A stretch of DNA of 56,690 nt from an uncultured virus (IMG/VR IMGVR_UViG_3300022753_001683). Taxonomy: Duplodnaviria; Heunggongvirae; Uroviricota; Caudoviricetes. Under the pieces are notes generated by a model, which made no database searches, was not told where the DNA came from, and was given only the letters and a program-made list of their open reading frames with translations. Below, in pieces: positions 1 through 56,690 of this stretch. Numbering within the stretch: position 1 is the first letter of the stretch; every line of letters begins with the position of its first letter. The DNA lies in the IMG/VR virus record IMGVR_UViG_3300022753_001683; one strand, written 5' to 3'. The position numbers and the translations under genes were made by a program.

Positions 1-2331
1 ACGCAATAAAATACTATTACCATATTGTAATGCTGCAGGCCAATTACCATAATTTAAATCATTATTCCAAACATAAGATAATTTCTTTACGCCACATTCG
101 TAAATTGGAATTGAGCGATATTGAATATATACAATACTTGGAATAGTTGCTTTTAAGCCATTCCAGCCTTCAAATAGATTTCGACTAAAAACACCAGATT
201 TAGTTTCATAAATTTTTTCTTTTGTAATAGGATCTAAGGCGTATGAACCATCTGCCTCTAACTTATATTCATCAATATCATAAGTATATAGTTCTTGTTT
301 TTCAGTTAGACCATATAATCCATATCCTACATAAGTCTGAGCATGAATATCTTGAATGGCTTCAAGATTATCTTCGTCTATATTTTCAACTGTTAAAATT
401 AAATATCCTTTTACCAAACTTAAAATATCTGGAGGATTAATATATCGTAATGGCGCGGTTGAATAAGTATCTAGTTCTAATTCATAAGTGCCAGTTTTAT
501 TAATGGCAAAATTATATTCTCCCCACTCAAAGCTCATACCATATGTGCTTGCTTTATTTATTGTATTTGTAGGATCTAAATCATAAATAAATTCAATCTT
601 GCGACATCCAGCACCTTCTGTTAAATCATATTCAGAAAATTCTTTTGAATTTTTCATTACTCTTGCAAGATCGCTTAAAGAAATTGTTTTTTTCATATCA
701 ATATGAACGATTTCGTCTTGAGCATTTAATAAAGAATAATTCGCAAGTGTACTAATATTAAATTTATCTACCTCTGATGCAGTACAAGAAAAGCTATGTA
801 ACATTCTACTTATGGTATCATTAGGAGTCAGACTAACGTTGGTTAATCGAACAATATAACTACCTTCTTGTGGAGATTTAAATAATTTAATCTTACCATT
901 ATTTAGCCATTCTAAAACGGCTAACTTAAATTTCCGCTCATAAGTGAAATTTTCGTCTGTAAGGGCAGTACCAGGTTCAATGAATGCACTGCGGATAAGA
1001 GTCTTATCTTCTTTAGTTCCAAACCATTCAAGGTCATCGCCAGTAAGAATCCAACTTTTATCAAGATCAGTTTTTTTCATAAATAATTGATCATTATCCA
1101 TATGATATGAAATTAAACCATTAATTGGAAACTCTTTATAATTTAAAATACCATTTCGTAAAATAAAAGGATATTGTCTACCAAGCGTAGTTTTTTTAGT
1201 TTCAGATAAAACTGACTTAAAAGAAGAAATTTTTGGATTAAAACGAATACGCAATTGTTTGTCACCATCATACAGAAAAGCATCTTCAAATACTGGAATT
1301 GTTAAATTAGCAGTAGATACTCTCTTAGAATAAATATTGCGTGAATTTACTTTTTGCAAAGAATACATATACTTTGCACCAGATTCAATAGCATAATCAA
1401 TATACTGATAACTACGAGTTTTTGATAATGCCATATTAATAGGAAGTTCTGCAATCGTTTCCCAAAGTCGATTTTCGCTCTAAAAGTCTTGTCTACAAAT
1501 AACAAAATTACCAATTAGAGGATATTCTTCTATTTTATTTTCTATTAAATATTTTGATTCAGGATAAATATGTAGAATTACACGAGCATTTTCATTATCT
1601 ACCTCTGTAGCTAAATATACATTTAATGTACTAATAGTGACTGTGGTTTGGGTAATTTCATAATTAACAGTATTTACTACTAATCCATTATTAGTAATAA
1701 TGCTGTACTATACTCGATAAATTTCGCCTTCTGTTAAATTAAATGTTAAAATACATTCATCTGAAGAAGCATCTAAATCGGTATCAGTTTGAGTATTATG
1801 AATTAACCATCCAGTATTTTGTAATTCTGCACCTTCACTATTAGAAAAAATAAAACGATATTGATATACTTTTTCTGATTCATCCTCATTCTGATAAGTG
1901 CCAATAAAAGATGTGTGTGAAATTGCAGTAATTGATTGCATATTTAAACCAGCAATTTCTACGATTGGCTTTGATGTATATTTTACAATAGCAACAGTAG
2001 AATAATATCCATCATTACCTGCTTGATCAACATATGCTAATTGAACTTTATAAAAATTACCTACAACAAGTTTTGCCACAATGTCCTCTGTCAAGTCATA
2101 AATTACAGAACGATTTTGGGCGTCATCTCCATATTTTTGAGAGAAAAGATTTGCAATAACAATATCTGTAGATGTTGTTTTTAAGCGAAGTCGCATTCCC
2201 TTAACTGCGGCGTTACTTACTGTAACATTCATAGAAAAAGGGACCTCTAATGAGGTCCCCGTGTTCGTAGTATAAAATGAGGGAATGGTGCCCGCTATAT
2301 TTGGTGGATATAAGCGGTTAATTGCGGCCAT
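1..2331 (-). CDS. Tail-associated structural protein (>=777 aa, runs off window), TAG-recoded
   Basis: ATG at 2331; the frame stays open to position 1 except for in-frame TAGs at 1708-1710 and 1480-1482. Lies downstream of the tape measure and large tail gene. Confidence 0.75.
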
Positions 2332-2333
2332 TC

Positions 2334-2720
2334 TTACTCCTCCTCAATAAGCATTTCCAAAGCAAGTAATTGTTTGGGGGTAAATTCCATATTTTCAATA
2401 AGTGCAAGAGGAATCTTACGAAGCTCAAGATCTGCAGTAAAATCATTTAGATCTTGACGAGCTTTACGACATTCTTCTTCCTTGCCTTCTTGAATAGCAA
2501 AAACGCCAGGAGCATTCTGAACAAATTCTTGCTTTTCAGCATCAAACTTCAAATATTCAAGAGCAAACTTGCGCTCTTGGTCAATATAAAACTCTTCTTC
2601 TTTCTTAAGCGCAGTAAGATTCTTTGCAATAATCATACCAAGCTTAAAAGGAACTTTAGAATCTTGAAGTTCTTCAAGACCTCGCATAAGAGTATCAATT
2701 TGAGTATAATTAAGTGTCAT
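2334..2720 (-). CDS. Hypothetical 128-aa protein, possible tail fibre chaperone
   Basis: AGGAG RBS, ATG..TAA, no TAG; small acidic helical protein between two tail genes. Function inferred from position only. Confidence 0.7.
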   Translation of the reverse strand: MTLNYTQIDTLMRGLEELQDSKVPFKLGMIIAKNLTALKKEEEFYIDQERKFALEYLKFDAEKQEFVQNAPGVFAIQEGKEEECRKARQDLNDFTADLELRKIPLALIENMEFTPKQLLALEMLIEEE

Positions 2721-2745
2721 AATCCTTTTTCTCCTTTATATATGA

Positions 2746-5700
2746 TTAATAGTAAGATTCCCATCCTGAAGAGGGAGTTGATTCCTAAGCAGGAAAGAAT
2801 GTACTAGCAGTATAACTTGATGGCGAATATGAATGAGAGGCTGGGGTATATGAATGTGATGAAGCTGTATAATTACAAGTTCCATCTGCATTTTTGCTAT
2901 GTGAAGAAGCTTTATAATAATGGCTTGCTGCCGTATAACTATGTGACTCTTGAGTATATGAAGAAGCAGTATATTGAGTGTCTGCTTCACATTGAGCAAA
3001 ACCCGCACTATAACCAGCTTTATATGCCGCCGCGATTTGGTCCATATGATATTTCGTGGCGGCAATATTAAAAGAATCGGATACTGTTGCCCCCGCGATA
3101 GTTAAAGAATAAACAATAGATCCGCCCTCTGCACTCATTGTAAAACCGCCCTCACCAAAAATTTCAGGCTCATCTGTTAAGTCAACCTATTTTCCTGCGA
3201 TTGTCAAAGAGCCAGTTAATTTTCCACTGCTTGTACCCATAGTCCAAGCCCCATCTTCAAAAATGGGTTGTCCAGCATCTTCTCCCATAGAAGTATCAGC
3301 ACCAACTGTACCAATCTATACGGAAGCTTTTAATTTACCTTCTGAAATTTCATAATTTAATACGTGTCCATGCTCCGCTAAAGCAAGAGCGGTACCTTCA
3401 CCGACAGTTGCGCCAGGAGTATTACCATTGCCGTTAAAACTCTCCTGCAACATTTTTCCATAAATACTCTATAATTCAATGGAAATAATCGCAGAGCCAT
3501 CTCCTCCAGCAGGGTCAACACGTAAATTTGCTTGACCAACAGCCTTAGCTAAAGCATTTTTAGCTTTCTTTAAAGCTTCAATTGCTTTATTCATTGCCGC
3601 AGCAGCTAAGTTGTTAGCAGCAACAATTTTTGGATAAACTTCTTCACAAAGAATTCTATTTACCCAAGCTTGAGTTGCAACCAATGAAGGAGTAGGTGTT
3701 CTTGATTCATTATTATCATCAAGCATAAAAATTACTCCTCCATAAATGGAGCCATCAACATCAAGATTTTTAGTAAATCTAGCAGATTCACCATAAATAT
3801 TCCACTAATAAAGATAACCTAAATCGGCTCCACGAGGAACAATTGTAACATTGCTGCCAATAGATTCTCCGCCAGAACCAAGATAGACATTAAATCCCAT
3901 ACCTTTAGCATCATGATACACAGCAAATAAACCCGCTCCACCAAGCTGTAAAGTTTCATCTGATTGCGCATCTGTTAATTCTACTGAAGTGTGGAATGTA
4001 CCAGTAAAATTAGTTAACCAAACCAAACCATCACTGTCTGGAGGAGTTACAATATCTGAGTCATCTTGAGAAAAATCTGGGAAACCACTTAAATCAAAAG
4101 GAATAATTGTTCCTTCTGCGGCATAATTATCATCTTTACTACCTTTTGTAAATTCAGTGGTTCGTTTATATTCTTCACCCATTTCATATGCACGTGGCAT
4201 AATGAAATTAGTATTTGTATCTTCTTTATAAGTCAAACCTTGTAAATGAATTGCTGCAAGATATAAATTACCTTCAACCAACTCTTCTGTTACTGCAATA
4301 TCTTCCGAAAGATCAGTAAAAACACCCTGACTTTCAGTCGAAATACCACAATAAATAGAAGCAGTTTCTCCATCAATTTGAACTTGACCTTTAGAGAAAT
4401 AAGCACTACCATTATTGCCACTGATAAAGCTTTTTGGAATTGGGAATGGATCTTCTCCTGTTGCTTTTTCTAAACCAAAACCAATATCACCTGTAGTAAA
4501 ATTGATTAACATATTATAATATGTTGGTTCAGCAATTAACTCAATACCTTCATCTTCAGTAGATAAACCCATCCAACCATATCGGCCACTAATAATCATT
4601 TTACCTTTCATAAAGGCAATAAATGAATCATGACCATTTAAGTTAATCCAGTCACCATTATGCTCGCCATCTCCTTGATCTCTAAAACCAGAAGGCATTC
4701 CATTTTCATCAGTAAAATCATCATAAAATTTACGATAACCTTGAGCTTGGCCTCCACCAAAATTTCTATCGGTTGCATAAATTTCATAATCATTAATATA
4801 CCAATTACCAATGGTTGCATATTTGGTGTATAGATAACCATCAGATCTAATACCTGTCTAAATAACATTATCTTCATTTGCAAAAGATGCAGTAAAGAAA
4901 TTCTCTGGAACAGGTAAAACTTCAGTGGTTCCATCTTTATATTCTTTGGTATAAGAAGTAACTTCTTCTCCATTTAAAGTATATGTAGGATTTGGAATAA
5001 AAGAACCATTTGACAAGTTCTTTTCTGGATTTCCTAAAAATATTCTACCAAAAATATTCTTCTATGTCAAGCCATAGTCACTAATAACCCATGGATAATC
5101 TTTACCGATACGACCATATCTAGCAAAAATACCACCAGTTGTAACTACGCCATAATTTGGGTCTACTAAGAAATAATCATGATCTTCATCATTCATAAAT
5201 TCATCTACCCATAGTAGTTCTTCATGATGACTCCAATCTTGCATCCAACTTAATGTTTTATCCGCCAATTCATCGCAAAATGTTGAAATACGTCTTGGTG
5301 TCTATGTATATAAGAAAAATTGTGAAATACTTTGATTACCAATAGCATCCCATGCTTGATTACTAATTACATAACCACCATTTTCATCTTCTGTCAGATA
5401 ATCCAATAAACGACGAGGATTTAAATTAATATAACAAGTCTAAGTTGAATTACTAATTAAAGCGTTTCGTCCATCAAAATGGATACGTCCTTCACCAGAT
5501 GGACCAATAAAACCAGTGCCATCAGTTTTAAATCCAAAAGACTGTTGTCCTGCATTGAATCCGTATAGGCCAGGAGTATCTAATGATTCATCGCCTTTTT
5601 CATGCCAGTCACCCATCATAACACCGGTAAAACGATTGCGCTGATCTTTTGTGCCTGCTGCAATCATTTTTGCAATAATCGCACTGTTCTCATAATCAAG

Positions 5701-8700
5701 AGATAGACTCTAACCATCCCACTCATTAACAAGAGAAGAAGGATAAAGGTTCTGCGCAAATGCGATACCCTGCGCGACTGTTGTGGTACCATCCATAAAA
5801 TATATATAAGTAAAATACTCATCTGTTAATAAATCTTCTGTCCATTGTTGTGCATAAGCCGAAGGATCTGCTACATGAGTATTTAATTGTTGCGCGGAAA
5901 AACCTAACGCATAAGAAGTTTGATTTGCTTTACTTACAGAAGTTCCATTTGGTAAAGTAAATACTGGATATTCAGCCTCTTTTTCAATTAAGCGTAATAC
6001 TTTTGTTTGATTGATCTACCATGTTGGATAAATCAATTCATTCATATAATCATATGTTTCGCCGGTTTCTTCAGAAGTATCAGATCCAGTAATAATTTTT
6101 TGTACTTCAAATACATTTGATGCATAAATTGGTGCTTGACCGTCAGATCTAAATTCTACACGATCTGGACACACAATATCATGCGTTTGCATATATTGAG
6201 CACTGTTACTTACTAAAATACCTTTTCGGACTGTAATATCATATTCTGCCGCACCAGATACCGTAACCTCAACAACAAAAGGATAAGGTTGTGTAATGCG
6301 GCCACGGATAACATTGCCAATAAAATCTTTATAATTTAGATGGTCTCTATCATCTTTTGGTTTATATGCAGTACCATAATATTTCCAAGTGAATTCGCAC
6401 TTTGCTCTTTCATCCAATGGTAATAATTGACCTTTACGATCATATACTAAACAGTAGATTTCAAATTCACTTGCGGTATCAACATAATAATTGCCAGCAG
6501 GTTCACTAATGGTAATAACAGGAGTATATTCACAACCAAAAGCTCCTGCTCGTCCAAAAATTAGTTCTTTCTTAATAGAAAAAGAACCCATACCATCAAT
6601 ATCAATTGTAGCACTAATTTCATTGTCATTATATCGCACATTATGAATAGCATCAATATAAAAATAGCGAGTTGCTTTTTTATCTAATTCAAATAAATGA
6701 TCTGAACGATGATTCCAATATGCAATATCTCGTGCGTTATCATCAAGCATTCCCCATGCTCTAATCATAGTAAAACTTTCTGGGAATTGCCAAGTAATAT
6801 TAAAATTCGGTTTATTACCATCTCGATCAGTGTACTCGCTTAAACGAACATAAGCGGCATCTTTGTCTGCATATACGTAATCTGAAGCAAGATTTCTACG
6901 ATCCTCTTCAACTTTGATCCAAGGTTCAATATAGTATTGCACATCTGAGAATAAAATATTATCATCATTAGCTAATACATTATTATTTTCATTATATACA
7001 AAGAAATTACCAACAGTGTCATCGGGAACAAGAGTTTCAGATTCTCTTGGCGCTAATCTATGAGTATCAGTTAAAAGTTCCATTTTACCTGTTGTAGTTG
7101 TAAAGAAATAACCTTTACCAGTAGGTAATTTTTCTGAACAGGAACCAACCAAGTTTCCACGAGAATCATATACGTCATAGCCAGATGGTTTCAATAACGC
7201 ACAACGTAATACAACTTTATCATTGCGCGCCAAATTGGCAATATCGCTCTCAATCGTTGTGTTATAATTCTAAAAAATAAATACATTACTTGTAGTATAT
7301 GTATTATTAAAATGAATTACAACCTTGTAGCGCTCTTTTGCTTTATTTATATCGGGAGTAACAACAAAATTAATTGGAGTATTTTCATCATATTCTACAT
7401 CAGCATCTGTTCCAATAGGGCGCCAATAATTACCACCGAAACGATGAGATGGAATTTCTGAATTATACTCGGGATGCTCTGGCGCCCATTCAGGATCATA
7501 TCTATACCAATATGTTTTTGCTTCTAATTCTTCTAATCTTGAATATGTATCAATTAGTTCAAGAGTGTTATCTACTTTATGAACCCATGCGGCATAAAGA
7601 GTACGATCAGGTTTACGCACTGCCTCATTCTCAGGGTCTGCGCCATATGTAACTACATCATATGTATATAATGTAATTGTTTCCTCTTGCATTTCCTCAA
7701 CAGAAAGTCCAAGCAAACAATGTAAATTATTAAAAATAATATTTTTTAACTCTGCACTTCGACCAGTGGCTTCTCCAAACTAAACATAGATTTCGTTAAT
7801 ACGAATCTTTTTTTCTTCTTCTGAAAGACTTGTATCATCTTCTACGGCTTTAATCTAAGCCATAAAATCTTCTTTAATAGTTTCTATGTCTTGAGATCCC
7901 CAAGGGATTGGATTACCATATTCATCAATAAATTTATGATCTTGCCAAAACCATACGTCAATACTATCAATAGAATTGGTAAATTTAGAGATGTCCACAA
8001 CGATTTGTTGTGTTGAGGCTAAAGTATAAGCATATGGATTACCGTACATATTATTGTTAGTAAAGTAATATTCTTGTGTTAAAGTTTCAATAGCACCAGA
8101 AGTTTTATCTTCAGTGCCTTGACCTCTTACACAAATACGTAATCCATATTCACCAGATTGAGGTCTAAAAGTATGTAGAAGTGTAGTAACATCAACTTCT
8201 AAACCCAATTTTGTGGCACAAATAGGACGTTTTTCAATGTTTTCCCAATGCCATACATGATCTTCGGATATTGGGAATGTTTCATTCGCAACATCCATAA
8301 TAAGCGTTTGTTCTTCTCCATGATAAGGACAATTAGCCCAATAACCAACTTCCTACATTGGCGTATTATATGATAAATTATATAATCCCACAAAATCATC
8401 AAAAGGAAGTTTGAGATTATATATGCTCTATTCATCTTCAGTATTAATTTTTAAACCAATAATAAATTTTTGAAGATTAAAATCACCATTTGGGATTTGT
8501 ACATAAACTTGCTGACCTGCACTATATACTTCTCCCTATTTAGCATAAGCATCAAAAACTGCGTCTTGGCTTTTTACTTTATAGACACCAGTGCGAGCAC
8601 CTTTATCATCAAGATAAACCTCAATGATTTTACACTCTTTGGTAATATCAAAATTTTGCTTTGATACGACTCCAGTTACAATTGTATAAATCGCATCAAA

Positions 8701-8739
8701 TAAATCGTTTTGCAAATTACCATTTTTCTATTCTGCCAT
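2746..8739 (-). CDS. Large tail/baseplate/receptor-binding protein (~1997 aa), TAG-recoded
   Basis: AAGGAG RBS, ATG at 8739. Track ORFs 7855-8298, 7270-7716, 6016-7233, 5440-5667, 5062-5268, 3805-4698, 3469-3726 and 2785-3138 share one frame and are separated only by TAG (18 counted). First TAA at 2746-2748. Directly follows the tape measure gene. Confidence 0.8.
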
Positions 8740-8822
8740 CCATGTTTCATCTCCTTTTACTCAAAACACTTCTATCTTTTTATAGAAAAATCGTGTGATA
8801 TATTAGCCGAAATAGACCAACC

Positions 8823-8852
8823 AAAAAGAAGGGGTCTCCGAAGAGACCCCTT
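8823..8852 (-). terminator. Intrinsic terminator after the tape measure gene
   Basis: Stem AAGGGGTCTC/GAGACCCCTT with a C(UUCG)G loop on the minus strand, followed by a U-tract. Confidence 0.8.
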
Positions 8853-8859
8853 ATATTTA

Positions 8860-11800
8860 TTAGCGTTTTGAACCAATGTACTGAGCCGCGCGATTAATAA
8901 GATTATCAAAAGCATCTTGGATTTCATTACTATCTTGTACGTTCGGGAATTCTGCGGTAATATGAACTTGTTGTTGCAATTCAGTTTCCTTGGTGGTTTG
9001 GGTAGTTTCTGCATGTAAATTATACATATTAGCTCTTGAAGCTGCGGTTGCCAAATTAATATATTCATCCATCATAGTTAATGTGGCTTGATCAAGTTTA
9101 TTTACTACTTTAACTGTATCAAGCAATTTTTGTGTATCATTTTGATTTAATACTAATTCCGGTCTACTCTTAGTGCCATCAACCCAAGCGGGGCCAGTAT
9201 AATCAGCGAGGCCACCAGTGGCATATTTCTTGCCAGTTTTATCTTTAATTAGATCACCAAGCTTATTGCCAACAATAGCTCCTGCTACGCTAGTGACACC
9301 AGATCCAATGATCGCACCAACTGTGCCACCAACTTTAGAACCTACGCCTCCACCAACAACTCCACCAACAACTGCGCCTAGAACGGCACCAATATTTAAT
9401 CCAGAAGATTTATCTTGTGTACCGGTTCCACCAGTGCCGCCAGTTTTACCACCTGTATCTCCAGTTTTATCATTGTTTTTAGTGGTGGTGGTATCTTTTT
9501 TGGTCGTAGTTGTAGTAGTTTTAGTGGTAGTTGTTGTAGTACTGCCAACACTCGCGCCGGCCAATTTTGCCTAGGCCTAAATAACTTTCTAAATTTCTAA
9601 ATACATTGATTCATAAGTACCAATAACACTATTTAATTTAGAAATATAATTATCCCAAGCTGTTGTAGTAGTATGAATTTGACTTACCTCTTGACGCAGT
9701 GAATCTGTCATTTTTACAGTTTCATTTTTTGCATCTTCTGTTACTTTATCATAAGTATTTACAGATTCGACCATACTACCATAACTAGTATTTGTTAATA
9801 TAGTTACTTCTGCAATTTTAGTTGCATAATCTGACATGGCCTGTTTAATACGATCATAAGCGGTTTCCATTTCATCTCGATAATTATCAGTATCATTAAT
9901 CATTTCACCAATAATTTCAGCAACAGTACCTTTTGTTCTATCTGTAATTTCTTCAACTGCAATACCATAATGATCAGCAATTAATTCATTGGTTGTCATT
10001 GTATTTTCACTAACAATATTATATTGCTCTTGTAAATAACGAGAGCGTTCATAATAATGATCTAAAATCTCATTGATTCTTTGTTGTTTTTGTTCTTCTG
10101 TTAAAGTTTCATCCATAGCAATTTCTTTAATAGCTTCAAGCGTGTCTTGGCGTAATTGTAAAGTTTGATTATAAATATCTTGTTCGTATTCCCAATTGGT
10201 ATCAGCCATTTGCTGAAGTACATCTTCATATTCTTGCTGGGCTTGATTAATAGCATCTTCATCAGCGGTATATTGATATACCATGTTGCCTTCGCTATCA
10301 CGAGTTAAGCGTACAGTACTCTTAGCGTTTTGAGCCTCTTCAAGAGCAATCTACTTAAGAAGAAGTTCATATTTAAGATTCATCATTTCAATTTCATATT
10401 CGCTTAATTCTTTTAATTCACTTTGAGCATTAATTTCATCTTGTAATGCTTTTAATTGCTTTTTATGTACACTAGAAGTTGTGTCGTTGATTGACTGTTG
10501 GATATTACGATTTAACTTACTAATTTCATATAGTTCACGCTGAGAAGAAACATATTGCTCCATTTCTTCCATGTAGAAACCATATTCCTCAGTGAGCCAA
10601 GCAAGATCATTACCCACACCAACCATTGATTCTTCAAGATCTTTCATAATATCTTCGATTGTAGTATCGTACATATCTTTTAAGGCTTGAAGAGTTTCTT
10701 CAGTCTTAGATAGAATATTTGCTTGTACTTCATTCATTGTCTCTTGCAATGCCTCATATTGAATTCGTTCTGTTTCAGTTAATCCTTCCGCAGAGTTCAT
10801 GCGCGCAAGATAATATTGCTCTTCTTCTTTAAGTACATTAAGATAGGACATTTGAGATTCAAGAGAAGCCATATTATAATCATATTGCTTTTCATAGAAG
10901 AATAACAAATCTTCAAATGTTTGTCCTTTACCCATAAGCTGAAGAATAGACATATAAGAGCCCATAGCTTCAGAAGCAGCATCAATTTTTGCAGTATGCT
11001 TGTCAAGTTCTTCACTAGCAAGTTCAAGAGTCTTACCATAAAGTTCTTCAATTGCTTTTTTAGCTTCTTGAATTGCCTCAAGATTATCAAGAATTTGAGA
11101 TTGAATATCCTGTAGACCTGCAACGTAATCAGCTTGATTAAGATCTCCCGCCGCGAATGCAGCTTCAAGTTCTTGACGAGCTGTGGCAAGATAACTTAAA
11201 TTCTATTCTGCGATTTGTCCTTGACGAATATAATTATCCATAAGAAGATCTTGTTTTTCAAGAACTTCATCATATTTATCATTAATATAATCAAGATAAT
11301 CTTTTTCAGCTTCATTAATTTCAACTTTGTATTCGACTTTATATTGAATCTTTTCAAGAGTCTTTTCAGAAATTTGATTCTGCAATTCAAGAATTTCATT
11401 TTGTTTGTCACCAATAAGGTTTAAAGTTTCTTGATATTGATCAATCCATTCCAAGGCTTCTTCAAACCATTCGTCCATTTGCTCTTTTTCTTCTTCCATA
11501 TTTTCTTGAGCAGAAGCATCAGCAGCGTTGTATTTATCAATAAATGCATTGTATTTAGCTAAAATAGAATCCATTAAAGCATCATAATTAGAAATATTCC
11601 CTTCGCCATCAAAAGTAGCACCAAGAGAAGCAACCCTCTATTTGTCAACTGCTAACCATTCTTGGGCCTATCTAATATACTCTTCTTGTAAGCCAATTTC
11701 TTGTTCAATTAAAGAAATTTCTGCTTCTAAATTTTTTAAATAAGATTCTCCATAAACACGCTTTTTAACTTTATCTACTTTTTCTAATGCATCCGCCATA

Positions 11801-14800
11801 CGCTCTAATGCATTATCTACTTGGAAATAGCGCTGTTTATGATCTTCTGGCTTCTTTTTATCAAGCTTCTTTGGCTTTCCGCCACCTCCGCCACCTCCAC
11901 CTCCGCCGCCACCACCGGTGATACCTCCACCATAGGTGCCTTTGTTAGTGATAGTTTTAATAGCAAAACCTTTAACCATACCATCAACAGGATTGGCATG
12001 AACACTTAAAGGAATATAAAAGTCTTGACCATTTTCACCATGGGCGATATAACTACCTGCTTTTGCAGACCACTCTGTTTGTTCCACTGGAAATTCTTTA
12101 GTTTCAACCTGCATATCCATTCCCAATGCCGCAGCCAAAGCTTGCATAATACTTGCTGCTTCATTCGCATTAGAGGCTAAACCAGAGACAAAACCAGCCA
12201 ATGAAGTTAAGTTATTCGCAACCACTTGACCCATTTCGCCTTCTCCTAACAATTCACTCCAATTAAGAGCTTTACCTTCTGGTAAACCATTAACTGCTGT
12301 TGATAAGGCTTCAAGCTCATCCGTCATAGATGAAATATCAGCATTACCTGTTAATTGATCTAAAATATGCTTAGAAGCTTTTTCTTGCAATCTATCGTAA
12401 GCTCCATCGACACCATCGGCAGCATCCTACAAATCTTTTAATACGTCATCTTGTAACATAAAGTCTTCTGTTAATGCTTCAATTCCCTTATCATCCAAAT
12501 CGAGAACATCACCATACATTTCTTTCATGTCATCAAGAGCTTTTTTATGTTCAACAGTGCCCTTCTATGCCTCTTTTAATGTTTTAGAATATGTTTTTAA
12601 ATTGGACTAAACAGATTTTAAACCCTTTTGAACTCTTGCATATGAAGCTGCCAATTTGATATTATCTTCTTCTGTTTCTCCATTAATTTCGCCTAATTCT
12701 TTTAGATATTCTGTATATTCTTTTAATTCTTCAACACTACCAAAACCAGCTTTAGTTGCCAAATCATCAAGGGAAGCTTCAAAATTATCCTCTCCAGTAC
12801 CAGTTGTAGCATCATCTTTAGCTTCTTGTGTCTCTTCTTTTACCCCTCCAATAATTTGATCAAATGCTGAAAGTACATCTAACCATTTCTATGGATCCCA
12901 TCCAAGAGCAGTTAAGTCTGCCATCGCCGATGCTTTATCTTGATCAGTAGTTGCAGAAGATAATCTTAATAACGCCTTTTGCTCTGCTTCAGAAAATTCT
13001 ATACCATAAGGAGAAAATTTTTCTGTGTTACCTGCAATAAGGCCCGCAATCGCAGCTTCTTGATCGGTATATTTATCATCTGTAAAATCACGAGTTTCTC
13101 CTTCTTTATTTGTCGTAGCAACTTCAATTGATTTTAAAATTGTATCAAAACCTGCCATAGCAACAGATTCCAAGTTCGCTGCCCAAGTTTCAGGATTAAC
13201 GCTATCACTTAATTCATATTCTCCCCAACGATTGGCTTCAAATTCACCTCTAGCTCTAATCTCAGCCCTTTTATAAGCTTCTGCATCAGAAATCTCTTCT
13301 CCGTTTGCTTTAGCTTTAGTTTTTTCCTATTCTGCATATGCAGCAATAACTTCTGCATATTCTTCTGCTGTTAATGCTTCACCTTCTCGGACTTTATCAG
13401 CAATATCTGTACGAGTTTTATAAATATTTGCTGCACCTGCCAAAGACATAAGTGCTTCCGCTGCGGCTTGAGCCGCAGTTGCAACTGCATTAATCGCAGT
13501 TTGCAGAGGTCCCTCTAAAGTAAATCCTGCAGCCTTTAATCGATCTTCAAAAGCTTGTACAGAAGCAGGATCTCCCCAATCAACACCAGAAAGAGCATTG
13601 GAAAATTCATCTAATCTTTCTACCGGAACTGCTTTTAACATTGCTTTCATTCGATCAATACCAATTTGTCCAGCAGAAGCTTCGGCATTGGCCAAAATAT
13701 TTGCCGCAGTCTCTTGATCTTCGGCAGTATCAAAAATGTAGTTATCACTAATCATTTCTTCATAAGCAGATTTAACTCTCTGAGAAAACTTACCATTAGC
13801 AATATCAAAAGTCTTAGCTCCATTATTTACCGCGGTAATAATGGCTGCATAAAATCCATCTACATCTTTAGCAATTGCTGCACCCTATTGCGTTAAACTA
13901 AGATTACCTTCTTCATCTTCGGTTAAATATCCTGCTTGAATACCCCAATTTTTCATTAAAGTGGTATCAGTTGGTAAAGCATATTTTCCGTCTTTTAAAG
14001 AAAGTCCCAGTCCCATCGCCAAAGTGTTTTTGTTTTCTGCCCATGCATTACGACCAACATCAAAATATCCTTCTGCTAAATTTGCCTAGGATAAAATATA
14101 AGCCGTTGCAGGATCTATACCTAATACTTTAGCAATTTGCTCCGGGTCTTGCTTAAAAGCTGCATCAATATAAATACCCTCTTGAGACCAATTTCTATTT
14201 GTATACCCTTCAACATCTTTGTATAATGCCGTTTCTACAGCAGCTAAAGCCTCAGAACCACCAGTTCCATCACTATCAAATAATGCAGAAACCAATTTCC
14301 AATTATCTGCATTCTATAGCCAATCTGTAGTTACTTCTGTCCCAAAAATTAAAGTTAAAATATCAGCTAAAGCTTTAAATTTTTCCAAATTTGCTTCAGT
14401 AATAGTGGAATCTGCCATATCTTGATTTAATGCAGTAAAATCTGACAACATACCAATTAAAGAATTAAATCCTTTGGCTCGATTTGATTTAATTACTGCA
14501 TCTTCATAAGCTTGCTATGTTGTAATTGCTGCATTAGAATTATATAATTTTAATTCTTCTAAGTCATAACCATTCGCACTAGCGATATTAGATAAAATTG
14601 AATCTCTTGCCCAAGCTGGGATGGTAGAAAAATCTGCTTTACCATCTTTCGTAAAACCTGCATTAATTAAATCTGTAAATGAAGTAACTGTTGCGTACCA
14701 ACTATTTAAATCTTCTGATGTAACCTATAAGGTATCTCGACTAGCCCATAAAGTTCCAATTCGACTATTAACATCCTATTTTTCTGTATCAGTAGATGAT

Positions 14801-17800
14801 TCTAACCACTTATCCAAAGCAGTTTTGCCTGCTGTATCTTTGGTAATATCATCTAACCCTAAAAGCAGAGATAATAATTTGCGATCTTCTGACGTTAAAT
14901 TATCAAAATCAATTAAAGCATCTTCTGTATTTGCGAATTTATTTAAAATTTCATATAATGTATTTGAAAATAAAATTGATTTAGACAATGCATTGTCTTG
15001 TGAATTTGCGATATATTGCCATTCTTCACCAATTTTTGCAAATTGATCTTGAGTTAAAATACCATACTATTCTAATAAATCTAACTCTTCTTGTGAGATC
15101 AATCCACCCTCTTGAATTGTTGCTAAAATTTCAGACAATGCAGGAATAGCATTTTTAAAATTTAATAAATTATCGGTTGAACGAGATGATTGTGTCTAAT
15201 GATAATTGTTTAATCCATCAACTTGTGATAAATCTAAAGTTCCACCTTTTGTAAAAAGGCTTAAAATTTTATTTATATCCCCATTAGCCCAATCTTTAAT
15301 TAATTGCTATTCGTAACCACTAAGTTCTGATAACATTTTTTGCTATCTTCTAGTTAACTAATTGCCAAATTCGCCCCATTCTGAAACCCATGCAGTAGAA
15401 TCTTCCAATAAAGTTGCCAAATTACCTTCTGAAAAAATGCCTAAAATGTCACCGCCATAAATATCTGCCAATGCACTCTAATGCTGTGCAAACACAGCTT
15501 GCCCTTCTTCGGTTTGGTAATATGCTAACTCTTCTCCTGTAAGGACATCCATATTACCTTTTGATAAATATAATTTCTATAATACAGGATCTGCAGTTGC
15601 GTAACTAGAAATTAAAGGACTTATATACTACTCTGGATTATTCATAATATCAGTAAGAGTAGGCATAGATAATAATGACGTAATAGGAATTAATAAATCT
15701 TCGACGTCTTCTGACAAAGATTTAATTGTAATCATACCAGACTCTTTATCATAATTATCCATTAATTTGTCTGTTGTCCAATCATATTGACTAATATCAT
15801 AATCGCTATTGGTTGCGAGATAATCTCGATATGATAATAAATAACCACCCATTTGAGCCCAATCTTGTGCTTCTGCATCAGGCACCCAATTCTCAGGTAA
15901 AGAATTTACTAAAATTTCTTCTAATTTATATGGGAGAGCAGTCTATAGCCATTTCATTGTATCTGCATCATATTTAGCAGTTTTATTATTGTCATTTAAT
16001 AAATAATTAGCTAAAATGCCATATTGTGCAGGCTACCAAAGAGCATCAGCCCTTGCTTTAGCTGCCCCTTGTGCAAACACAGTATCTGTATTTACAGTTA
16101 AAACACCTGTATCTGTTAAAGCTCCTACAAAAGCGTTTGGATCAAAAACACTGCCATATTGAGCAGATGGATCCATCCATAAATGAAGCTATTGCTCTAA
16201 TGCGTAAGGTAAATGTCCATTGTTTAAATAATCTAAAACTGCTTCTCCGGCATTTTTATATGTTTTATCATATTGTGTACTTGCCCAAGTTAAAGCTTCA
16301 GTAACAACAGTATTAATTAACGCTCTTTGATCATATTCATAATCATCGCCACTAAGAGTCTTAAAAAACTTGTCGCCATCTGCGCTGTTTAATAACCATT
16401 GAATCGCTTCATAATTTTCAACAGACCAGCCTTGTGTTGTGTCATAACCAACCTCTTGTGCATCCTCAGGAGTTAAATTATGTCTAGTTTCTCCCGATGG
16501 ACTAGTAAAAGTTGTAGCATATTCAGGCTTAAAAGCGGTACCATATGGATTTGCCCAACCTAATATATATGGCAAAGAACTTTCTCGTGATCCAAGTGCC
16601 TCTAATCCCGGAAAAGCTTCTTGTAAAATTTCAGGAATTATTTCTGAAGTAGTTTCCCACTTAATAGCTCCAAATAACATAGAATGCTTAGTAGTTTTTG
16701 TTTCAGTATTAGTTAAAACATTTCCTGAAGCTCCCGCCATTTCAGCACGTCTTTCTTGCGCAATTTCCAATTGACGCATGGATGATTCTCCTAACGCTGA
16801 CCAAGCATACTGCATACCTAAATTACGTTGTTCAACTTCTAAGGCTCTAGAGACCAATAGATCCATATTAATCAAGCCATTATCATCATATAAAGAACTT
16901 AAATCAAAATTATCTCCAAAATATTTTATTGGATCTTTTAATATCTTCCCCAATAAAGGATATGCACTTAATAATTCTAAAGTCGCAGACTAAACATTAC
17001 TTAATGCTTGATACCATGCTGAAGTTCCTTCAGTGCAATTATCTAATGCTTCTCTAACACTTGTATAAGAATCAAAATCATCTTCTAAAGAAGATATTTT
17101 ATTTTTAGTATTGGTAATTGCTGTGCTTAACTCTTCAACCTAAGATTTTAAATTTTGCAAATTTTCATCTACACTCATAGGCTTTTCGACTTCTTTTCTA
17201 AAAGCAACGAATGCACCTACAACTAAAGCCAATGCTCCTACAATTAAAGTTAATGGCCAAATTGCAGTATTTAATGCAACACCAAAACCTGTGACTGCAT
17301 GTGTTGCACCAGCCGCGCCTGCTCCAACCGCAGCCGTTCCTGCCGCGCCAGCAGCTCCAGCAGCAGGCAATAGTGACATTACGCCGATTAAGCCTTGACT
17401 GATAGAAACAAGAGTCATTACAGTTGTAATAACAAATCCTAAAATTGCATCGAATTTTTCCCAGCCAGACACTTCAGGATCTTTTAATGTGTCAACTAAA
17501 CCCTTAAAAGAATTAATTAAACCATAAATTGATTCAAGACTTCCTGCAATATCTAAAACTGCATTTAAATTTTTAGATGTTTTTTGTGCGGCTTGAGCAA
17601 AAGCTTGTTCCATCTTTTCGCCAGCTTCTTCTGCATCTTTACCCAGTTTATCTAATTTAGATCCACCTTTTTCCCATTCTTGGAATAACTCTTCAAAACG
17701 GCTTTTTAATTCTGGTGGTACCATATTTAAAATAATCGCTTTAATTTTTGGTACATTTTTAGATAATTTCGCTTCAGCCTTAGACATACCTTCAGAAATT

Positions 17801-20235
17801 AAATTAAATAATTGTTCAATTTCTGCTTTTGTTTTATCCCCAGCAAAAGCTTCTTCTAATGATCCAGCGTTGCCTTTAATTTTCGCAACTTGACCATTAA
17901 TTAATTTACTACCTGTTTCTTGTCCAATTCGTTCTAATTCTTTAGCATATTGCAATAGATCTTTTAGAATTTCAGCATCACTACGATTAGATGCAAATAA
18001 TTCTGGTGCTTCAATTGTTCCAAAAGTTTGTTCAATTTGTTTTCCCATATTTTTAACATCTCCAAAAGCTGTAACCAATGTCTAAGCAGAAGAAACCGCC
18101 TAATCAAATGTTAAATTTTCTAAATCCTTAAAACCTAATTTAGTAAAACTAGAACCAAGCTCTTGTGCAAGCTAAGATACGGTTTTTTCAAGTTCTTTAG
18201 TGGAAGTAGCATCTGTTGTAAACTTAACTTTAATATCAGCCGCATCCACTAAAAATTTTTTATTTGCTTCTTCTGTAAATTTTTTCTTTTCTCGCGCATT
18301 TAAATAAGCATAATCCTTATTCTATTTATGAGCTCTAGCTTTAGCTTCTTGACTTACTACTTCATCTACTAATGAAGATTTTTCTTTTTTCATGTTAGTC
18401 TGACGTTTTTGCTCTAATTGCATTAACTCATTTAATGCAGCAATTTGTTCTTGATAAGCTGAAATTACTGCTTTAGCTTGCGCAATTTGTCCTTCTGACA
18501 TATTTTTTGATGCAACTAATAATTGATCTTTTTTCTCAGAAACTTTTAAAGCTGCATTAATTTGCATATCTTGTGATGGATCTAATACTGAACTATCTTT
18601 CTAAATTTTTTGTAACTCTTGACGCATCTGCGCTGAATTTTGTAAAAATCTAGTTTGTTCATTCATTCCAGTAAATGCGTCTTTAATTTTTGTAGTAATT
18701 TTTGTAATACCGTTTGCAATATCATCACTAAAAGCTTGAGTTAATGCACCACCAACAGTTCCGATAATACCAGCGACACCGCCCATACCATCAATTAAGC
18801 CGCCAAGAGTAGTTACAATTTTTTCAATTGCATTAGTCACTCCGACCAAAGCTTTATCATTAATTAAACTACTAAAAATTTTTTCCCAGGCTGCTTGAAC
18901 TCTTCTGGATGCTGCCTCCCAAGATTCTGCTGCAATATCTGCCATTTCTTGTAAAGAACCTTCCGCATTTGTTGCAATAGACATATTGGACTTATACATA
19001 GAAGAATTTTCCATTAAGGCCATCCATTGAGTATATTGTCGTTTACCGGCAATCACTTGTGCTATAGCAGTTTGCTCTGCTCGTCCCATTTCTCCCCATT
19101 TGGCCATTAAATCTTCAATAATTGTTCCCATATCTCTCAATTCGCCGTTAGCATCTAAAATAGATACACCAACTTTTTCTAATTGAGAAGATACTTGTCC
19201 AAGATTTACCCCGTCTTCTAATGTCTCTCCAAGTTTCAAATCACCAATACGAGCAAAAATTGTTTTAAATGCAGTACCAATAGATTCTGCGGATTCACGA
19301 GTAACAGAACTAACTGTAGCAATAATGGAAGAAACTTGCTCCATTGATACACCAACTGTATTAGAAGTTGCAGCTACTTTTTGCATAGAAGTTGCAATTT
19401 CTTCTAAGCTAGTGGCGGTTTTTGCACCAAGGGCTGCCATAATATCTACATATCGTTCAAGTTCATCAGCACCGACTTGATAAGAGTTCCATACTGCAGT
19501 TAAATATTCTGACATTTCTTGTGCAGAAGTATTAAAACTTGAATTAGCTGCCTTAATTGTAATTGCTGCTTTTTTAGCTACCTATTCTGCACTATCGCCC
19601 TATTGAAAATAAATCAAAGATGCATCAGCATATGCTTTAGTGGTTGTAGATAATTCTCTCGCCGCGCGATTAGCCTATACAGCAAATCGAGACATATCTT
19701 CTGCACTTTGTCCAGTAACAATACGAATATTTGTTAAAGAACTATTTAAATCTTTTACATAGGACACAGCTCCAGATAATGCACTTTCTAAACCATGTAC
19801 CATTGTAGAAGATAATTCCCATTTTACTGTATTTTTTAAAGTCTGTCCCCATGCAGCTAATGTGCTATTCATGCGCTTAATTGGTACTTCTGCACTGGCA
19901 ATAACAGAAGCCAATTGTGAAAAAGCTGCTTGACCAGTTTGTCCTGCATCTAATAAAGCATTGCCTAATTGAGTAACAGATGTGCCAGCTTTATTTAAAC
20001 TATTAACAAATGTGTTAAGATTTAATTCACCAGTATTTACATTAGTAGCCTCTTGTAAATGCTTTTTTAAATCTTGCGCAGCTTCAGAAGCTTTTTTAAG
20101 TGCTGAATCTGAAATTGCTACTTCCAAATCCACAGTTGACACTTTATTTAAGCTTTTTTGTAATTCACTTAAAGCTTTTTTAGCCTAAGAGGTGTCAGCA
20201 TTAAATTGTAATGTAAACTATCTGTTTCCAGCCAT
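8860..20235 (-). CDS. Tail tape measure protein (~3791 aa), TAG-recoded
   Basis: AAGGAG RBS, ATG at 20235. Sixteen track ORFs lie in one frame, joined by ~41 in-frame TAGs with no TAA/TGA until 8860. TP901-like TMP region (e.g. SVTRESAESIGTAFKTIFARI), long helical segments, and C-terminal YATGG..YTG..WVDGT..PELVLN motif typical of TMP ends. Confidence 0.9.
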
Positions 20236-20256
20236 TTACACAATCTCCTTTCTCTC

Positions 20257-20291
20257 AAAAAAGCCTGACACAAATATTGTGTCAGGCTTTT
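20257..20291 (-). terminator. Intrinsic terminator-like hairpin between the 174-aa gene and the tape measure gene
   Basis: GCCTGACACAA-ATA-TTGTGTCAGGC flanked by A6 and T4 tracts. Confidence 0.7.
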
Positions 20292-20324
20292 CTCCTAATC
20301 TCTATCAAAGTTTATTTAAATAAA

Positions 20325-20849
20325 TTAACCAATCTTATCAAGAATATCCTTCACTAATCCAATCTTATCAGGTTGATCAAGTGTTTTCATAATCTCTTCA
20401 ACATTCAATTTAGTAGCATCATAATCATTAGTTACAGTTTTCATCATTCCAACAAAAGAATTCAAATACTTAACAGTATGCTCCGCACAATCTTCAATCG
20501 CATCAAAAATAGCATCATATTCATCTTCGGGAATTGCAGCAATAACATGATCAAGAACTTCATTAATCATTAATAGATCATAAGTATTCGGAGCATTTTC
20601 TATCATCTTATCAGTAATAGAAATATTTGTATAAGTTTTTACAATTTCAAGAATTGCATAAACTTCTAAACGAACAGGATTCAAAAATCCAGTATCGTCA
20701 ATAGTCAAATTCAATACTCGCTCAACAAGAGCAAGCTTATCATTTACAGGAAGATACTGAATGACTTCAACTTCCTGTTCACCAATCTTAATAGTCTGTG
20801 GATCAACCTTCTTAATAGGGGTGACCGCTTTCAAAGAAACTTTAGCCAT
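20325..20849 (-). CDS. 174-aa protein, possible tail assembly chaperone
   Basis: AAGGAG RBS, no TAG, immediately upstream of the TMP. Confidence 0.6.
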   Translation of the reverse strand: MAKVSLKAVTPIKKVDPQTIKIGEQEVEVIQYLPVNDKLALVERVLNLTIDDTGFLNPVRLEVYAILEIVKTYTNISITDKMIENAPNTYDLLMINEVLDHVIAAIPEDEYDAIFDAIEDCAEHTVKYLNSFVGMMKTVTNDYDATKLNVEEIMKTLDQPDKIGLVKDILDKIG

Positions 20850-20882
20850 GCTAATCTCTCCTTTTTCTCATTTTATGTATAT

Positions 20883-20911
20883 ATTATACCAGAAAATTTT
20901 TTGTTTGTCAA
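20883..20911 (-). promoter_or_regulatory. sigma70/sigmaA promoter for the 20325-20849 gene
   Basis: TTGACA-17 nt-TATAAT with extended -10 TG on the minus strand. Confidence 0.75.
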
Positions 20912-20917
20912 GTTAAA

Positions 20918-22195
20918 TCATCGCGTTCGTCCAATCTAATCTAATATACTTTCTAAATCTGCTAATTCAGATTCAATAAGCTATACAATCTAATTTCGTT
21001 TAGGTCCTATTATTGTTGCTGAAAATTGTCGAGCCCAATACTACTTTTCTTCTAAATCCATTTTGGCTTCAAAATCTTTGATACGTAATGCAAATTTATA
21101 TACAGTTTCCATACCCGCCGCGGATGCGCCATTACTCTTTACGCCATAATAAATAGTTTTACCATTAATATCTACTCCGCCTTCAATATCTTCTGATAAG
21201 AAACCTGGAGCATTATCTACTTGATGTAACCATCCTCGTACAAAATCATCAATGCGCTCATCCCAATTGCCATGATTAGGTTTTAAAAAATCTGGCATAA
21301 TGTCAACTGGATTTTTTAAATTGGGATTATTCATAAGCCTTGTGCTAAAAGTTACTAAAATATTTGCATAAGTTTCTGCTAAATCACCTAAAGAGCTGAT
21401 TTCTACTTTATTCCATTCTCCGCCAATTTTCCACATTAAAAGATTAGTGCCTTTATCTTGCGCAATTTCCATTCTACGAGATAACTCATCATAAAATGCG
21501 GTTAATTGAGTCCCAATAGTTTCTAAAGCTTTATCTATTAAAGTAAAATGTTTGCCATCTGAATCTTTAATAGTTTTAACACGAGCGGTTGCACGACCAC
21601 CATGACTCAAAGAAGCAAAGTCTGTATATAAATATTTTTCACTAAATTCTTTTGCATTACCCAATAAACGAATATCCACAGTGCCTTTTTTACCTTTAAC
21701 AACATACAAATATTCAATACGTCTATTCACTAAATCTAATAGTGCATTTTGAAACTCATTACGTGCCTATTCAGCAGTTAATAATAGTTTATCAATTGTT
21801 CTTTGTTTGCCTTCTAATACACGTAACTTTTGTCGCTGTGCTTCTGCTTCTTTTTTTATATTTAATAATTGTTCCATAGCTTCTCTGCCAGAATCATCCA
21901 AAGATAACTCACCAGACTAATATGCTCTAATTGTATTAATACGGATTTTTGCTATACCAGTGCGCTTCTAAGTTTCTGTTAATTGTGTCATATATTTAGA
22001 AGCTATAGCATTATATTCACTCACAGCTGCATCTAATACCTGATAAGCATCTACAAATAATTTAGCTTTTTCGCGTAATACCTATCCTTGTATATTATTT
22101 TCATCTACTAAAGCGTCAGAAGCTTTTGATAAAATATCAATAATATCATCTGCCGCTTTTTGGGCTGCTTCTGTTATAAAACTATATTTTCCCAT
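20918..22195 (-). CDS. Hypothetical tail-region protein (425 aa), TAG-recoded
   Basis: AAGGAG RBS, ATG at 22195, 8 in-frame TAGs, TGA at 20918; includes track ORF 21041-21730. Confidence 0.7.
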
Positions 22196-22208
22196 AGTCA
22201 ATTACTCC

Positions 22209-22742
22209 TTAAGACAAAGGCTTAATTTGATCTTCTACTCCATGTACGGCATCATAAGTTGCAGACAATCCGCATAATTCACTATTCATATTTAAACCAG
22301 AACAAATTCTTAATGTAACTTCTCCAATTCCAGTTAGCTTTTGACCATTTAACATAGCATCAATTTCGCCCATAATTTTATAAGGACGTAAAGCAAAATC
22401 ACCAAGATTCCAGTGATCTGGATGACATAAAACTTTAATTTCAATTGCACAATCTCTAAATTCAGGATTAGTGTCATTTGGCATAAAATCAGTCATAGAT
22501 ACAATAATATAATTAGGACATTCTTTATCAATAAAAATCCAAGGCACAATTTTAATTTGCTTATTGATCATAGACAATTTTTGTGCCATGGTTAAATTTT
22601 CTGCTTTTAAACAATCTTTTTCAGTATAATAAAGCAGTTTACATAATCTATCATTGTTTAGAATTTTATTAATAATGATCGATAAATCTTTATCTACAGA
22701 TAAAAAACTGGATTTTGGGAAAAAATTTTGTCCGACTTTCAT
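22209..22742 (-). CDS. Putative tail completion/terminator-like protein (177 aa)
   Basis: Intact ORF with AAGGAG RBS next to the tail tube gene; function inferred from size and position. Confidence 0.55.
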   Translation of the reverse strand: MKVGQNFFPKSSFLSVDKDLSIIINKILNNDRLCKLLYYTEKDCLKAENLTMAQKLSMINKQIKIVPWIFIDKECPNYIIVSMTDFMPNDTNPEFRDCAIEIKVLCHPDHWNLGDFALRPYKIMGEIDAMLNGQKLTGIGEVTLRICSGLNMNSELCGLSATYDAVHGVEDQIKPLS

Positions 22743-22766
22743 ATATCATTCTCCTTTTTCGCAAAT

Positions 22767-22805
22767 AAAAAAAAGGGAGATACTAACCGAAGTTAGTATC
22801 TCCCT
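22767..22805 (-). terminator. Strong intrinsic terminator after the tail tube gene
   Basis: 14-bp stem AGGGAGATACTAAC/GTTAGTATCTCCCT, C(UUCG)G loop, U-tract. Confidence 0.85.
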
Positions 22806-22824
22806 ATATTGTCATAGTATTAAA

Positions 22825-23757
22825 TTATTCTTGTGCTTCATCCAACTGACCGAAGATACCAGCATCTTCAACGATCTGAAGAGCAGCAATAACCTTCTTG
22901 GTCTTGTCAAACTTGGTATAATCCGGGAAAGCATCCATGGTAAAGGTGAAGGTGGAAGGATCACCGGTAGGAGCCATGGTGAAGGTGAAGTTAGACTGAA
23001 CCTTGCAGTTTGGAATAATGAACTCTGCAGGGAAGTCATCACCAGTTGCCTGATCACGGAACAAGGTAGAAGCTTCAAGATAGTAAGAACCACCGAACTT
23101 ACCAGCTTCAATATCAATCTGCTTTACGCCCTTAGCAGCTTCGATGTAGTAGTCAACATAAAGAATGTCGCCTTCTGCAACAGTAGGAGCGTTCTGAGTG
23201 GGTAGCTTCAATTCAATATGACGAGCATCCTGATTGTAAGCGGTAGCCCAGTTATCAAGAACATCCTGAATAACCATTTCTGCACCAATATCAGTAGAAG
23301 CAATCTGCATAGGTAGCTTAGAAGCATCAATAGAGCCGTCCTCAGTCATGAGCATGATATACATTTCACCCTGATTAGAAGGCTTCTTCTCAAGCTTAAC
23401 CTTTAGAGCGCCACCATCATTAACAACTTCCAACTGTTCGGTAGCATGAACATAAATCTTCTCATCATCAGAAGCATCCATGAAACCAGCACCAGAAAGA
23501 ATGGAGAAGCTCTCAGGAGAAATCAAAGCATCTTCCATAGTAAAGGTTACAACGCGGTCGCCTTCCCAAGCTACCAAGCGAGGATTACCTTTACCACCCT
23601 GAGCATAAACAGTAGTAGCAGTACCTTCAAGACTGGAAGTCTTCAAGGTATCGAAATAAAGAACAGGCATGTTCTTATCCAAATAAAGCTTACCGAAATA
23701 ACCGCCGGCCTTCTTCTTTAGCACAACGTCACAAATTTCGCGTACACCAAATTTCAT
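22825..23757 (-). CDS. Major tail (tube) protein, 310 aa
   Basis: AAGGAGG RBS; motifs YFDTLKTSSLE..TVYAQGG.GNP.L..W and FTFTM...GDPS.F.FTMD resemble SPbeta-like tail tube proteins; high-expression codon style, no TAG. Confidence 0.75.
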   Translation of the reverse strand: MKFGVREICDVVLKKKAGGYFGKLYLDKNMPVLYFDTLKTSSLEGTATTVYAQGGKGNPRLVAWEGDRVVTFTMEDALISPESFSILSGAGFMDASDDEKIYVHATEQLEVVNDGGALKVKLEKKPSNQGEMYIMLMTEDGSIDASKLPMQIASTDIGAEMVIQDVLDNWATAYNQDARHIELKLPTQNAPTVAEGDILYVDYYIEAAKGVKQIDIEAGKFGGSYYLEASTLFRDQATGDDFPAEFIIPNCKVQSNFTFTMAPTGDPSTFTFTMDAFPDYTKFDKTKKVIAALQIVEDAGIFGQLDEAQE

Positions 23758-23782
23758 AGGTTTTTTCCTCCTTAAAATTCAA

Positions 23783-24529
23783 TTAATGGATATTTTTCAT
23801 CCAATCATTGGGCTTGCCATCGGGTTTACCTCCGGCCAAGCGAGACCGTATGTCTAAATCCCAACTAATCCATAAGCCATATCGTTCAATTAAATCATAT
23901 AGCTAATAAACAGTTAGATCTAAACACTTATCTAGACTCATTGAATTTAATCCAATAGTAAGAATAGATACATAACGAGCTAACACGCTTCCTTCCCCTT
24001 CTCCTCGTAGCTGGGCTGCTCTCTAACGACCTTTCATTAGCTTGGCCGCAATTTGAGCGGCTCGCTCATTAGCAGGGTTGAAATTAGAATTCTATCCACC
24101 CGCAGTATTATTCATACCAGCCATATTTGTTAATACAGCCTAAAAAGCATCAAAATTATTTTCATCTAAAACAAAGTGGTGCTAAGTTTCAGCATTATTA
24201 AAATAGATGCTATGAGGAAGAAATTGAGCGGTATACCCAGGAAAAAGTAATACAAACATTGAAATCATTGCATTTCGTTTTTCATTTACGTTTTTCATTT
24301 CTGGGTCTGTTACCAACGTCATAAATATCTAAAAATTATTCATAGCCTATAGAGCAGAACTGCCCTATGGGTTTGCAGCTATGATTATCTATTTATTGAA
24401 GCATAGTATTTGTAACGATGAAAAATACTATTCTTCGCCTAAGAAAGAAATTTCTCTAATAGTTGGCTAATGTAAACTTGTACCTAATTCTGGAATTGGG
24501 ATATCGGTTCCAGCCATTAACTGCAACAT
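23783..24529 (-). CDS. Head-tail/tail-region protein (248 aa), heavily TAG-recoded; absent from the ORF track
   Basis: GGAGG RBS, ATG at 24529, 11 in-frame TAGs, TAA at 23783. Fills the gap between its neighbours exactly and gives a protein-like translation (MLQLMAGTDIPIPELGTSLH*PTIREI...LTVY*LYDLIERY). Confidence 0.8.
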
Positions 24530-24544
24530 GCATACCCCTCCCTC

Positions 24545-25489
24545 TTAAAACAGCGATTCAACAACAACTGTTTTTACAAGAGGTCCATAATGAATTTCAA
24601 ATTGTCCACTAACCATCGCGGTCCATTGAACAGTTAACACATTTTTATCTGTGCTCCAAGTTAATACATCAGCAACCTCTTTATTATCAGAAGCTAACGT
24701 AATATACCAATAGCAATCGGGATCAATAAGATTAGAGGTATAAGATACACTTTGCAAAGGTTTAATAAATGTTTCTCCAGAAATTTGCGGCGCCAATGGT
24801 GCCTCAACCTCTTTATTGGGATCAACAACCTCTACAAGCAATTCATCATGATGACAATCATAATCTTCTTCTGCAGTCACTTCCAATACTCCTGGTGTAC
24901 TAATAGCATCAGGAGCTTGCACCATCCAAGTGCGTCCCGCAAATGAAAATCTACAGTAGCGCTCAAATAATTGTCGATTTTTTTCTGTATTTGGTACATA
25001 AAAAACTAATGACATATTCGGCACATCTGCAACAATACCAGCCTTTTGAATTGTATTAATTTTAGTTTCAACTGGTCCTCTAATTGAGCCATAGATTGTT
25101 AATTTATCTCCAGTGTCTGGATCTTCTACTTCAATCTCTTGGCATCGTCTAATATTGCCCCTAAAGTAGGCTAACTCCGTTAACTCTTGTTTAAGAATAA
25201 TCCAATGGATATGAGAATCCTTTGGCCATTCAAAAGTATCACCCGGCTTAAAGTCATGTTTCCAATCGACCGATACAATTTTTTCATCATAGTCAAATTT
25301 CACTTTATCCGGATTGATTAATGCCCTACACCATTCAGCATCTTCTGCATCTTTTCTAATCCAACCAGATTGATAAGAATACAAAAGTGCACGATGAAAA
25401 GAGCGTTCTTTATCTCGAATCATGCGCTCACGCTGGCGATCATTATTCGCGTAAATCGCACGAATTCGCATTCTATCTAAATTATCCAT
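24545..25489 (-). CDS. Putative head closure/head-tail joining protein (314 aa)
   Basis: Intact ORF in the head-tail joining block; function from synteny. Confidence 0.6.
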   Translation of the reverse strand: MDNLDRMRIRAIYANNDRQRERMIRDKERSFHRALLYSYQSGWIRKDAEDAEWCRALINPDKVKFDYDEKIVSVDWKHDFKPGDTFEWPKDSHIHWIILKQELTELAYFRGNIRRCQEIEVEDPDTGDKLTIYGSIRGPVETKINTIQKAGIVADVPNMSLVFYVPNTEKNRQLFERYCRFSFAGRTWMVQAPDAISTPGVLEVTAEEDYDCHHDELLVEVVDPNKEVEAPLAPQISGETFIKPLQSVSYTSNLIDPDCYWYITLASDNKEVADVLTWSTDKNVLTVQWTAMVSGQFEIHYGPLVKTVVVESLF

Positions 25490-25772
25490 CCAATAAAGAG
25501 TTAGCTAATTCAGTTAATAAAGAAATAGAACTAAATACAGCTACTCTATATGTCATAAAATCTGTGGTCTGCGGCAAACCTTCTAATTTCGATAAAAGAA
25601 TTAAAAGATTCAATTGATCGCCAAACATTGCCTATAGACCATACAATTCATTCAAAACAGAGCCTAATTGCTTTTGCCAATCCTCATTATTTTCTCGCAT
25701 TGGTAGCAATTTCCAAACTTGGTTTATTAAACGTCTTAAATCTTTATTGAGAGTTTCATTAGAAAAAATCAT
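25482..25772 (-). CDS. Hypothetical 96-aa protein, TAG-recoded
   Basis: ATG overlaps the upstream TGA (ATGA), one in-frame TAG at codon 47, and the TAA overlaps the next gene start. Confidence 0.7.
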
Positions 25773-26407
25773 TTTCCAATTGCCTCCCATCCCCACATAT
25801 CATCACAGTTACAATCTTCTGTGTTAGAAGTTTTATCACTAGTGATTGGGATCCAGTCTGGATCATCGCAATCGCAATTAATATTGCCATTTACATTAGA
25901 ACCAGTACCAGTACCCACTGTTGTGGAAGTGGTAGCACCTCCATCAAATACACTTTGTCTGAAGATACTCCAATTAGATTCAATTCTACCATCACTGGTA
26001 TTTCTACGACGTTTATATAAACGTTGTGCGTGAGTTGACTCACGCACATTCTCTGATTTTAATTGTAATAGTTTAGATAAATGATTGGCTTGAGAAGTCA
26101 TTTTGAAGTCTGAACCAGAATACTTCATTCGAGTATTCTCAATAGAATTGATCTATCGCTCAAGCCAAGCAGTTTTCATCAAAAGAGCTAAAATATGAAT
26201 TTCTTCAATCGTTAGATCGACATTATACTGTTCCAGCTCTTCGTCGTAGTTATACAATTGAAAACGAGGAAATTCAAAAAATGGGATGGCATCCAATAGA
26301 AACTGTTTTACATCACGCAAAGTATCTTCATAGGTCAACTCAAGATACATATCATCTGTAATCTTGCCGAAGAATCTATTATAGATAGTTTCAAAGGATG
26401 TTGCCAT
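25769..26407 (-). CDS. Putative head-tail adaptor (212 aa), TAG-recoded
   Basis: Track ORFs 26153-26407 and 25769-26128 are in frame and joined by one TAG (WLER*INSIENTRMKYSGSDF). Confidence 0.7.
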
Positions 26408-26410
26408 TGA

Positions 26411-27001
26411 TTACGCCTCCTGCTTTGGAGTGACTACCTTATACTGCGGGACTGCGGTACGACGGCCAGTAGCAGGCTGTGCTTCCTCAGTCTTCACACG
26501 ACGCACAGGAGTAATTGCTTCGGCTTTCACGCCAGACTCTTCTTCCTCTGCCTTGCGAGCTTCTTCCAAATGCTTAATCGCTGCGGTTACGTCGAAGCCC
26601 ATCTTTTCTTTGATAGCTTCACGCTTACGATTATCATTTACTGGAAGTGCCACAGCGTGCTTCTTAATTAAATCAAGCACGCCTTCGGGAGCAAAATCCA
26701 AACAATCTAAGAATGCATCAATAGAACCTTTTTCAAGTAGATCAATAACACCCTTTTCATCCAAATAATATTCAGGCTCAACTTTTACAGACATTTCTTG
26801 TAGAGCGGACTCATCCTGAACAAATAGATGCTTGCGAATTAGATTCATGCCGCCGGGCAAATAAGACAGAGCATTTAGTTCGTCCATAGAAATGGTTTTT
26901 ACTTCGTTGGGAGCAAACTCGCGACGAACACCCATTTCCGGCACACTGTATACAACCATAGAACTACTTCTATTCTTTACAGAAACTTTCTTATCACTCA
27001 T
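26411..27001 (-). CDS. Head-associated hypothetical protein (196 aa)
   Basis: AAGGAG RBS, directly downstream of the capsid gene, no TAG. Confidence 0.7.
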   Translation of the reverse strand: MSDKKVSVKNRSSSMVVYSVPEMGVRREFAPNEVKTISMDELNALSYLPGGMNLIRKHLFVQDESALQEMSVKVEPEYYLDEKGVIDLLEKGSIDAFLDCLDFAPEGVLDLIKKHAVALPVNDNRKREAIKEKMGFDVTAAIKHLEEARKAEEEESGVKAEAITPVRRVKTEEAQPATGRRTAVPQYKVVTPKQEA

Positions 27002-27022
27002 ATTTTAAAACTCCTTTTACTC

Positions 27023-27050
27023 AAAAATGGGGAGGGAGTGATCCCTCCCC
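27023..27050 (-). terminator. Intrinsic terminator after the major capsid gene
   Basis: GGGGAGGGA-N4-TCCCTCCCC stem followed on the minus strand by ATTTTT. Confidence 0.75.
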
Positions 27051-27065
27051 GATATATTTATTTAA

Positions 27066-28112
27066 TTAACCAGAAACCTTGTCACCATCATAAACCTTGG
27101 TATCCAAGGAGTTGTTTACATAAACGCAAATGTCAGGAGTCATAACGACGCCAACGCCAACCTTCTTGTAAACCTGGATTTCACGGCTACGATCCTTGTT
27201 AACATACTCGTCAACAATGGTAGCACCTTCCATAACAACCTTAGCTGGCTTTACAGAACCAGGTAGGATGTAGCAATGGGAAGGATCAATAACCTTCTCG
27301 GTATGAGTAGCATCAGTGAAACCTTGTGGAAGAATAACAACAGGATGATTCTTATAAGAAGCAAAGCGACCATTATTCCAGATAACATCCTTCATGTTGT
27401 CAGACCACATATTAGCATTCTCAGGACGAATGGTGCTAGCAAACTCCTCAGTGCAGTAGATGGTAGGAGTACCATAAGCTGCAGCAATAGAAATAAGACG
27501 ATCGAATGCCTTCTCGTCGAAAGCAGAAGCCTCAACCTTATTCATGGTTGGAAGCTGATTCAAACCAGTCTTAAGAGCCTGACCGATCTCCCAGTAAATA
27601 AGCTCGTCCATGCCGTCCATAACGATCTTGGTAACTTCAGCAAAATCAGCACGACCATCAAGGAACTCCTCAAGACCGATCTGAGCTGCGCCACCAATAG
27701 CGCTGGTCTGCATTTCGATAGCAGTATCCTTACCAAGCTTAAAGACTTCGTAGATACCTGCAAGTCCGACCTTGGTAATAAACTGCTTAGCACGCTGACG
27801 ATCATGGTGACGATGGAAGATAGCCTTATCGCCCTGACCAATGGTCTTGATCTCAGCAAACTGACCATAGTTTTCCATAACCTTCTTAGGAAGTACTTCA
27901 TCCATAGTCTGCTCAATTAGAGCAAAAATCAAATTCTTATTCTCACGATACTGAGCGAAAGTGCCAGCATACTCGTTGAGTTCACGGCGAAGAGTCTCAT
28001 TAAGAGCATCATAAGTCAAATTCTCGCCGTTAAAGCTGTAAGCAACCGGAGCGGAGCGATCAGCTTTAGCAGTAGCCTTCATAAGCTTCAAAAGTTCATT
28101 TCTTTCTAACAT
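27066..28112 (-). CDS. Major capsid protein (348 aa)
   Basis: Size, position after the scaffold and decoration genes, strong codon bias, own terminator, no TAG; SPbeta YonB-like position. Confidence 0.75.
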   Translation of the reverse strand: MLERNELLKLMKATAKADRSAPVAYSFNGENLTYDALNETLRRELNEYAGTFAQYRENKNLIFALIEQTMDEVLPKKVMENYGQFAEIKTIGQGDKAIFHRHHDRQRAKQFITKVGLAGIYEVFKLGKDTAIEMQTSAIGGAAQIGLEEFLDGRADFAEVTKIVMDGMDELIYWEIGQALKTGLNQLPTMNKVEASAFDEKAFDRLISIAAAYGTPTIYCTEEFASTIRPENANMWSDNMKDVIWNNGRFASYKNHPVVILPQGFTDATHTEKVIDPSHCYILPGSVKPAKVVMEGATIVDEYVNKDRSREIQVYKKVGVGVVMTPDICVYVNNSLDTKVYDGDKVSG

Positions 28113-28135
28113 AGCTAGTTTCTCTCCTTTCCGAA

Positions 28136-28840
28136 TTACTGAATACGCATGACCTTAACGGCCTTCTGCATATCGCCTAAATTGTATACCTTAACAACCT
28201 GCCACAACATGCCGGACTCAGCCTCGGTCTTAGCCAAGTAGCCCTTTGCATTAGGAGCAAGAATGTCACCAAGAGCAAGAGTTTCCTCTGCAACACAGTT
28301 AGTAGTAAAGATGTCGCCCTCATGAGTCTTGAATAGACGAGGAGTCATCATACCCTGAACATCAGAAAGTAGCTGAGGCTGATTTAGATTCTCAATCTCA
28401 TAGGACTGACCAATCTTCAAATGCATACGACCAAAGTCATCAGCAGCACCCTCATCAGTATAACCAGCAGCATAAACATCGGTCTCAGCACCGATAGTCT
28501 TCATCTGGTTGTCAACATCGCCCTTAGCGCCAACTGGGCTATAAACATAACCATTGTAGTCACGAGCGATCATAGCGAAGTCCTGGTCGGTCTCCCATGG
28601 AGCATAGACCTTAACTTCATTGAAGATAAGCATCCATTCGCCCTTACCTTCAAAATCAACAGTACCATTTACATAGTTGTACTTAGCAAACTGACCATTC
28701 TCTAGGATCTTGATATCCTTATGAGCAGGCAACTGAGCATAAATTTCACCAGTGCGCTGTGCGGAGAGATGGTTAGGCTCAACCTGACCGAAGCCATAAG
28801 TTACATACTTAGCTTCAGGAGATAATCTTTTAAAAGCCAT
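28136..28840 (-). CDS. Putative capsid decoration/cement protein (234 aa)
   Basis: AAGGAGG RBS, motif GFGQVEPNHLSAQRTGEIYAQLP, sits between scaffold and capsid, high-expression codon style. Confidence 0.55.
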   Translation of the reverse strand: MAFKRLSPEAKYVTYGFGQVEPNHLSAQRTGEIYAQLPAHKDIKILENGQFAKYNYVNGTVDFEGKGEWMLIFNEVKVYAPWETDQDFAMIARDYNGYVYSPVGAKGDVDNQMKTIGAETDVYAAGYTDEGAADDFGRMHLKIGQSYEIENLNQPQLLSDVQGMMTPRLFKTHEGDIFTTNCVAEETLALGDILAPNAKGYLAKTEAESGMLWQVVKVYNLGDMQKAVKVMRIQ

Positions 28841-28866
28841 TTTTTAGCTCCTCCTTTGATATCTAA

Positions 28867-30276
28867 TTACATAGTTTTGGCAGTCTCACGCACGGCCTTA
28901 ATCCAGGCTGGTGCATTGTCATTGCCATCGTCGTTGTCACCAAGGGAATAAACCATTGGATCCTGTTTTTCGGGTTCTTGTTTATCGTTATCAAGGCTGA
29001 AATTAACCTTGTTACGAACACAAATAATAGAAAGCTTGGCTTCAATATCATCCAAGGAATAGTTGTCAATATTAGCAACAACATCAGCCTTGTCAGTTTC
29101 AGTCAACATATAGAAGCCATCAATCATAGCCTGCTTTTCCTTACGATCAGCAGTGGCCTTAAACTCACGAAGTGGAGCGATTTCCTTCTCAAGAGAAGCA
29201 CACTTTACTTCGAGAGCAGCATAATTCTTGGCGAGCTCAACATATTCTGGAATCTCTTCAAGATTATACTTCTTTTCTTTATTGCAAGAGCATTCAGACG
29301 CAGGTTTTCCGCACTTCGGGCACTTCTTGTCATCCTCGTCCTCTTCTTCATCATCGGACTTGGCGAACTTCTTCTTACCCTTCTTCTTCTTGTCCTCGTC
29401 TTCGTCTTCATCCTCCTCAGACTCTTCAGATTCCTTCTTATCCTCTGAATCATCTTCGTCCTTCTTTGGAGGGAATGGAGGCTTTTTCTCTTCTTTCTTT
29501 TCCTCTTCCTCGTCGGGCTTCTTCTTGAACTCAGTCTCTTCGGCTGAATTCTCGATATTCTGCTCCTCCTCAGTCATAGGGGTCTTAATATCCTCATTCA
29601 TTTGAGTTTTTCCTCCTTCTTGTAAAGCTGTTTGTAATTCTTTAATCATGGAGAACAATTGTTCCTTGAACTCTCCATCAATAGAGAACTGCGAAGCGAT
29701 ACCCGCTCCCTCAAAGCAAGGTTCGACGTTCTCTCCAAGAATACACAATTTTTGGATAATTGCTTCATTGATAATGAAAAACTTAGGCATTCCATTATCG
29801 TCTGTTGTCCACTTCCCTTTTGTAAGTTTATTATGAAGTTCCATGGACTGATTATTCCCCTTCTCAATGATACGCTTAGCCTCTGGGTACACATCATCCC
29901 AAATATAACCTTCAGTCATAAGGTACTCATGCTCAACACCATCATCTAAGAATTTCTGGAACCAGACTTTTGCTCCCAAATCAACGAAACCATATGGTCG
30001 AGTGGTATCAATAATATCAAACTTACCATTTGAAACATCAATCATACGATTATGCTCTTCAAAATCACCAGTAGCCTCATTAAAAAAACCAACAATAGGG
30101 CAACCTGGCAATGACTTCGCCATATCAGTGGCAACAGCCTTGGTAATTACACTGTGGTTTCTATTGGGATCTTCTCCCACATAACACACTTTAATCTGAC
30201 ACTTAGAGATTAAAGGGTTAACAGGAGTGAAGTTAAGCAATTCAACAGTAGCTTCAACTGGAACACTAATATGCAT
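28867..30276 (-). CDS. Prohead protease/scaffold protein (469 aa)
   Basis: N-terminal protease-like domain (NRNHSVI..GCPIVG..QSMEL..LCILG..VEPCF), then an E/K/D-rich low-complexity linker with a small CPKC..C.C motif and a coiled-coil scaffold; follows the portal. Confidence 0.7.
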   Translation of the reverse strand: MHISVPVEATVELLNFTPVNPLISKCQIKVCYVGEDPNRNHSVITKAVATDMAKSLPGCPIVGFFNEATGDFEEHNRMIDVSNGKFDIIDTTRPYGFVDLGAKVWFQKFLDDGVEHEYLMTEGYIWDDVYPEAKRIIEKGNNQSMELHNKLTKGKWTTDDNGMPKFFIINEAIIQKLCILGENVEPCFEGAGIASQFSIDGEFKEQLFSMIKELQTALQEGGKTQMNEDIKTPMTEEEQNIENSAEETEFKKKPDEEEEKKEEKKPPFPPKKDEDDSEDKKESEESEEDEDEDEDKKKKGKKKFAKSDDEEEDEDDKKCPKCGKPASECSCNKEKKYNLEEIPEYVELAKNYAALEVKCASLEKEIAPLREFKATADRKEKQAMIDGFYMLTETDKADVVANIDNYSLDDIEAKLSIICVRNKVNFSLDNDKQEPEKQDPMVYSLGDNDDGNDNAPAWIKAVRETAKTM

Positions 30277-30291
30277 TATTTAACTTCCTCC

Positions 30292-31899
30292 TTAATTAGC
30301 AGATTCCTTATTCTAAATAGTTTTTTCAGATTTCTGTCCATCTGGTTTTTCAGGACGACCGCCTTTATTTTCAGAGGAAGAACCTGTCTAAGAACTTTGA
30401 GCTTTCTTCTAAGCCTTCTATCCTAAGATGTCCTCACCATTCATTGTAGAACTCATAATCGGTGGGATCATAATTTCATACAAGTGCAATACTTCATTTT
30501 CAAAGTGTGCAGTAGCAATAATAGCACTTTGAGAATGACCCATCGCAATCTGCGGTAGCATCTTGGAGTAACCAATCTGCACTTGTTCCTTATACATCTT
30601 CGCAAGCTCGATGTAGTTGTAGACTGTCGTCTCCAACATATACACTCTAAAGTTATACTTCTTCTTACCGGGGAACTTGTGACGAACGATCTTGTTTAAC
30701 ATATTACCAAACTGTAGAATCAAATTGCGCATTGAAGCCTCATCATTTAAGATAGACTTTTCAAGAGCAATATTACCATCTGTATTAAACAAGTTCTAAG
30801 AAACACCAAATTGGTTATACAAAGTTCTTTCAACCTTTTCCAAATCATCGGTAGAGGTTGTAGTATTTTTATCCGCCAAGTCCGCAACAGAGGTATCCGC
30901 AAATGTAGTCATAACGTCTACACCAACCGCACGCTTCAACATCTGAACCGCATTGTTGTGAATATCTTTTGCTTCATCAACGTCAAAAATCAAATCACCA
31001 TTCTTATCAAGAGGAAGTTTCTGAATTACAATTTTCAACAATTTCTGCATGGTCTTGCGACGGTCTAAATCCTGCGCTGCATCCAAATCCAAAATCGCGG
31101 GAATCGCATTTGCAAGAATTGGATAGTCACTACCATTCAGATTTAATTTAATCGCACAAGCGGGATCAAGTAAATACCACCCAGCTTGAGAGCCAGATTC
31201 ATCTTTAAGTTTGCCTTTCTTGTATAAAACATAACCTTTGGCAAACTCTTCTGGGAACATCTTTAAAATTCTAAGTCGCTGTTCAATAGTTGGGAACTTA
31301 TCATCAAAGAACTTCATATTGAACTCAACGGCCGGCGAATCGCCAACCATATAACGACTGCGACAATAAGCAACTGGCAATTCCTGCAAGGTCATGCCAT
31401 TAGTGGTATCTACAATATAACCATAGTAGCAACCATTCTTAATAACCTAAAGGGCTACATTGCCGCACATGTATTTAATATTTGAGTTATCTAAATAATT
31501 AAGAACCTTAGAAAACTCACTTAGAATTTTTTCTTCCTTGATAGAATCATCTTCAACATATGGAACAACATACCAGTCATATCTATACAAAAATGCAAAA
31601 TATTTGCATAGACGTTCATAGATACCACTTACCTCATAGAAGTAATTTGATATTTCACGCAAGGTGTTATAATCCTTAGTAGCTAATGCGCGTAAAACCG
31701 CATTCTTGTCACCATATGTACGATTGGTCTTTTTTAAAGCACCCAAATCTAAAATAGCATCATCAAGGGTTTGTAGACCAATACGAATCTTGCTAAAATC
31801 AAGTGGCTCATTATTTTCCGGATCAATATAATCAATATCCCTGCGAGGCGGAGTTAATGCAAAACCTTTAGCACGGATTTCATCCTATCTTCTTCGCAA
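30292..31899 (-). CDS. Portal protein (535 aa), TAG-recoded
   Basis: GGAGGT RBS, TTG at 31899, TAGs at 31885, 31447, 30796, 30418, 30409, 30388 and 30313, TAA at 30292. Joins three track ORFs; C-terminal GGRP motif; lies between terminase and protease. Confidence 0.8.
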
Positions 31900-31912
31900 C
31901 CGTCACACCTCC

Positions 31913-32269
31913 TTAATAGCCAGCCTTTGTCATAATATAATCATAAGTAATAAGATTCTCTTCTGTATACGGAATTTCAACTAATGGGATTTCCTTTAAT
32001 GCACAAAAACGACGTTTCTTGTTATCATTGAACTACTGTTGATAAAAACCTTTTGTTCCACCAAATTTACTTGATGGTTCATAATGTTGTTTACCTTGAT
32101 ATTCAATAAGGAAATCAATATTTCCATCATCGTCAAATACACAAAAGTCAAACCGCAAAGGACGACCATTCGGGCTATTTAAACCCTCAAATGATTGTTC
32201 CATTGTGAACCGCAATCCCGCCTCTTCCAGAATCTCTTGAATCTTGATTTCTCCACGAGACGCTCTCAT
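31913..32269 (-). CDS. PD-(D/E)XK (Vsr/DUF559-like) endonuclease, 118 aa, TAG-recoded
   Basis: S.GE..I...L, LRFDF, LIEYQG.QH; one TAG at 32033, after which the domain continues (FNDNKKRRFC..IPLVEIPY) to TAA. Confidence 0.75.
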
Positions 32270-32281
32270 AATGGACCTCCC

Positions 32282-34024
32282 TTAGTTCATAAACATCATT
32301 TCAGAAATTCTGCCTTTGCGTTTACGCTTTTTACTATCTTCCTCTTGTTTAATATAGTACAAGCCATATTCAAAAGCAGAGAACTTATCTTTCTTAATTG
32401 ACTTATTAGCTTGCTTTAAAATGATGTTAACACCTTCGTTTTCTTCACGAAGATTCATCATCTCTTCCTTCAATATGGAAGTTAGAGTAAACGGTTTAAG
32501 ATATTCCGCCCTCTCTTCAGGTTTCATATCTTGTCCACGCTTAGTTCCCATTAACTTAACTTTTGCCACACGTTCATCAATCAGCATCTTTACTTTACCA
32601 GAAGATAACTGAGTTTGCGCATTCGCGTGAGCTTCAGTGTTAATAGGTGCATTGGCCTTAATAATATACATAGCATCAAACTCACAGGCATCAGTGCGGA
32701 ACTTCTTATAATAATTTTCTTCATCGTTCTCAACACCAAAGTCAGGATAAGTTTCATTAGTATCCGGATCAATTTGAGTTTTTACCATATAGTCAACAAG
32801 ACCAATACCAAGACCATTACCGTCGATAACAATACGACGAGCCTTGTATTTATAGAACAACTTCTTCAATGCAATAGCTTGATCTTCAAAGTGTTCATCA
32901 TGTAAAGTATAAATATTTACCAAAGTCTTTAATGATACACCCGCAGTCTGTGGTGTTACCTTAAATACACAAACTACAGTATCGCAACCTTTACGACCTA
33001 CGTCAACCGCAAGTACATAATACGCAGACTTCATAGATCTACCAGAATACTCGTATTCAGGCTGCTTTAAGATTCTATTACGATCAAATTGCTCAGCACG
33101 GAAGAACGCATCTTCAATAGTGCCAGACCATTTAGATTCATACTCACGGTCAAAAGAGGACTCATTAAATGTACCGTCCAATTTCAAGTCGCGCACAAAG
33201 TTCTTATCAAGTAATTTCATAAGAACAGGAATTCTCCAAGTACCACCCATAATACAAAACTTCTCCGGTTGCGTAATCTGTCCAACAAGCATTTGAATCA
33301 ACTTATCATAAGCGAAAGTATTCTTCCAGCCCGCAGTTGTAACAAAGATCTGACTTTTATTCAGAACCTCTTGATCATCAGAAGTACCATCCGGCAATCT
33401 GCGAGAAACGTTCATAACTGGAATAATAACTTCGTTTAGGATAGTTCCATCTACGCCAACGCACTCCTCAACAAGTCCGCCATGTCGGCGCTTACCTCTT
33501 GATTTTTCGCTAGCACCCAAGTTATCAATATAAGAACCACTTCGGAAAATATATTTACAATAGTCTTTACCTTCTAATGTTTTACCACGGCCCCAGTCAA
33601 TCTCTTTTGCGAAGCCCGGCACAAGAGTACAGATTTCCTGGACTTTTTCTTTCAAAATACCAGAAGCCTGTTCCTTACCACCAGAAGTAACAAATAGTTT
33701 AGATCCCGCATATAGTACTGCACGAGTCATCAAAATCAAAACCGCAAGGAATGATTTTGAATAAGCACGCGGAAAGACCGCATACACGTATTTGTAACGC
33801 ATAGCGGCCCGCAAAAATACTCGTTGATAAAAGAATAAGTTAAGCGTTTCCTTTGGAGGATTTGGCTGCCATTTACCTGCCATGAAGTCAACAAACATGT
33901 CAGGGTATTCGCGCCAATAGGCAATATACTAACGTGCGACCGGAATAACGGCCCGCACACGCTCTTCAGATAAACCAATTTTCTATCGGTCGTTTGAGAG
34001 GTTTAATAAGTCTTGTAAAGCCAT
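32282..34024 (-). CDS. terL: Terminase large subunit (580 aa), TAG-recoded
   Basis: AGGAGG RBS, ATG at 34024, TAGs at codons 14 and 32. Walker A variant PRAYSKS, Walker B GLVEE, coupling motif VTTAG, nuclease motifs VLAVDVG and KKDKFSA. Confidence 0.9.
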
Positions 34025-34025
34025 A

Positions 34026-35198
34026 TTATTCCTCCTTTAACATTTCCATCATCGTTAAGGCATCATCTTCAGCCTCTTGTTCTAAGAATTCATAGTGTTC
34101 GGCAAAGTCATCATCTTTCAATTCATCAAGAGAATCCATATCCATAATTTCATCTTCATCATCAATATCTTCATCTTCTTCGCGTTCGGCTTCGCGCTGC
34201 AATGCCTTAACCGCAGATTCGATAAGATTACCAAGATTCATCTCTTCAGTAACAAGAGTGTTAGTGTAGCCACGCAAGTCCGCAAGAGTTTCATCAACTC
34301 TATCCTTCGGCTTGTCGGTATAGAAACGAGGAATAAATCCCTCTTCTTTTTCACATAATAAAACCAGTTCAGAAATTGAGTTAACAAACTCGCCAGCCTC
34401 AGCCTTATTCTGAACCGCAGTAAATTTAGCGGATTTCATCAAAGCGTCATAAACCTTAGACATCTTTTGGAAACCTTCGATGTCGCCCAAGTCAATCAGT
34501 TGATGAGCCTTGATTGAAGTTTTACAAATAAGCTTTAAATAGTCTTCATGAGATGGAGTCTGAATATCGAACGATTGCATCATCTCTTGATAATACTTCT
34601 CTAACTGAACCCATTCATACGGTTTGTAGGTCTTGCCCCACTTAATCGCCAAGTAAGTTTTATCTTCTTCAGTTAGATCATCTTCGAATCCCACTGGCTC
34701 AAAGGCATCAATCGGAGCAGGCTCCTCTCGTGTTGCTTCTAGTTCAGCGGGTCTTTCAGGTGTCCTGTTTGCGGCGAGAGCTTCCTCAATCTCTTCTCCA
34801 GTATAGCCTTGTCGAGCCATAACGTCTCGCTTCCGCGCATCCATTTCAGCCTTAATCTTTTCAGTATCTTCCCATGAATAATTTTTGTATTGATTCAATT
34901 TCATTTTGGAAAGGTAACGACCCAAGATGGTCATACCAGTAACCTTGGTGCGGTCCTTGCCATAACGTTCAAGTAGAGTATTCCATTCCTCTTCAATATA
35001 AGGAACATTGATCTCTTCCAAAATCCATAAATAAGTTTTCGGATTCCAATTGTCTACATGTCGAGTGATGCATTTCTTACATTCAGGTAATTTACCATCG
35101 TCGGGGTATCTATCCAACCGATTAGATGTGTAAAATTGATCAGTATCCATCGTTCGACCGCAGACCTTACAATAATAAGTTTTATTTAAGTCTGCCAT
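34026..35198 (-). CDS. Zn-finger protein upstream of terL, possible terminase small subunit (390 aa)
   Basis: CKVC...CKKC at the N-terminus, acidic tail, abuts terL, no TAG. Confidence 0.5.
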   Translation of the reverse strand: MADLNKTYYCKVCGRTMDTDQFYTSNRLDRYPDDGKLPECKKCITRHVDNWNPKTYLWILEEINVPYIEEEWNTLLERYGKDRTKVTGMTILGRYLSKMKLNQYKNYSWEDTEKIKAEMDARKRDVMARQGYTGEEIEEALAANRTPERPAELEATREEPAPIDAFEPVGFEDDLTEEDKTYLAIKWGKTYKPYEWVQLEKYYQEMMQSFDIQTPSHEDYLKLICKTSIKAHQLIDLGDIEGFQKMSKVYDALMKSAKFTAVQNKAEAGEFVNSISELVLLCEKEEGFIPRFYTDKPKDRVDETLADLRGYTNTLVTEEMNLGNLIESAVKALQREAEREEDEDIDDEDEIMDMDSLDELKDDDFAEHYEFLEQEAEDDALTMMEMLKEE

Positions 35199-35203
35199 TC
35201 ACA

Positions 35204-36265
35204 TTACTCCTTTGCCTTCTTGTTCTTGGCATTCCGGCAACACTTACACAAAGAATACCATCCATCTCTTGAACCTTTGTTTATGGAAAAAAATCTTGAA
35301 TGGGCTAACTTAATTTGCCCACACCTAGTACATTTCTTCCACTTCCCATATTCTTTTTCAGTATAATACCAGGTCAGCCATTCATCTGTATAATAAGAGG
35401 CAATGAGCTTTGGAATTTTATTACGCCATAACGAAGAAATATATTCGAGCGAATGAGTGAAGCCGAATTCCTTTTCAATCATTTCCTTGATATCAACATT
35501 AGATTGCCCGTCAATTTTATATTCTACAATACGACGGTATAAAGGATAGCCGGCAAGTGAATTATCTACTAATCTATCAAAGTCTTCCATCATATACCAG
35601 GTATCACCCTCGAACCTGCCATAGCATCCTTCTTTTAGTTTAGAATAATTGCATAAAATAGTGCTAATAACAACGGGATTGATAAAGGACACACCTTCAT
35701 ACTGGATTTCTCCATTTTCATCTACCCATTCATCCCATGGGAGTTTAATATAGTGTCCGATATTTCTTGTAATATTTCGCGCAACAATTGGTTGGCGGTA
35801 GGCGTTTTTAATAAGATATTGATCCTTCCGCAATTCGATAATAGTTGATTTGATAATATAGGCTGCTCGCCCAGTCGCAGTTTTAGACAGCTTTTCCCAA
35901 TATGCTATGCTGTCGCGCAACTGACGTAATGGCTCAATTTCTTCTAAATCTTTTTTCGTAATTGTTACTTTCGGCTAAAATATTACATTCTTATCGTTCG
36001 TTACTAAATTATATATACCATCTTCGCCATTCTCCAACTGGCCAACAAGACCCTCGAAAGATGTTTCTCGTTTATTGACAGTCGCCATACGGTTGTCGGT
36101 GAGAATCTTTCGCTCCTTCTTCTCTTGTTTCTCCATACAAAGAACCAAATAATCAGCAAGGATTTCCAGATATTGCTCGCTTGGGTCGGGAGTCTCTGTT
36201 AAAATCTATTTCACCAATTCATTTCGCTCTTGAGGAGATTCAATCGTATAATCTAGCTTGATTAT
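35204..36265 (-). CDS. Putative transcription regulator (sigma region-4-like HTH plus C-terminal Zn finger), ~353 aa, TAG-recoded, probable ATA start
   Basis: The frame of track ORF 35204-35920 extends to an AGGAGG RBS at ~36275-36280 through two TAGs. No ATG near the RBS; ATA at 36265 is at normal spacing. HTH-like GQSNVDIKEMIEKEFGFTHSLEYISSLW and CTRC...CKCC. Confidence 0.6.
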
Positions 36266-36291
36266 AATAATCAACCTCCTTCTATGCCTCT

Positions 36292-36367
36292 ATTATACCA
36301 CAAAAATTTTCATGAGTCAAGTAAAAAAGATCGCCCATTTGAAAATTTAAAAAAAATTTGATATAAT
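36292..36367. promoter_or_regulatory. Divergent sigma70/sigmaA promoter pair
   Basis: Minus: TTGACT(36320-36315)-17-TATAAT(36297-36292). Plus: TTGAAA(36339)-17-TATAAT(36362). Confidence 0.7.
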
Positions 36368-36398
36368 GTATATAGAAATGATAAAGGAGATGACTTCA

Positions 36399-36731
36399 AT
36401 GGTACAGAAGATCATTAGTCTGATTTTAATTGTGGCAATTGCGGTCGGTCTATTGTTTGTTGCAATTGGAGCAACCAAAGGCACAAGTTATTACATCGTG
36501 GATAAGGGGTACGCATTGAGCTATATCGATGAATATGCATTTGTACACGATGATGTATTCTGGTTTGTGTTGGGTGACCAGAGTGGCAAGATGGAGAGCA
36601 TTACTGTATTTGTGAGTCCAAATTCTTGGTACCGCTATTCTGTAGGTGAGCGATACGGCGGACCAATTGAGAATTTTATTACTTATGAAGGTGATGACAG
36701 CATTGCTCGTCACTTGGATGGGGTACACTGA
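36399..36731 (+). CDS. Membrane-anchored hypothetical protein (110 aa)
   Basis: AAGGAG RBS and an N-terminal hydrophobic helix. Confidence 0.65.
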   Translation: MVQKIISLILIVAIAVGLLFVAIGATKGTSYYIVDKGYALSYIDEYAFVHDDVFWFVLGDQSGKMESITVFVSPNSWYRYSVGERYGGPIENFITYEGDDSIARHLDGVH

Positions 36732-37129
36732 TGTTCATCCTTAACTCCGTCGGTAGCACGATTCTGCGCGCAGAAGAAAAATTTATGCGAGAGGTTGCAC
36801 CGACGATGGGACTAGAAAATCCCTTTAAGCGTAAACATAAAGTACTAGCGAGTATGTTTAAAGAGGTAAATACTGGCCAGTACAAAAGAGTCCCAGATGA
36901 AAAATTAGATTGGAGCGACTATCCTACAGAAGAAGAGTGCGCGCATTGGGAAAGAGAAAAAAACCACTATGTGGCGAAGCAAGTATTGCTTCGCCATGGA
37001 TGGGTGGAACTACAGAAATTTGCGGAAAGCCGACATGTGGAAGAAGTGTTGAAAAGTTTACTGCCCTGTGAAGCAGAGAGTGGTCAATGTCACATGGATT
37101 GTTATATGAGAGGAGAATGTCATCTATAA
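36731..37129 (+). CDS. Hypothetical protein (132 aa)
   Basis: Overlaps both neighbours (TGATG and TAATG); Cys-rich C-terminus. Confidence 0.6.
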   Translation: MFILNSVGSTILRAEEKFMREVAPTMGLENPFKRKHKVLASMFKEVNTGQYKRVPDEKLDWSDYPTEEECAHWEREKNHYVAKQVLLRHGWVELQKFAESRHVEEVLKSLLPCEAESGQCHMDCYMRGECHL

Positions 37130-37905
37130 TGAAATGGCAAGAAATGATTGGTCAAACTTTTAAGACATTAACTGTTATTCGGCGTCCTTCTAAAGAAGAG
37201 ACACCTTGGAAGAGTCATTCGACACCACTGCTATGTAAATGCAATCAATGCGGCAAGGAAGCTATTTTGCGGAAAGAAGATGTTGAAAAGGGTTGTGTTG
37301 ATTGCAGAATCGCCGCAGGAGAAATTTCAGGTGGTAGAGGTCATCAAGCCTTAAAAATGGGAGATAGGTTTGGTAAATTAACAGTGATTGAATATGATTT
37401 ACCTTATAAAACCGCGGGTGGAAGATATACTTCTTATGTTAAATGTCAATGTGATTGCGGCAATGTGGTTTCAGTGCGAAAAGACCATTTAACTGGATAT
37501 AAGCGCGGTAGCGATAGAGATGGATATAAATATACTGTATCGTGTGGCTGTTCTCAAGTATCTGCTGGTGAACTATACGTGCGGACAATGCTGCAAGATC
37601 TTGATGTAATATTTGAAGAGCAATATTCCATTGAAGAGCTGTCTACAGGTTTAAAGTTTGATTTTGCGGTTTTTGATTCAAATAGACAGTTATCTTATTT
37701 AATTGAATATGATGGAGAGCAGCATTTTAAGGCTGTTGAAGCATGGGGCGGAGAAGAAAAATTACAAATTCAAAAAGAGCGGGATGAGCGCAAGAACGTA
37801 TACTGTAAAGAGCAAGGGATCCCTTTAATTAGAATTCCCTATACCGTTAAACTTTCCAATCTCACTTTTGATGATATATCTCCGTCTTCCAGATTTCAAA
37901 TTTGA
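37129..37905 (+). CDS. Free-standing homing-endonuclease-like protein: Cys-rich DNA-binding repeats plus PD-(D/E)XK domain (258 aa)
   Basis: GAGGAG RBS; two G..F..LTVI...C.C.CG repeats, SCGC, S.GE, LKFDF, LIEYDGEQH, IPLIRIPY. Confidence 0.75.
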   Translation: MKWQEMIGQTFKTLTVIRRPSKEETPWKSHSTPLLCKCNQCGKEAILRKEDVEKGCVDCRIAAGEISGGRGHQALKMGDRFGKLTVIEYDLPYKTAGGRYTSYVKCQCDCGNVVSVRKDHLTGYKRGSDRDGYKYTVSCGCSQVSAGELYVRTMLQDLDVIFEEQYSIEELSTGLKFDFAVFDSNRQLSYLIEYDGEQHFKAVEAWGGEEKLQIQKERDERKNVYCKEQGIPLIRIPYTVKLSNLTFDDISPSSRFQI

Positions 37906-38261
37906 TTTAGTGGGAATTGTGACCAGGTATAACCCCTTTTCTCTTTCAAAATAATTTTTTTCCCGAAAGGGTGCCCGGAGGGTGAATGTTGAATGGATTT
38001 ACATACCAGAAAAAAATACAAGAGTACTGCCAGCATCTGGAACGCTCGTCGGGGCGTGCATGGTCGGCACGCCCCGAGTTTGCGCAATAAACCTGTCATG
38101 CAACAAAAGCGTCGCGAATGCATTGAATGCATCATGTTAAGTGTTATCCTAAAACTTAATAAAAAAAATTGTAAAAACCTATTGACAAACGCGGTCAGTT
38201 GTAGTATACTATAATCACAGCAAGGGACAAGAGCCCAGCTGAAAGAAAGGAAGTAACTACA

Positions 38262-38540
38262 ATGATGACTGCTGAAATGCTGATGACCATGCTGGAAACC
38301 CTCGAACAGGCTGGCGATGTTGAAATCCGTCGCGAATCCGACACTGAAATCTGTGTGGATTTCATCGACTTCATCGGCTTCGATGATGACTGGTGTGAGC
38401 AGTTCCGTGACTATACCATGCCTGAGCTGGTTGAGCAGGTGCAGGACATCATCGACGAGCTGGGCACTGGTGACTTCTACCATGAAGTGGTGCTTGATGG
38501 TGTGGGCTTCATGTTCGGTTGTACCTCTTACGACATCTAA
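38262..38540 (+). CDS. Acidic hypothetical early protein (92 aa)
   Basis: Own promoter, AAGGAAG RBS, D/E-rich. Confidence 0.75.
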   Translation: MMTAEMLMTMLETLEQAGDVEIRRESDTEICVDFIDFIGFDDDWCEQFRDYTMPELVEQVQDIIDELGTGDFYHEVVLDGVGFMFGCTSYDI

Positions 38541-38688
38541 GAGGTCACCGAGCACGGGCCTAGCTAGCCAACAAACAAGAGACACAACAAATAATTAACA
38601 AAAATAATCTGTATAAACCTATTGACAAACATCCTGAAACCTGCTATAATAGGTAGTGTCAAGGGAACAACGAAAGGAGATCAAAGCA

Positions 38689-38997
38689 ATGTTTATCCTC
38701 ATGAAGTATTCGAAGGTAGAAAGTACTCGCACTCGCACCGCCGCACACAGAGTAGGTCTGTTCCGCACTCGCAAAGGTGCAAACAGAGTGATGGCAAGGC
38801 TTCTGGAAGCAGAAAAAAAGAAGCCTGTACCTGCCACTTTCAAGGTGGAACATGAGTGCTATTACAGTACCCGCGCATTCTGGGATGCTGTTGCACAGAT
38901 GTACTGGGGTTGGCAGGATCGCCGCTATGCCAAACTGTTGGCGAAGTTCGACCGCATCCAGCAGAAGCTCGAAGCCATGAGGAGGGCAAGAGGATGA
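38689..38997 (+). CDS. Basic hypothetical early protein (102 aa)
   Basis: Own promoter and AAGGAG RBS before ATG 38689. Confidence 0.7.
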   Translation: MFILMKYSKVESTRTRTAAHRVGLFRTRKGANRVMARLLEAEKKKPVPATFKVEHECYYSTRAFWDAVAQMYWGWQDRRYAKLLAKFDRIQQKLEAMRRARG

Positions 38998-39116
38998 ACA
39001 GCGCAAGGTTTAAGAAGCTCGTCAAGAGGAAAGAAAAGCAAGTCTATGCACAGAGGAGGGAAGAGCGATCTTCCCCCTCGAAAAAAAAGATAAAAAAGTT
39101 TGCGGAAAAGGCTTGA
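38994..39116 (+). CDS. Possible 40-aa highly basic peptide
   Basis: ATGA overlap with the previous gene and GGAGG upstream; the stop lies inside the next TTGACA. Confidence 0.35.
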   Translation: MNSARFKKLVKRKEKQVYAQRREERSSPSKKKIKKFAEKA

Positions 39117-39188
39117 CAAATACCCTAAGACGTGCTATACTAATAGTGTCGAAAGGGACAAGACAAAACACAGAAAGAGGTAATGAGA

Positions 39189-39626
39189 ATGAAGATCTGG
39201 TTCGATATGGATGGTACGATTGCTGACCTGTATGCGGTTGATGGATGGCTTCAGATGCTCCGAGCTTACGACCCTGCACCCTACGCAATGGCAAAGCCCA
39301 TGCACCACATGGCAACGCTGGCAAGGATGCTCAACAGGGCACAGGCACAGGGACACGAACTCTGCATCATCAGCTGGTGTAGCAAGGAAAGCACTCTTGC
39401 CTATGATGAAGCAGTCCGAGCCGCCAAGCTCGCATGGCTCGCCAAGCATCTGCCTTCTGTTCATTGGGATGTGGTGGAGATCGTTCCCTATGGGCAGAAC
39501 AAGTGGGACACCTGCAAGAGCGGCATTCTCTTCGATGATGAAGAGCGCAACCGCAACGCATGGGAACAGGGCAAGGCGTTCACTCCCGAAACTATCTTCG
39601 CCACTCTCTCTGCACTCACTCGCTGA
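39189..39626 (+). CDS. HAD-superfamily 5'(3')-deoxyribonucleotidase-like protein
   Basis: WFDMDGTIAD (motif I), IIS (motif II), K..WL.KHLP, ILFDD..N (motif IV). Confidence 0.75.
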   Translation: MKIWFDMDGTIADLYAVDGWLQMLRAYDPAPYAMAKPMHHMATLARMLNRAQAQGHELCIISWCSKESTLAYDEAVRAAKLAWLAKHLPSVHWDVVEIVPYGQNKWDTCKSGILFDDEERNRNAWEQGKAFTPETIFATLSALTR

Positions 39627-39661
39627 GTGCAGAGAGCAACAAGAAAGAGAGGTAAATGACT

Positions 39662-39895
39662 ATGGGATTCAGTTATAATAGTTATAATAGTGATAACTCT
39701 GGATGCGCGACTGTGATTGCGGCGCTGATTGTGCTGGCGCTGGTCATCTTCGCTGGGCCATGGGTTGTGCAGATGGGATACAATGCAGTAAAGCTGGACT
39801 TCAACCTGCCTGACCTGAACTACTGGCAGTTCTTCTGGGCTACCAATGCATTGCAGGTTATCTTCAAGACCAATGTTTCCAGTAAGAGCAAGTGA
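39662..39895 (+). CDS. Small membrane protein (77 aa)
   Basis: GAGGT RBS, hydrophobic helix, followed by a terminator at 39901-39938. Confidence 0.65.
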   Translation: MGFSYNSYNSDNSGCATVIAALIVLALVIFAGPWVVQMGYNAVKLDFNLPDLNYWQFFWATNALQVIFKTNVSSKSK

Positions 39896-40084
39896 TAAAT
39901 GAAATGCAGGATGACTCCACACATCCTGCATTTCTTTTCCCTCTGGCCGGCTGGTGCACGGGCGCCAAGTCTGTGCACCAGCCGTATTCCCGCACGCATA
40001 GGCCATGCATAATTATTCATCGACAATGCATAAACATACAAAAACAAGCCCCATCCCAAAACAGAGCCACTCTCGTCTTCGCTT

Positions 40085-40300
40085 GCGCGGGCGGAATTTC
40101 ACCGCCGTGGATGTATGGGGTGGAGTGATCGCGTAGGCTAGGGGGACGATTTGAACGTCTCTTCTACTTGCGTAGCGTGCTAACCGAGCTGACACTACCC
40201 GTTCGCCGCGATCTGGAAGCTCTTGATACCTGCGAGAGTTTTGCCACCGAGTAATCGCGAATCCTCAGTGCCCGTAGTGGTTGTGCTTCCCTCAACCTCT
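40085..40300 (-). ncRNA. Candidate structured ncRNA with a tRNA-like domain lacking an anticodon loop
   Basis: Own TTGACA-17-TATAAT promoter (40335/40312) and no RBS/ORF. Core 40200-40141 has TA-GTGT/GCAC D-arm with GG loop, CTAC(GCAA)GTAG hairpin and GACG(TTCAAAT)CGTC T-arm, enclosed by GATCGCG/CGCGATC. The 3' end is approximate. Confidence 0.65.
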
Positions 40301-40466
40301 GATAGTATTATACTACAAGAGGGATCAAATGTCAATACCTTTTTGCAGAAAAAGAAAAAAAAGTTTTTTTCAAAAACCTATTGACATTCCTGCCCACCTA
40401 TGCTATAATAGTCTCAGTTGGTGAGGGAAACACCGACAAGACAAAATGACAAAGGTGGTAATCACA

Positions 40467-41036
40467 ATGAATGCACTGGAACTGATGGATCTCTACTACG
40501 ACCGCATGTGCGCTTGCACTTCCACTTCTGGACGCAACAACAACTTCAAAAAGATGCTTGCTCTGTGGGAAGAAAATGAAGTTGTTCGTGCGGTTTGGAC
40601 TTTTGTCAAGGATGCCTATTTCATCGTTGATCGGTTTGTCAAGGGCGTTGTTGACAAGGTAAAGTCTTTCTTTAAGCCGACCGCAAACGTGGTTTACTCC
40701 TGCGACAAGGTAGAGGGCAATCAGCTTGTGTATCTCCTGCGGCTGCTTAATGAAGAGGGCAATCTGGTTTGGTCAAAGGTCGGCACGACCACCCGAACCA
40801 TTGAAGAACGCATGAGCGAACACCTGCGCTACTATCGCAAGTATGGTATCAAAACGATCGAAGTTACTAAAGTTTGGGATTGCGGAGAAGTTGACGCAGA
40901 AGGTTTGGAAAGTTTCCTGCGTTCCAAGTACATCCGCAAGCATCCGAACACTTTCCAGAAAAATGATCGTTTCTATCAAGTTGAGTTTGATCTGGAACAG
41001 GCTGAAAAGTGGGTTGACTTCTATCTGAACGATTGA
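40467..41036 (+). CDS. GIY-YIG/T5orf172-like nuclease-domain protein (189 aa)
   Basis: VYLL...KVGTT.R..EERM..H...E motif pattern; own promoter. Confidence 0.55.
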   Translation: MNALELMDLYYDRMCACTSTSGRNNNFKKMLALWEENEVVRAVWTFVKDAYFIVDRFVKGVVDKVKSFFKPTANVVYSCDKVEGNQLVYLLRLLNEEGNLVWSKVGTTTRTIEERMSEHLRYYRKYGIKTIEVTKVWDCGEVDAEGLESFLRSKYIRKHPNTFQKNDRFYQVEFDLEQAEKWVDFYLND

Positions 41037-41121
41037 AAAAAAAGTTTGTCAAGGGCGTAAAAACCCCTTGACAAACAGCCCAAGATGCTGTATAATAGTT
41101 AATGTAAAGGAGGTCAAGAAC

Positions 41122-41526
41122 ATGGCTAAGGAACTTCAGTATCCTACCCCTGAGTGGTTGGACGCCATGGTCGATAAGACTGGTTGCTCACTGGAAGAAG
41201 CCGAAATGGCATGGTGGGACAAGCAGATCGACAAGGGCAACCCTACCCCATGGGACTTGCCACCCGAGCAAGAGAAGGAAGCACGCAAGGCGAACCGACC
41301 CAAGGCTCACAAGGTGGTTGACCCTGCAGGCAAGACCCGAACCCGAGAACGCAAGCCCAACGAGGACAAGCGACTATTGGTGGACTGCCTGCACGACGCA
41401 TTGAAGGACTTTGACAACTGCGAGGTTGTCAACCCCGAGCGTCAAGTGGACTTTGTGCTGAACGGCGTTTCCTATTCGGTTACGCTGACCGCCCACCGAC
41501 CCCCCAAGGACAAGGGGAAGGGCTGA
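41122..41526 (+). CDS. Hypothetical early protein (134 aa), paralog of 47934-48407
   Basis: AAGGAGG RBS; shared RERKPNE.KR.L...VNPER...F......YSVTLT.HR motif. Confidence 0.8.
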   Translation: MAKELQYPTPEWLDAMVDKTGCSLEEAEMAWWDKQIDKGNPTPWDLPPEQEKEARKANRPKAHKVVDPAGKTRTRERKPNEDKRLLVDCLHDALKDFDNCEVVNPERQVDFVLNGVSYSVTLTAHRPPKDKGKG

Positions 41527-41677
41527 TACCCTTCCCCAAGCCCCGAAAAAAAACTTGAAAAAAGTTTCAAAAAGGGCTTGACAAACCGACCGACCTGTGG
41601 TATACTTAAGATGTTCCAAGGGAAGGAACAAAACAAAACGACAGCGCCAAGAGCGCGGAAAGAAAGAGGTAATCGCT

Positions 41678-42046
41678 ATGACTACTATCAATGTGAAGAA
41701 TGAGAAGCTGACCTACGTGACCGCCCTGACCTACGCCATTGAGAACGGCAACCTGCCCACCGAGATCGCGGAAAAGCTGATTGCCCTGCGTACTCAGCAG
41801 GAGAAGCGTAACAGCGGTGAGAAGAAGCCGACCAAGGTTCAGGAAGCCAACGTTGGCATCAAGCAGGTTATCCTGACTGCCCTTGAGGGTCAGGAAGCCA
41901 AGACCGTAAGCGAGATTCAGACCCTTGCTCCCGAGCTGGGCGAGCTGAGCAATCAGAAGGTTGCAAGCCTTGTCCGTCAGCTTGTGGAAGAGGGCAAGCT
42001 GACCCGAATCGAGGAGAAGCGCAAGGCGTATTTCCGCCTTGCCTGA
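41678..42046 (+). CDS. Winged-helix DNA-binding protein, paralog 1 of 3 (122 aa)
   Basis: KKPTKVQEAN..TVSEI...LSNQKVASLVRQLVEEGKL.R.EEKRKAYF. Confidence 0.75.
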   Translation: MTTINVKNEKLTYVTALTYAIENGNLPTEIAEKLIALRTQQEKRNSGEKKPTKVQEANVGIKQVILTALEGQEAKTVSEIQTLAPELGELSNQKVASLVRQLVEEGKLTRIEEKRKAYFRLA

Positions 42047-42167
42047 CCCTCGCGGGGTGGTGAAAAAAACTTTCACCACCCCGAAAAAACCCCTTGACAA
42101 CCTGCCTATCCTGTGCTATAATAGTATCAACGAAAGGGCAAGAGCCCGAACAACGAGGAGGATCCCC

Positions 42168-42425
42168 ATGAAGAACACCATCGCTGCCACCCTGATCGCC
42201 AACTACGGTTTCGAAGCCCAGTCCAACTGCCTGTTCACTGGCAAGGGCTCTTGGCTGGCCTCTCACGAGACCGTCAAGGTCACCTTCCACGGTGACATGG
42301 TCACCATCGACCACTACCGCTTCTTCTGGGATGGCGGTGATGTGGAGTGGGAACGCTCCACGGTGGTCACCTGCCACCTCTCCCGACTGTGGGAGAACCT
42401 CCCCGAGTGGGTGCTCAGAGCCTGA
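42168..42425 (+). CDS. Hypothetical early protein (85 aa)
   Basis: Own promoter, GAGGAGG RBS, downstream terminator. Confidence 0.7.
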   Translation: MKNTIAATLIANYGFEAQSNCLFTGKGSWLASHETVKVTFHGDMVTIDHYRFFWDGGDVEWERSTVVTCHLSRLWENLPEWVLRA

Positions 42426-42622
42426 GCCCCACTCTTTTTTTATTCGCCGGCGCGTGGGCGGGCGCTGCGCTTGCCCACTCGCCGAATTTCCGCGAGGAGC
42501 ACCAGCCAGCAAAAAATAATTTGAAAAACTTGCAAAAAAGGTATTGACAAATCATCCCGAATCTGCTATAATTAAACCATCGAAAGGGAACACAGAGTCC
42601 CAACAGAAAGGAAGTTACTACT

Positions 42623-42874
42623 ATGATGACTGCCAAAGAAGCTAAGACCATGACCACCAACTACCTGACCGCCGAAGCTGACAAGCACCTGCAGAAGATT
42701 GAAGACACCATTCAGATCTATGCCAGCAAGGGCAACACCTCCATGTATTACAGCAATGGTCTCAGCGGTGCCGACCCTCGCATCCAGTCCAAGGTATACA
42801 ACACTATGGTTGAAGCAGGTTACAAGGTTCGTTGGTGTGAATCCAGCCTGCACATCAGCTGGGCAGATGCCTAA
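42623..42874 (+). CDS. Hypothetical early protein (83 aa)
   Basis: Own promoter and AAGGAAG RBS. Confidence 0.7.
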   Translation: MMTAKEAKTMTTNYLTAEADKHLQKIEDTIQIYASKGNTSMYYSNGLSGADPRIQSKVYNTMVEAGYKVRWCESSLHISWADA

Positions 42875-42959
42875 AAAAAGTTGCTCAGAGGGGTTGACAA
42901 ATCCCTCTGAGCATGGTATAATAAGTACATCAAAAGGAACAAGAAAGGAAGTAACTACA

Positions 42960-43298
42960 ATGACTAAGAAGATTTCTCTGAATGACTGGACCTACATCGG
43001 CAAGTACAATCCTGCGGCCAAGTGGCTTCGTCCCCTCTGCTCCTACTCTCTGACCGAAGCTGGTGCCTATTCTGCAGATGGCAACCCCGACTATCGCCGC
43101 GATTGCAAGATTAGCTGGCCTGTGTATCTGCTCCTGTTCCTGCCTGTGCATCTACTTCAGTTGCTGGTGTGCCTGTGGGATGGCGGCTTGAAAGAATTTG
43201 AAATTGCAAGTCGCCACATTGGGCATGATTACATCACTGCACATGGCGACAACAGCGGACGCTATCAGATGGCAAAAGAAATTTGGGAAAAGGCTTGA
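42960..43298 (+). CDS. Hypothetical protein with a hydrophobic segment (112 aa)
   Basis: Own promoter, AAGGAAG RBS before ATG 42960. Confidence 0.7.
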   Translation: MTKKISLNDWTYIGKYNPAAKWLRPLCSYSLTEAGAYSADGNPDYRRDCKISWPVYLLLFLPVHLLQLLVCLWDGGLKEFEIASRHIGHDYITAHGDNSGRYQMAKEIWEKA

Positions 43299-43351
43299 CA
43301 AAGCCTTTCCCCTGTGGTATAATAAATGTATCAAATGAAGGAGTGATAAAC

Positions 43352-43525
43352 ATGGGTATCATGATCGGTGCTATTGTTGCAAGTCAGACCGCTATGAGAG
43401 TGGCGGCAATGAATGCCATGAAAAAAAATCTGGAAAATCAGAAAAAAGCTGTTGACAAACAGCCCAAAGTGTGCTATACTAATAATGTCGAAAGGGACAA
43501 CAGAAAGGAAGGTAAACAAAAATGA
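43352..43525 (+). CDS. Small hypothetical protein (57 aa)
   Basis: Own promoter and AAGGAG RBS; its 3' half overlaps the next promoter. Confidence 0.5.
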   Translation: MGIMIGAIVASQTAMRVAAMNAMKKNLENQKKAVDKQPKVCYTNNVERDNRKEGKQK

Positions 43526-43836
43526 TGAAGATCGAAATGACCAAACACGCTATGGTAGACCGCATTGACCGCTGTGTGTACATTGCACAGAAGATTGGCT
43601 TCGGTGACAAGATTGTGTGCGAAGGTTTCCGCAGAGACAAGGGCACTCGGCAGTGCCTGTCCGAAACTGGTGTGCTGATTGTCAAGATGCCGGAAAGCGA
43701 AACCATGGTGACTGCTTACATTCCCACTCTTGAACAGGCTGGCATGATTTACAAGTCCGCAGGCTTGCACATGCCGAACTGGATGGCACAGAAAATCAAG
43801 AAGAATCAGAAGTATGCAAAGGGCTGTCCTGTGTGA
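43522..43836 (+). CDS. Hypothetical early protein (104 aa)
   Basis: Own promoter and RBS; TKHA..R motif near the N-terminus and VTAY near the end, weakly reminiscent of RelE/BECR-like folds. Confidence 0.65.
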   Translation: MMKIEMTKHAMVDRIDRCVYIAQKIGFGDKIVCEGFRRDKGTRQCLSETGVLIVKMPESETMVTAYIPTLEQAGMIYKSAGLHMPNWMAQKIKKNQKYAKGCPV

Positions 43837-43932
43837 CAGCCCTTTGCAAGAAAAAAATTTTCAAAAAGGTATTGACAACCTGCCGAACCTATGGTATAAT
43901 AAGTACAACGAAAGACGAAAGGAAGTAACACA

Positions 43933-44406
43933 ATGAACACTCTGCTTCTCACCTTCATCCTGCTGAACATCGCCAATGTTATCATTCAGACCGTCAAGAG
44001 CATTGCAACCATCAAATGCGGAAAAGGGGTCGCCGCGATTGTTAACGCTGTTGCCTTCGGACTCTACACTGTGGTCACTGTCTACATGATGTGCGATTTG
44101 CCTCTTGCCACCAAGGCGCTGATTGTCGCAGGCTGTAACCTTGTGGGTGTGTATGTGGTCAAGTATTTTGAAGAAAAGGCAAGAAAAGACAAACTCTGGA
44201 AAGTCGAAGTCACCATTCCTGCCGAACAAGCAGAACAGATGATTGAAGATTGCAAATACTATGGATTCACTTACAACTATGTGAACATCGAAAAGTATTT
44301 CTTGTTTAACTTCTATTGTCCCACTCAGCAGGACAGTCTGAATGTTAAGAAACTGTTACAGAGCTATGATGCAAAATACTTTGTGACTGAAAGCAAAAAT
44401 TTGTGA
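43933..44406 (+). CDS. UPF0316/DUF5698-like membrane protein (157 aa)
   Basis: Three hydrophobic helices (NVIIQTVKSIATIK.GK..AAIVNA) followed by a small soluble domain. Confidence 0.6.
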   Translation: MNTLLLTFILLNIANVIIQTVKSIATIKCGKGVAAIVNAVAFGLYTVVTVYMMCDLPLATKALIVAGCNLVGVYVVKYFEEKARKDKLWKVEVTIPAEQAEQMIEDCKYYGFTYNYVNIEKYFLFNFYCPTQQDSLNVKKLLQSYDAKYFVTESKNL

Positions 44407-44473
44407 GAAAGGGGTTGACAACCCCTCTCACATGTGGTATAATAAGTACATCAAAAGGAAAGAGGTAATGAAC

Positions 44474-44746
44474 ATGAGAGCAACTGGTATTGTAAGAAGA
44501 GTCGATGAACTGGGTCGCATTGTTATCCCCAAGGAAATCCGCAGGAACCTGAACATCAAAGAGGGCGATCCCCTTGAGATGTATCTGGACAAGGAATACG
44601 GGCTTGTGATGAAGCCCTACCATGAAGAGCATCTGAGCTTTGACCGCCTGCAGTCTGAGTGGGAAAGCCTGAGCACCGCAAAGCGGCAGGAACTGATCTG
44701 CGAAATGGTGAACCACCTCGATGACCCCATCCGCTGTGAAGAGTGA
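44474..44746 (+). CDS. AbrB/SpoVT-family transcriptional regulator (90 aa)
   Basis: MRATGIVRRVDELGRIVIPKEIRRNLNIKEGDPLE closely matches the AbrB/SpoVT N-terminal swapped-hairpin domain. Confidence 0.9.
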   Translation: MRATGIVRRVDELGRIVIPKEIRRNLNIKEGDPLEMYLDKEYGLVMKPYHEEHLSFDRLQSEWESLSTAKRQELICEMVNHLDDPIRCEE

Positions 44747-45233
44747 CCGCAAGGTCACTCTTTTTTCGCCCGCGCGCCCACGAGCGTGGGCGCCGGTTTT
44801 CCCGCGTATCCTTCCATTATACCATTTTTCGAGCAATTTGTCAATAGGCAAACTGCACAAACTTTTTCCCGAAACTTTGTGCAATCTGTCAATAGACATT
44901 TGGGGTCTGATACTGTATAATAGATAATGTCAGGAGGGCACTGAGGTGATGCCGAGTGAAGCTGGTCGACAAAACTTCTTCAAAAAAAGTTTTGAAAAAC
45001 CCTTGACAAAGCCGCCAAGATGTGATATACTGATAGTGTCAAGAGGGCAAGGAACTGCAAGAGGAACCCTTCGGCGCTGAAGCGCACAGGATAAAAACTC
45101 AAAAAAAAAGTTTCAAAAACCCCTTGACAAACACCGCAAGGTGTGGTACAATAAGGATGTCGAAAGGGCAAGGCGCCAGCCCCACTCGACAGTCACTAAC
45201 ACCAATCGACAAGAAAGAAAGAGGTAATGAATC

Positions 45234-45587
45234 ATGGAAAAGATGACTTATGTGAAGGCTCTGGAAGTTGCTCTGAACTGCGAAGCTCTGTCTGCCGAAG
45301 TGCGTGAGAAGCTGTCTGCTCTGCGTGACCAGCAGGTCAAGCGTAACTCTGCGGAGAAGAAGCCCACCAAGACCCAGCAGGCGAATGAGGGCGTGAAGTC
45401 CCATGTGCTGGAAGTGCTGGCTTCCTGCGCCCAGCCTGTGACTGTGTCTGAACTGATGCAGGCTGATGAAGAGCTGTCCCAGCTCTCCAATCAGAAGGTC
45501 GCTTCGCTGGTTCGCCAGCTGGTGGAAGCTGGCAAGGTTCAGCGACTGGAAGAGAAGCGCAAGGCTTACTTCACTCTGGTGAAGTGA
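45234..45587 (+). CDS. Winged-helix DNA-binding protein, paralog 2 of 3 (117 aa)
   Basis: Same C-terminal LSNQKVASLVRQLVEAGK..R.EEKRKAYF motif. Confidence 0.75.
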   Translation: MEKMTYVKALEVALNCEALSAEVREKLSALRDQQVKRNSAEKKPTKTQQANEGVKSHVLEVLASCAQPVTVSELMQADEELSQLSNQKVASLVRQLVEAGKVQRLEEKRKAYFTLVK

Positions 45588-45720
45588 CCTTGCGGGGCAG
45601 GGGTAAAACCCTGCCCCATCTTCCCGAAAAAAAGTTTCAAAAAGGTATTGACAAACAGCCCAACATCTGCTATAATAGATAATGTCGAAAGGCAATAGAA
45701 CAAGAAAGAGGTAATGCAAA

Positions 45721-46377
45721 ATGAATCGCCACTTCTACATTCTGATGGATACTGAAACTGCCAACGGTCTGGATTGCCCCATCAACTACAATACCGCATG
45801 GTCTGTAATTGACCAGCACGGCAACACCTACGAAAACTTCAATTTCATCAACCGCGACATTTTCTTTGACCGTCCCGAACTCATGCAGTCCGCATACTAC
45901 GCCCACAAGATTCCGCAGTATCTTGAACAGATTGAACGCGGCGAAATCAAGGTTGCAACGTGGTACGAAATCCGCAAGGCGTTCCGCGACTGTTGCGAAA
46001 AGTACAACATCAAGGCAGTTATCGCCCACAATGCCCGATTCGACTATCGCTCCTGCACGATGACCCAGCGTTACGAAACCTGCTCCAAGTATCGCTACTT
46101 CTTCCCGAAGGGCGTTGAAATTTGGGACACGCTGGCAATGGCTCGTGATGTGGTCGCCCCGATGCCCACTTACCGCAAGTGGTGCGAAACCAACGGTTTC
46201 ACCTTGAAGAACGGACAGCCCCGACTGACCGCCGAAATCCTGTTCCGCTTCATCTCCAAGGACATTGACTTTGTGGAAGAACACAAGGCAATGGAAGATG
46301 TGAACATCGAAAAGGAAATCTTTTGGTACTGCATCCGCAAGCACAAGGCAATGCGTCGAAAGGCTTTCAAGGACTGA
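45721..46377 (+). CDS. DEDDh 3'-5' exonuclease (218 aa)
   Basis: DTET (Exo I), AHNARFD (Exo II), H.A.ED (Exo III). Confidence 0.85.
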   Translation: MNRHFYILMDTETANGLDCPINYNTAWSVIDQHGNTYENFNFINRDIFFDRPELMQSAYYAHKIPQYLEQIERGEIKVATWYEIRKAFRDCCEKYNIKAVIAHNARFDYRSCTMTQRYETCSKYRYFFPKGVEIWDTLAMARDVVAPMPTYRKWCETNGFTLKNGQPRLTAEILFRFISKDIDFVEEHKAMEDVNIEKEIFWYCIRKHKAMRRKAFKD

Positions 46378-46445
46378 AAAAGTCCTTGACAGCCGCCCCA
46401 AAGTGTGATATAATAAGTACATCAAAAGGAAAGAGGTAATTGACC

Positions 46446-46682
46446 ATGACTCAGTTTCAGTATGAAGTAAATGTTTACGAAGAAGACCACGTCCTGTCCT
46501 GCAAGACCAACAATCCCCGCACCGCCTGCCAGTTTATGCTGGATCATGCCGACTGCTATCTTGATGTCATCAACGGTTTTACTGGTGAAGTGCTCGCTGT
46601 GATGAACCATGAGAATGCTTACTGTCAAGAGGATTTCGGGCTGATGCTTCTCGGCTATATGACCGAAACAATTTGGGGCTGA
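46446..46682 (+). CDS. Hypothetical early protein (78 aa)
   Basis: Own promoter, GAGGT RBS, UUCG terminator at 46675-46708. Confidence 0.7.
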   Translation: MTQFQYEVNVYEEDHVLSCKTNNPRTACQFMLDHADCYLDVINGFTGEVLAVMNHENAYCQEDFGLMLLGYMTETIWG

Positions 46683-46952
46683 CCCTTCGGGGTTGGCTCT
46701 TTTCTTTTGAGCCGGTCGTGCGCGGGCCACACGACCGGTTTTTCCGCAATGGGCAGATCTACCAAGAAATTCGCTGAAAATTTGTGCATTTTGCCAATAG
46801 ACATTTTATCCCGAAAGTGGTATACTAATAATGTCAGGAGGGGAGGCCAAGAAACCGAGAGGCGGCCGACTCTCAGGAAGTAGAGGAAGAAAACTTGAAA
46901 AAAAGTTTCCGAAACCTCTTGACAAACCACTGACCCTGTGGTATAATAAGGG

Positions 46953-47049
46953 TGTCAGGTGAGGGAAGCAACTGACAGTCGCTTAGCCAAGGTAGCCTGC
47001 GGAGTGGGTGCGCAACACTCCATGGTTAGACCCTGTGCAAGCGAAGCGA
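46953..47049 (+). ncRNA. Candidate small structured RNA
   Basis: Own promoter (46919/46942), no RBS-ORF. Hairpin TGTCAG/CTGACA, then nested stems TCGCTT/AAGCGA, AGCCA/TGGTT and GGAGTG/CACTCC. Confidence 0.45.
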
Positions 47050-47144
47050 AAAAAAAGTTTGCGAAACCCCTTGACAAACAACTGAATAGGTGCTATAATA
47101 AGAGTGTCCTAAGGGACAAGACAAAAAGAAAGAGGTAATGAATC

Positions 47145-47552
47145 ATGATGAAGTTCACTAAGAAGGTTGCTCTGGAAGTCGCTATCAATGCTATCGAGAA
47201 CTCCACCCTGCCCAACTGGTCTTTCACTGAGGGCGAGGAAACCCTGACCATCTCCAAAGCGGAAGCCATCGAGAAGCTCCAGAAGATGATTGAGCAGTTG
47301 GAGGCTAAGTCCAACGCTCCCAAGAAGCCCACTAAGGTGCAGGAAGCCAACGAGGGTGTCAAGGACATCATCAAGGCTGTGCTGGAAGGTCAGTCCCCCA
47401 TGACTGTCTCCGAAATCATGACCCACTCTGCGGAACTGAGTGCCCTGTCCAACCAGAAGGTCGCCTCTCTGGTGCGCCAGATGGTCGAGGCTGGCGTGCT
47501 GGTTCGCACTGAGGAAAAGCGCAAGGCTTTCTTCGCCCTCGCTCAGGGCTGA
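47145..47552 (+). CDS. Winged-helix DNA-binding protein, paralog 3 of 3 (135 aa)
   Basis: KKPTKVQEANEG..TVSEI..LSNQKVASLVRQMVEAG..R.EEKRKAFF; GAAA terminator at 47557-47584. Confidence 0.75.
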   Translation: MMKFTKKVALEVAINAIENSTLPNWSFTEGEETLTISKAEAIEKLQKMIEQLEAKSNAPKKPTKVQEANEGVKDIIKAVLEGQSPMTVSEIMTHSAELSALSNQKVASLVRQMVEAGVLVRTEEKRKAFFALAQG

Positions 47553-47729
47553 GCCTGAGACCCCGAAAGGGGTCTCTTTTTCTTGGGCTGCTCGCGGACG
47601 GGCGCCGCGAGCAGTTTTCCGCGATACACTAGACCCACCGAAAAATTTTCTTGAAAAATCGGCATTTTAGGGGTTGACAGATTATCCCGAATCTGATATA
47701 ATAGAACCATCGAAAGGAGCTGATCTGAA

Positions 47730-47870
47730 ATGTTCACCTGTCCTGCACTCTGTATCCTTGGTCTGGTTCTCTCTATGTGGGGATTCATCTGGGGTATCTT
47801 CTTCCAGGAATTCCTGTGGCTGTGTGTAGCTGGTTTTGCGCTGGGCTGGATGTTTTCTAAAGATTGTTGA
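47730..47870 (+). CDS. 46-aa hydrophobic (two-TM-like) peptide
   Basis: Own promoter and AAGGAG RBS; MFTCPALCILGLVLSMWGFIWGIFFQEFLWLCVAGFALGWMFSKDC. Confidence 0.6.
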   Translation: MFTCPALCILGLVLSMWGFIWGIFFQEFLWLCVAGFALGWMFSKDC

Positions 47871-47933
47871 AATTAGGGGTTGACAAACTGCCCCAACTGT
47901 GTTATAATAATAATGTCGAAAGGAGCTGATAGC

Positions 47934-48407
47934 ATGGAGTTCAAGGAAGCTATCAAGGCTTACGCTAAAATGATGGGCGTAAGCGAATCGGAAGCGAAGC
48001 AGGATGCCGAAGCTACCATCAAAATGTGGATGACCACCGAAGGCATGACAAGGGAATTTGCGGAAGCCAGCTGGATTGAAGAGCAGGAAGATGCAGACCC
48101 CGAATTGCTGAAACAGATGGAAAAGCAGGCGAAGGAATCTGGCGCAACAAAGGTCAAGGCAAAGCGTGCCCCGAATTACAGTCTGGAAGGACAGAAAAAG
48201 CGGGAACGCAAGCCCAACGAAGAAAAGCGTTCACTGATTGAACAAATCGCCAATGCAATGGAAAGTTTTCATCACATGGATGAAGAAATTCCTGCTTCTG
48301 GTGTGGATTTGGTCGAAATTGTGAATCCTGAACGAGAAATCACCTTCAAAATTGGTGAAAATTGCTACAGTGTGACCCTTACCTGCCATCGCAAGCCGAA
48401 AAAATGA
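47934..48407 (+). CDS. Hypothetical early protein (157 aa), paralog of 41122-41526
   Basis: Own promoter, AAGGAG RBS, shared C-terminal motif. Confidence 0.75.
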   Translation: MEFKEAIKAYAKMMGVSESEAKQDAEATIKMWMTTEGMTREFAEASWIEEQEDADPELLKQMEKQAKESGATKVKAKRAPNYSLEGQKKRERKPNEEKRSLIEQIANAMESFHHMDEEIPASGVDLVEIVNPEREITFKIGENCYSVTLTCHRKPKK

Positions 48408-48581
48408 CAAAATGGGCGAGAAATCGCCCATTTTTTGCTGTTTTTGTCCGGTTTTGTGCGGTTTTACTAGAAAAATCGCATAATTTTTGTTGATTTTGCC
48501 TATTGACAAATGCGGCGGGCTGTGGTATAATAATAGAGGGGAGTTGAGCGGGCCGGTCGCGGGCGATCCGGACCGAATTTC

Positions 48582-49145
48582 CCGATCGGACCTGTATATG
48601 CAAATTTTTCTCTTGAATGCAACTATATGCAACTAATTACCTTGAATCCCGAAACCCCGGTCGGGCCCCGCCGATCGGATAACCGATCGGCTATCATATG
48701 CGCTCGTGCGCGGTGAAAGCGATTCCTCCAGCGCCTCACAAATCAATTCTCTCTGCCCCTCAGCGTAGATCGAACATACCCCGCGCGTTCTCTGGAACAT
48801 GCATATGCTGCGGAATTTGACAAATTGAATTAAATATGATATAATATTTAAAAAAGGCACCTCCGCCGACCGGGAAATTGACAACATAATTTTTTTATGA
48901 TATAATAAAAGTAGAAGGATATAGGCCGACCGGAAAGTCGGCAACAAGAGGAAGGAGATTTGACAAATAAACAAATATATGATATAATACGGTGGGGCAT
49001 ATTTTTACCGATCGGTAATAGATCAAGAGGAGCAAGAGTAAAGAATAGCAAGTGGACGGGCTGGCATATGCGGCATAATATATTGAACTTAATTACGGAC
49101 ACGAGGACGGATAAATGAGTAGAGTAGTCTAGGCCCGATCGGGCC
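48582..49145. repeat. Cluster of CCGAYCGG palindromic octamers
   Basis: CCGATCGG at 48582, 48671, 48683, 49008 and 49135; CCGACCGG at 48866 and 48926; CCGGTCGG at 48657. Confidence 0.7.
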
Positions 49146-49324
49146 ACCCCACTTCCAGAATTTTCCCAGTTTTTACAATTTTATCTATCCTCATCTTCTC
49201 TCCCTTGATTTTTATAAAAAAATTTGCTATAATATATATGTAAAGAATGAGGGAATCGCTTCGCTCTTCCCTCTATCCAATCCTGGGGTCGCTCCCCAGT
49301 GAATATCGAAAGGAGACTCCTTAC

Positions 49325-49930
49325 ATGAATACTTACGAGAATGAAATGATGGCTATGCTTCGTCAGGGTATGTCTATGGACGAGGTTATGAACAAGATGC
49401 GCACTCAGCTGGCCAATGCACAGGCCCAGATCAAGGCTGAAGAGGAAGCTAAGCGTAAGCAGGCTGAAGCTAAGCGCAAGGCCGATAATGAGACCAAGGC
49501 TCAGACTCTGGTTGATCTTTGCAACCGTGCAATGGAGAATAAGCTGACCGCAGCCGATGTCGCTTATGTGCAGCAGCTCTATGCTACTCAGAAGTATCCT
49601 GAGCATGCTCGCATGTTCGCTCAGATGTTTGATGCCAATGAAGTGGATTCCACTATCAAGATGGCAGTTGGCACTATGAGCGCTCTGACTCCTCTGGTCC
49701 ATCTGGCTGGTGCCAAGGATTGGGATGAAGTTCTTGATGAACTTGATGCCAAGGAAATCAAGAATGCTCACGCTCAAGCCAATGCAAAAGTGGATGAAGA
49801 TCTGAAGGAAATGCAGGACCTCTTCGGGCTTCTCTTTGGCCAGGCAAAGCCTGTCCAGAAGCCCGCTCAGCCTACTCCCAAGTCTGACGACACCATTCTG
49901 CGCGACTTCGTAAATTCCATCAATAAGTGA
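49325..49930 (+). CDS. Hypothetical helical protein (201 aa)
   Basis: Promoter TTGATT(49205)-17-TATAAT, AAGGAG RBS before ATG 49325, terminator at ~49929-49960. Confidence 0.75.
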   Translation: MNTYENEMMAMLRQGMSMDEVMNKMRTQLANAQAQIKAEEEAKRKQAEAKRKADNETKAQTLVDLCNRAMENKLTAADVAYVQQLYATQKYPEHARMFAQMFDANEVDSTIKMAVGTMSALTPLVHLAGAKDWDEVLDELDAKEIKNAHAQANAKVDEDLKEMQDLFGLLFGQAKPVQKPAQPTPKSDDTILRDFVNSINK

Positions 49931-49995
49931 AAGAAGGGCTAACGCCCTTCTTTCTTTTTTTATATAAATAAGAAAAAGGGAGGCTAATGCCTCCC

Positions 49996-50457
49996 TTATA
50001 CCTTGCGCTTACCATATTTCTTGGCTTTCTCTTTTCCTTCATTCACAAGTTCTTGCAATCTTGCTGCTCCATCAGATTCATAATTTGCAAGATTCTCTTC
50101 ACTCTCTCGAATAAGAGCCATCAATTTCTTCTCACCCTGTGCAAATAGAGCTTCAACAGTCGCTCTCTCAGTTACAACAGTAGAAGTCTGCTTTGCAGCC
50201 TCCTCTTTCTTATTGCCACGAATCGCAGTACCATATACAATACTATAATGCAGTGGCTTCAAGTCATCTACAGACTTCAGATTAGGAGTAACCTGACCAA
50301 TTATCATACCACCATTAATCAGTCTACGATCTTCACCAATCATCCACATAATATCATTGCGCGCTCTTCCCTGTTCACTAATCTCAAACAGAAACTCTCT
50401 CTTCGGGATTACATAAACTTCCTTACCTCTATAAGCACCAAGACAATCATATGCCAT
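49996..50457 (-). CDS. Hypothetical protein (153 aa)
   Basis: AAGGAGG RBS; terminator GGGAGGC/GCCTCCC plus U-tract at ~49973-49996. Confidence 0.7.
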   Translation of the reverse strand: MAYDCLGAYRGKEVYVIPKREFLFEISEQGRARNDIMWMIGEDRRLINGGMIIGQVTPNLKSVDDLKPLHYSIVYGTAIRGNKKEEAAKQTSTVVTERATVEALFAQGEKKLMALIRESEENLANYESDGAARLQELVNEGKEKAKKYGKRKV

Positions 50458-50579
50458 AACTCATTTTCCTCCTTAAATTTGAGTTTTGAAATCATTTTTT
50501 CATTTGTTCCTCGCACCATGCGATTTTGAAATCATTTTTTGAAAACATTGCCCCACTTATATACGAGGCGGGCGTATAA

Positions 50580-50622
50580 GGTATGGTATACCTCGGAGCG
50601 AAGCGGAGAGGTATACCATACC
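50580..50622. repeat. Perfect 15-bp inverted repeat
   Basis: GGTATGGTATACCTC-13 nt-GAGGTATACCATACC, with no adjacent U-tract. Confidence 0.8.
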
Positions 50623-50705
50623 GCCTATTTTATTCTATTCTATAGGTTACTATTTTTTGTACAAAACTCAGAAATTTTTGTACATTTCATCTAAAATCCG
50701 ATCGG

Positions 50706-51299
50706 TCACTCGGGCAACACATTAGATACTTTGGTAATCACAATATTCGTCTTATCATATTCTACTTGCTGCAATTCATATGTAATCAATCCTAATCTCC
50801 GCAAGATATCAAGGATATCATTGATTACAACATTATTAGAAGTAGTTGATGTTGCTAAGCCAATGCGATTCTTTAACTCTTTATGAGTTACAACAAATGA
50901 TGTTTCACCATTGCCTAAATAACGATTCAAGAGATAGACAAATAGGTTTACAGTATTGCGGTTTAAAGAGTTTACAAGCTGTCTCAAAGTAGTAAATGGA
51001 ACCAACATTGCAGAAGATGCTTGCAACTCTTTTAAGATATATACTTTTCTATCGTCATCTTCTTCTAATAGACCCATTTTTACCAATTGTTTTACATATT
51101 TAGATGCGCTACGACGATCCATTCCAGTTTCATTACCAATATTTACAAATGTAGCAACTTTATATGAAACGCTTCTTGCATCTTGACTATCCCAATCAGA
51201 TTTACATTGAAACCATGCATAAACTAAATCACAATAATTTCTATCTGCCATAATCCCAGCTTCCTTCGGAACTTGTCTTGAATTCTTCTAAATGTTCAA
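50706..51299 (-). CDS. Tandem winged-helix DNA-binding protein, possible replication initiator (197 aa), TAG at codon 4
   Basis: GGAGGAGGTG RBS, then TTG-AAC-ATT-TAG in frame with track ORF 50706-51251. Two wHTH-like segments: IGNETGMDRRSASKYVKQLVKMGLL and ELKNRIGL...INDILDILRRLGLI. Confidence 0.6.
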
Positions 51300-51504
51300 T
51301 GGTTTTCACCTCCTCCCACGAGATATGAAAACCAAATATAGATAATTGTACAACCTTGACCAAACATCATAGATTCGTGTACAAAATTTTCTAAGCGTTG
51401 TACATTTTTAGGAATTTTCTCTACTATTCCCAAGTCTTTAGATTTTTTCCTAAAAATTTTTACCAAAAATAACTAAGGGCTGTGCACGAACACAGCCCTC
51501 AAAC

Positions 51505-51693
51505 TTAAGCCTTCTTGTTCTCGTCGAGGACTGCCTGAAGGTCACGTTCAAACTTGGGAGTCACAGTAAAGATCCAACACAGAAACTCTGGCTTGCTAGG
51601 ATTCGGCATAGTACCAGCAGGGACATTACCCATTTCAACCAACTTCATTGCAATCTTACGAGTATAAATAATCTTATTAGTAGTATCAGCCAT
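51505..51693 (-). CDS. Small DUF5659-like protein (62 aa)
   Basis: IIYTRKIA..L...G......PN..KP....WIF pattern; promoter TTGACT(51807)-17-TATAAT; hairpin at 51476-51500. Confidence 0.55.
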   Translation of the reverse strand: MADTTNKIIYTRKIAMKLVEMGNVPAGTMPNPSKPEFLCWIFTVTPKFERDLQAVLDENKKA

Positions 51694-51883
51694 AATATAT
51701 TCCTCTTTTCCGGCTGCTTCGCAGCTCGCTTATATTTGTTAAAGTTCGAACTCTTCGCTCAACCTTTATTACATATATATTATAGCAAAAATTTTTACAA
51801 AAGTCAACTGGTTCGGTCTAGTTTTCGATTGACTTTTCAAAAAAAATATGATACAATAAAAGAAAAAGGAGCTAATTATTGAT

Positions 51884-52717
51884 ATGACCCCCAAGATTAT
51901 TGATGGCAAAGCAATTGCGGCAAGAGTTGAACAAGAGTGTAAACACACTATCGAAGCATTCAACCTCCAGCCTAAACTTGTTGTAATTACTACCGACGAA
52001 GCTGACGCTGCCTCTAAAGTATACATGCGGAATAAGCATCGTGCAGCTGAACGTGTCGGTATCCTATATGAAGAAATTATTCTTAATAAATATGCGGACA
52101 TGACAATTATGCTATCTACTATTCGTCAGCTTAACGCTGATCCTACGGTACATGGCATTATCGTACAGCTGCCATTACCAGCTCGTTTCGATGTGCCGAC
52201 TATTCAAGCTGAAATTGATCCTGATAAAGACGTTGATGGGTTCCATCCCGACTCAGCATTTGACCCTTGTACGCCCGATGCTGTGATGCATATGCTTCTG
52301 GATGACGAAAAAATGACTCTTGACGGAAAACACGCCGTTGTCATTGGCCGTTCCAATATCGTTGGAAAACCTCTCGCTCGTCTCCTTCTCCAAGAGAATG
52401 CGACTGTTTCCGTCTGTCATTCTCATACTGATTCAATTTTACTTGAGCAGCTTTGCAAGAGCGCTGATTACGTGTTCTGCGCCGCAGGCGTCCCGGGGCT
52501 CGTGAGACCCGAAATGTTGGCGTACGGCACAGTGCTCGTCGACATTTCTATCAATAGAGATATTGAAGGAAAGTTGTGCGGCGATGCCCATCCGGATTGT
52601 TATCCACTATGTTCTGCATATACTCCCGTTCCTGGCGGTGTTGGACCACTTACCGTATCCCGTCTCATGTGGCACACCGTTACCTCTGCACTAATGGCAA
52701 GAAAGGATGAAACTTAA
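51884..52717 (+). CDS. folD: Bifunctional methylenetetrahydrofolate dehydrogenase/cyclohydrolase
   Basis: IIDGK, Y...K, GIIVQLPLP, KDVDG, PCTP, GRSNIVGKP, TPVPGGVGP; promoter TTGACT(51829)-17-TACAAT. Confidence 0.95.
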   Translation: MTPKIIDGKAIAARVEQECKHTIEAFNLQPKLVVITTDEADAASKVYMRNKHRAAERVGILYEEIILNKYADMTIMLSTIRQLNADPTVHGIIVQLPLPARFDVPTIQAEIDPDKDVDGFHPDSAFDPCTPDAVMHMLLDDEKMTLDGKHAVVIGRSNIVGKPLARLLLQENATVSVCHSHTDSILLEQLCKSADYVFCAAGVPGLVRPEMLAYGTVLVDISINRDIEGKLCGDAHPDCYPLCSAYTPVPGGVGPLTVSRLMWHTVTSALMARKDET

Positions 52718-54408
52718 TGGCAACCACTCGTACTGAAACAGATATTAAACTGTATACAAACGAAGAGTTGCAAGATATTCAAGATAATTCACATTCTGGT
52801 TCAGCAACAGATTCAAAAGGTAATATTCAAGCAGTTCTTTCTGCGATTATTACCTACACTAAAGCTGCGGCTGAAGCTAATCGTAATTATGTAGATATTT
52901 TGTGGTCTTCTATTAAAACAGGTAATTATACCGATAAAATCCTTGGTTGGATTGAAATGAAACCCGAAAACTCATTGGATGAACACAAATATGGTATTGC
53001 AGACACCCGCTGGGCTGTCGATATTGGTGGTCGTATTACTGAAAGCGGATGTAGATGGATTTTTGTGTATAACCGCGACTCTGAAGAACCTTGCGGAATT
53101 CGTATTTCTTGGTGGGAAGAAAATGAAGATGAGACTGATCCAATTGAAGAAGCTTGGACCAACAATCCTTACATCATTCTTCCTAAGAATAAATATGCGT
53201 TTCCCACTGCTTCTGAAGTAAATACTATTATTGTACAACCAAATGCAATGCAAGTTAATAAGGACTTTATTAACAATATTTTTAGCACAATCAATTATCA
53301 TATTCAAAATGCTGCAAAAAATAGTAATAACAATGTTCGAATTCCTTGGGAGACATTTGGTAATTCTGCGGAAGTGCAAAAAATGTTTGTTGTTACATCA
53401 AGAGATATAACAATAGTAGAATCAGAAAGTCTATCTGCGCTCGGTGGTTGTTTTAGCTATGGAGAACGCTCTGATGGTCATTATCCAAGAGCAACAAATC
53501 GTGCATTTACCGTTGATGACTTTGATCCACTGGAGATGGGCTTCTTTAATGATGCTACCTATTTGGAAGATAATTATACTGCCTTTGCACCTGCAACCAG
53601 TTTTACATTGTATCAAATTTTAACAGAAATTTTAGGATATGGTGTAAGCTATTCTGCTAGTGTTGATCTTCAGAATGGTCAAGCTTTTTGTATGGGTCTG
53701 TTAATCACTTGGGATAAAGAAAATTCCTATGCAACAAATACAAGCAATGCTAATTATCTTGCAAATGAAATTTTTGCTGATGAATCTCAGCAATATAGAG
53801 ATTCTTTAACTTCAGTACTATCTTGGCCTGATGGTACTGTACCAACTTTGGAACATTATATTGCAGCAAATAAAAAGAATAATACCTCTTGGCTAAAAAC
53901 TTTTGTTGATTTAACAGTTAGTAAAATGAATACTGCTTTTGCTAAAGGAGATCGTGCAATTCATATTCTATGGTCAGAAGTCAGTTCTTCTTATGCCGAT
54001 GAAGTAAAACGAGCTTGGCAAAATGGTTCATGTGAATATGACGGTTATATTGAAGCAGCTGTACCAAGAGGAAGAGATCTTGGAGTTGGAACTCAAACTT
54101 CTGTGGCTAGTGCTTTTAATCAAATTATGGACGCAGAACATTATTCTGCTGGTTCTACCAATCCTCCAACTTATGCTTATGGATATATCCGCTATAAAAA
54201 AGATGGTGACACCAGTGGTGGAGGTAGTGCTAATTCTACAGCCATTGAAGATATTACTCACCCTGATTCCATTGGCTTAGCTATTACCCTGTATGGATAT
54301 GTAGCAAGTTCTCCACAATCTGGTAATACTGCTGATGCTCAAACTGCTGATGCTATTCGTGATATTCAGCGGATTTGGTTAGCAAAAGAGGCCCCTAAAG
54401 CAAAGTAA
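52717..54408 (+). CDS. Hypothetical protein (563 aa)
   Basis: Long TAG-free ORF overlapping folD (TAATG); possibly has loosely repeated internal domains (V.I.W motif recurring three times). Confidence 0.75.
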   Translation: MATTRTETDIKLYTNEELQDIQDNSHSGSATDSKGNIQAVLSAIITYTKAAAEANRNYVDILWSSIKTGNYTDKILGWIEMKPENSLDEHKYGIADTRWAVDIGGRITESGCRWIFVYNRDSEEPCGIRISWWEENEDETDPIEEAWTNNPYIILPKNKYAFPTASEVNTIIVQPNAMQVNKDFINNIFSTINYHIQNAAKNSNNNVRIPWETFGNSAEVQKMFVVTSRDITIVESESLSALGGCFSYGERSDGHYPRATNRAFTVDDFDPLEMGFFNDATYLEDNYTAFAPATSFTLYQILTEILGYGVSYSASVDLQNGQAFCMGLLITWDKENSYATNTSNANYLANEIFADESQQYRDSLTSVLSWPDGTVPTLEHYIAANKKNNTSWLKTFVDLTVSKMNTAFAKGDRAIHILWSEVSSSYADEVKRAWQNGSCEYDGYIEAAVPRGRDLGVGTQTSVASAFNQIMDAEHYSAGSTNPPTYAYGYIRYKKDGDTSGGGSANSTAIEDITHPDSIGLAITLYGYVASSPQSGNTADAQTADAIRDIQRIWLAKEAPKAK

Positions 54409-54420
54409 GGAGGATCTTAA

Positions 54421-55224
54421 ATGAAATATTGTACTTCATATTTCCAGAGTGAACCTGTTCGTCAAAAGATTGATGAATTACGCTTTTCTACCGCTGCCAT
54501 GAATGACGCACTCGGCTATGCCGAGCGTCATTCAGACAAGCGGGTTATTATTGAATTTCTAGATTTACACGCAGATCATATTCCTACGATTGAAAAACTG
54601 CATAAGCTGCATCAAGAACAACCCAATATCTACTATGATTTCTATAATTTACATGATCTTGTAGAATATTCTCGCGCATTTGAACGTCAAGTAGATTATA
54701 TTATGTACCATCAGCCCGCATTAACTTGGGGACTTGTGCAAATCTTACTTTATTACAAAGTTTGTGATATTGTTATTAGTGAACCTCTTACCTTTAACAT
54801 GAATGAACTTGAAAAGAATGTGCATCCTTATGCTCGTATTCGTATTCGTCCTTACATTGCAAAACCAGAAATTGCAAGAGGGATTGAAACAGATTCTGGT
54901 ATCCACCATTTCTGGGTACTACCCCAGCATATGCACTTTTATGAACCATATGTTGATGTAATTGATTTGCTTGATGATAATATTGTGCGCGAAACAGCTT
55001 TGGTAAGTACTTATACATCTAATAAAGAGTTCTCTGCGCGACTGGATACTCTTATTGAAGGTGTAGAGTGCGGTATTGGTGCATCTTTTATCGACGATAA
55101 ATTTGTACAGCGTCGTCTCACTTGCGGACAAAGCTGTTTAAAAAACAGCAATTATTGCCATTACTGTGATCAATATGTAAAAATGTATGATGTAATTGCC
55201 GCACAACGTAAATCTTCTAATTGA
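54421..55224 (+). CDS. Hypothetical protein with C-terminal Cys cluster (267 aa)
   Basis: AAGGAGG RBS; ends in C...C......C..C. Confidence 0.7.
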   Translation: MKYCTSYFQSEPVRQKIDELRFSTAAMNDALGYAERHSDKRVIIEFLDLHADHIPTIEKLHKLHQEQPNIYYDFYNLHDLVEYSRAFERQVDYIMYHQPALTWGLVQILLYYKVCDIVISEPLTFNMNELEKNVHPYARIRIRPYIAKPEIARGIETDSGIHHFWVLPQHMHFYEPYVDVIDLLDDNIVRETALVSTYTSNKEFSARLDTLIEGVECGIGASFIDDKFVQRRLTCGQSCLKNSNYCHYCDQYVKMYDVIAAQRKSSN

Positions 55225-55305
55225 TTTTTTTCAAAAAATATTATATAATATATATGTAAGATTGAGAGAGGGAATAAAACCTCACTCGGAAAGGAGAAGT
55301 CGAAG

Positions 55306-55542
55306 ATGTTCCGAACATTTTGTGAAGCTATGGAACAAGAGCCAGCACTGACTCTCACCATGCTTGAAGAATTTGGTCATACTACTACTCGCACTGGTAA
55401 ACTGAATCGTGCGGCAGCTCGTATCCGCCAAGACCTTGAAATGTACGGAGATTTCAGTCTTGAAGATGCTCTCGTAGCTTGCGATCTCGATCAGCTTACG
55501 GAAGCTGAAATCAAGTATCTGGAAGGACGATTGAACTCATGA
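55306..55542 (+). CDS. Hypothetical protein (78 aa)
   Basis: Promoter TTGATT(55221)-17-TATAAT and AAGGAG RBS. Confidence 0.7.
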   Translation: MFRTFCEAMEQEPALTLTMLEEFGHTTTRTGKLNRAAARIRQDLEMYGDFSLEDALVACDLDQLTEAEIKYLEGRLNS

Positions 55543-56690
55543 ATAACTATAAGCTAAATCTCACTCGCACTGAGTTTTCTCGACTCATGCGAGGCTACTC
55601 CAATCAGTCTAACAAAACCGTTGATCGACAGCTTTGGAAGCGACTGAAGGGTGCGGCAATTGAGCCTAATACCCTCGGCTATGAGGTCACATATGATCGT
55701 GAGACCAAGATCGCTTGCATTGCCGTTCATTCTCGAAGAACCTGTGGGGATCTACGGTTTACAACCAAACTTTATCCAACTCTGAAAGAGTTCATTAACT
55801 ACATCTTCTTCGAGAATCATATGGGACGACCGATTGATGTTTCTGTTCAGGGTACCAGTTCTGCGGCTTATCAAGCTAAAGACTATTCTCTGAAAACTGA
55901 TTATATGAGTAGTTCTACTCATAATACTCCTCTAAGTAATATTGCACAGGCTATCTCCAATGTGGGTAGCACCGCAAAGACTGCGGGAGATGCCATCCAG
56001 ACTTTGACTATCAACGCTAATGATTTCTATGAGAGCGTTAAGGGATCTAAGATCAGTGATCTGGCTGATCTTACTGTACAGCCTTGGAGCTATGATCTTG
56101 ATAGTAGTTCTGGAGTCCATAACTGGGGTACCATTGCTATCAGTTCTGATGTTGACTCTCTGCGCACTGAGCTTGATGGCATTAAAAAACAAATTGACAA
56201 ACTGAACGAAGAGAATAAGAAGGAGAAGAAGTCTATGTTTAATTTTGATTTTGGTAAGGTTACTTCTGATGCTGTCCGCGTTTCCATGTACGGTGTTGCT
56301 GTGAAGAATGTGGATGGTCGCTATGTTTCCTACGATAAGACCTCTCACTCCGTAATGGATGTTGAGATTCTGAATATGCCGGCCGGCGATTTCTTGTACA
56401 AGATGCCTGTGGCTATCAAGGACGTGAAGGCTGGCGACGTGGTTATCCACAACCGTGTGCCGATGTTCGTGGTTGAGACTCATGAGTCTACCATGAAGGT
56501 CATCGACATCCGCGAGGGTACCGAGAAGGAGATCTATCTGACTAAGTCTCCTTTCGGCTTCAATTTCGCTACCAAGGTTGTTTCCCTGATGGATATGACC
56601 GGCGCTAAGGCCGACGAGAGCAATCCTTTCGGTGCTATGCTGCCCTTCATGCTGATGGGTGACAACAAGGACTTTGACCCCATGATGCTG
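55539..56690 (+). CDS. Hypothetical protein (>=384 aa, runs off window)
   Basis: ATGA overlap with the previous gene; the frame is open to the window end; in-frame AAGGAG...ATG at 56235. Confidence 0.7.
   Translation, partial: MNNYKLNLTRTEFSRLMRGYSNQSNKTVDRQLWKRLKGAAIEPNTLGYEVTYDRETKIACIAVHSRRTCGDLRFTTKLYPTLKEFINYIFFENHMGRPIDVSVQGTSSAAYQAKDYSLKTDYMSSSTHNTPLSNIAQAISNVGSTAKTAGDAIQTLTINANDFYESVKGSKISDLADLTVQPWSYDLDSSSGVHNWGTIAISSDVDSLRTELDGIKKQIDKLNEENKKEKKSMFNFDFGKVTSDAVRVSMYGVAVKNVDGRYVSYDKTSHSVMDVEILNMPAGDFLYKMPVAIKDVKAGDVVIHNRVPMFVVETHESTMKVIDIREGTEKEIYLTKSPFGFNFATKVVSLMDMTGAKADESNPFGAMLPFMLMGDNKDFDPMML

Follow-up and report, generated by a model that had tools for sequence, protein, structure and literature searches.

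The window analysed here, 56,690 nt from an uncultured Caudoviricetes virus (IMG/VR IMGVR_UViG_3300022753_001683), probably comprises that half of a large tailed phage genome which encodes the structural proteins. It is part of a 112,783-bp contig, the whole of which is contained at 99.98% identity in a longer contig of 168,738 bp (88%-complete; hereafter G001). Twenty genes occupy the minus strand between positions 1 and 36274; the main features of this late block and of the opposite strand are:

36366..50000, plus strand (opposite strand): block of small genes without TAG as sense or stop
35204..36274, minus strand: first late-block gene, 356 aa, 2 TAG; phrog_5767, annotated 'sigma factor'
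34026..35198, minus strand: 390-aa gene, 0 TAG; phrog_3314, function unknown
32282..34024, minus strand: large terminase (terL), 580 aa, 2 in-frame TAG; TerL homology
31913..32269, minus strand: 118-aa gene, 1 in-frame TAG
30292..31899, minus strand: portal protein, 535 aa, 7 in-frame TAG; phrog_2739; used in the TAG-column comparison
28867-30276, 28136-28840, 27066-28112 and 26411-27001, minus strand: four TAG-free head-region genes, GC ~0.44
25769-26407, minus strand: small gene, 1 in-frame TAG
25482-25796, minus strand: small gene, 1 in-frame TAG
23783-24529, minus strand: 248-aa virion-block gene, 11 TAG, the highest density; phrog_4051
20918-22201, minus strand: 427-aa gene, 8 in-frame TAG, TGA terminator
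8860..20235, minus strand: tape measure protein (TMP), 3791 aa, 41 in-frame TAG; PF10145 and TMP PHROGs
2746..8739, minus strand: tail protein, 1997 aa, 18 in-frame TAG; no family match
1..2331, minus strand: tail gene, N-terminal 777 of 1002 aa, running off the window; 2 TAG

The terminase is 43.5-47.7% identical to the TerL proteins of phage Phass-1, Enterococcus phages and Geobacillus virus E3, and the tape measure protein matches PF10145 at residues 190-397 and TMP PHROGs at residues 11-531. The full 1002-aa tail gene, as found on G001, has 4 TAG. CAG is preferred over CAA in 3/4 of the TAG-free head-region genes (28867-30276 has 6 CAA and 7 CAG). For the gene at 35204-36274, a TTG at position 36274 is an alternative to a start at 36265.

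Translated with table 11, positions 1-36274 of the minus strand fragment into many ORFs, with a longest stop-to-stop frame of 548 aa. When TAG is read through, these fragments fuse into genes that tile the strand: across 11,776 codons we found 94 in-frame TAG, distributed over 11 of the 20 genes, and no in-frame TAA or TGA, and the 19 closed genes terminate in TAA (17) or TGA (2), none in TAG. Stop-to-stop frames of at least 300 aa covered 0.356 of the strand under code 11 and 0.855 with TAG as sense, as compared with 0.376 when TGA and 0.421 when TAA was treated as sense in its place. Only TAG read-through restores long frames, and we therefore count this result as support for TAG as a sense codon. 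An earlier, sequence-only reading of this DNA had made that proposal for the morphogenesis operon and suggested the coding-density comparison; its 11 read-through genes, with the lengths it gave for terL, portal, TMP and tail protein, and its claim that genes end in TAA or TGA are all borne out. It had also counted 50706-51299 as recoded, and this gene drops out: its sole TAG is codon 4 and precedes an ATG at 51251 that opens a TAG-free ORF of 181 aa, so that no recoding is needed. The 25 plus-strand ORFs (the 36366..50000 block plus three genes at 51884-55224) end in TGA (19) or TAA (6), and none ends in TAG.

The TAGs of the window are genuine. In the gene at 23783-24529, all 11 are kept in five other IMG/VR contigs that are 100% identical to the window over this gene, and DNA contigs from runs of three further studies (X8, X10 and X12) leave every TAG that they cover unaltered; the sole TAG change, codon 116 to AAG, occurs in a diverged RNA-library contig set (X17). 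The TMP gene is polymorphic within the population of this phage: at codon 2850 (window 11686-11688) the window reads CAA and G001 reads TAG, amid clustered, mostly synonymous differences. The window's TMP gene has 41 TAG and that of G001 has 42.

To assign an amino acid to TAG, two genes were compared at the DNA level with relatives that lack it. For the portal, 80 loci reduced to 56 distinct sequences, 24 of them without TAG and 32 with 1-13 TAG in frame, never TAA or TGA. At the 69 usable TAG columns, Gln accounted for 0.256 of the residues in TAG-free sequences against a background of 0.047, and was the plurality residue at 19/69 TAG columns as compared with 27/541. The nearest sense-codon neighbour encoded Gln at 29/71 columns (CAA 24, CAG 5), and at 21/39 in pairs at least 75% identical. 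In the 248-aa gene the Gln share at 23 TAG columns was 0.48 (background 0.063), and at 5 of the 11 window TAG columns CAA or CAG occupied the position in all five TAG-free relatives. Gln is thus enriched 5- to 8-fold over background at TAG columns of the two genes, and in both it had the highest mean BLOSUM62 score, with Glu second (portal: Q 1.19, E 0.73, K 0.59, S 0.24, Y -1.48, L -1.87; 248-aa gene: Q 2.40, E 1.38). The portal Ser share was about that of the background (0.082 vs 0.068). At 6/11 window TAG columns of the 248-aa gene and 2-3/7 of the portal, all of them variable columns, TAG-free relatives carry D, E, S, T or K, not Q. Gln had previously been suggested from the contexts IYFQ*G, LTVY*LYD and SEKTI*NKES (asterisk, TAG), which are indeed found in the window, and the alignment of homologues proposed alongside points the same way.

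In agreement with the sequence-only reading, a tRNA scan found no suppressor tRNA in the window. No tRNA gene of any kind was detected there or in the window's own contig, and the suppressor is missing because that contig is a 68%-complete fragment. G001, another assembly, has an array of 33 (ARAGORN) to 37 (Rfam) tRNAs outside the window with one clear suppressor gene, a 91-nt tRNA(CUA) at 33636-33726 (53.3 bits). Pairs 2-6 of its acceptor stem are the same as in the phage's tRNA-Gln(UUG), the first position is an A1.C72 mismatch, and position 73 is G. Since G2-C71, G3-C70, G10 and U35 can also be read from its sequence, it contains the full set of features by which E. coli GlnRS recognizes its substrate, namely a weak 1:72 pair, G2-C71, G3-C70, G73, G10 and U35. 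The body of the molecule is different: tRNA-Gln is a class I tRNA with a short variable loop of 4-5 nt, and the tRNA(CUA) has a variable region of 18-20 nt (an 18-nt insertion), like Ser, Leu and Tyr tRNAs, and is also similar to the phage's tRNA-Leu(UAG) in both the D arm and the variable arm. Because it is atypical for tRNA-Gln in this respect, its charging identity is not readable from sequence alone.

Extra-arm suppressors of 91-95 nt in total, with a conserved CCCTCTGA(A/C)GG motif, were found in three related phages; those of the relatives G002 and G003 measure 93 and 95 nt, with a 5-bp extra stem predicted in G003. The six suppressors from four relatives all have G73, and their 1:72 position is U-A, a wobble or a mismatch. 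G001 additionally contains a Tyr-like tRNA gene (45327-45452) with a 44-48-nt insertion, whose anticodon would be GUA or CUA according to the excision site. ARAGORN labels the tRNA(CUA) 'Pyl', which reflects its CUA anticodon only. tRNA-Pyl is compact, with a 3-nt variable loop, a small D-loop lacking GG and an atypical T-loop, and is accompanied by PylS; the 91-nt tRNA(CUA), with GG in the D-loop, a TTCGAAT T-loop and a long variable region, was rejected as a tRNA-Pyl, and neither a PylS-like nor any other synthetase was found among 99 scanned ORFs of G001.

The late block on the plus strand of G001 holds 113 in-frame TAG in 32 genes, among them an endolysin with 3, and the replication genes with Pfam matches (DnaB, Pol III alpha, NrdD and helicase) hold none. 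Recoding is thus concentrated in structural and lysis genes, and replication genes can be read with the standard code; the TAG-free replication and opposite-strand genes therefore have the same reading under both codes. The restriction to late genes is nevertheless approximate, because three non-structural genes hold TAG, encoding RuvC (4 TAG), a ThiF family protein (2) and a formate/nitrite transporter (1), and the TAG lies inside the Pfam match in 4, one of two and 1 of these cases, respectively. The scan of the remaining genome advised by the sequence-only reading was thus productive for the tRNA(CUA), and negative for RF2 and Glu/Gln-tRNA synthetase, which, like an RF1 antagonist, were not found in the 88%-complete G001. 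Even so, 41 TAG in one gene demand efficient reading.

TAG use and suppressor tRNA coincide among the relatives. A tRNA(CUA) was present in 4/4 TAG-recoded relatives with fetched arrays and in 0/5 TAG-free relatives, so that portal TAG use matches tRNA(CUA) presence in nine relatives with examined arrays as well as in G001. The 248-aa gene divides these relatives, together with a fifth recoded one (G005), identically, with 5-10 TAG in the five recoded phages and none in the five TAG-free ones. No tRNA was detected on the contig of G005, which is 87% complete. A quick portal tree indicated at least five changes in TAG use among close relatives.

The column comparison, the CAA/TAG polymorphism, the retention of TAG across assemblies and the tRNA(CUA) on the 99.98%-identical contig support TAG in the morphogenesis operon being a sense codon, most likely for Gln. 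We put at about 0.85 the probability that this is a large gut tailed phage in which late-gene TAG means Gln, read by a phage-encoded tRNA(CUA), with TAA and TGA as the sole terminators. In the late genes, covering packaging, head, tail and, further on, lysis, TAG would encode glutamine and be decoded by the amber suppressor from the array of 33-37 genes outside the window, the tRNA most likely being charged with Gln by host enzymes. Host RF1 would have to be overcome somehow, and virion genes could probably not be completed before the suppressor accumulates, which may act as a temporal switch.

A sense codon for another residue (Glu, Ser, Leu, Tyr, or Lys/pyrrolysine) is improbable, even though the long variable region and the Leu(UAG)-like arms of the tRNA(CUA) would suit it, Glu ranks second at TAG columns, and the Tyr-like gene could bear CUA depending on excision. 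The Glu variant supposes a suppressor charged by a non-discriminating GluRS without amidation, and the Tyr variant takes the second, insertion-bearing tRNA-like gene as the source. Opposing such assignments are the Gln enrichment, with Ser near background and negative scores for Tyr and Leu, five columns that are invariantly Gln in the TAG-free relatives, the CAA/TAG polymorphism, and the G73 of the tRNA(CUA), in contrast to the A73 of the Leu and Tyr tRNAs that the phage encodes; the pyrrolysine option conflicts, in addition, with the D-loop, T-loop and variable region described above and with the PylS-negative scan.

That the host itself reads TAG as Gln or is without RF1, with no code switch during infection, seems more improbable still. 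Such a host would account for the failure to find RF2, an anti-RF1 factor or a synthetase on the phage, and for the near-complete suppression needed by 41 TAG in one gene; we know of no bacterium with TAG as Gln, however, and the phage owns a tRNA(CUA) that co-occurs with TAG use, its replication and early-type genes avoid TAG, which is unexpected for an ordinary host Gln codon, and TAG use differs among close relatives. The hosts of recoded phages of this kind are moreover reported to use the standard code (bioRxiv 10.1101/2021.08.26.457843, PMC10607447). Sequencing or assembly errors, or a decaying non-functional phage, would explain the frames broken under table 11 and nothing else. This explanation, to which we assign almost no probability, is refuted by the identical TAGs in five IMG/VR contigs and in contigs from other studies' runs and by interruptions that are exclusively TAG, both in the window and in the portals of 32 distinct relatives. 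TAG positions also alternate with Gln codons among relatives.

Within the preferred reading, in which TAG is Gln, a more specific proposal is tentative and, in our judgement, unlikely: that the clade reads TAG through a new type of Gln suppressor, combining a Gln-like acceptor stem with an acquired class-II-style extra arm. It would also need host RF1 to be shut off by another route, because the essential TMP gene has 41-42 TAG and 88% of the genome contains no RF2. If true, the extra arm may single the tRNA out for some step peculiar to the phage, such as its charging, its escape from host nucleases or a preference for its use. Laboratory genetics offers a parallel: the E. coli amber suppressor supE is a tRNA-Gln with CUA, and su+3, a tRNA-Tyr with a long extra arm, has mutants that accept Gln after a change at 1:72 or position 73. 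The tRNA(CUA) resembles these in its CUA with U35, G73, weak or broken 1:72 pair, G2-C71 and G3-C70, but they are laboratory mutants with partial suppression, whereas here a natural phage gene, with Gln charging predicted, would have to serve essential genes with 94 TAG between them.

Recoding of this kind has been described before, and this phage is a new example. Late-gene TAG-to-Gln recoding has been published, including for a distantly related phage group (bioRxiv 10.1101/2021.08.26.457843, PMC10607447), and code 15 gut phages comprise crAss-like, Lak, Garnet, Amethyst, Agate and Topaz clades (bioRxiv 10.1101/2021.08.26.457843, PMC9523058). By these accounts, those phages share with ours in-frame TAG that clusters in the genes for virion structure and lysis, replication genes that can mostly be read with the standard code, a phage-encoded tRNA(CUA), recoded and standard-code members mixed within one clade, and release factor and synthetase genes that are often missing. 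We do not assign this lineage to any of the six; Agate, a mixed-code clade from cattle and pig with genomes of 154 +/- 27 kb, comes closest by published description. Unusual here are the extra arm of the suppressor tRNA and a tape measure gene of 3,791 aa with 41 TAG; the available code 15 texts make no mention of such an arm, the term 'variable arm' being absent from the accessible text of bioRxiv 10.1101/2021.08.26.457843.

Another close parallel is phAss-1 (proposed genus Phassvirus), a 136-kb siphophage-type genome from gut viromes, related to Enterococcus phage EF1, with 36 tRNAs including tRNA-SUP-CTA genes, TAG in TerL, portal and TMP, no dedicated synthetase and a proposed Clostridia host (PMC10607447). 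Both have a large siphophage-type genome, a tRNA array, a suppressor tRNA and TAG in the same three genes. Members of Phassvirus share 80-86% nucleotide identity (PMC10607447), and the TerL of phAss-1 is just 43.5% identical to ours at the protein level (over 96% of its length), on which basis we rejected membership. phAss-1 has three suppressor genes (PMC10607447) as compared with one clear gene here, and its genome is smaller than those of this clade, whose related complete genomes with terminal repeats span 166-190 kb.

Annotation with table 11 breaks the genes for portal, terminase, tape measure and tail of this phage into dozens of fragments, and its proteins are therefore missed or mis-sized in databases; with TAG as Gln, the late operon resolves cleanly into 20 genes. 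The tape measure gene provides a hard number for the suppression efficiency required, and the extra-arm tRNA a concrete object for studies of charging and orthogonality. A clade of mixed code with matching tRNA(CUA) is a good natural series for following stepwise stop-codon capture. Neither TerL nor FTHFS names a host, and the relatives point, by sequence similarity, to hosts among the Bacillota/Clostridia: phages with a related TerL have Enterococcus, Geobacillus and Bacillus as hosts, and the phage FTHFS is 55-63% identical to the FTHFS of many Clostridia.

Read with translation table 11, the late operon (minus strand, window 1-36274) is fragmented, and reading through TAG resolves it into 20 tiling genes. 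These genes hold 94 in-frame TAGs among 11,776 codons, spread over 11 of the 20, with no in-frame TAA or TGA in any of them; of the 19 whose ends lie within the window, 17 terminate at TAA and two at TGA. Stop-to-stop frames of at least 300 aa cover 0.356 of the late-operon strand under code 11 and 0.855 once TAG is sense, compared with 0.376 and 0.421 when TGA or TAA is taken as sense; because these other reassignments give only a small gain, the effect is specific to TAG. For both strands of the whole contig and frames of at least 200 aa, the shares are 0.647 (code 11), 0.843 (TAG), 0.734 (TGA) and 0.797 (TAA). The restored frames confirm the proposal of the sequence-only reading that TAG is a sense codon in the morphogenesis operon, and also the sizes and TAG counts it gave for the large terminase (580 aa), the portal (535 aa), the tape measure protein (TMP; 3791 aa, 41 TAG) and a tail protein (1997 aa, 18 TAG), as well as its statement that genes end in TAA or TGA. 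Its additional example at 50706-51299 is weak: the sole TAG there falls at codon 4, before an ATG from which a 181-aa ORF without TAG can be read.

The TAGs are not sequencing errors, as they are kept in independent contigs from other studies. A 747-nt gene encoding 248 aa (23783-24529) is 100% identical, including all 11 of its TAGs, in five IMG/VR contigs from different metagenome ids. By word index this stretch is present in 20 of 24 listed sequencing runs (14 studies), seven of which may be the source itself, and TAG retention was compared in four runs from four other studies. One of these (X10) yields a 22.7-kb DNA contig that covers the entire stretch with eight differences, none in a TAG codon, and the DNA contigs of two more (X8 and X12) show no change at any TAG covered. 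In the fourth, an RNA library (X17) with diverged contigs that cannot show transcription, the sole TAG change is at codon 116 (TAG to AAG).

In the best 120 of 6,089 portal homologues from protein databases, Gln is the commonest residue at six of seven TAG columns, a result that we do not rely on since those proteins were perhaps translated with TAG as Gln by pipelines. The amino acid was therefore tested on DNA loci, using 80 portal loci that reduce to 56 distinct sequences, 32 with 1-13 in-frame TAGs and 24 with none; none of the 56 contains TAA or TGA in frame. At 69 usable TAG columns, Gln accounts for 25.6% of the TAG-free cells, compared with 4.7% over all columns, and is the plurality residue at 19 of 69, compared with 27 of 541. 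It is followed by Glu, Asn and Lys, with Ser at 8.2% against a background of 6.8%. The closest sense-codon sequence at 71 TAG columns carries Gln in 29 (CAA 24, CAG 5), Glu in seven, and Ala, Ser and Lys in five each; for pairs at least 75% identical, Gln codons are found in 21 of 39. Mean BLOSUM62 scores against the observed residues rank Gln (1.19) above Glu (0.73), Lys (0.59), Asn (0.26), Ser (0.24), Tyr (-1.48) and Leu (-1.87). At the window's own seven portal TAGs, the TAG-free relatives have a Gln majority at four, a Gln/Lys tie at one, and Glu and Thr at the other two.

A similar picture emerged from the 248-aa gene, whose orthologues in ten related genomes contain 5-10 TAGs in the five phages with recoded portals and none in the five with TAG-free portals. 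CAA or CAG is found in all five TAG-free phages at five of the 11 window TAG columns; residues vary at the remaining six (D; S/T; K/Q/E; S/E/D; N/G/E/S; D/N). Counting the 23 usable TAG columns together, Gln has a share of 0.48 (background 0.063), and the BLOSUM62 scores are 2.40 for Gln and 1.38 for Glu. In addition, the window has CAA at TMP codon 2850 (window 11686-11688), where a 99.98%-identical contig (G001, described below) has TAG; the codon lies within a 54-nt patch of nine differences, mostly synonymous, resembling a recombined or variant segment. Taken together, the columns of the two genes and the CAA/TAG polymorphism make Gln the clear best reading of TAG at the sequence level, in support of the earlier suggestion that it is probably Gln.

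The window, as previously noted, contains no suppressor tRNA, and ARAGORN and Rfam RF00005 detected no tRNA in it or in the 112,783-bp virus contig from which it derives (reverse strand, bases 99-56788); that contig is 68% complete by CheckV, which accounts for the absence. The IMG/VR contig G001 (168,738 bp, rated 88% complete) covers it entirely at bases 55193-167975, with 99.98% identity and 21 differences, so that both represent assemblies of one phage. Among related genomes, those with terminal repeats span 166-190 kb. An array of 33 (ARAGORN) to 37 (Rfam) tRNAs occupies 26.7-45.5 kb of G001. Features in and near this array are:

G001 33636-33726: tRNA(CUA), an amber suppressor of 91 nt, 53.3 bits against RF00005
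G001 44794-44908, 45203-45320 and 45327-45452 (piece L037, 4794-5452), minus strand: three tRNA matches with insertions, found by Rfam and missed by plain ARAGORN
G001 10353-19654 (piece L038), 7-16 kb upstream of the array: RNA ligase (PF09414), an AAA_33 kinase-like gene and three calcineurin-like phosphoesterases, which may form an RNA or tRNA repair set

Searching the rest of the genome for decoding factors thus yielded the tRNA and neither a release factor (PF00472) nor a Glu/Gln-tRNA synthetase (PF00749), whether in the 168.7 kb of G001 or in a Pfam scan of 99 of its ORFs; RF2 and other code-change genes were likewise not detected in this 88%-complete assembly.

The E. coli GlnRS recognizes a weak 1:72 pair, G2-C71, G3-C70, G73, G10 and U35, and the classical su+3 tRNA-Tyr mutants, long-armed tRNAs mischarged with glutamine, are changed at 1:72 and 73. 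The tRNA(CUA) of G001 has an A1.C72 mismatch together with G73, G10 and U35; its acceptor pairs from G2-C71 to A6-U67 are identical to those of the phage tRNA-Gln(UUG), its D-arm is near that of tRNA-Gln(CUG), and its CCA end is encoded. The variable region carries an 18-nt insertion whose best predicted fold is a 3-bp stem, and the D and variable arms also resemble those of the phage tRNA-Leu(UAG). Pairwise identity to the other 32 tRNAs was rejected as a guide to isotype, with Leu, Ser, Pro, Thr, Ala and Gln all scoring 0.86-0.90. A search beside the suppressor for theta/HDV-like ribozymes or other Rfam families returned only tRNA over threshold, in a release (Rfam 15) that may not include theta ribozymes. 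The three inserted tRNA genes carry 48-60 nt in the anticodon arm, presumably too short for group I introns. The one at 45327-45452 has a Tyr-like body (A73, extra arm) and a GGTCT repeated at the insert borders, so that excision could leave a GUA or CUA anticodon. Two PD-(D/E)XK endonuclease genes also lie in the array.

Across relatives, TAG use matches the presence of tRNA(CUA) in the nine examined: it occurs in all four recoded relatives whose arrays were fetched (G002, 93 nt; G003, 95 nt; G004, 74 nt; G006, two of 74-75 nt) and in none of five TAG-free ones. No tRNA of any kind was seen in a further recoded relative, G005 (87% complete). G73 is present in all six suppressors of the relatives, and their 1:72 position is U-A, wobble or mismatched; the extra arm is common to the two closest relatives, G002 and G003, with the motif CCCTCTGA(A/C)GG and, in G003, a predicted 5-bp stem. 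On a quick tree of the 56 portals, with TAG state judged from the portal alone, there were at least five changes of state, four of them forced by well-supported branches, and none of 500 label shuffles gave as low a count. Rapid changes of code have likewise been reported for Agate phages, which we compared by description only. Other stop-type anticodons were seen in a 73-nt tRNA (UUA, ochre type) of the TAG-free G011 (piece L139, 16974) and a 72-nt tRNA (UCA, opal type) that G002 carries beside its own tRNA(CUA) (piece L125, 1750); the portals of both lack in-frame TAA and TGA.

For a single essential gene with 41-42 TAGs, a complete TMP product requires very efficient read-through at each codon: at 0.98 about 44% of products would be full length, and at 0.90 about 1%. 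Judging from gene content, early genes would be readable under both codes and late genes would wait for the suppressor, a model set out in the available text of the Borges preprint (bioRxiv 10.1101/2021.08.26.457843). The plus-strand late block of G001 (75.7-145.9 kb) contains 113 in-frame TAGs in 32 genes of at least 150 aa, which use 517 CAA and 171 CAG and end in TAA (29) or TGA (3); the endolysin (SpoIID / PG-binding domains) has three TAGs. No TAG occurs in the replication and nucleotide-metabolism genes that have Pfam matches, among them a DnaB-like helicase, Pol III alpha, NrdD/NrdG, dUTPase, guanylate kinase, a UvrD-like helicase, gyrase B, FTHFS and SAM synthetase. The non-structural exceptions are RuvC (four), a ThiF-family gene (two) and a formate/nitrite transporter (one). 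No confidently called gene ends in TAG.

TAG-rich genes favour CAA (162:17 over CAG in TMP), and four TAG-free late genes of the head/tail region have higher GC and prefer CAG, with the following CAG:CAA ratios:

22825-23757: 12:1
26411-27001: 4:1
27066-28112: 11:1
28136-28840: 13:0

The pattern suggests avoidance of TAG by strongly expressed virion genes. The base following the TAG is A at 45% of the 94 sites in window 1-36274, compared with 31% for all codons, and that following real stops is T in 14 of 19 genes; in E. coli, a purine 3' of UAG favours suppression. A 12-kb block at window 38000-50000 differs in composition (GC 0.46-0.50 vs about 0.35 in the late operon; AT skew +0.09 to +0.17) and consists of small plus-strand genes, mostly without family matches and nearly all TGA-terminated; ORFs are open on both strands there because stop codons are scarce. 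TGA as sense in this block was ruled out, its plus-strand ORFs being ordinary small genes: of the window's 25, 19 end in TGA and six in TAA.

TAG recoding is already known, and this phage is a new example in which the observation is confirmed and its interpretation supported. The available text of earlier reports describes late genes recoded from TAG to Gln, with suppressor tRNAs supplied by the phage, in crAss-like, Lak and six 'gemstone' clades (bioRxiv 10.1101/2021.08.26.457843), the detection of such recoding by metaproteomics (PMC9523058), and, in the phAss-1 group, a distant relation of the window phage, the same late-gene recoding with suppressor tRNAs and a proposed Clostridia host (PMC10607447). 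Points of note here are the extra-arm suppressor, of Gln type if its sequence predicts its charging, the extreme TAG load of TMP, and the match between TAG use and tRNA(CUA) in the nine relatives examined. We found no mention of extra-arm suppressor tRNAs in full-text searches of the literature, and the word 'variable' does not occur in the available text of PMC10607447 and PMC10879173; supplementary tables may list such tRNAs.

By PHROG and Pfam matches the late operon is a standard one, running from phrog_5767 (annotated 'sigma factor') through large terminase, portal, head-region genes and TMP (PF10145 at residues 190-397) to large tail proteins. Its terminase is 43.5-47.7% identical to those of Enterococcus phages VRE9_4, H1 and EF1, Geobacillus virus E3, Alicyclobacillus phage KKP_3916 and phage Phass-1, and it matches an unannotated 'Bacteriophage sp.' record from human faeces at 62% identity. 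The phage FTHFS, used as a guide to the host, is 55-63% identical to those of many Clostridia and some others, with no close match. Other genes observed are:

Window 51884-52717: FolD-like tetrahydrofolate dehydrogenase/cyclohydrolase, metabolic
G001 5763-7424: formate-tetrahydrofolate ligase, metabolic
G001 25586-26818: SAM synthetase, metabolic
G001 157344-158153: DAHP synthase family, metabolic
Window 37087-37905, plus strand: HNH/homing-endonuclease gene (phrog_559, E 6.5e-34)
G001 135315-138447 (outside the window): two adjacent late genes of 538 and 497 aa, with one and three TAGs

The HNH gene begins about 800 bases past the start of the oppositely oriented late operon (36274). The two adjacent late proteins consist almost entirely of low-complexity repeats rich in Y/S/H/N/T/G, and radical-SAM genes follow them.

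Follow-up and report, generated by a model that had tools for sequence, protein, structure and literature searches.

Reassigned TAG codons are nearly absent from abundant virion genes and appear to lean weakly towards the 5' end in a recoded siphovirus and its relatives

Stop-codon recoding in phages is usually portrayed as an on/off timing device. The Borges preprint on code-15 phages (bioRxiv 10.1101/2021.08.26.457843) describes the recoding of late genes, tests for each protein family the preference for TAG versus CAG or CAA, and proposes that recoding delays late proteins. Bias in TAG use at the level of genes is already published. The main text of that preprint, supplements aside, contains no analysis of position within genes, and the terms 'N-termin', 'capsid', and 'highly expressed' are absent from it. 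No positional analysis of TAG within genes was found in print. Capsid is among the proteins found with code-15 predictions in the portion of PMC9523058 used here. A report on an amber-reassigned Crassvirales genome (bioRxiv 10.64898/2026.08.21.746148) states, in the part drawn on here, that the MCP gene 'shows no alternative codon usage', and ascribes this to pressure for efficient translation. Models of nonsense errors (ribosome drop-off), for example that of PMC13271495, hold that the cost of an aborted translation rises with the length already made and with expression. Such a cost predicts both the avoidance of a codon in bulk proteins and a 5' gradient. The nearest named relative of the phage described here is phAss-1 of the proposed Phassvirus group (PMC10607447), a distant one whose portal shares 36.7% identity over 94% of the length.

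The window, which is the whole stretch of 56,690 nucleotides that was analysed, corresponds to the late-gene block of a siphovirus of ~170 kb that is recoded from TAG to Gln and has ribosome-binding sites of the Firmicutes type. Long ORFs arise in it only when TAG is read through. TAG is read as Gln, and standard-code relatives carry Gln at TAG sites: 2131 of 4451 aligned residue pairs (47.9%) were Q in six standard-code relatives, against a background of 4.3%. No tRNA was found in the window or in its 112.8-kb contig. In a 99%-identical record of 168.7 kb, ARAGORN predicts 33 tRNAs, one of them with the anticodon CTA, and there are 37 Rfam matches; the predicted suppressor tRNA, of 91 nt and anticodon CUA, lies at L111:7637-7727 of that record. 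In this near-identical genome the array of >30 tRNAs sits directly beyond the contig end and runs in the same direction as the early genes. None of the genes for DNA polymerase, NrdD, helicases, and primase contains TAG. TAG serves as the stop in one of 39 plus-strand stop-to-stop frames longer than 80 codons, and on the plus strand between 38000 and 50000 TAG occurs 51 times versus 129 for CTA. The sequence-only reading of the window had described all plus-strand genes as TAG-free, which holds for the credible ones. The ORFs on the plus strand that reach 100 aa and do contain TAG look spurious, such as 49987-50529, whose translation is of low complexity and which is antisense to a minus-strand ORF.

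Table 1. Early TAG codons and TAG-free blocks in the window (SD, ribosome-binding site upstream of the start)
Feature	Position	Strand	Remarks
TAG codon 4 of tail gene 2746-8739 (1997 aa)	8728..8730	-	ATG start, SD AAGGAGA 11 nt upstream
TAG codons 6 and 17 of tape measure gene (TMP) 8860-20235 (3791 aa)	20185..20220	-	SD 9 nt upstream
Tube-like virion protein, TAG-free	22825..23757	-	CAA 1, CAG 12
TAG codon 21 of gene 23783-24529	24467..24469	-	11 of its 16 Gln codons are TAG
TAG-free head block: 196-aa protein, MCP-like, decoration-like, and scaffold-like genes	26411..30276	-	
TAG codon 5 of portal gene 30292-31899	31885..31887	-	TTG start, SD AAGGAGG 8 nt upstream
TAG codons 14 and 32 of terL-like gene 32282-34024 (580 codons)	33929..33985	-	Its only two TAGs
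First TAG of sigma-like gene 35204-36274	36206..36208	-	Codon 23 from TTG
Early-type genes, no in-frame TAG, including GC-rich island of small ORFans	36366..50000	+	
Sole TAG, codon 4 of wHTH gene 50706-51299	51288..51290	-	TTG start, SD GGAGGAGG 9 nt upstream

The clearest pattern is the absence of TAG from genes for abundant virion proteins. The same reading had listed capsid, decoration, scaffold, and tail tube as TAG-free, and all four were so in the window. Three head genes (MCP-like 27066-28112, 28136-28840, and 28867-30276) and the tube-like gene have 0 TAGs among 51 Gln codons. Given a TAG share of 95/444 in the TAG-bearing genes, the probability of this computed from the counts is ~5e-6, so the absence is far beyond chance. 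Further evidence comes from recoded relatives. Pooled over up to 30 recoded lineages, the 196-aa protein had 1 TAG in 147 Gln codons, MCP 4 in 259, and decoration 1 in 287, and the tube-like protein had 2 in 187 across 18 recoded lineages. In other words, avoidance is near-total in these four families (8 of 880 Gln codons), as compared to a TAG share of 0.21-0.47 in ten other protein families. The scaffold-like gene had a pooled share of 25/205 (0.12). The four abundant virion genes favour CAG in standard-code relatives too: for the 196-aa, MCP-like, and decoration-like genes CAG preference was 0.55-0.83 in recoded and 0.45-0.80 in standard-code relatives, and for the scaffold-like gene it was 0.40 and 0.28. 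The TAG share drops as CAG preference rises, with a negative rho in 14 of 14 genomes (p<0.05 in 9); expression level was read here from protein role and codon bias. TAG-free status is not specific to bulk proteins. TAG is likewise missing, outside the window, from the holin, two radical-SAM proteins, three fibre-like proteins, and a protein of 2437 aa with 78 Gln codons.

The sequence-only reading had further noted that TAG stands near the start of many recoded genes, and its counts were correct. Twelve ORFs on the minus strand of the window, each of 100 aa or more, contain TAG when it is read as Gln. In seven of them the first TAG comes by codon 23, in four of these at codons 4-6, and all nine early TAG positions were confirmed as CTA on the plus strand. 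For the sigma-like gene the first TAG is indeed early, although it is codon 23 when counted from the TTG (36274) and becomes codon 20, as had been given, only with an ATA start. With the SD directly adjoining the TTG, the start of this gene is ambiguous. Are the early TAGs coding? AAGGAG-type SD sites lie 6-11 nt ahead of the tail, TMP, portal, terL, and wHTH starts. These sites rule out, for tail, TMP, portal, and terL, that the TAG lies upstream of the true start. For TMP, portal, and terL the same follows from N-terminal homology, since these N-termini align with relatives and those of portal and terL also with standard-code ones. A start-codon artefact may still apply to the sigma-like gene and partly to wHTH, whose TTG overlaps the upstream ORF's stop (TTGA) and which has an alternative ATG at codon 17. 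The wHTH gene belongs to a small leftward operon amid early genes. Searches with wHTH and with the tail N-terminus returned near-identical relatives only.

Early TAGs that cluster strikingly in a single genome can stem from a few conserved N-terminal Gln residues, and relatives are needed before design is inferred from such a cluster. The early TAGs of the window occupy Gln positions at which relatives swap TAG, CAA, and CAG. The portal TAG falls on a conserved R-Q-(D/E)-x-I motif, and in other recoded lineages its column holds TAG in 5, CAA or CAG in 17, and a different residue in 7. In gene 23783-24529, the column of codon 21 is Gln in four of five aligned standard-code relatives, while of the other recoded lineages 9 have TAG there and 9 have CAA/CAG. 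In the terL-like gene, codons 14 and 32 are each TAG in 3 other recoded lineages, and several relatives have TAG at a conserved Gln of codon 4 instead. At the sigma-like column, 5 recoded lineages have TAG, 7 have Gln, and 8 have another residue. In five distinct relatives of the TMP, whose gene has 41 TAGs in total, TAG occurs at the equivalents of codon 6/7 in two and of codons 17-19 in two; elsewhere these are a non-TAG Gln codon or a different residue. Selection for early TAG specific to TMP was not significant (window and relatives pooled, 10 vs 6.98, Z 1.5). Overall, early TAGs were kept in aligned recoded lineages at 20% (n=6 positions) and later ones at 18% (n=18), and thus early TAGs are retained no more than later ones.

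Permutation over Gln codons gave marginal early clustering in the window: 7 genes had their first TAG no later than codon 25 vs 3.49 expected (p=0.012), and 4 TAGs by codon 6 vs 1.62 expected (p=0.031), both thresholds having been picked after the data were seen. The clustering did not recur in the eight TAG-bearing late genes outside the window (p 0.15-0.5). The positional question was also put to relatives, taken from the best 80 of 298 portal relatives, 13 long contigs of which were analysed whole. This set comprised 380 TAG-bearing genes, with genes and starts called by our own SD-based caller. Ortholog tests dropped rows with <60% query coverage or a start >3 codons from the aligned start. 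There was no TAG excess in the 13 relatives at codons 2-6 (21 vs 24.4 expected) or 2-10 (49 vs 48.9), the first TAG fell by codon 6 in 21 genes vs 23.1 expected, and orthologs from 30 recoded lineages showed no N-terminal excess either (19 vs 20.6; 22 vs 29.2).

An excess appears further in. The first TAG came by codon 25 in 129 genes of the 13 relatives vs 106 expected (p=0.0003). At codons 11-50, compared with 51-200, there were 248 TAGs vs 203.6 expected (Z 4.7, a value that ignores shared ancestry); one relative, G004, supplies much of this signal, and without it the figures were 211 vs 181.5 (Z 3.3). At codons 51-100 vs 101-300 there were 222 TAGs vs 189.4 expected, and at codons 11-100 vs 101-300, 458 vs 385, a ~1.2-fold excess. 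By this last measure TAG ranked first of 60 codons put through the identical analysis, with Z 6.2 for 5' bias and 3.5 for the next codon, Z again ignoring kinship. The TAG share peaks at 0.43 at codons 26-50, fades by ~codon 150, and is 0.24 at codons 151-250, kinship uncorrected. Ortholog-anchored shares in successive bins (0.28, 0.40, 0.41, 0.32, 0.30, 0.25) have the same shape. Beyond ~codon 200 the gradient is flat (201-600 vs 601+, 365 vs 373.4). The family pattern is not clear in the focal genome, because its excess lies at codons 2-6 (4 vs 2.1 expected) and not at 11-50 (9 vs 8.4).

Several artefacts were considered. AT-richness of the 5' end was rejected as the cause, since TAG vs CAA gave Z 4.4, CAA vs CAG Z 0.7, and reading frame +2 nothing; reading frame +1 showed a weaker positional signal (Z 1.9-2.7). 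Faster-evolving N-termini with younger Gln codons were rejected because the TAG share was alike at conserved, mixed, and non-Gln columns (0.294, 0.315, 0.318). Dilution of TAG by swapped distal domains was excluded by limiting comparisons to codon 200-300.

Could TAG simply be random among Gln codons, with the family excess coming from relatedness or annotation? This is a minor but real possibility. It draws on the post hoc thresholds and silent remainder of the focal genome, on effects in single genomes that mostly have Z<2, and on a column-level permutation of ortholog alignments that gave p=0.34 for codons 1-25 and 0.02-0.05 for codons 26-50, the six tests being uncorrected. Against it, TAG was the top outlier among codons of the same related genomes, observed TAG exceeded expectation at codons 11-100 in 13 of 14 genomes, and a strict start-site subset kept the same ratio (162 vs 134.1, summed). 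The lack of excess at codons 2-10 also speaks against wrongly extended starts.

A joint reading, which we regard as rather speculative, is that the stop is leaky throughout infection, with TAG graded by abundance and position, while a few single, early TAGs in regulators (candidates being wHTH codon 4 and the sigma-like gene at the head of the late block) act as true translational switches that tie late transcription to expression of the phage tRNA(CUA). If it were true, a gate one step upstream would already control the bulk proteins, and these could do without TAG.

The proposal of the sequence-only reading itself, that TAG is placed at the first codons of low-copy genes as a gate, with translation ending at little cost ahead of the code switch, that TAG number could set stoichiometry, and that bulk proteins stay readable in either code, is unlikely. 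It has in its favour the early TAGs of the window, the early first TAGs of the relatives, a wHTH regulator with its single TAG at codon 4, a sigma-like gene at the head of the late block that bears TAG in 23 of 23 recoded lineages, and a tRNA(CUA) that shares its orientation with early genes. However, the extreme N-terminus shows no excess in relatives or orthologs and no extra retention. TAGs are also found almost at the C-terminus (codon 1985 of 1997 in the tail gene, codon 529 of 535 in the portal gene), and the large, presumably low-copy 2437-aa protein is TAG-free. TAG-bearing genes show no scaling of TAG share with expected copy number, and a stoichiometry dial is not supported. TAGs after each gene's first have the same 5' bias (247 vs 209.2), which would not be expected of a gate at the first TAG; a general gradient of cost is indicated, not a switch at the first TAG. 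The underlying logic of a cheap abort survives in a weaker form, in that TAG is the most 5'-enriched codon and nearly absent from abundant proteins.

Recent import of the TAG-free genes from standard-code phages, with TAG not yet accumulated, is improbable as an account of them. The 2437-aa gene speaks for it: homologs in five recoded relatives hold 3-19 TAGs and share 27-53% identity over matched stretches, portal identity to those five phages is higher (61-77%), and the closest database homologs (50-69% identity) are predicted full-length, a pattern that fits a module swap. One search with this protein returned near-identical genomes only, and near-identical strains had no codon differences in 15 genes compared. 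For the head and tube genes import was rejected, as they are nearly TAG-free across 18-23 recoded lineages, their identity to the window follows portal identity (rho 0.58-0.75), and their closer relatives are the recoded ones, not those with the standard code. That a classical codon ramp underlies the 5' excess, in which slow codons within the first 30-50 codons space out ribosomes and TAG is decoded slowly, has little chance of being right, for although the excess peaks at codons 26-50 and fades by ~codon 150, and A-ending Lys and Glu codons also lean 5' (Z 3.0-3.6, codons 51-100 vs 101-300), codons other than TAG show far weaker effects.

We lean towards the reading that TAG is a costly, leaky codon under cost-proportional removal. 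Bulk-protein avoidance and the weak excess at codons 11-100 both fit selection against costly premature termination. The phage tRNA would read TAG in competition with host release factor 1, and selection would purge TAG in proportion to what a premature stop costs. The purge would be complete in early genes, with the tRNA not yet present; nearly complete in capsid, decoration, and tube, with their huge output; and slightly stronger where the truncated product would be longer. Some TAG-free late genes may be module swaps from TAG-poor phages, reflecting history and not selection. The four TAGs at codons 4-6 would be an ordinary part of the distribution, on N-terminal Gln residues, and no conserved gate. 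A cost proportional to length would go on falling along the gene, yet the gradient flattens at ~codon 200. If TAG is graded by abundance and position, suppression is imperfect and costly, which limits how a code switch can work, and suppression efficiency would be readable from sequence alone and comparable across recoded clades.

How does this phage compare with known systems? It resembles the Borges code-15 phages, as described in the preprint's main text, in having TAG in structural and lysis genes, standard-code replication genes, a suppressor tRNA, and low GC. In the crAss-like phages of that study, lysis genes and tail tube are preferentially recoded, whereas in the present phage neither tube nor holin contains TAG and there are 3 TAGs in the endolysin. 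Recoded phages thus do not universally avoid TAG in bulk proteins, given the crAss-like tube and capsid data. The Crassvirales report on MCP concerns a single genome of an unrelated phage order and, in the part used here, comes without a family count, other bulk proteins, or position. phAss-1 is like the present phage in its large genome, its tens of tRNAs including tRNA-Sup-CTA, and the TAGs in TerL and tape measure. Of four signature proteins, PMC10607447 names only these two as TAG-bearing and, in the parts that were drawn on, is silent on position and bulk proteins; unlike here, an unusual 1665-aa capsid-like protein of phAss-1 uses TAG. Models of the PMC13271495 type deal with rare drop-off at ordinary codons in cells, whereas the case here is a reassigned stop in a virus, with a gradient that is flat after ~200 codons.

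Once TAG is taken as a sense codon, the minus strand carries a single unbroken late-gene block (see the table). Gene roles in this block were assigned by PHROG matches and Pfam. It runs from a sigma-like factor through a terL-like protein, an HNH nuclease and the portal to scaffold-like, decoration-like and MCP-like proteins, followed by connector-size proteins and finally a tube-like virion protein, the tape measure protein (TMP) and a tail protein. The capsid, decoration and scaffold names come from gene order, size and the sequence-only reading; PHROGs label those families 'unknown function'. The TMP includes a run of Gly and stretches rich in Thr, and its length implies that the tail is very long. 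Small early-type genes lie on the plus strand from 36366 onward, and among them is a 12-kb GC-rich island (GC 0.46-0.50 versus 0.29-0.42 elsewhere in the genome). Small plus-strand ORFs, nearly all without a PHROG match, tile the island, and TAG is strongly depleted on its plus strand (51 TAG versus 129 CTA). The window makes up half of a 112,783-bp contig, from which it differs by two bases near its right end. On the same strand, the other half carries further genes for tail, fibres and lysis, and it also has a standard-code replication module (DNA polymerase, NrdD, helicases and primase). The closest named phage is phAss-1 (portal identity 36.7%), followed by large Enterococcus and Lactococcus siphoviruses.

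Features discussed in the text (L111, L124 and L125 are sequence records outside the window)
Feature	Coordinates	Strand	Detail
Late-gene block	1-36274	minus	
Tail protein	2746-8739	minus	1997 aa; first TAG codon 4
TMP	8860-20235	minus	3791 aa; first TAG codon 6
Tube-like protein	22825-23757	minus	no TAG
Unnamed gene	23783-24529	minus	first TAG codon 21
Head block	26411..30276	minus	
Portal	30292-31899	minus	first TAG codon 5
HNH/homing-endonuclease-like gene	31913-32269	minus	between terL and portal; 1 TAG
terL-like protein	32282-34024	minus	TAG codons 14 and 32
Sigma-like factor	35204-36274	minus	first TAG codon 23 from TTG
HNH/homing-endonuclease-like gene	37087-37905	plus	adjoins divergent promoter region; no TAG
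GC-rich island	38000-50000		
Antitoxin-like ORF in island	44432-44746		
Leftward operon amid early genes	50532-51693	minus	62-aa ORF, 68-aa ORF, wHTH, 52-aa ORF
wHTH	50706-51299	minus	first TAG codon 4
Base differences from contig	56537 and 56564		
TAG-free late protein	L124:8293-15606		2437 aa
Low-complexity and radical-SAM proteins	L125:3524-9457		538, 497, 470 and 462 aa
tRNA(CUA)	L111:7637-7727	minus	91 nt

In alignments of ten gene families between six standard-code relatives and recoded lineages, the residue facing TAG was Gln in 2131 of 4451 pairs (47.9%, against a background of 4.3%). No tRNA gene was found in the window or in its contig. A record with a 99%-identical portal (G001, 168.7 kb, CheckV 88%) has a tRNA array (37 matches to Rfam; 33 genes by ARAGORN) in which one tRNA has anticodon CTA. 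By coordinate arithmetic the array lies ~10 kb past the right end of the contig on the early-gene strand. In the tRNA(CUA) the extra (variable) arm is long, an unusual trait in a Gln-type tRNA, and the D and anticodon arms are similar to those of the phage's own tRNA-Gln(CUG). Its acceptor stem has G2:C71/G3:C70 with the first pair mismatched, and a G precedes CCA; these features may be Gln identity elements. Of two further relatives (G016 and G014), one (193 kb) has 71 tRNA matches and the other is classed as a provirus by IMG/VR, a classification that might reveal a host for the phage family.

The sequence-only reading had proposed that TAG codons could act as a gate, placed in the first few codons of low-copy genes where translation aborts cheaply before the code switch. 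The placement itself was borne out, with an early first TAG in 7 of the 12 TAG-bearing window genes. For the sigma-like gene, one of these seven, the first TAG is at codon 23 from its TTG; the codon 20 originally reported needs a non-canonical start. Likewise, the four head and tube genes named as TAG-free have 0 TAG among 51 Gln codons, and no credible plus-strand gene has one. A start artefact, in which a TAG-open ORF is stretched upstream of the real start, was rejected for five of the seven genes because strong AAGGAG-type sites lie 6-11 nt upstream of the starts of tail, TMP, portal, terL and wHTH, and because the N-termini of portal, terL and TMP, TAG positions included, align with those of relatives, some of them standard-code. 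The wHTH start taken here is a TTG; an ATG at codon 17 is a possible alternative. In the early region, TAG-bearing ORFs occur only in the leftward operon, where the 68-aa ORF has a TAG at codon 10 and the 52-aa ORF at codons 17 and 22; a TTGA start/stop overlap joins the 68-aa ORF and the wHTH gene.

Does the early cluster exceed chance? Permuting TAG among the Gln codons of each gene, a check suggested with the original proposal, gave 7 genes with a first TAG by codon 25 versus 3.49 expected (p=0.012), 4 TAGs by codon 6 versus 1.62 (p=0.031) and p=0.012 for summed log position. This evidence from window genes is weak on its own because the thresholds were set after seeing the data, and eight TAG-bearing late genes outside the window gave no early-TAG signal (p 0.15-0.5). 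An any-codon null gave lower values (p 0.001-0.005), indicating that the abundance of Gln close to these N-termini accounts for part of the effect.

Relatives argue against a gate. A portal search yielded 298 relatives, of which 80 loci were used; these formed 53 clusters, 30 of them clearly recoded, and six further well-covered clusters with at most one TAG served as the standard-code set. Among the Gln codons of start-anchored orthologs (205 gene-by-lineage strata), TAG numbered 19 versus 20.6 expected up to codon 6, 22 versus 29.2 up to codon 10 and 80 versus 79.2 up to codon 25. First-TAG permutations in the orthologs likewise gave no early excess, and a column-level permutation robust to shared ancestry gave p=0.52, 0.85 and 0.34 for the same three limits. 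Whole contigs of 13 recoded relatives, with SD-based gene calls made for this analysis (380 TAG-bearing genes with good SD), had 21 TAGs versus 24.4 expected at codons 2-6 and 49 versus 48.9 at codons 2-10; the first TAG fell by codon 6 in 21 genes versus 23.1. Nor were early TAGs better conserved, as the window's six TAGs at codon 35 or earlier were kept as TAG in 20% of aligned recoded lineages and its 18 later TAGs in 18%. The portal TAG at codon 5 falls on a conserved Gln; of the other recoded lineages, 5 have TAG at this position, 17 have CAA/CAG and 7 have another residue. Each of the two terL TAGs is common to three lineages, and several relatives have a TAG instead at a conserved Gln of codon 4. 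Early TAGs are present in TMP relatives, but ~40% of all their Gln codons are TAG, and the window plus five relatives had 10 versus 6.98 expected (Z 1.5). Without an excess at the first codons, in the 13 contigs or the 30-lineage orthologs, the gate is not a property of this phage family. Most likely, the window's codon 4-6 TAGs fell by chance on Gln residues that are conserved at the N-terminus. A real switch role for single early TAGs in the regulators (wHTH and the sigma-like factor) is conceivable but not supported.

There is, across the family, a weak TAG-specific 5' bias of ~1.2-fold, which is the one new element of this analysis. In the 13 relatives, codons 11-50 compared with 51-200 held 248 TAGs versus 203.6 expected (Z 4.7; this and the following Z-scores ignore relatedness), or 211 versus 181.5 (Z 3.3) minus the strongest genome. 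An excess was also seen for codons 51-100 versus 101-300 (222 against 189.4) and 51-200 versus 201-600 (357 against 332.5); further into genes the counts levelled off (365 against 373.4). For genes of 250 aa or longer, TAG had a share of 0.30 at codons 2-10, 0.37 at 11-25, 0.43 at 26-50, 0.30 at 51-100, 0.28 at 101-150 and 0.24 at 151-250. When all 60 codons with synonyms were put through the same treatment, TAG ranked first for codons 11-100 versus 101-300 (458 against 385, Z 6.2; next codon Z 3.5), and only 28th at codons 2-10. The bias is specific to TAG versus CAA; CAA versus CAG had none, reading frame +2 had none and frame +1 gave a weaker signal (Z 1.9-2.7). Nor is the bias accounted for by site conservation. 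A strict start-site subset was similar (162 versus 134.1, summed), an ortholog-anchored set had the same shape, and TAGs after the first in each gene were also 5'-biased (247 versus 209.2). Observed exceeded expected in 13 of 14 genomes, and in the focal genome alone the bias was not visible (9 versus 8.4 at codons 11-50).

TAG use also differs by gene. When up to 30 recoded lineages were pooled, TAG made up 1/287 Gln codons in the decoration-like gene, 4/259 in the MCP-like gene, 1/147 in that of the 196-aa head-block protein, 2/187 in the tube-like gene and 25/205 in the scaffold-like gene; all ten other families had shares of 0.21-0.47. Import of the four TAG-poor genes (the first four just listed) was ruled out: the higher the portal identity of a relative to the window, the higher that of these genes tends to be (rho 0.58-0.75), and their versions in recoded relatives are closer than those in standard-code ones. 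Their CAG preference (0.55-0.83) is found in standard-code relatives too (0.45-0.80), so this codon adaptation is older than, or independent of, recoding. In late-strand genes TAG share drops as CAG preference rises in 14 of 14 genomes (p<0.05 in 9).

TAG-free is not equivalent to high-copy. TAG-free genes outside the window encode a 2437-aa LRR-bearing protein (78 Gln codons, on the same contig as the window), three fibre-like proteins, two radical-SAM proteins and a holin. The 2437-aa protein has 882 database homologs of similar length, and a BspA-type LRR domain (PF13306) occurs in most of its homologs. Those in five recoded relatives have 3-19 TAGs and only 27-53% identity over matched stretches, and its closest database homologs are predicted to be full-length; history is therefore the likelier source of its TAG-free state. 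The low-identity, TAG-bearing homologs suggest a swapped host-range module. The two radical-SAM proteins directly follow, inside the late block, two low-complexity proteins rich in Tyr, Ser, His, Asn and Thr, also on the window's contig; together they look like a putative substrate and modifying-enzyme set.

How might the three TAG distributions (by early or late gene, by gene and by position) arise, given the code and the tRNA in the near-identical genome? A single cost idea predicts all three. In this most likely reading, the phage tRNA would read TAG in competition with the host release factor, so that every TAG would cost some premature termination, before and after the tRNA appears. This cost would grow with protein output and with the length of the discarded chain; alternatively, the cost may lie in a folded, possibly assembly-poisoning fragment. 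The idea predicts no TAG at all in early genes, almost none in bulk virion proteins and a slight leaning towards roughly the first hundred codons. It keeps the 'cheap abort' logic, recast as a gradient of cost acting statistically on a codon that is tolerated, in place of a gate set by design. Two features fit it imperfectly, the flattening beyond ~200 codons and the lack of excess at codons 2-10, and the positional pattern could alternatively reflect a codon ramp.

A literature search, covering preprints by their main text, found no published analysis of recoded-stop position within genes. In their preprint, Borges et al. describe late-gene recoding as a timing control and a per-family TAG preference; 'N-termin', 'capsid' and 'highly expressed' are absent from the text searched. 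Avoidance of TAG in bulk proteins is not universal. In bulk virion proteins it is real here, and was already foreshadowed in print: a 2026 preprint reports that the MCP gene of one amber-reassigned Crassvirales genome lacks TAG, and explains this by translation efficiency.
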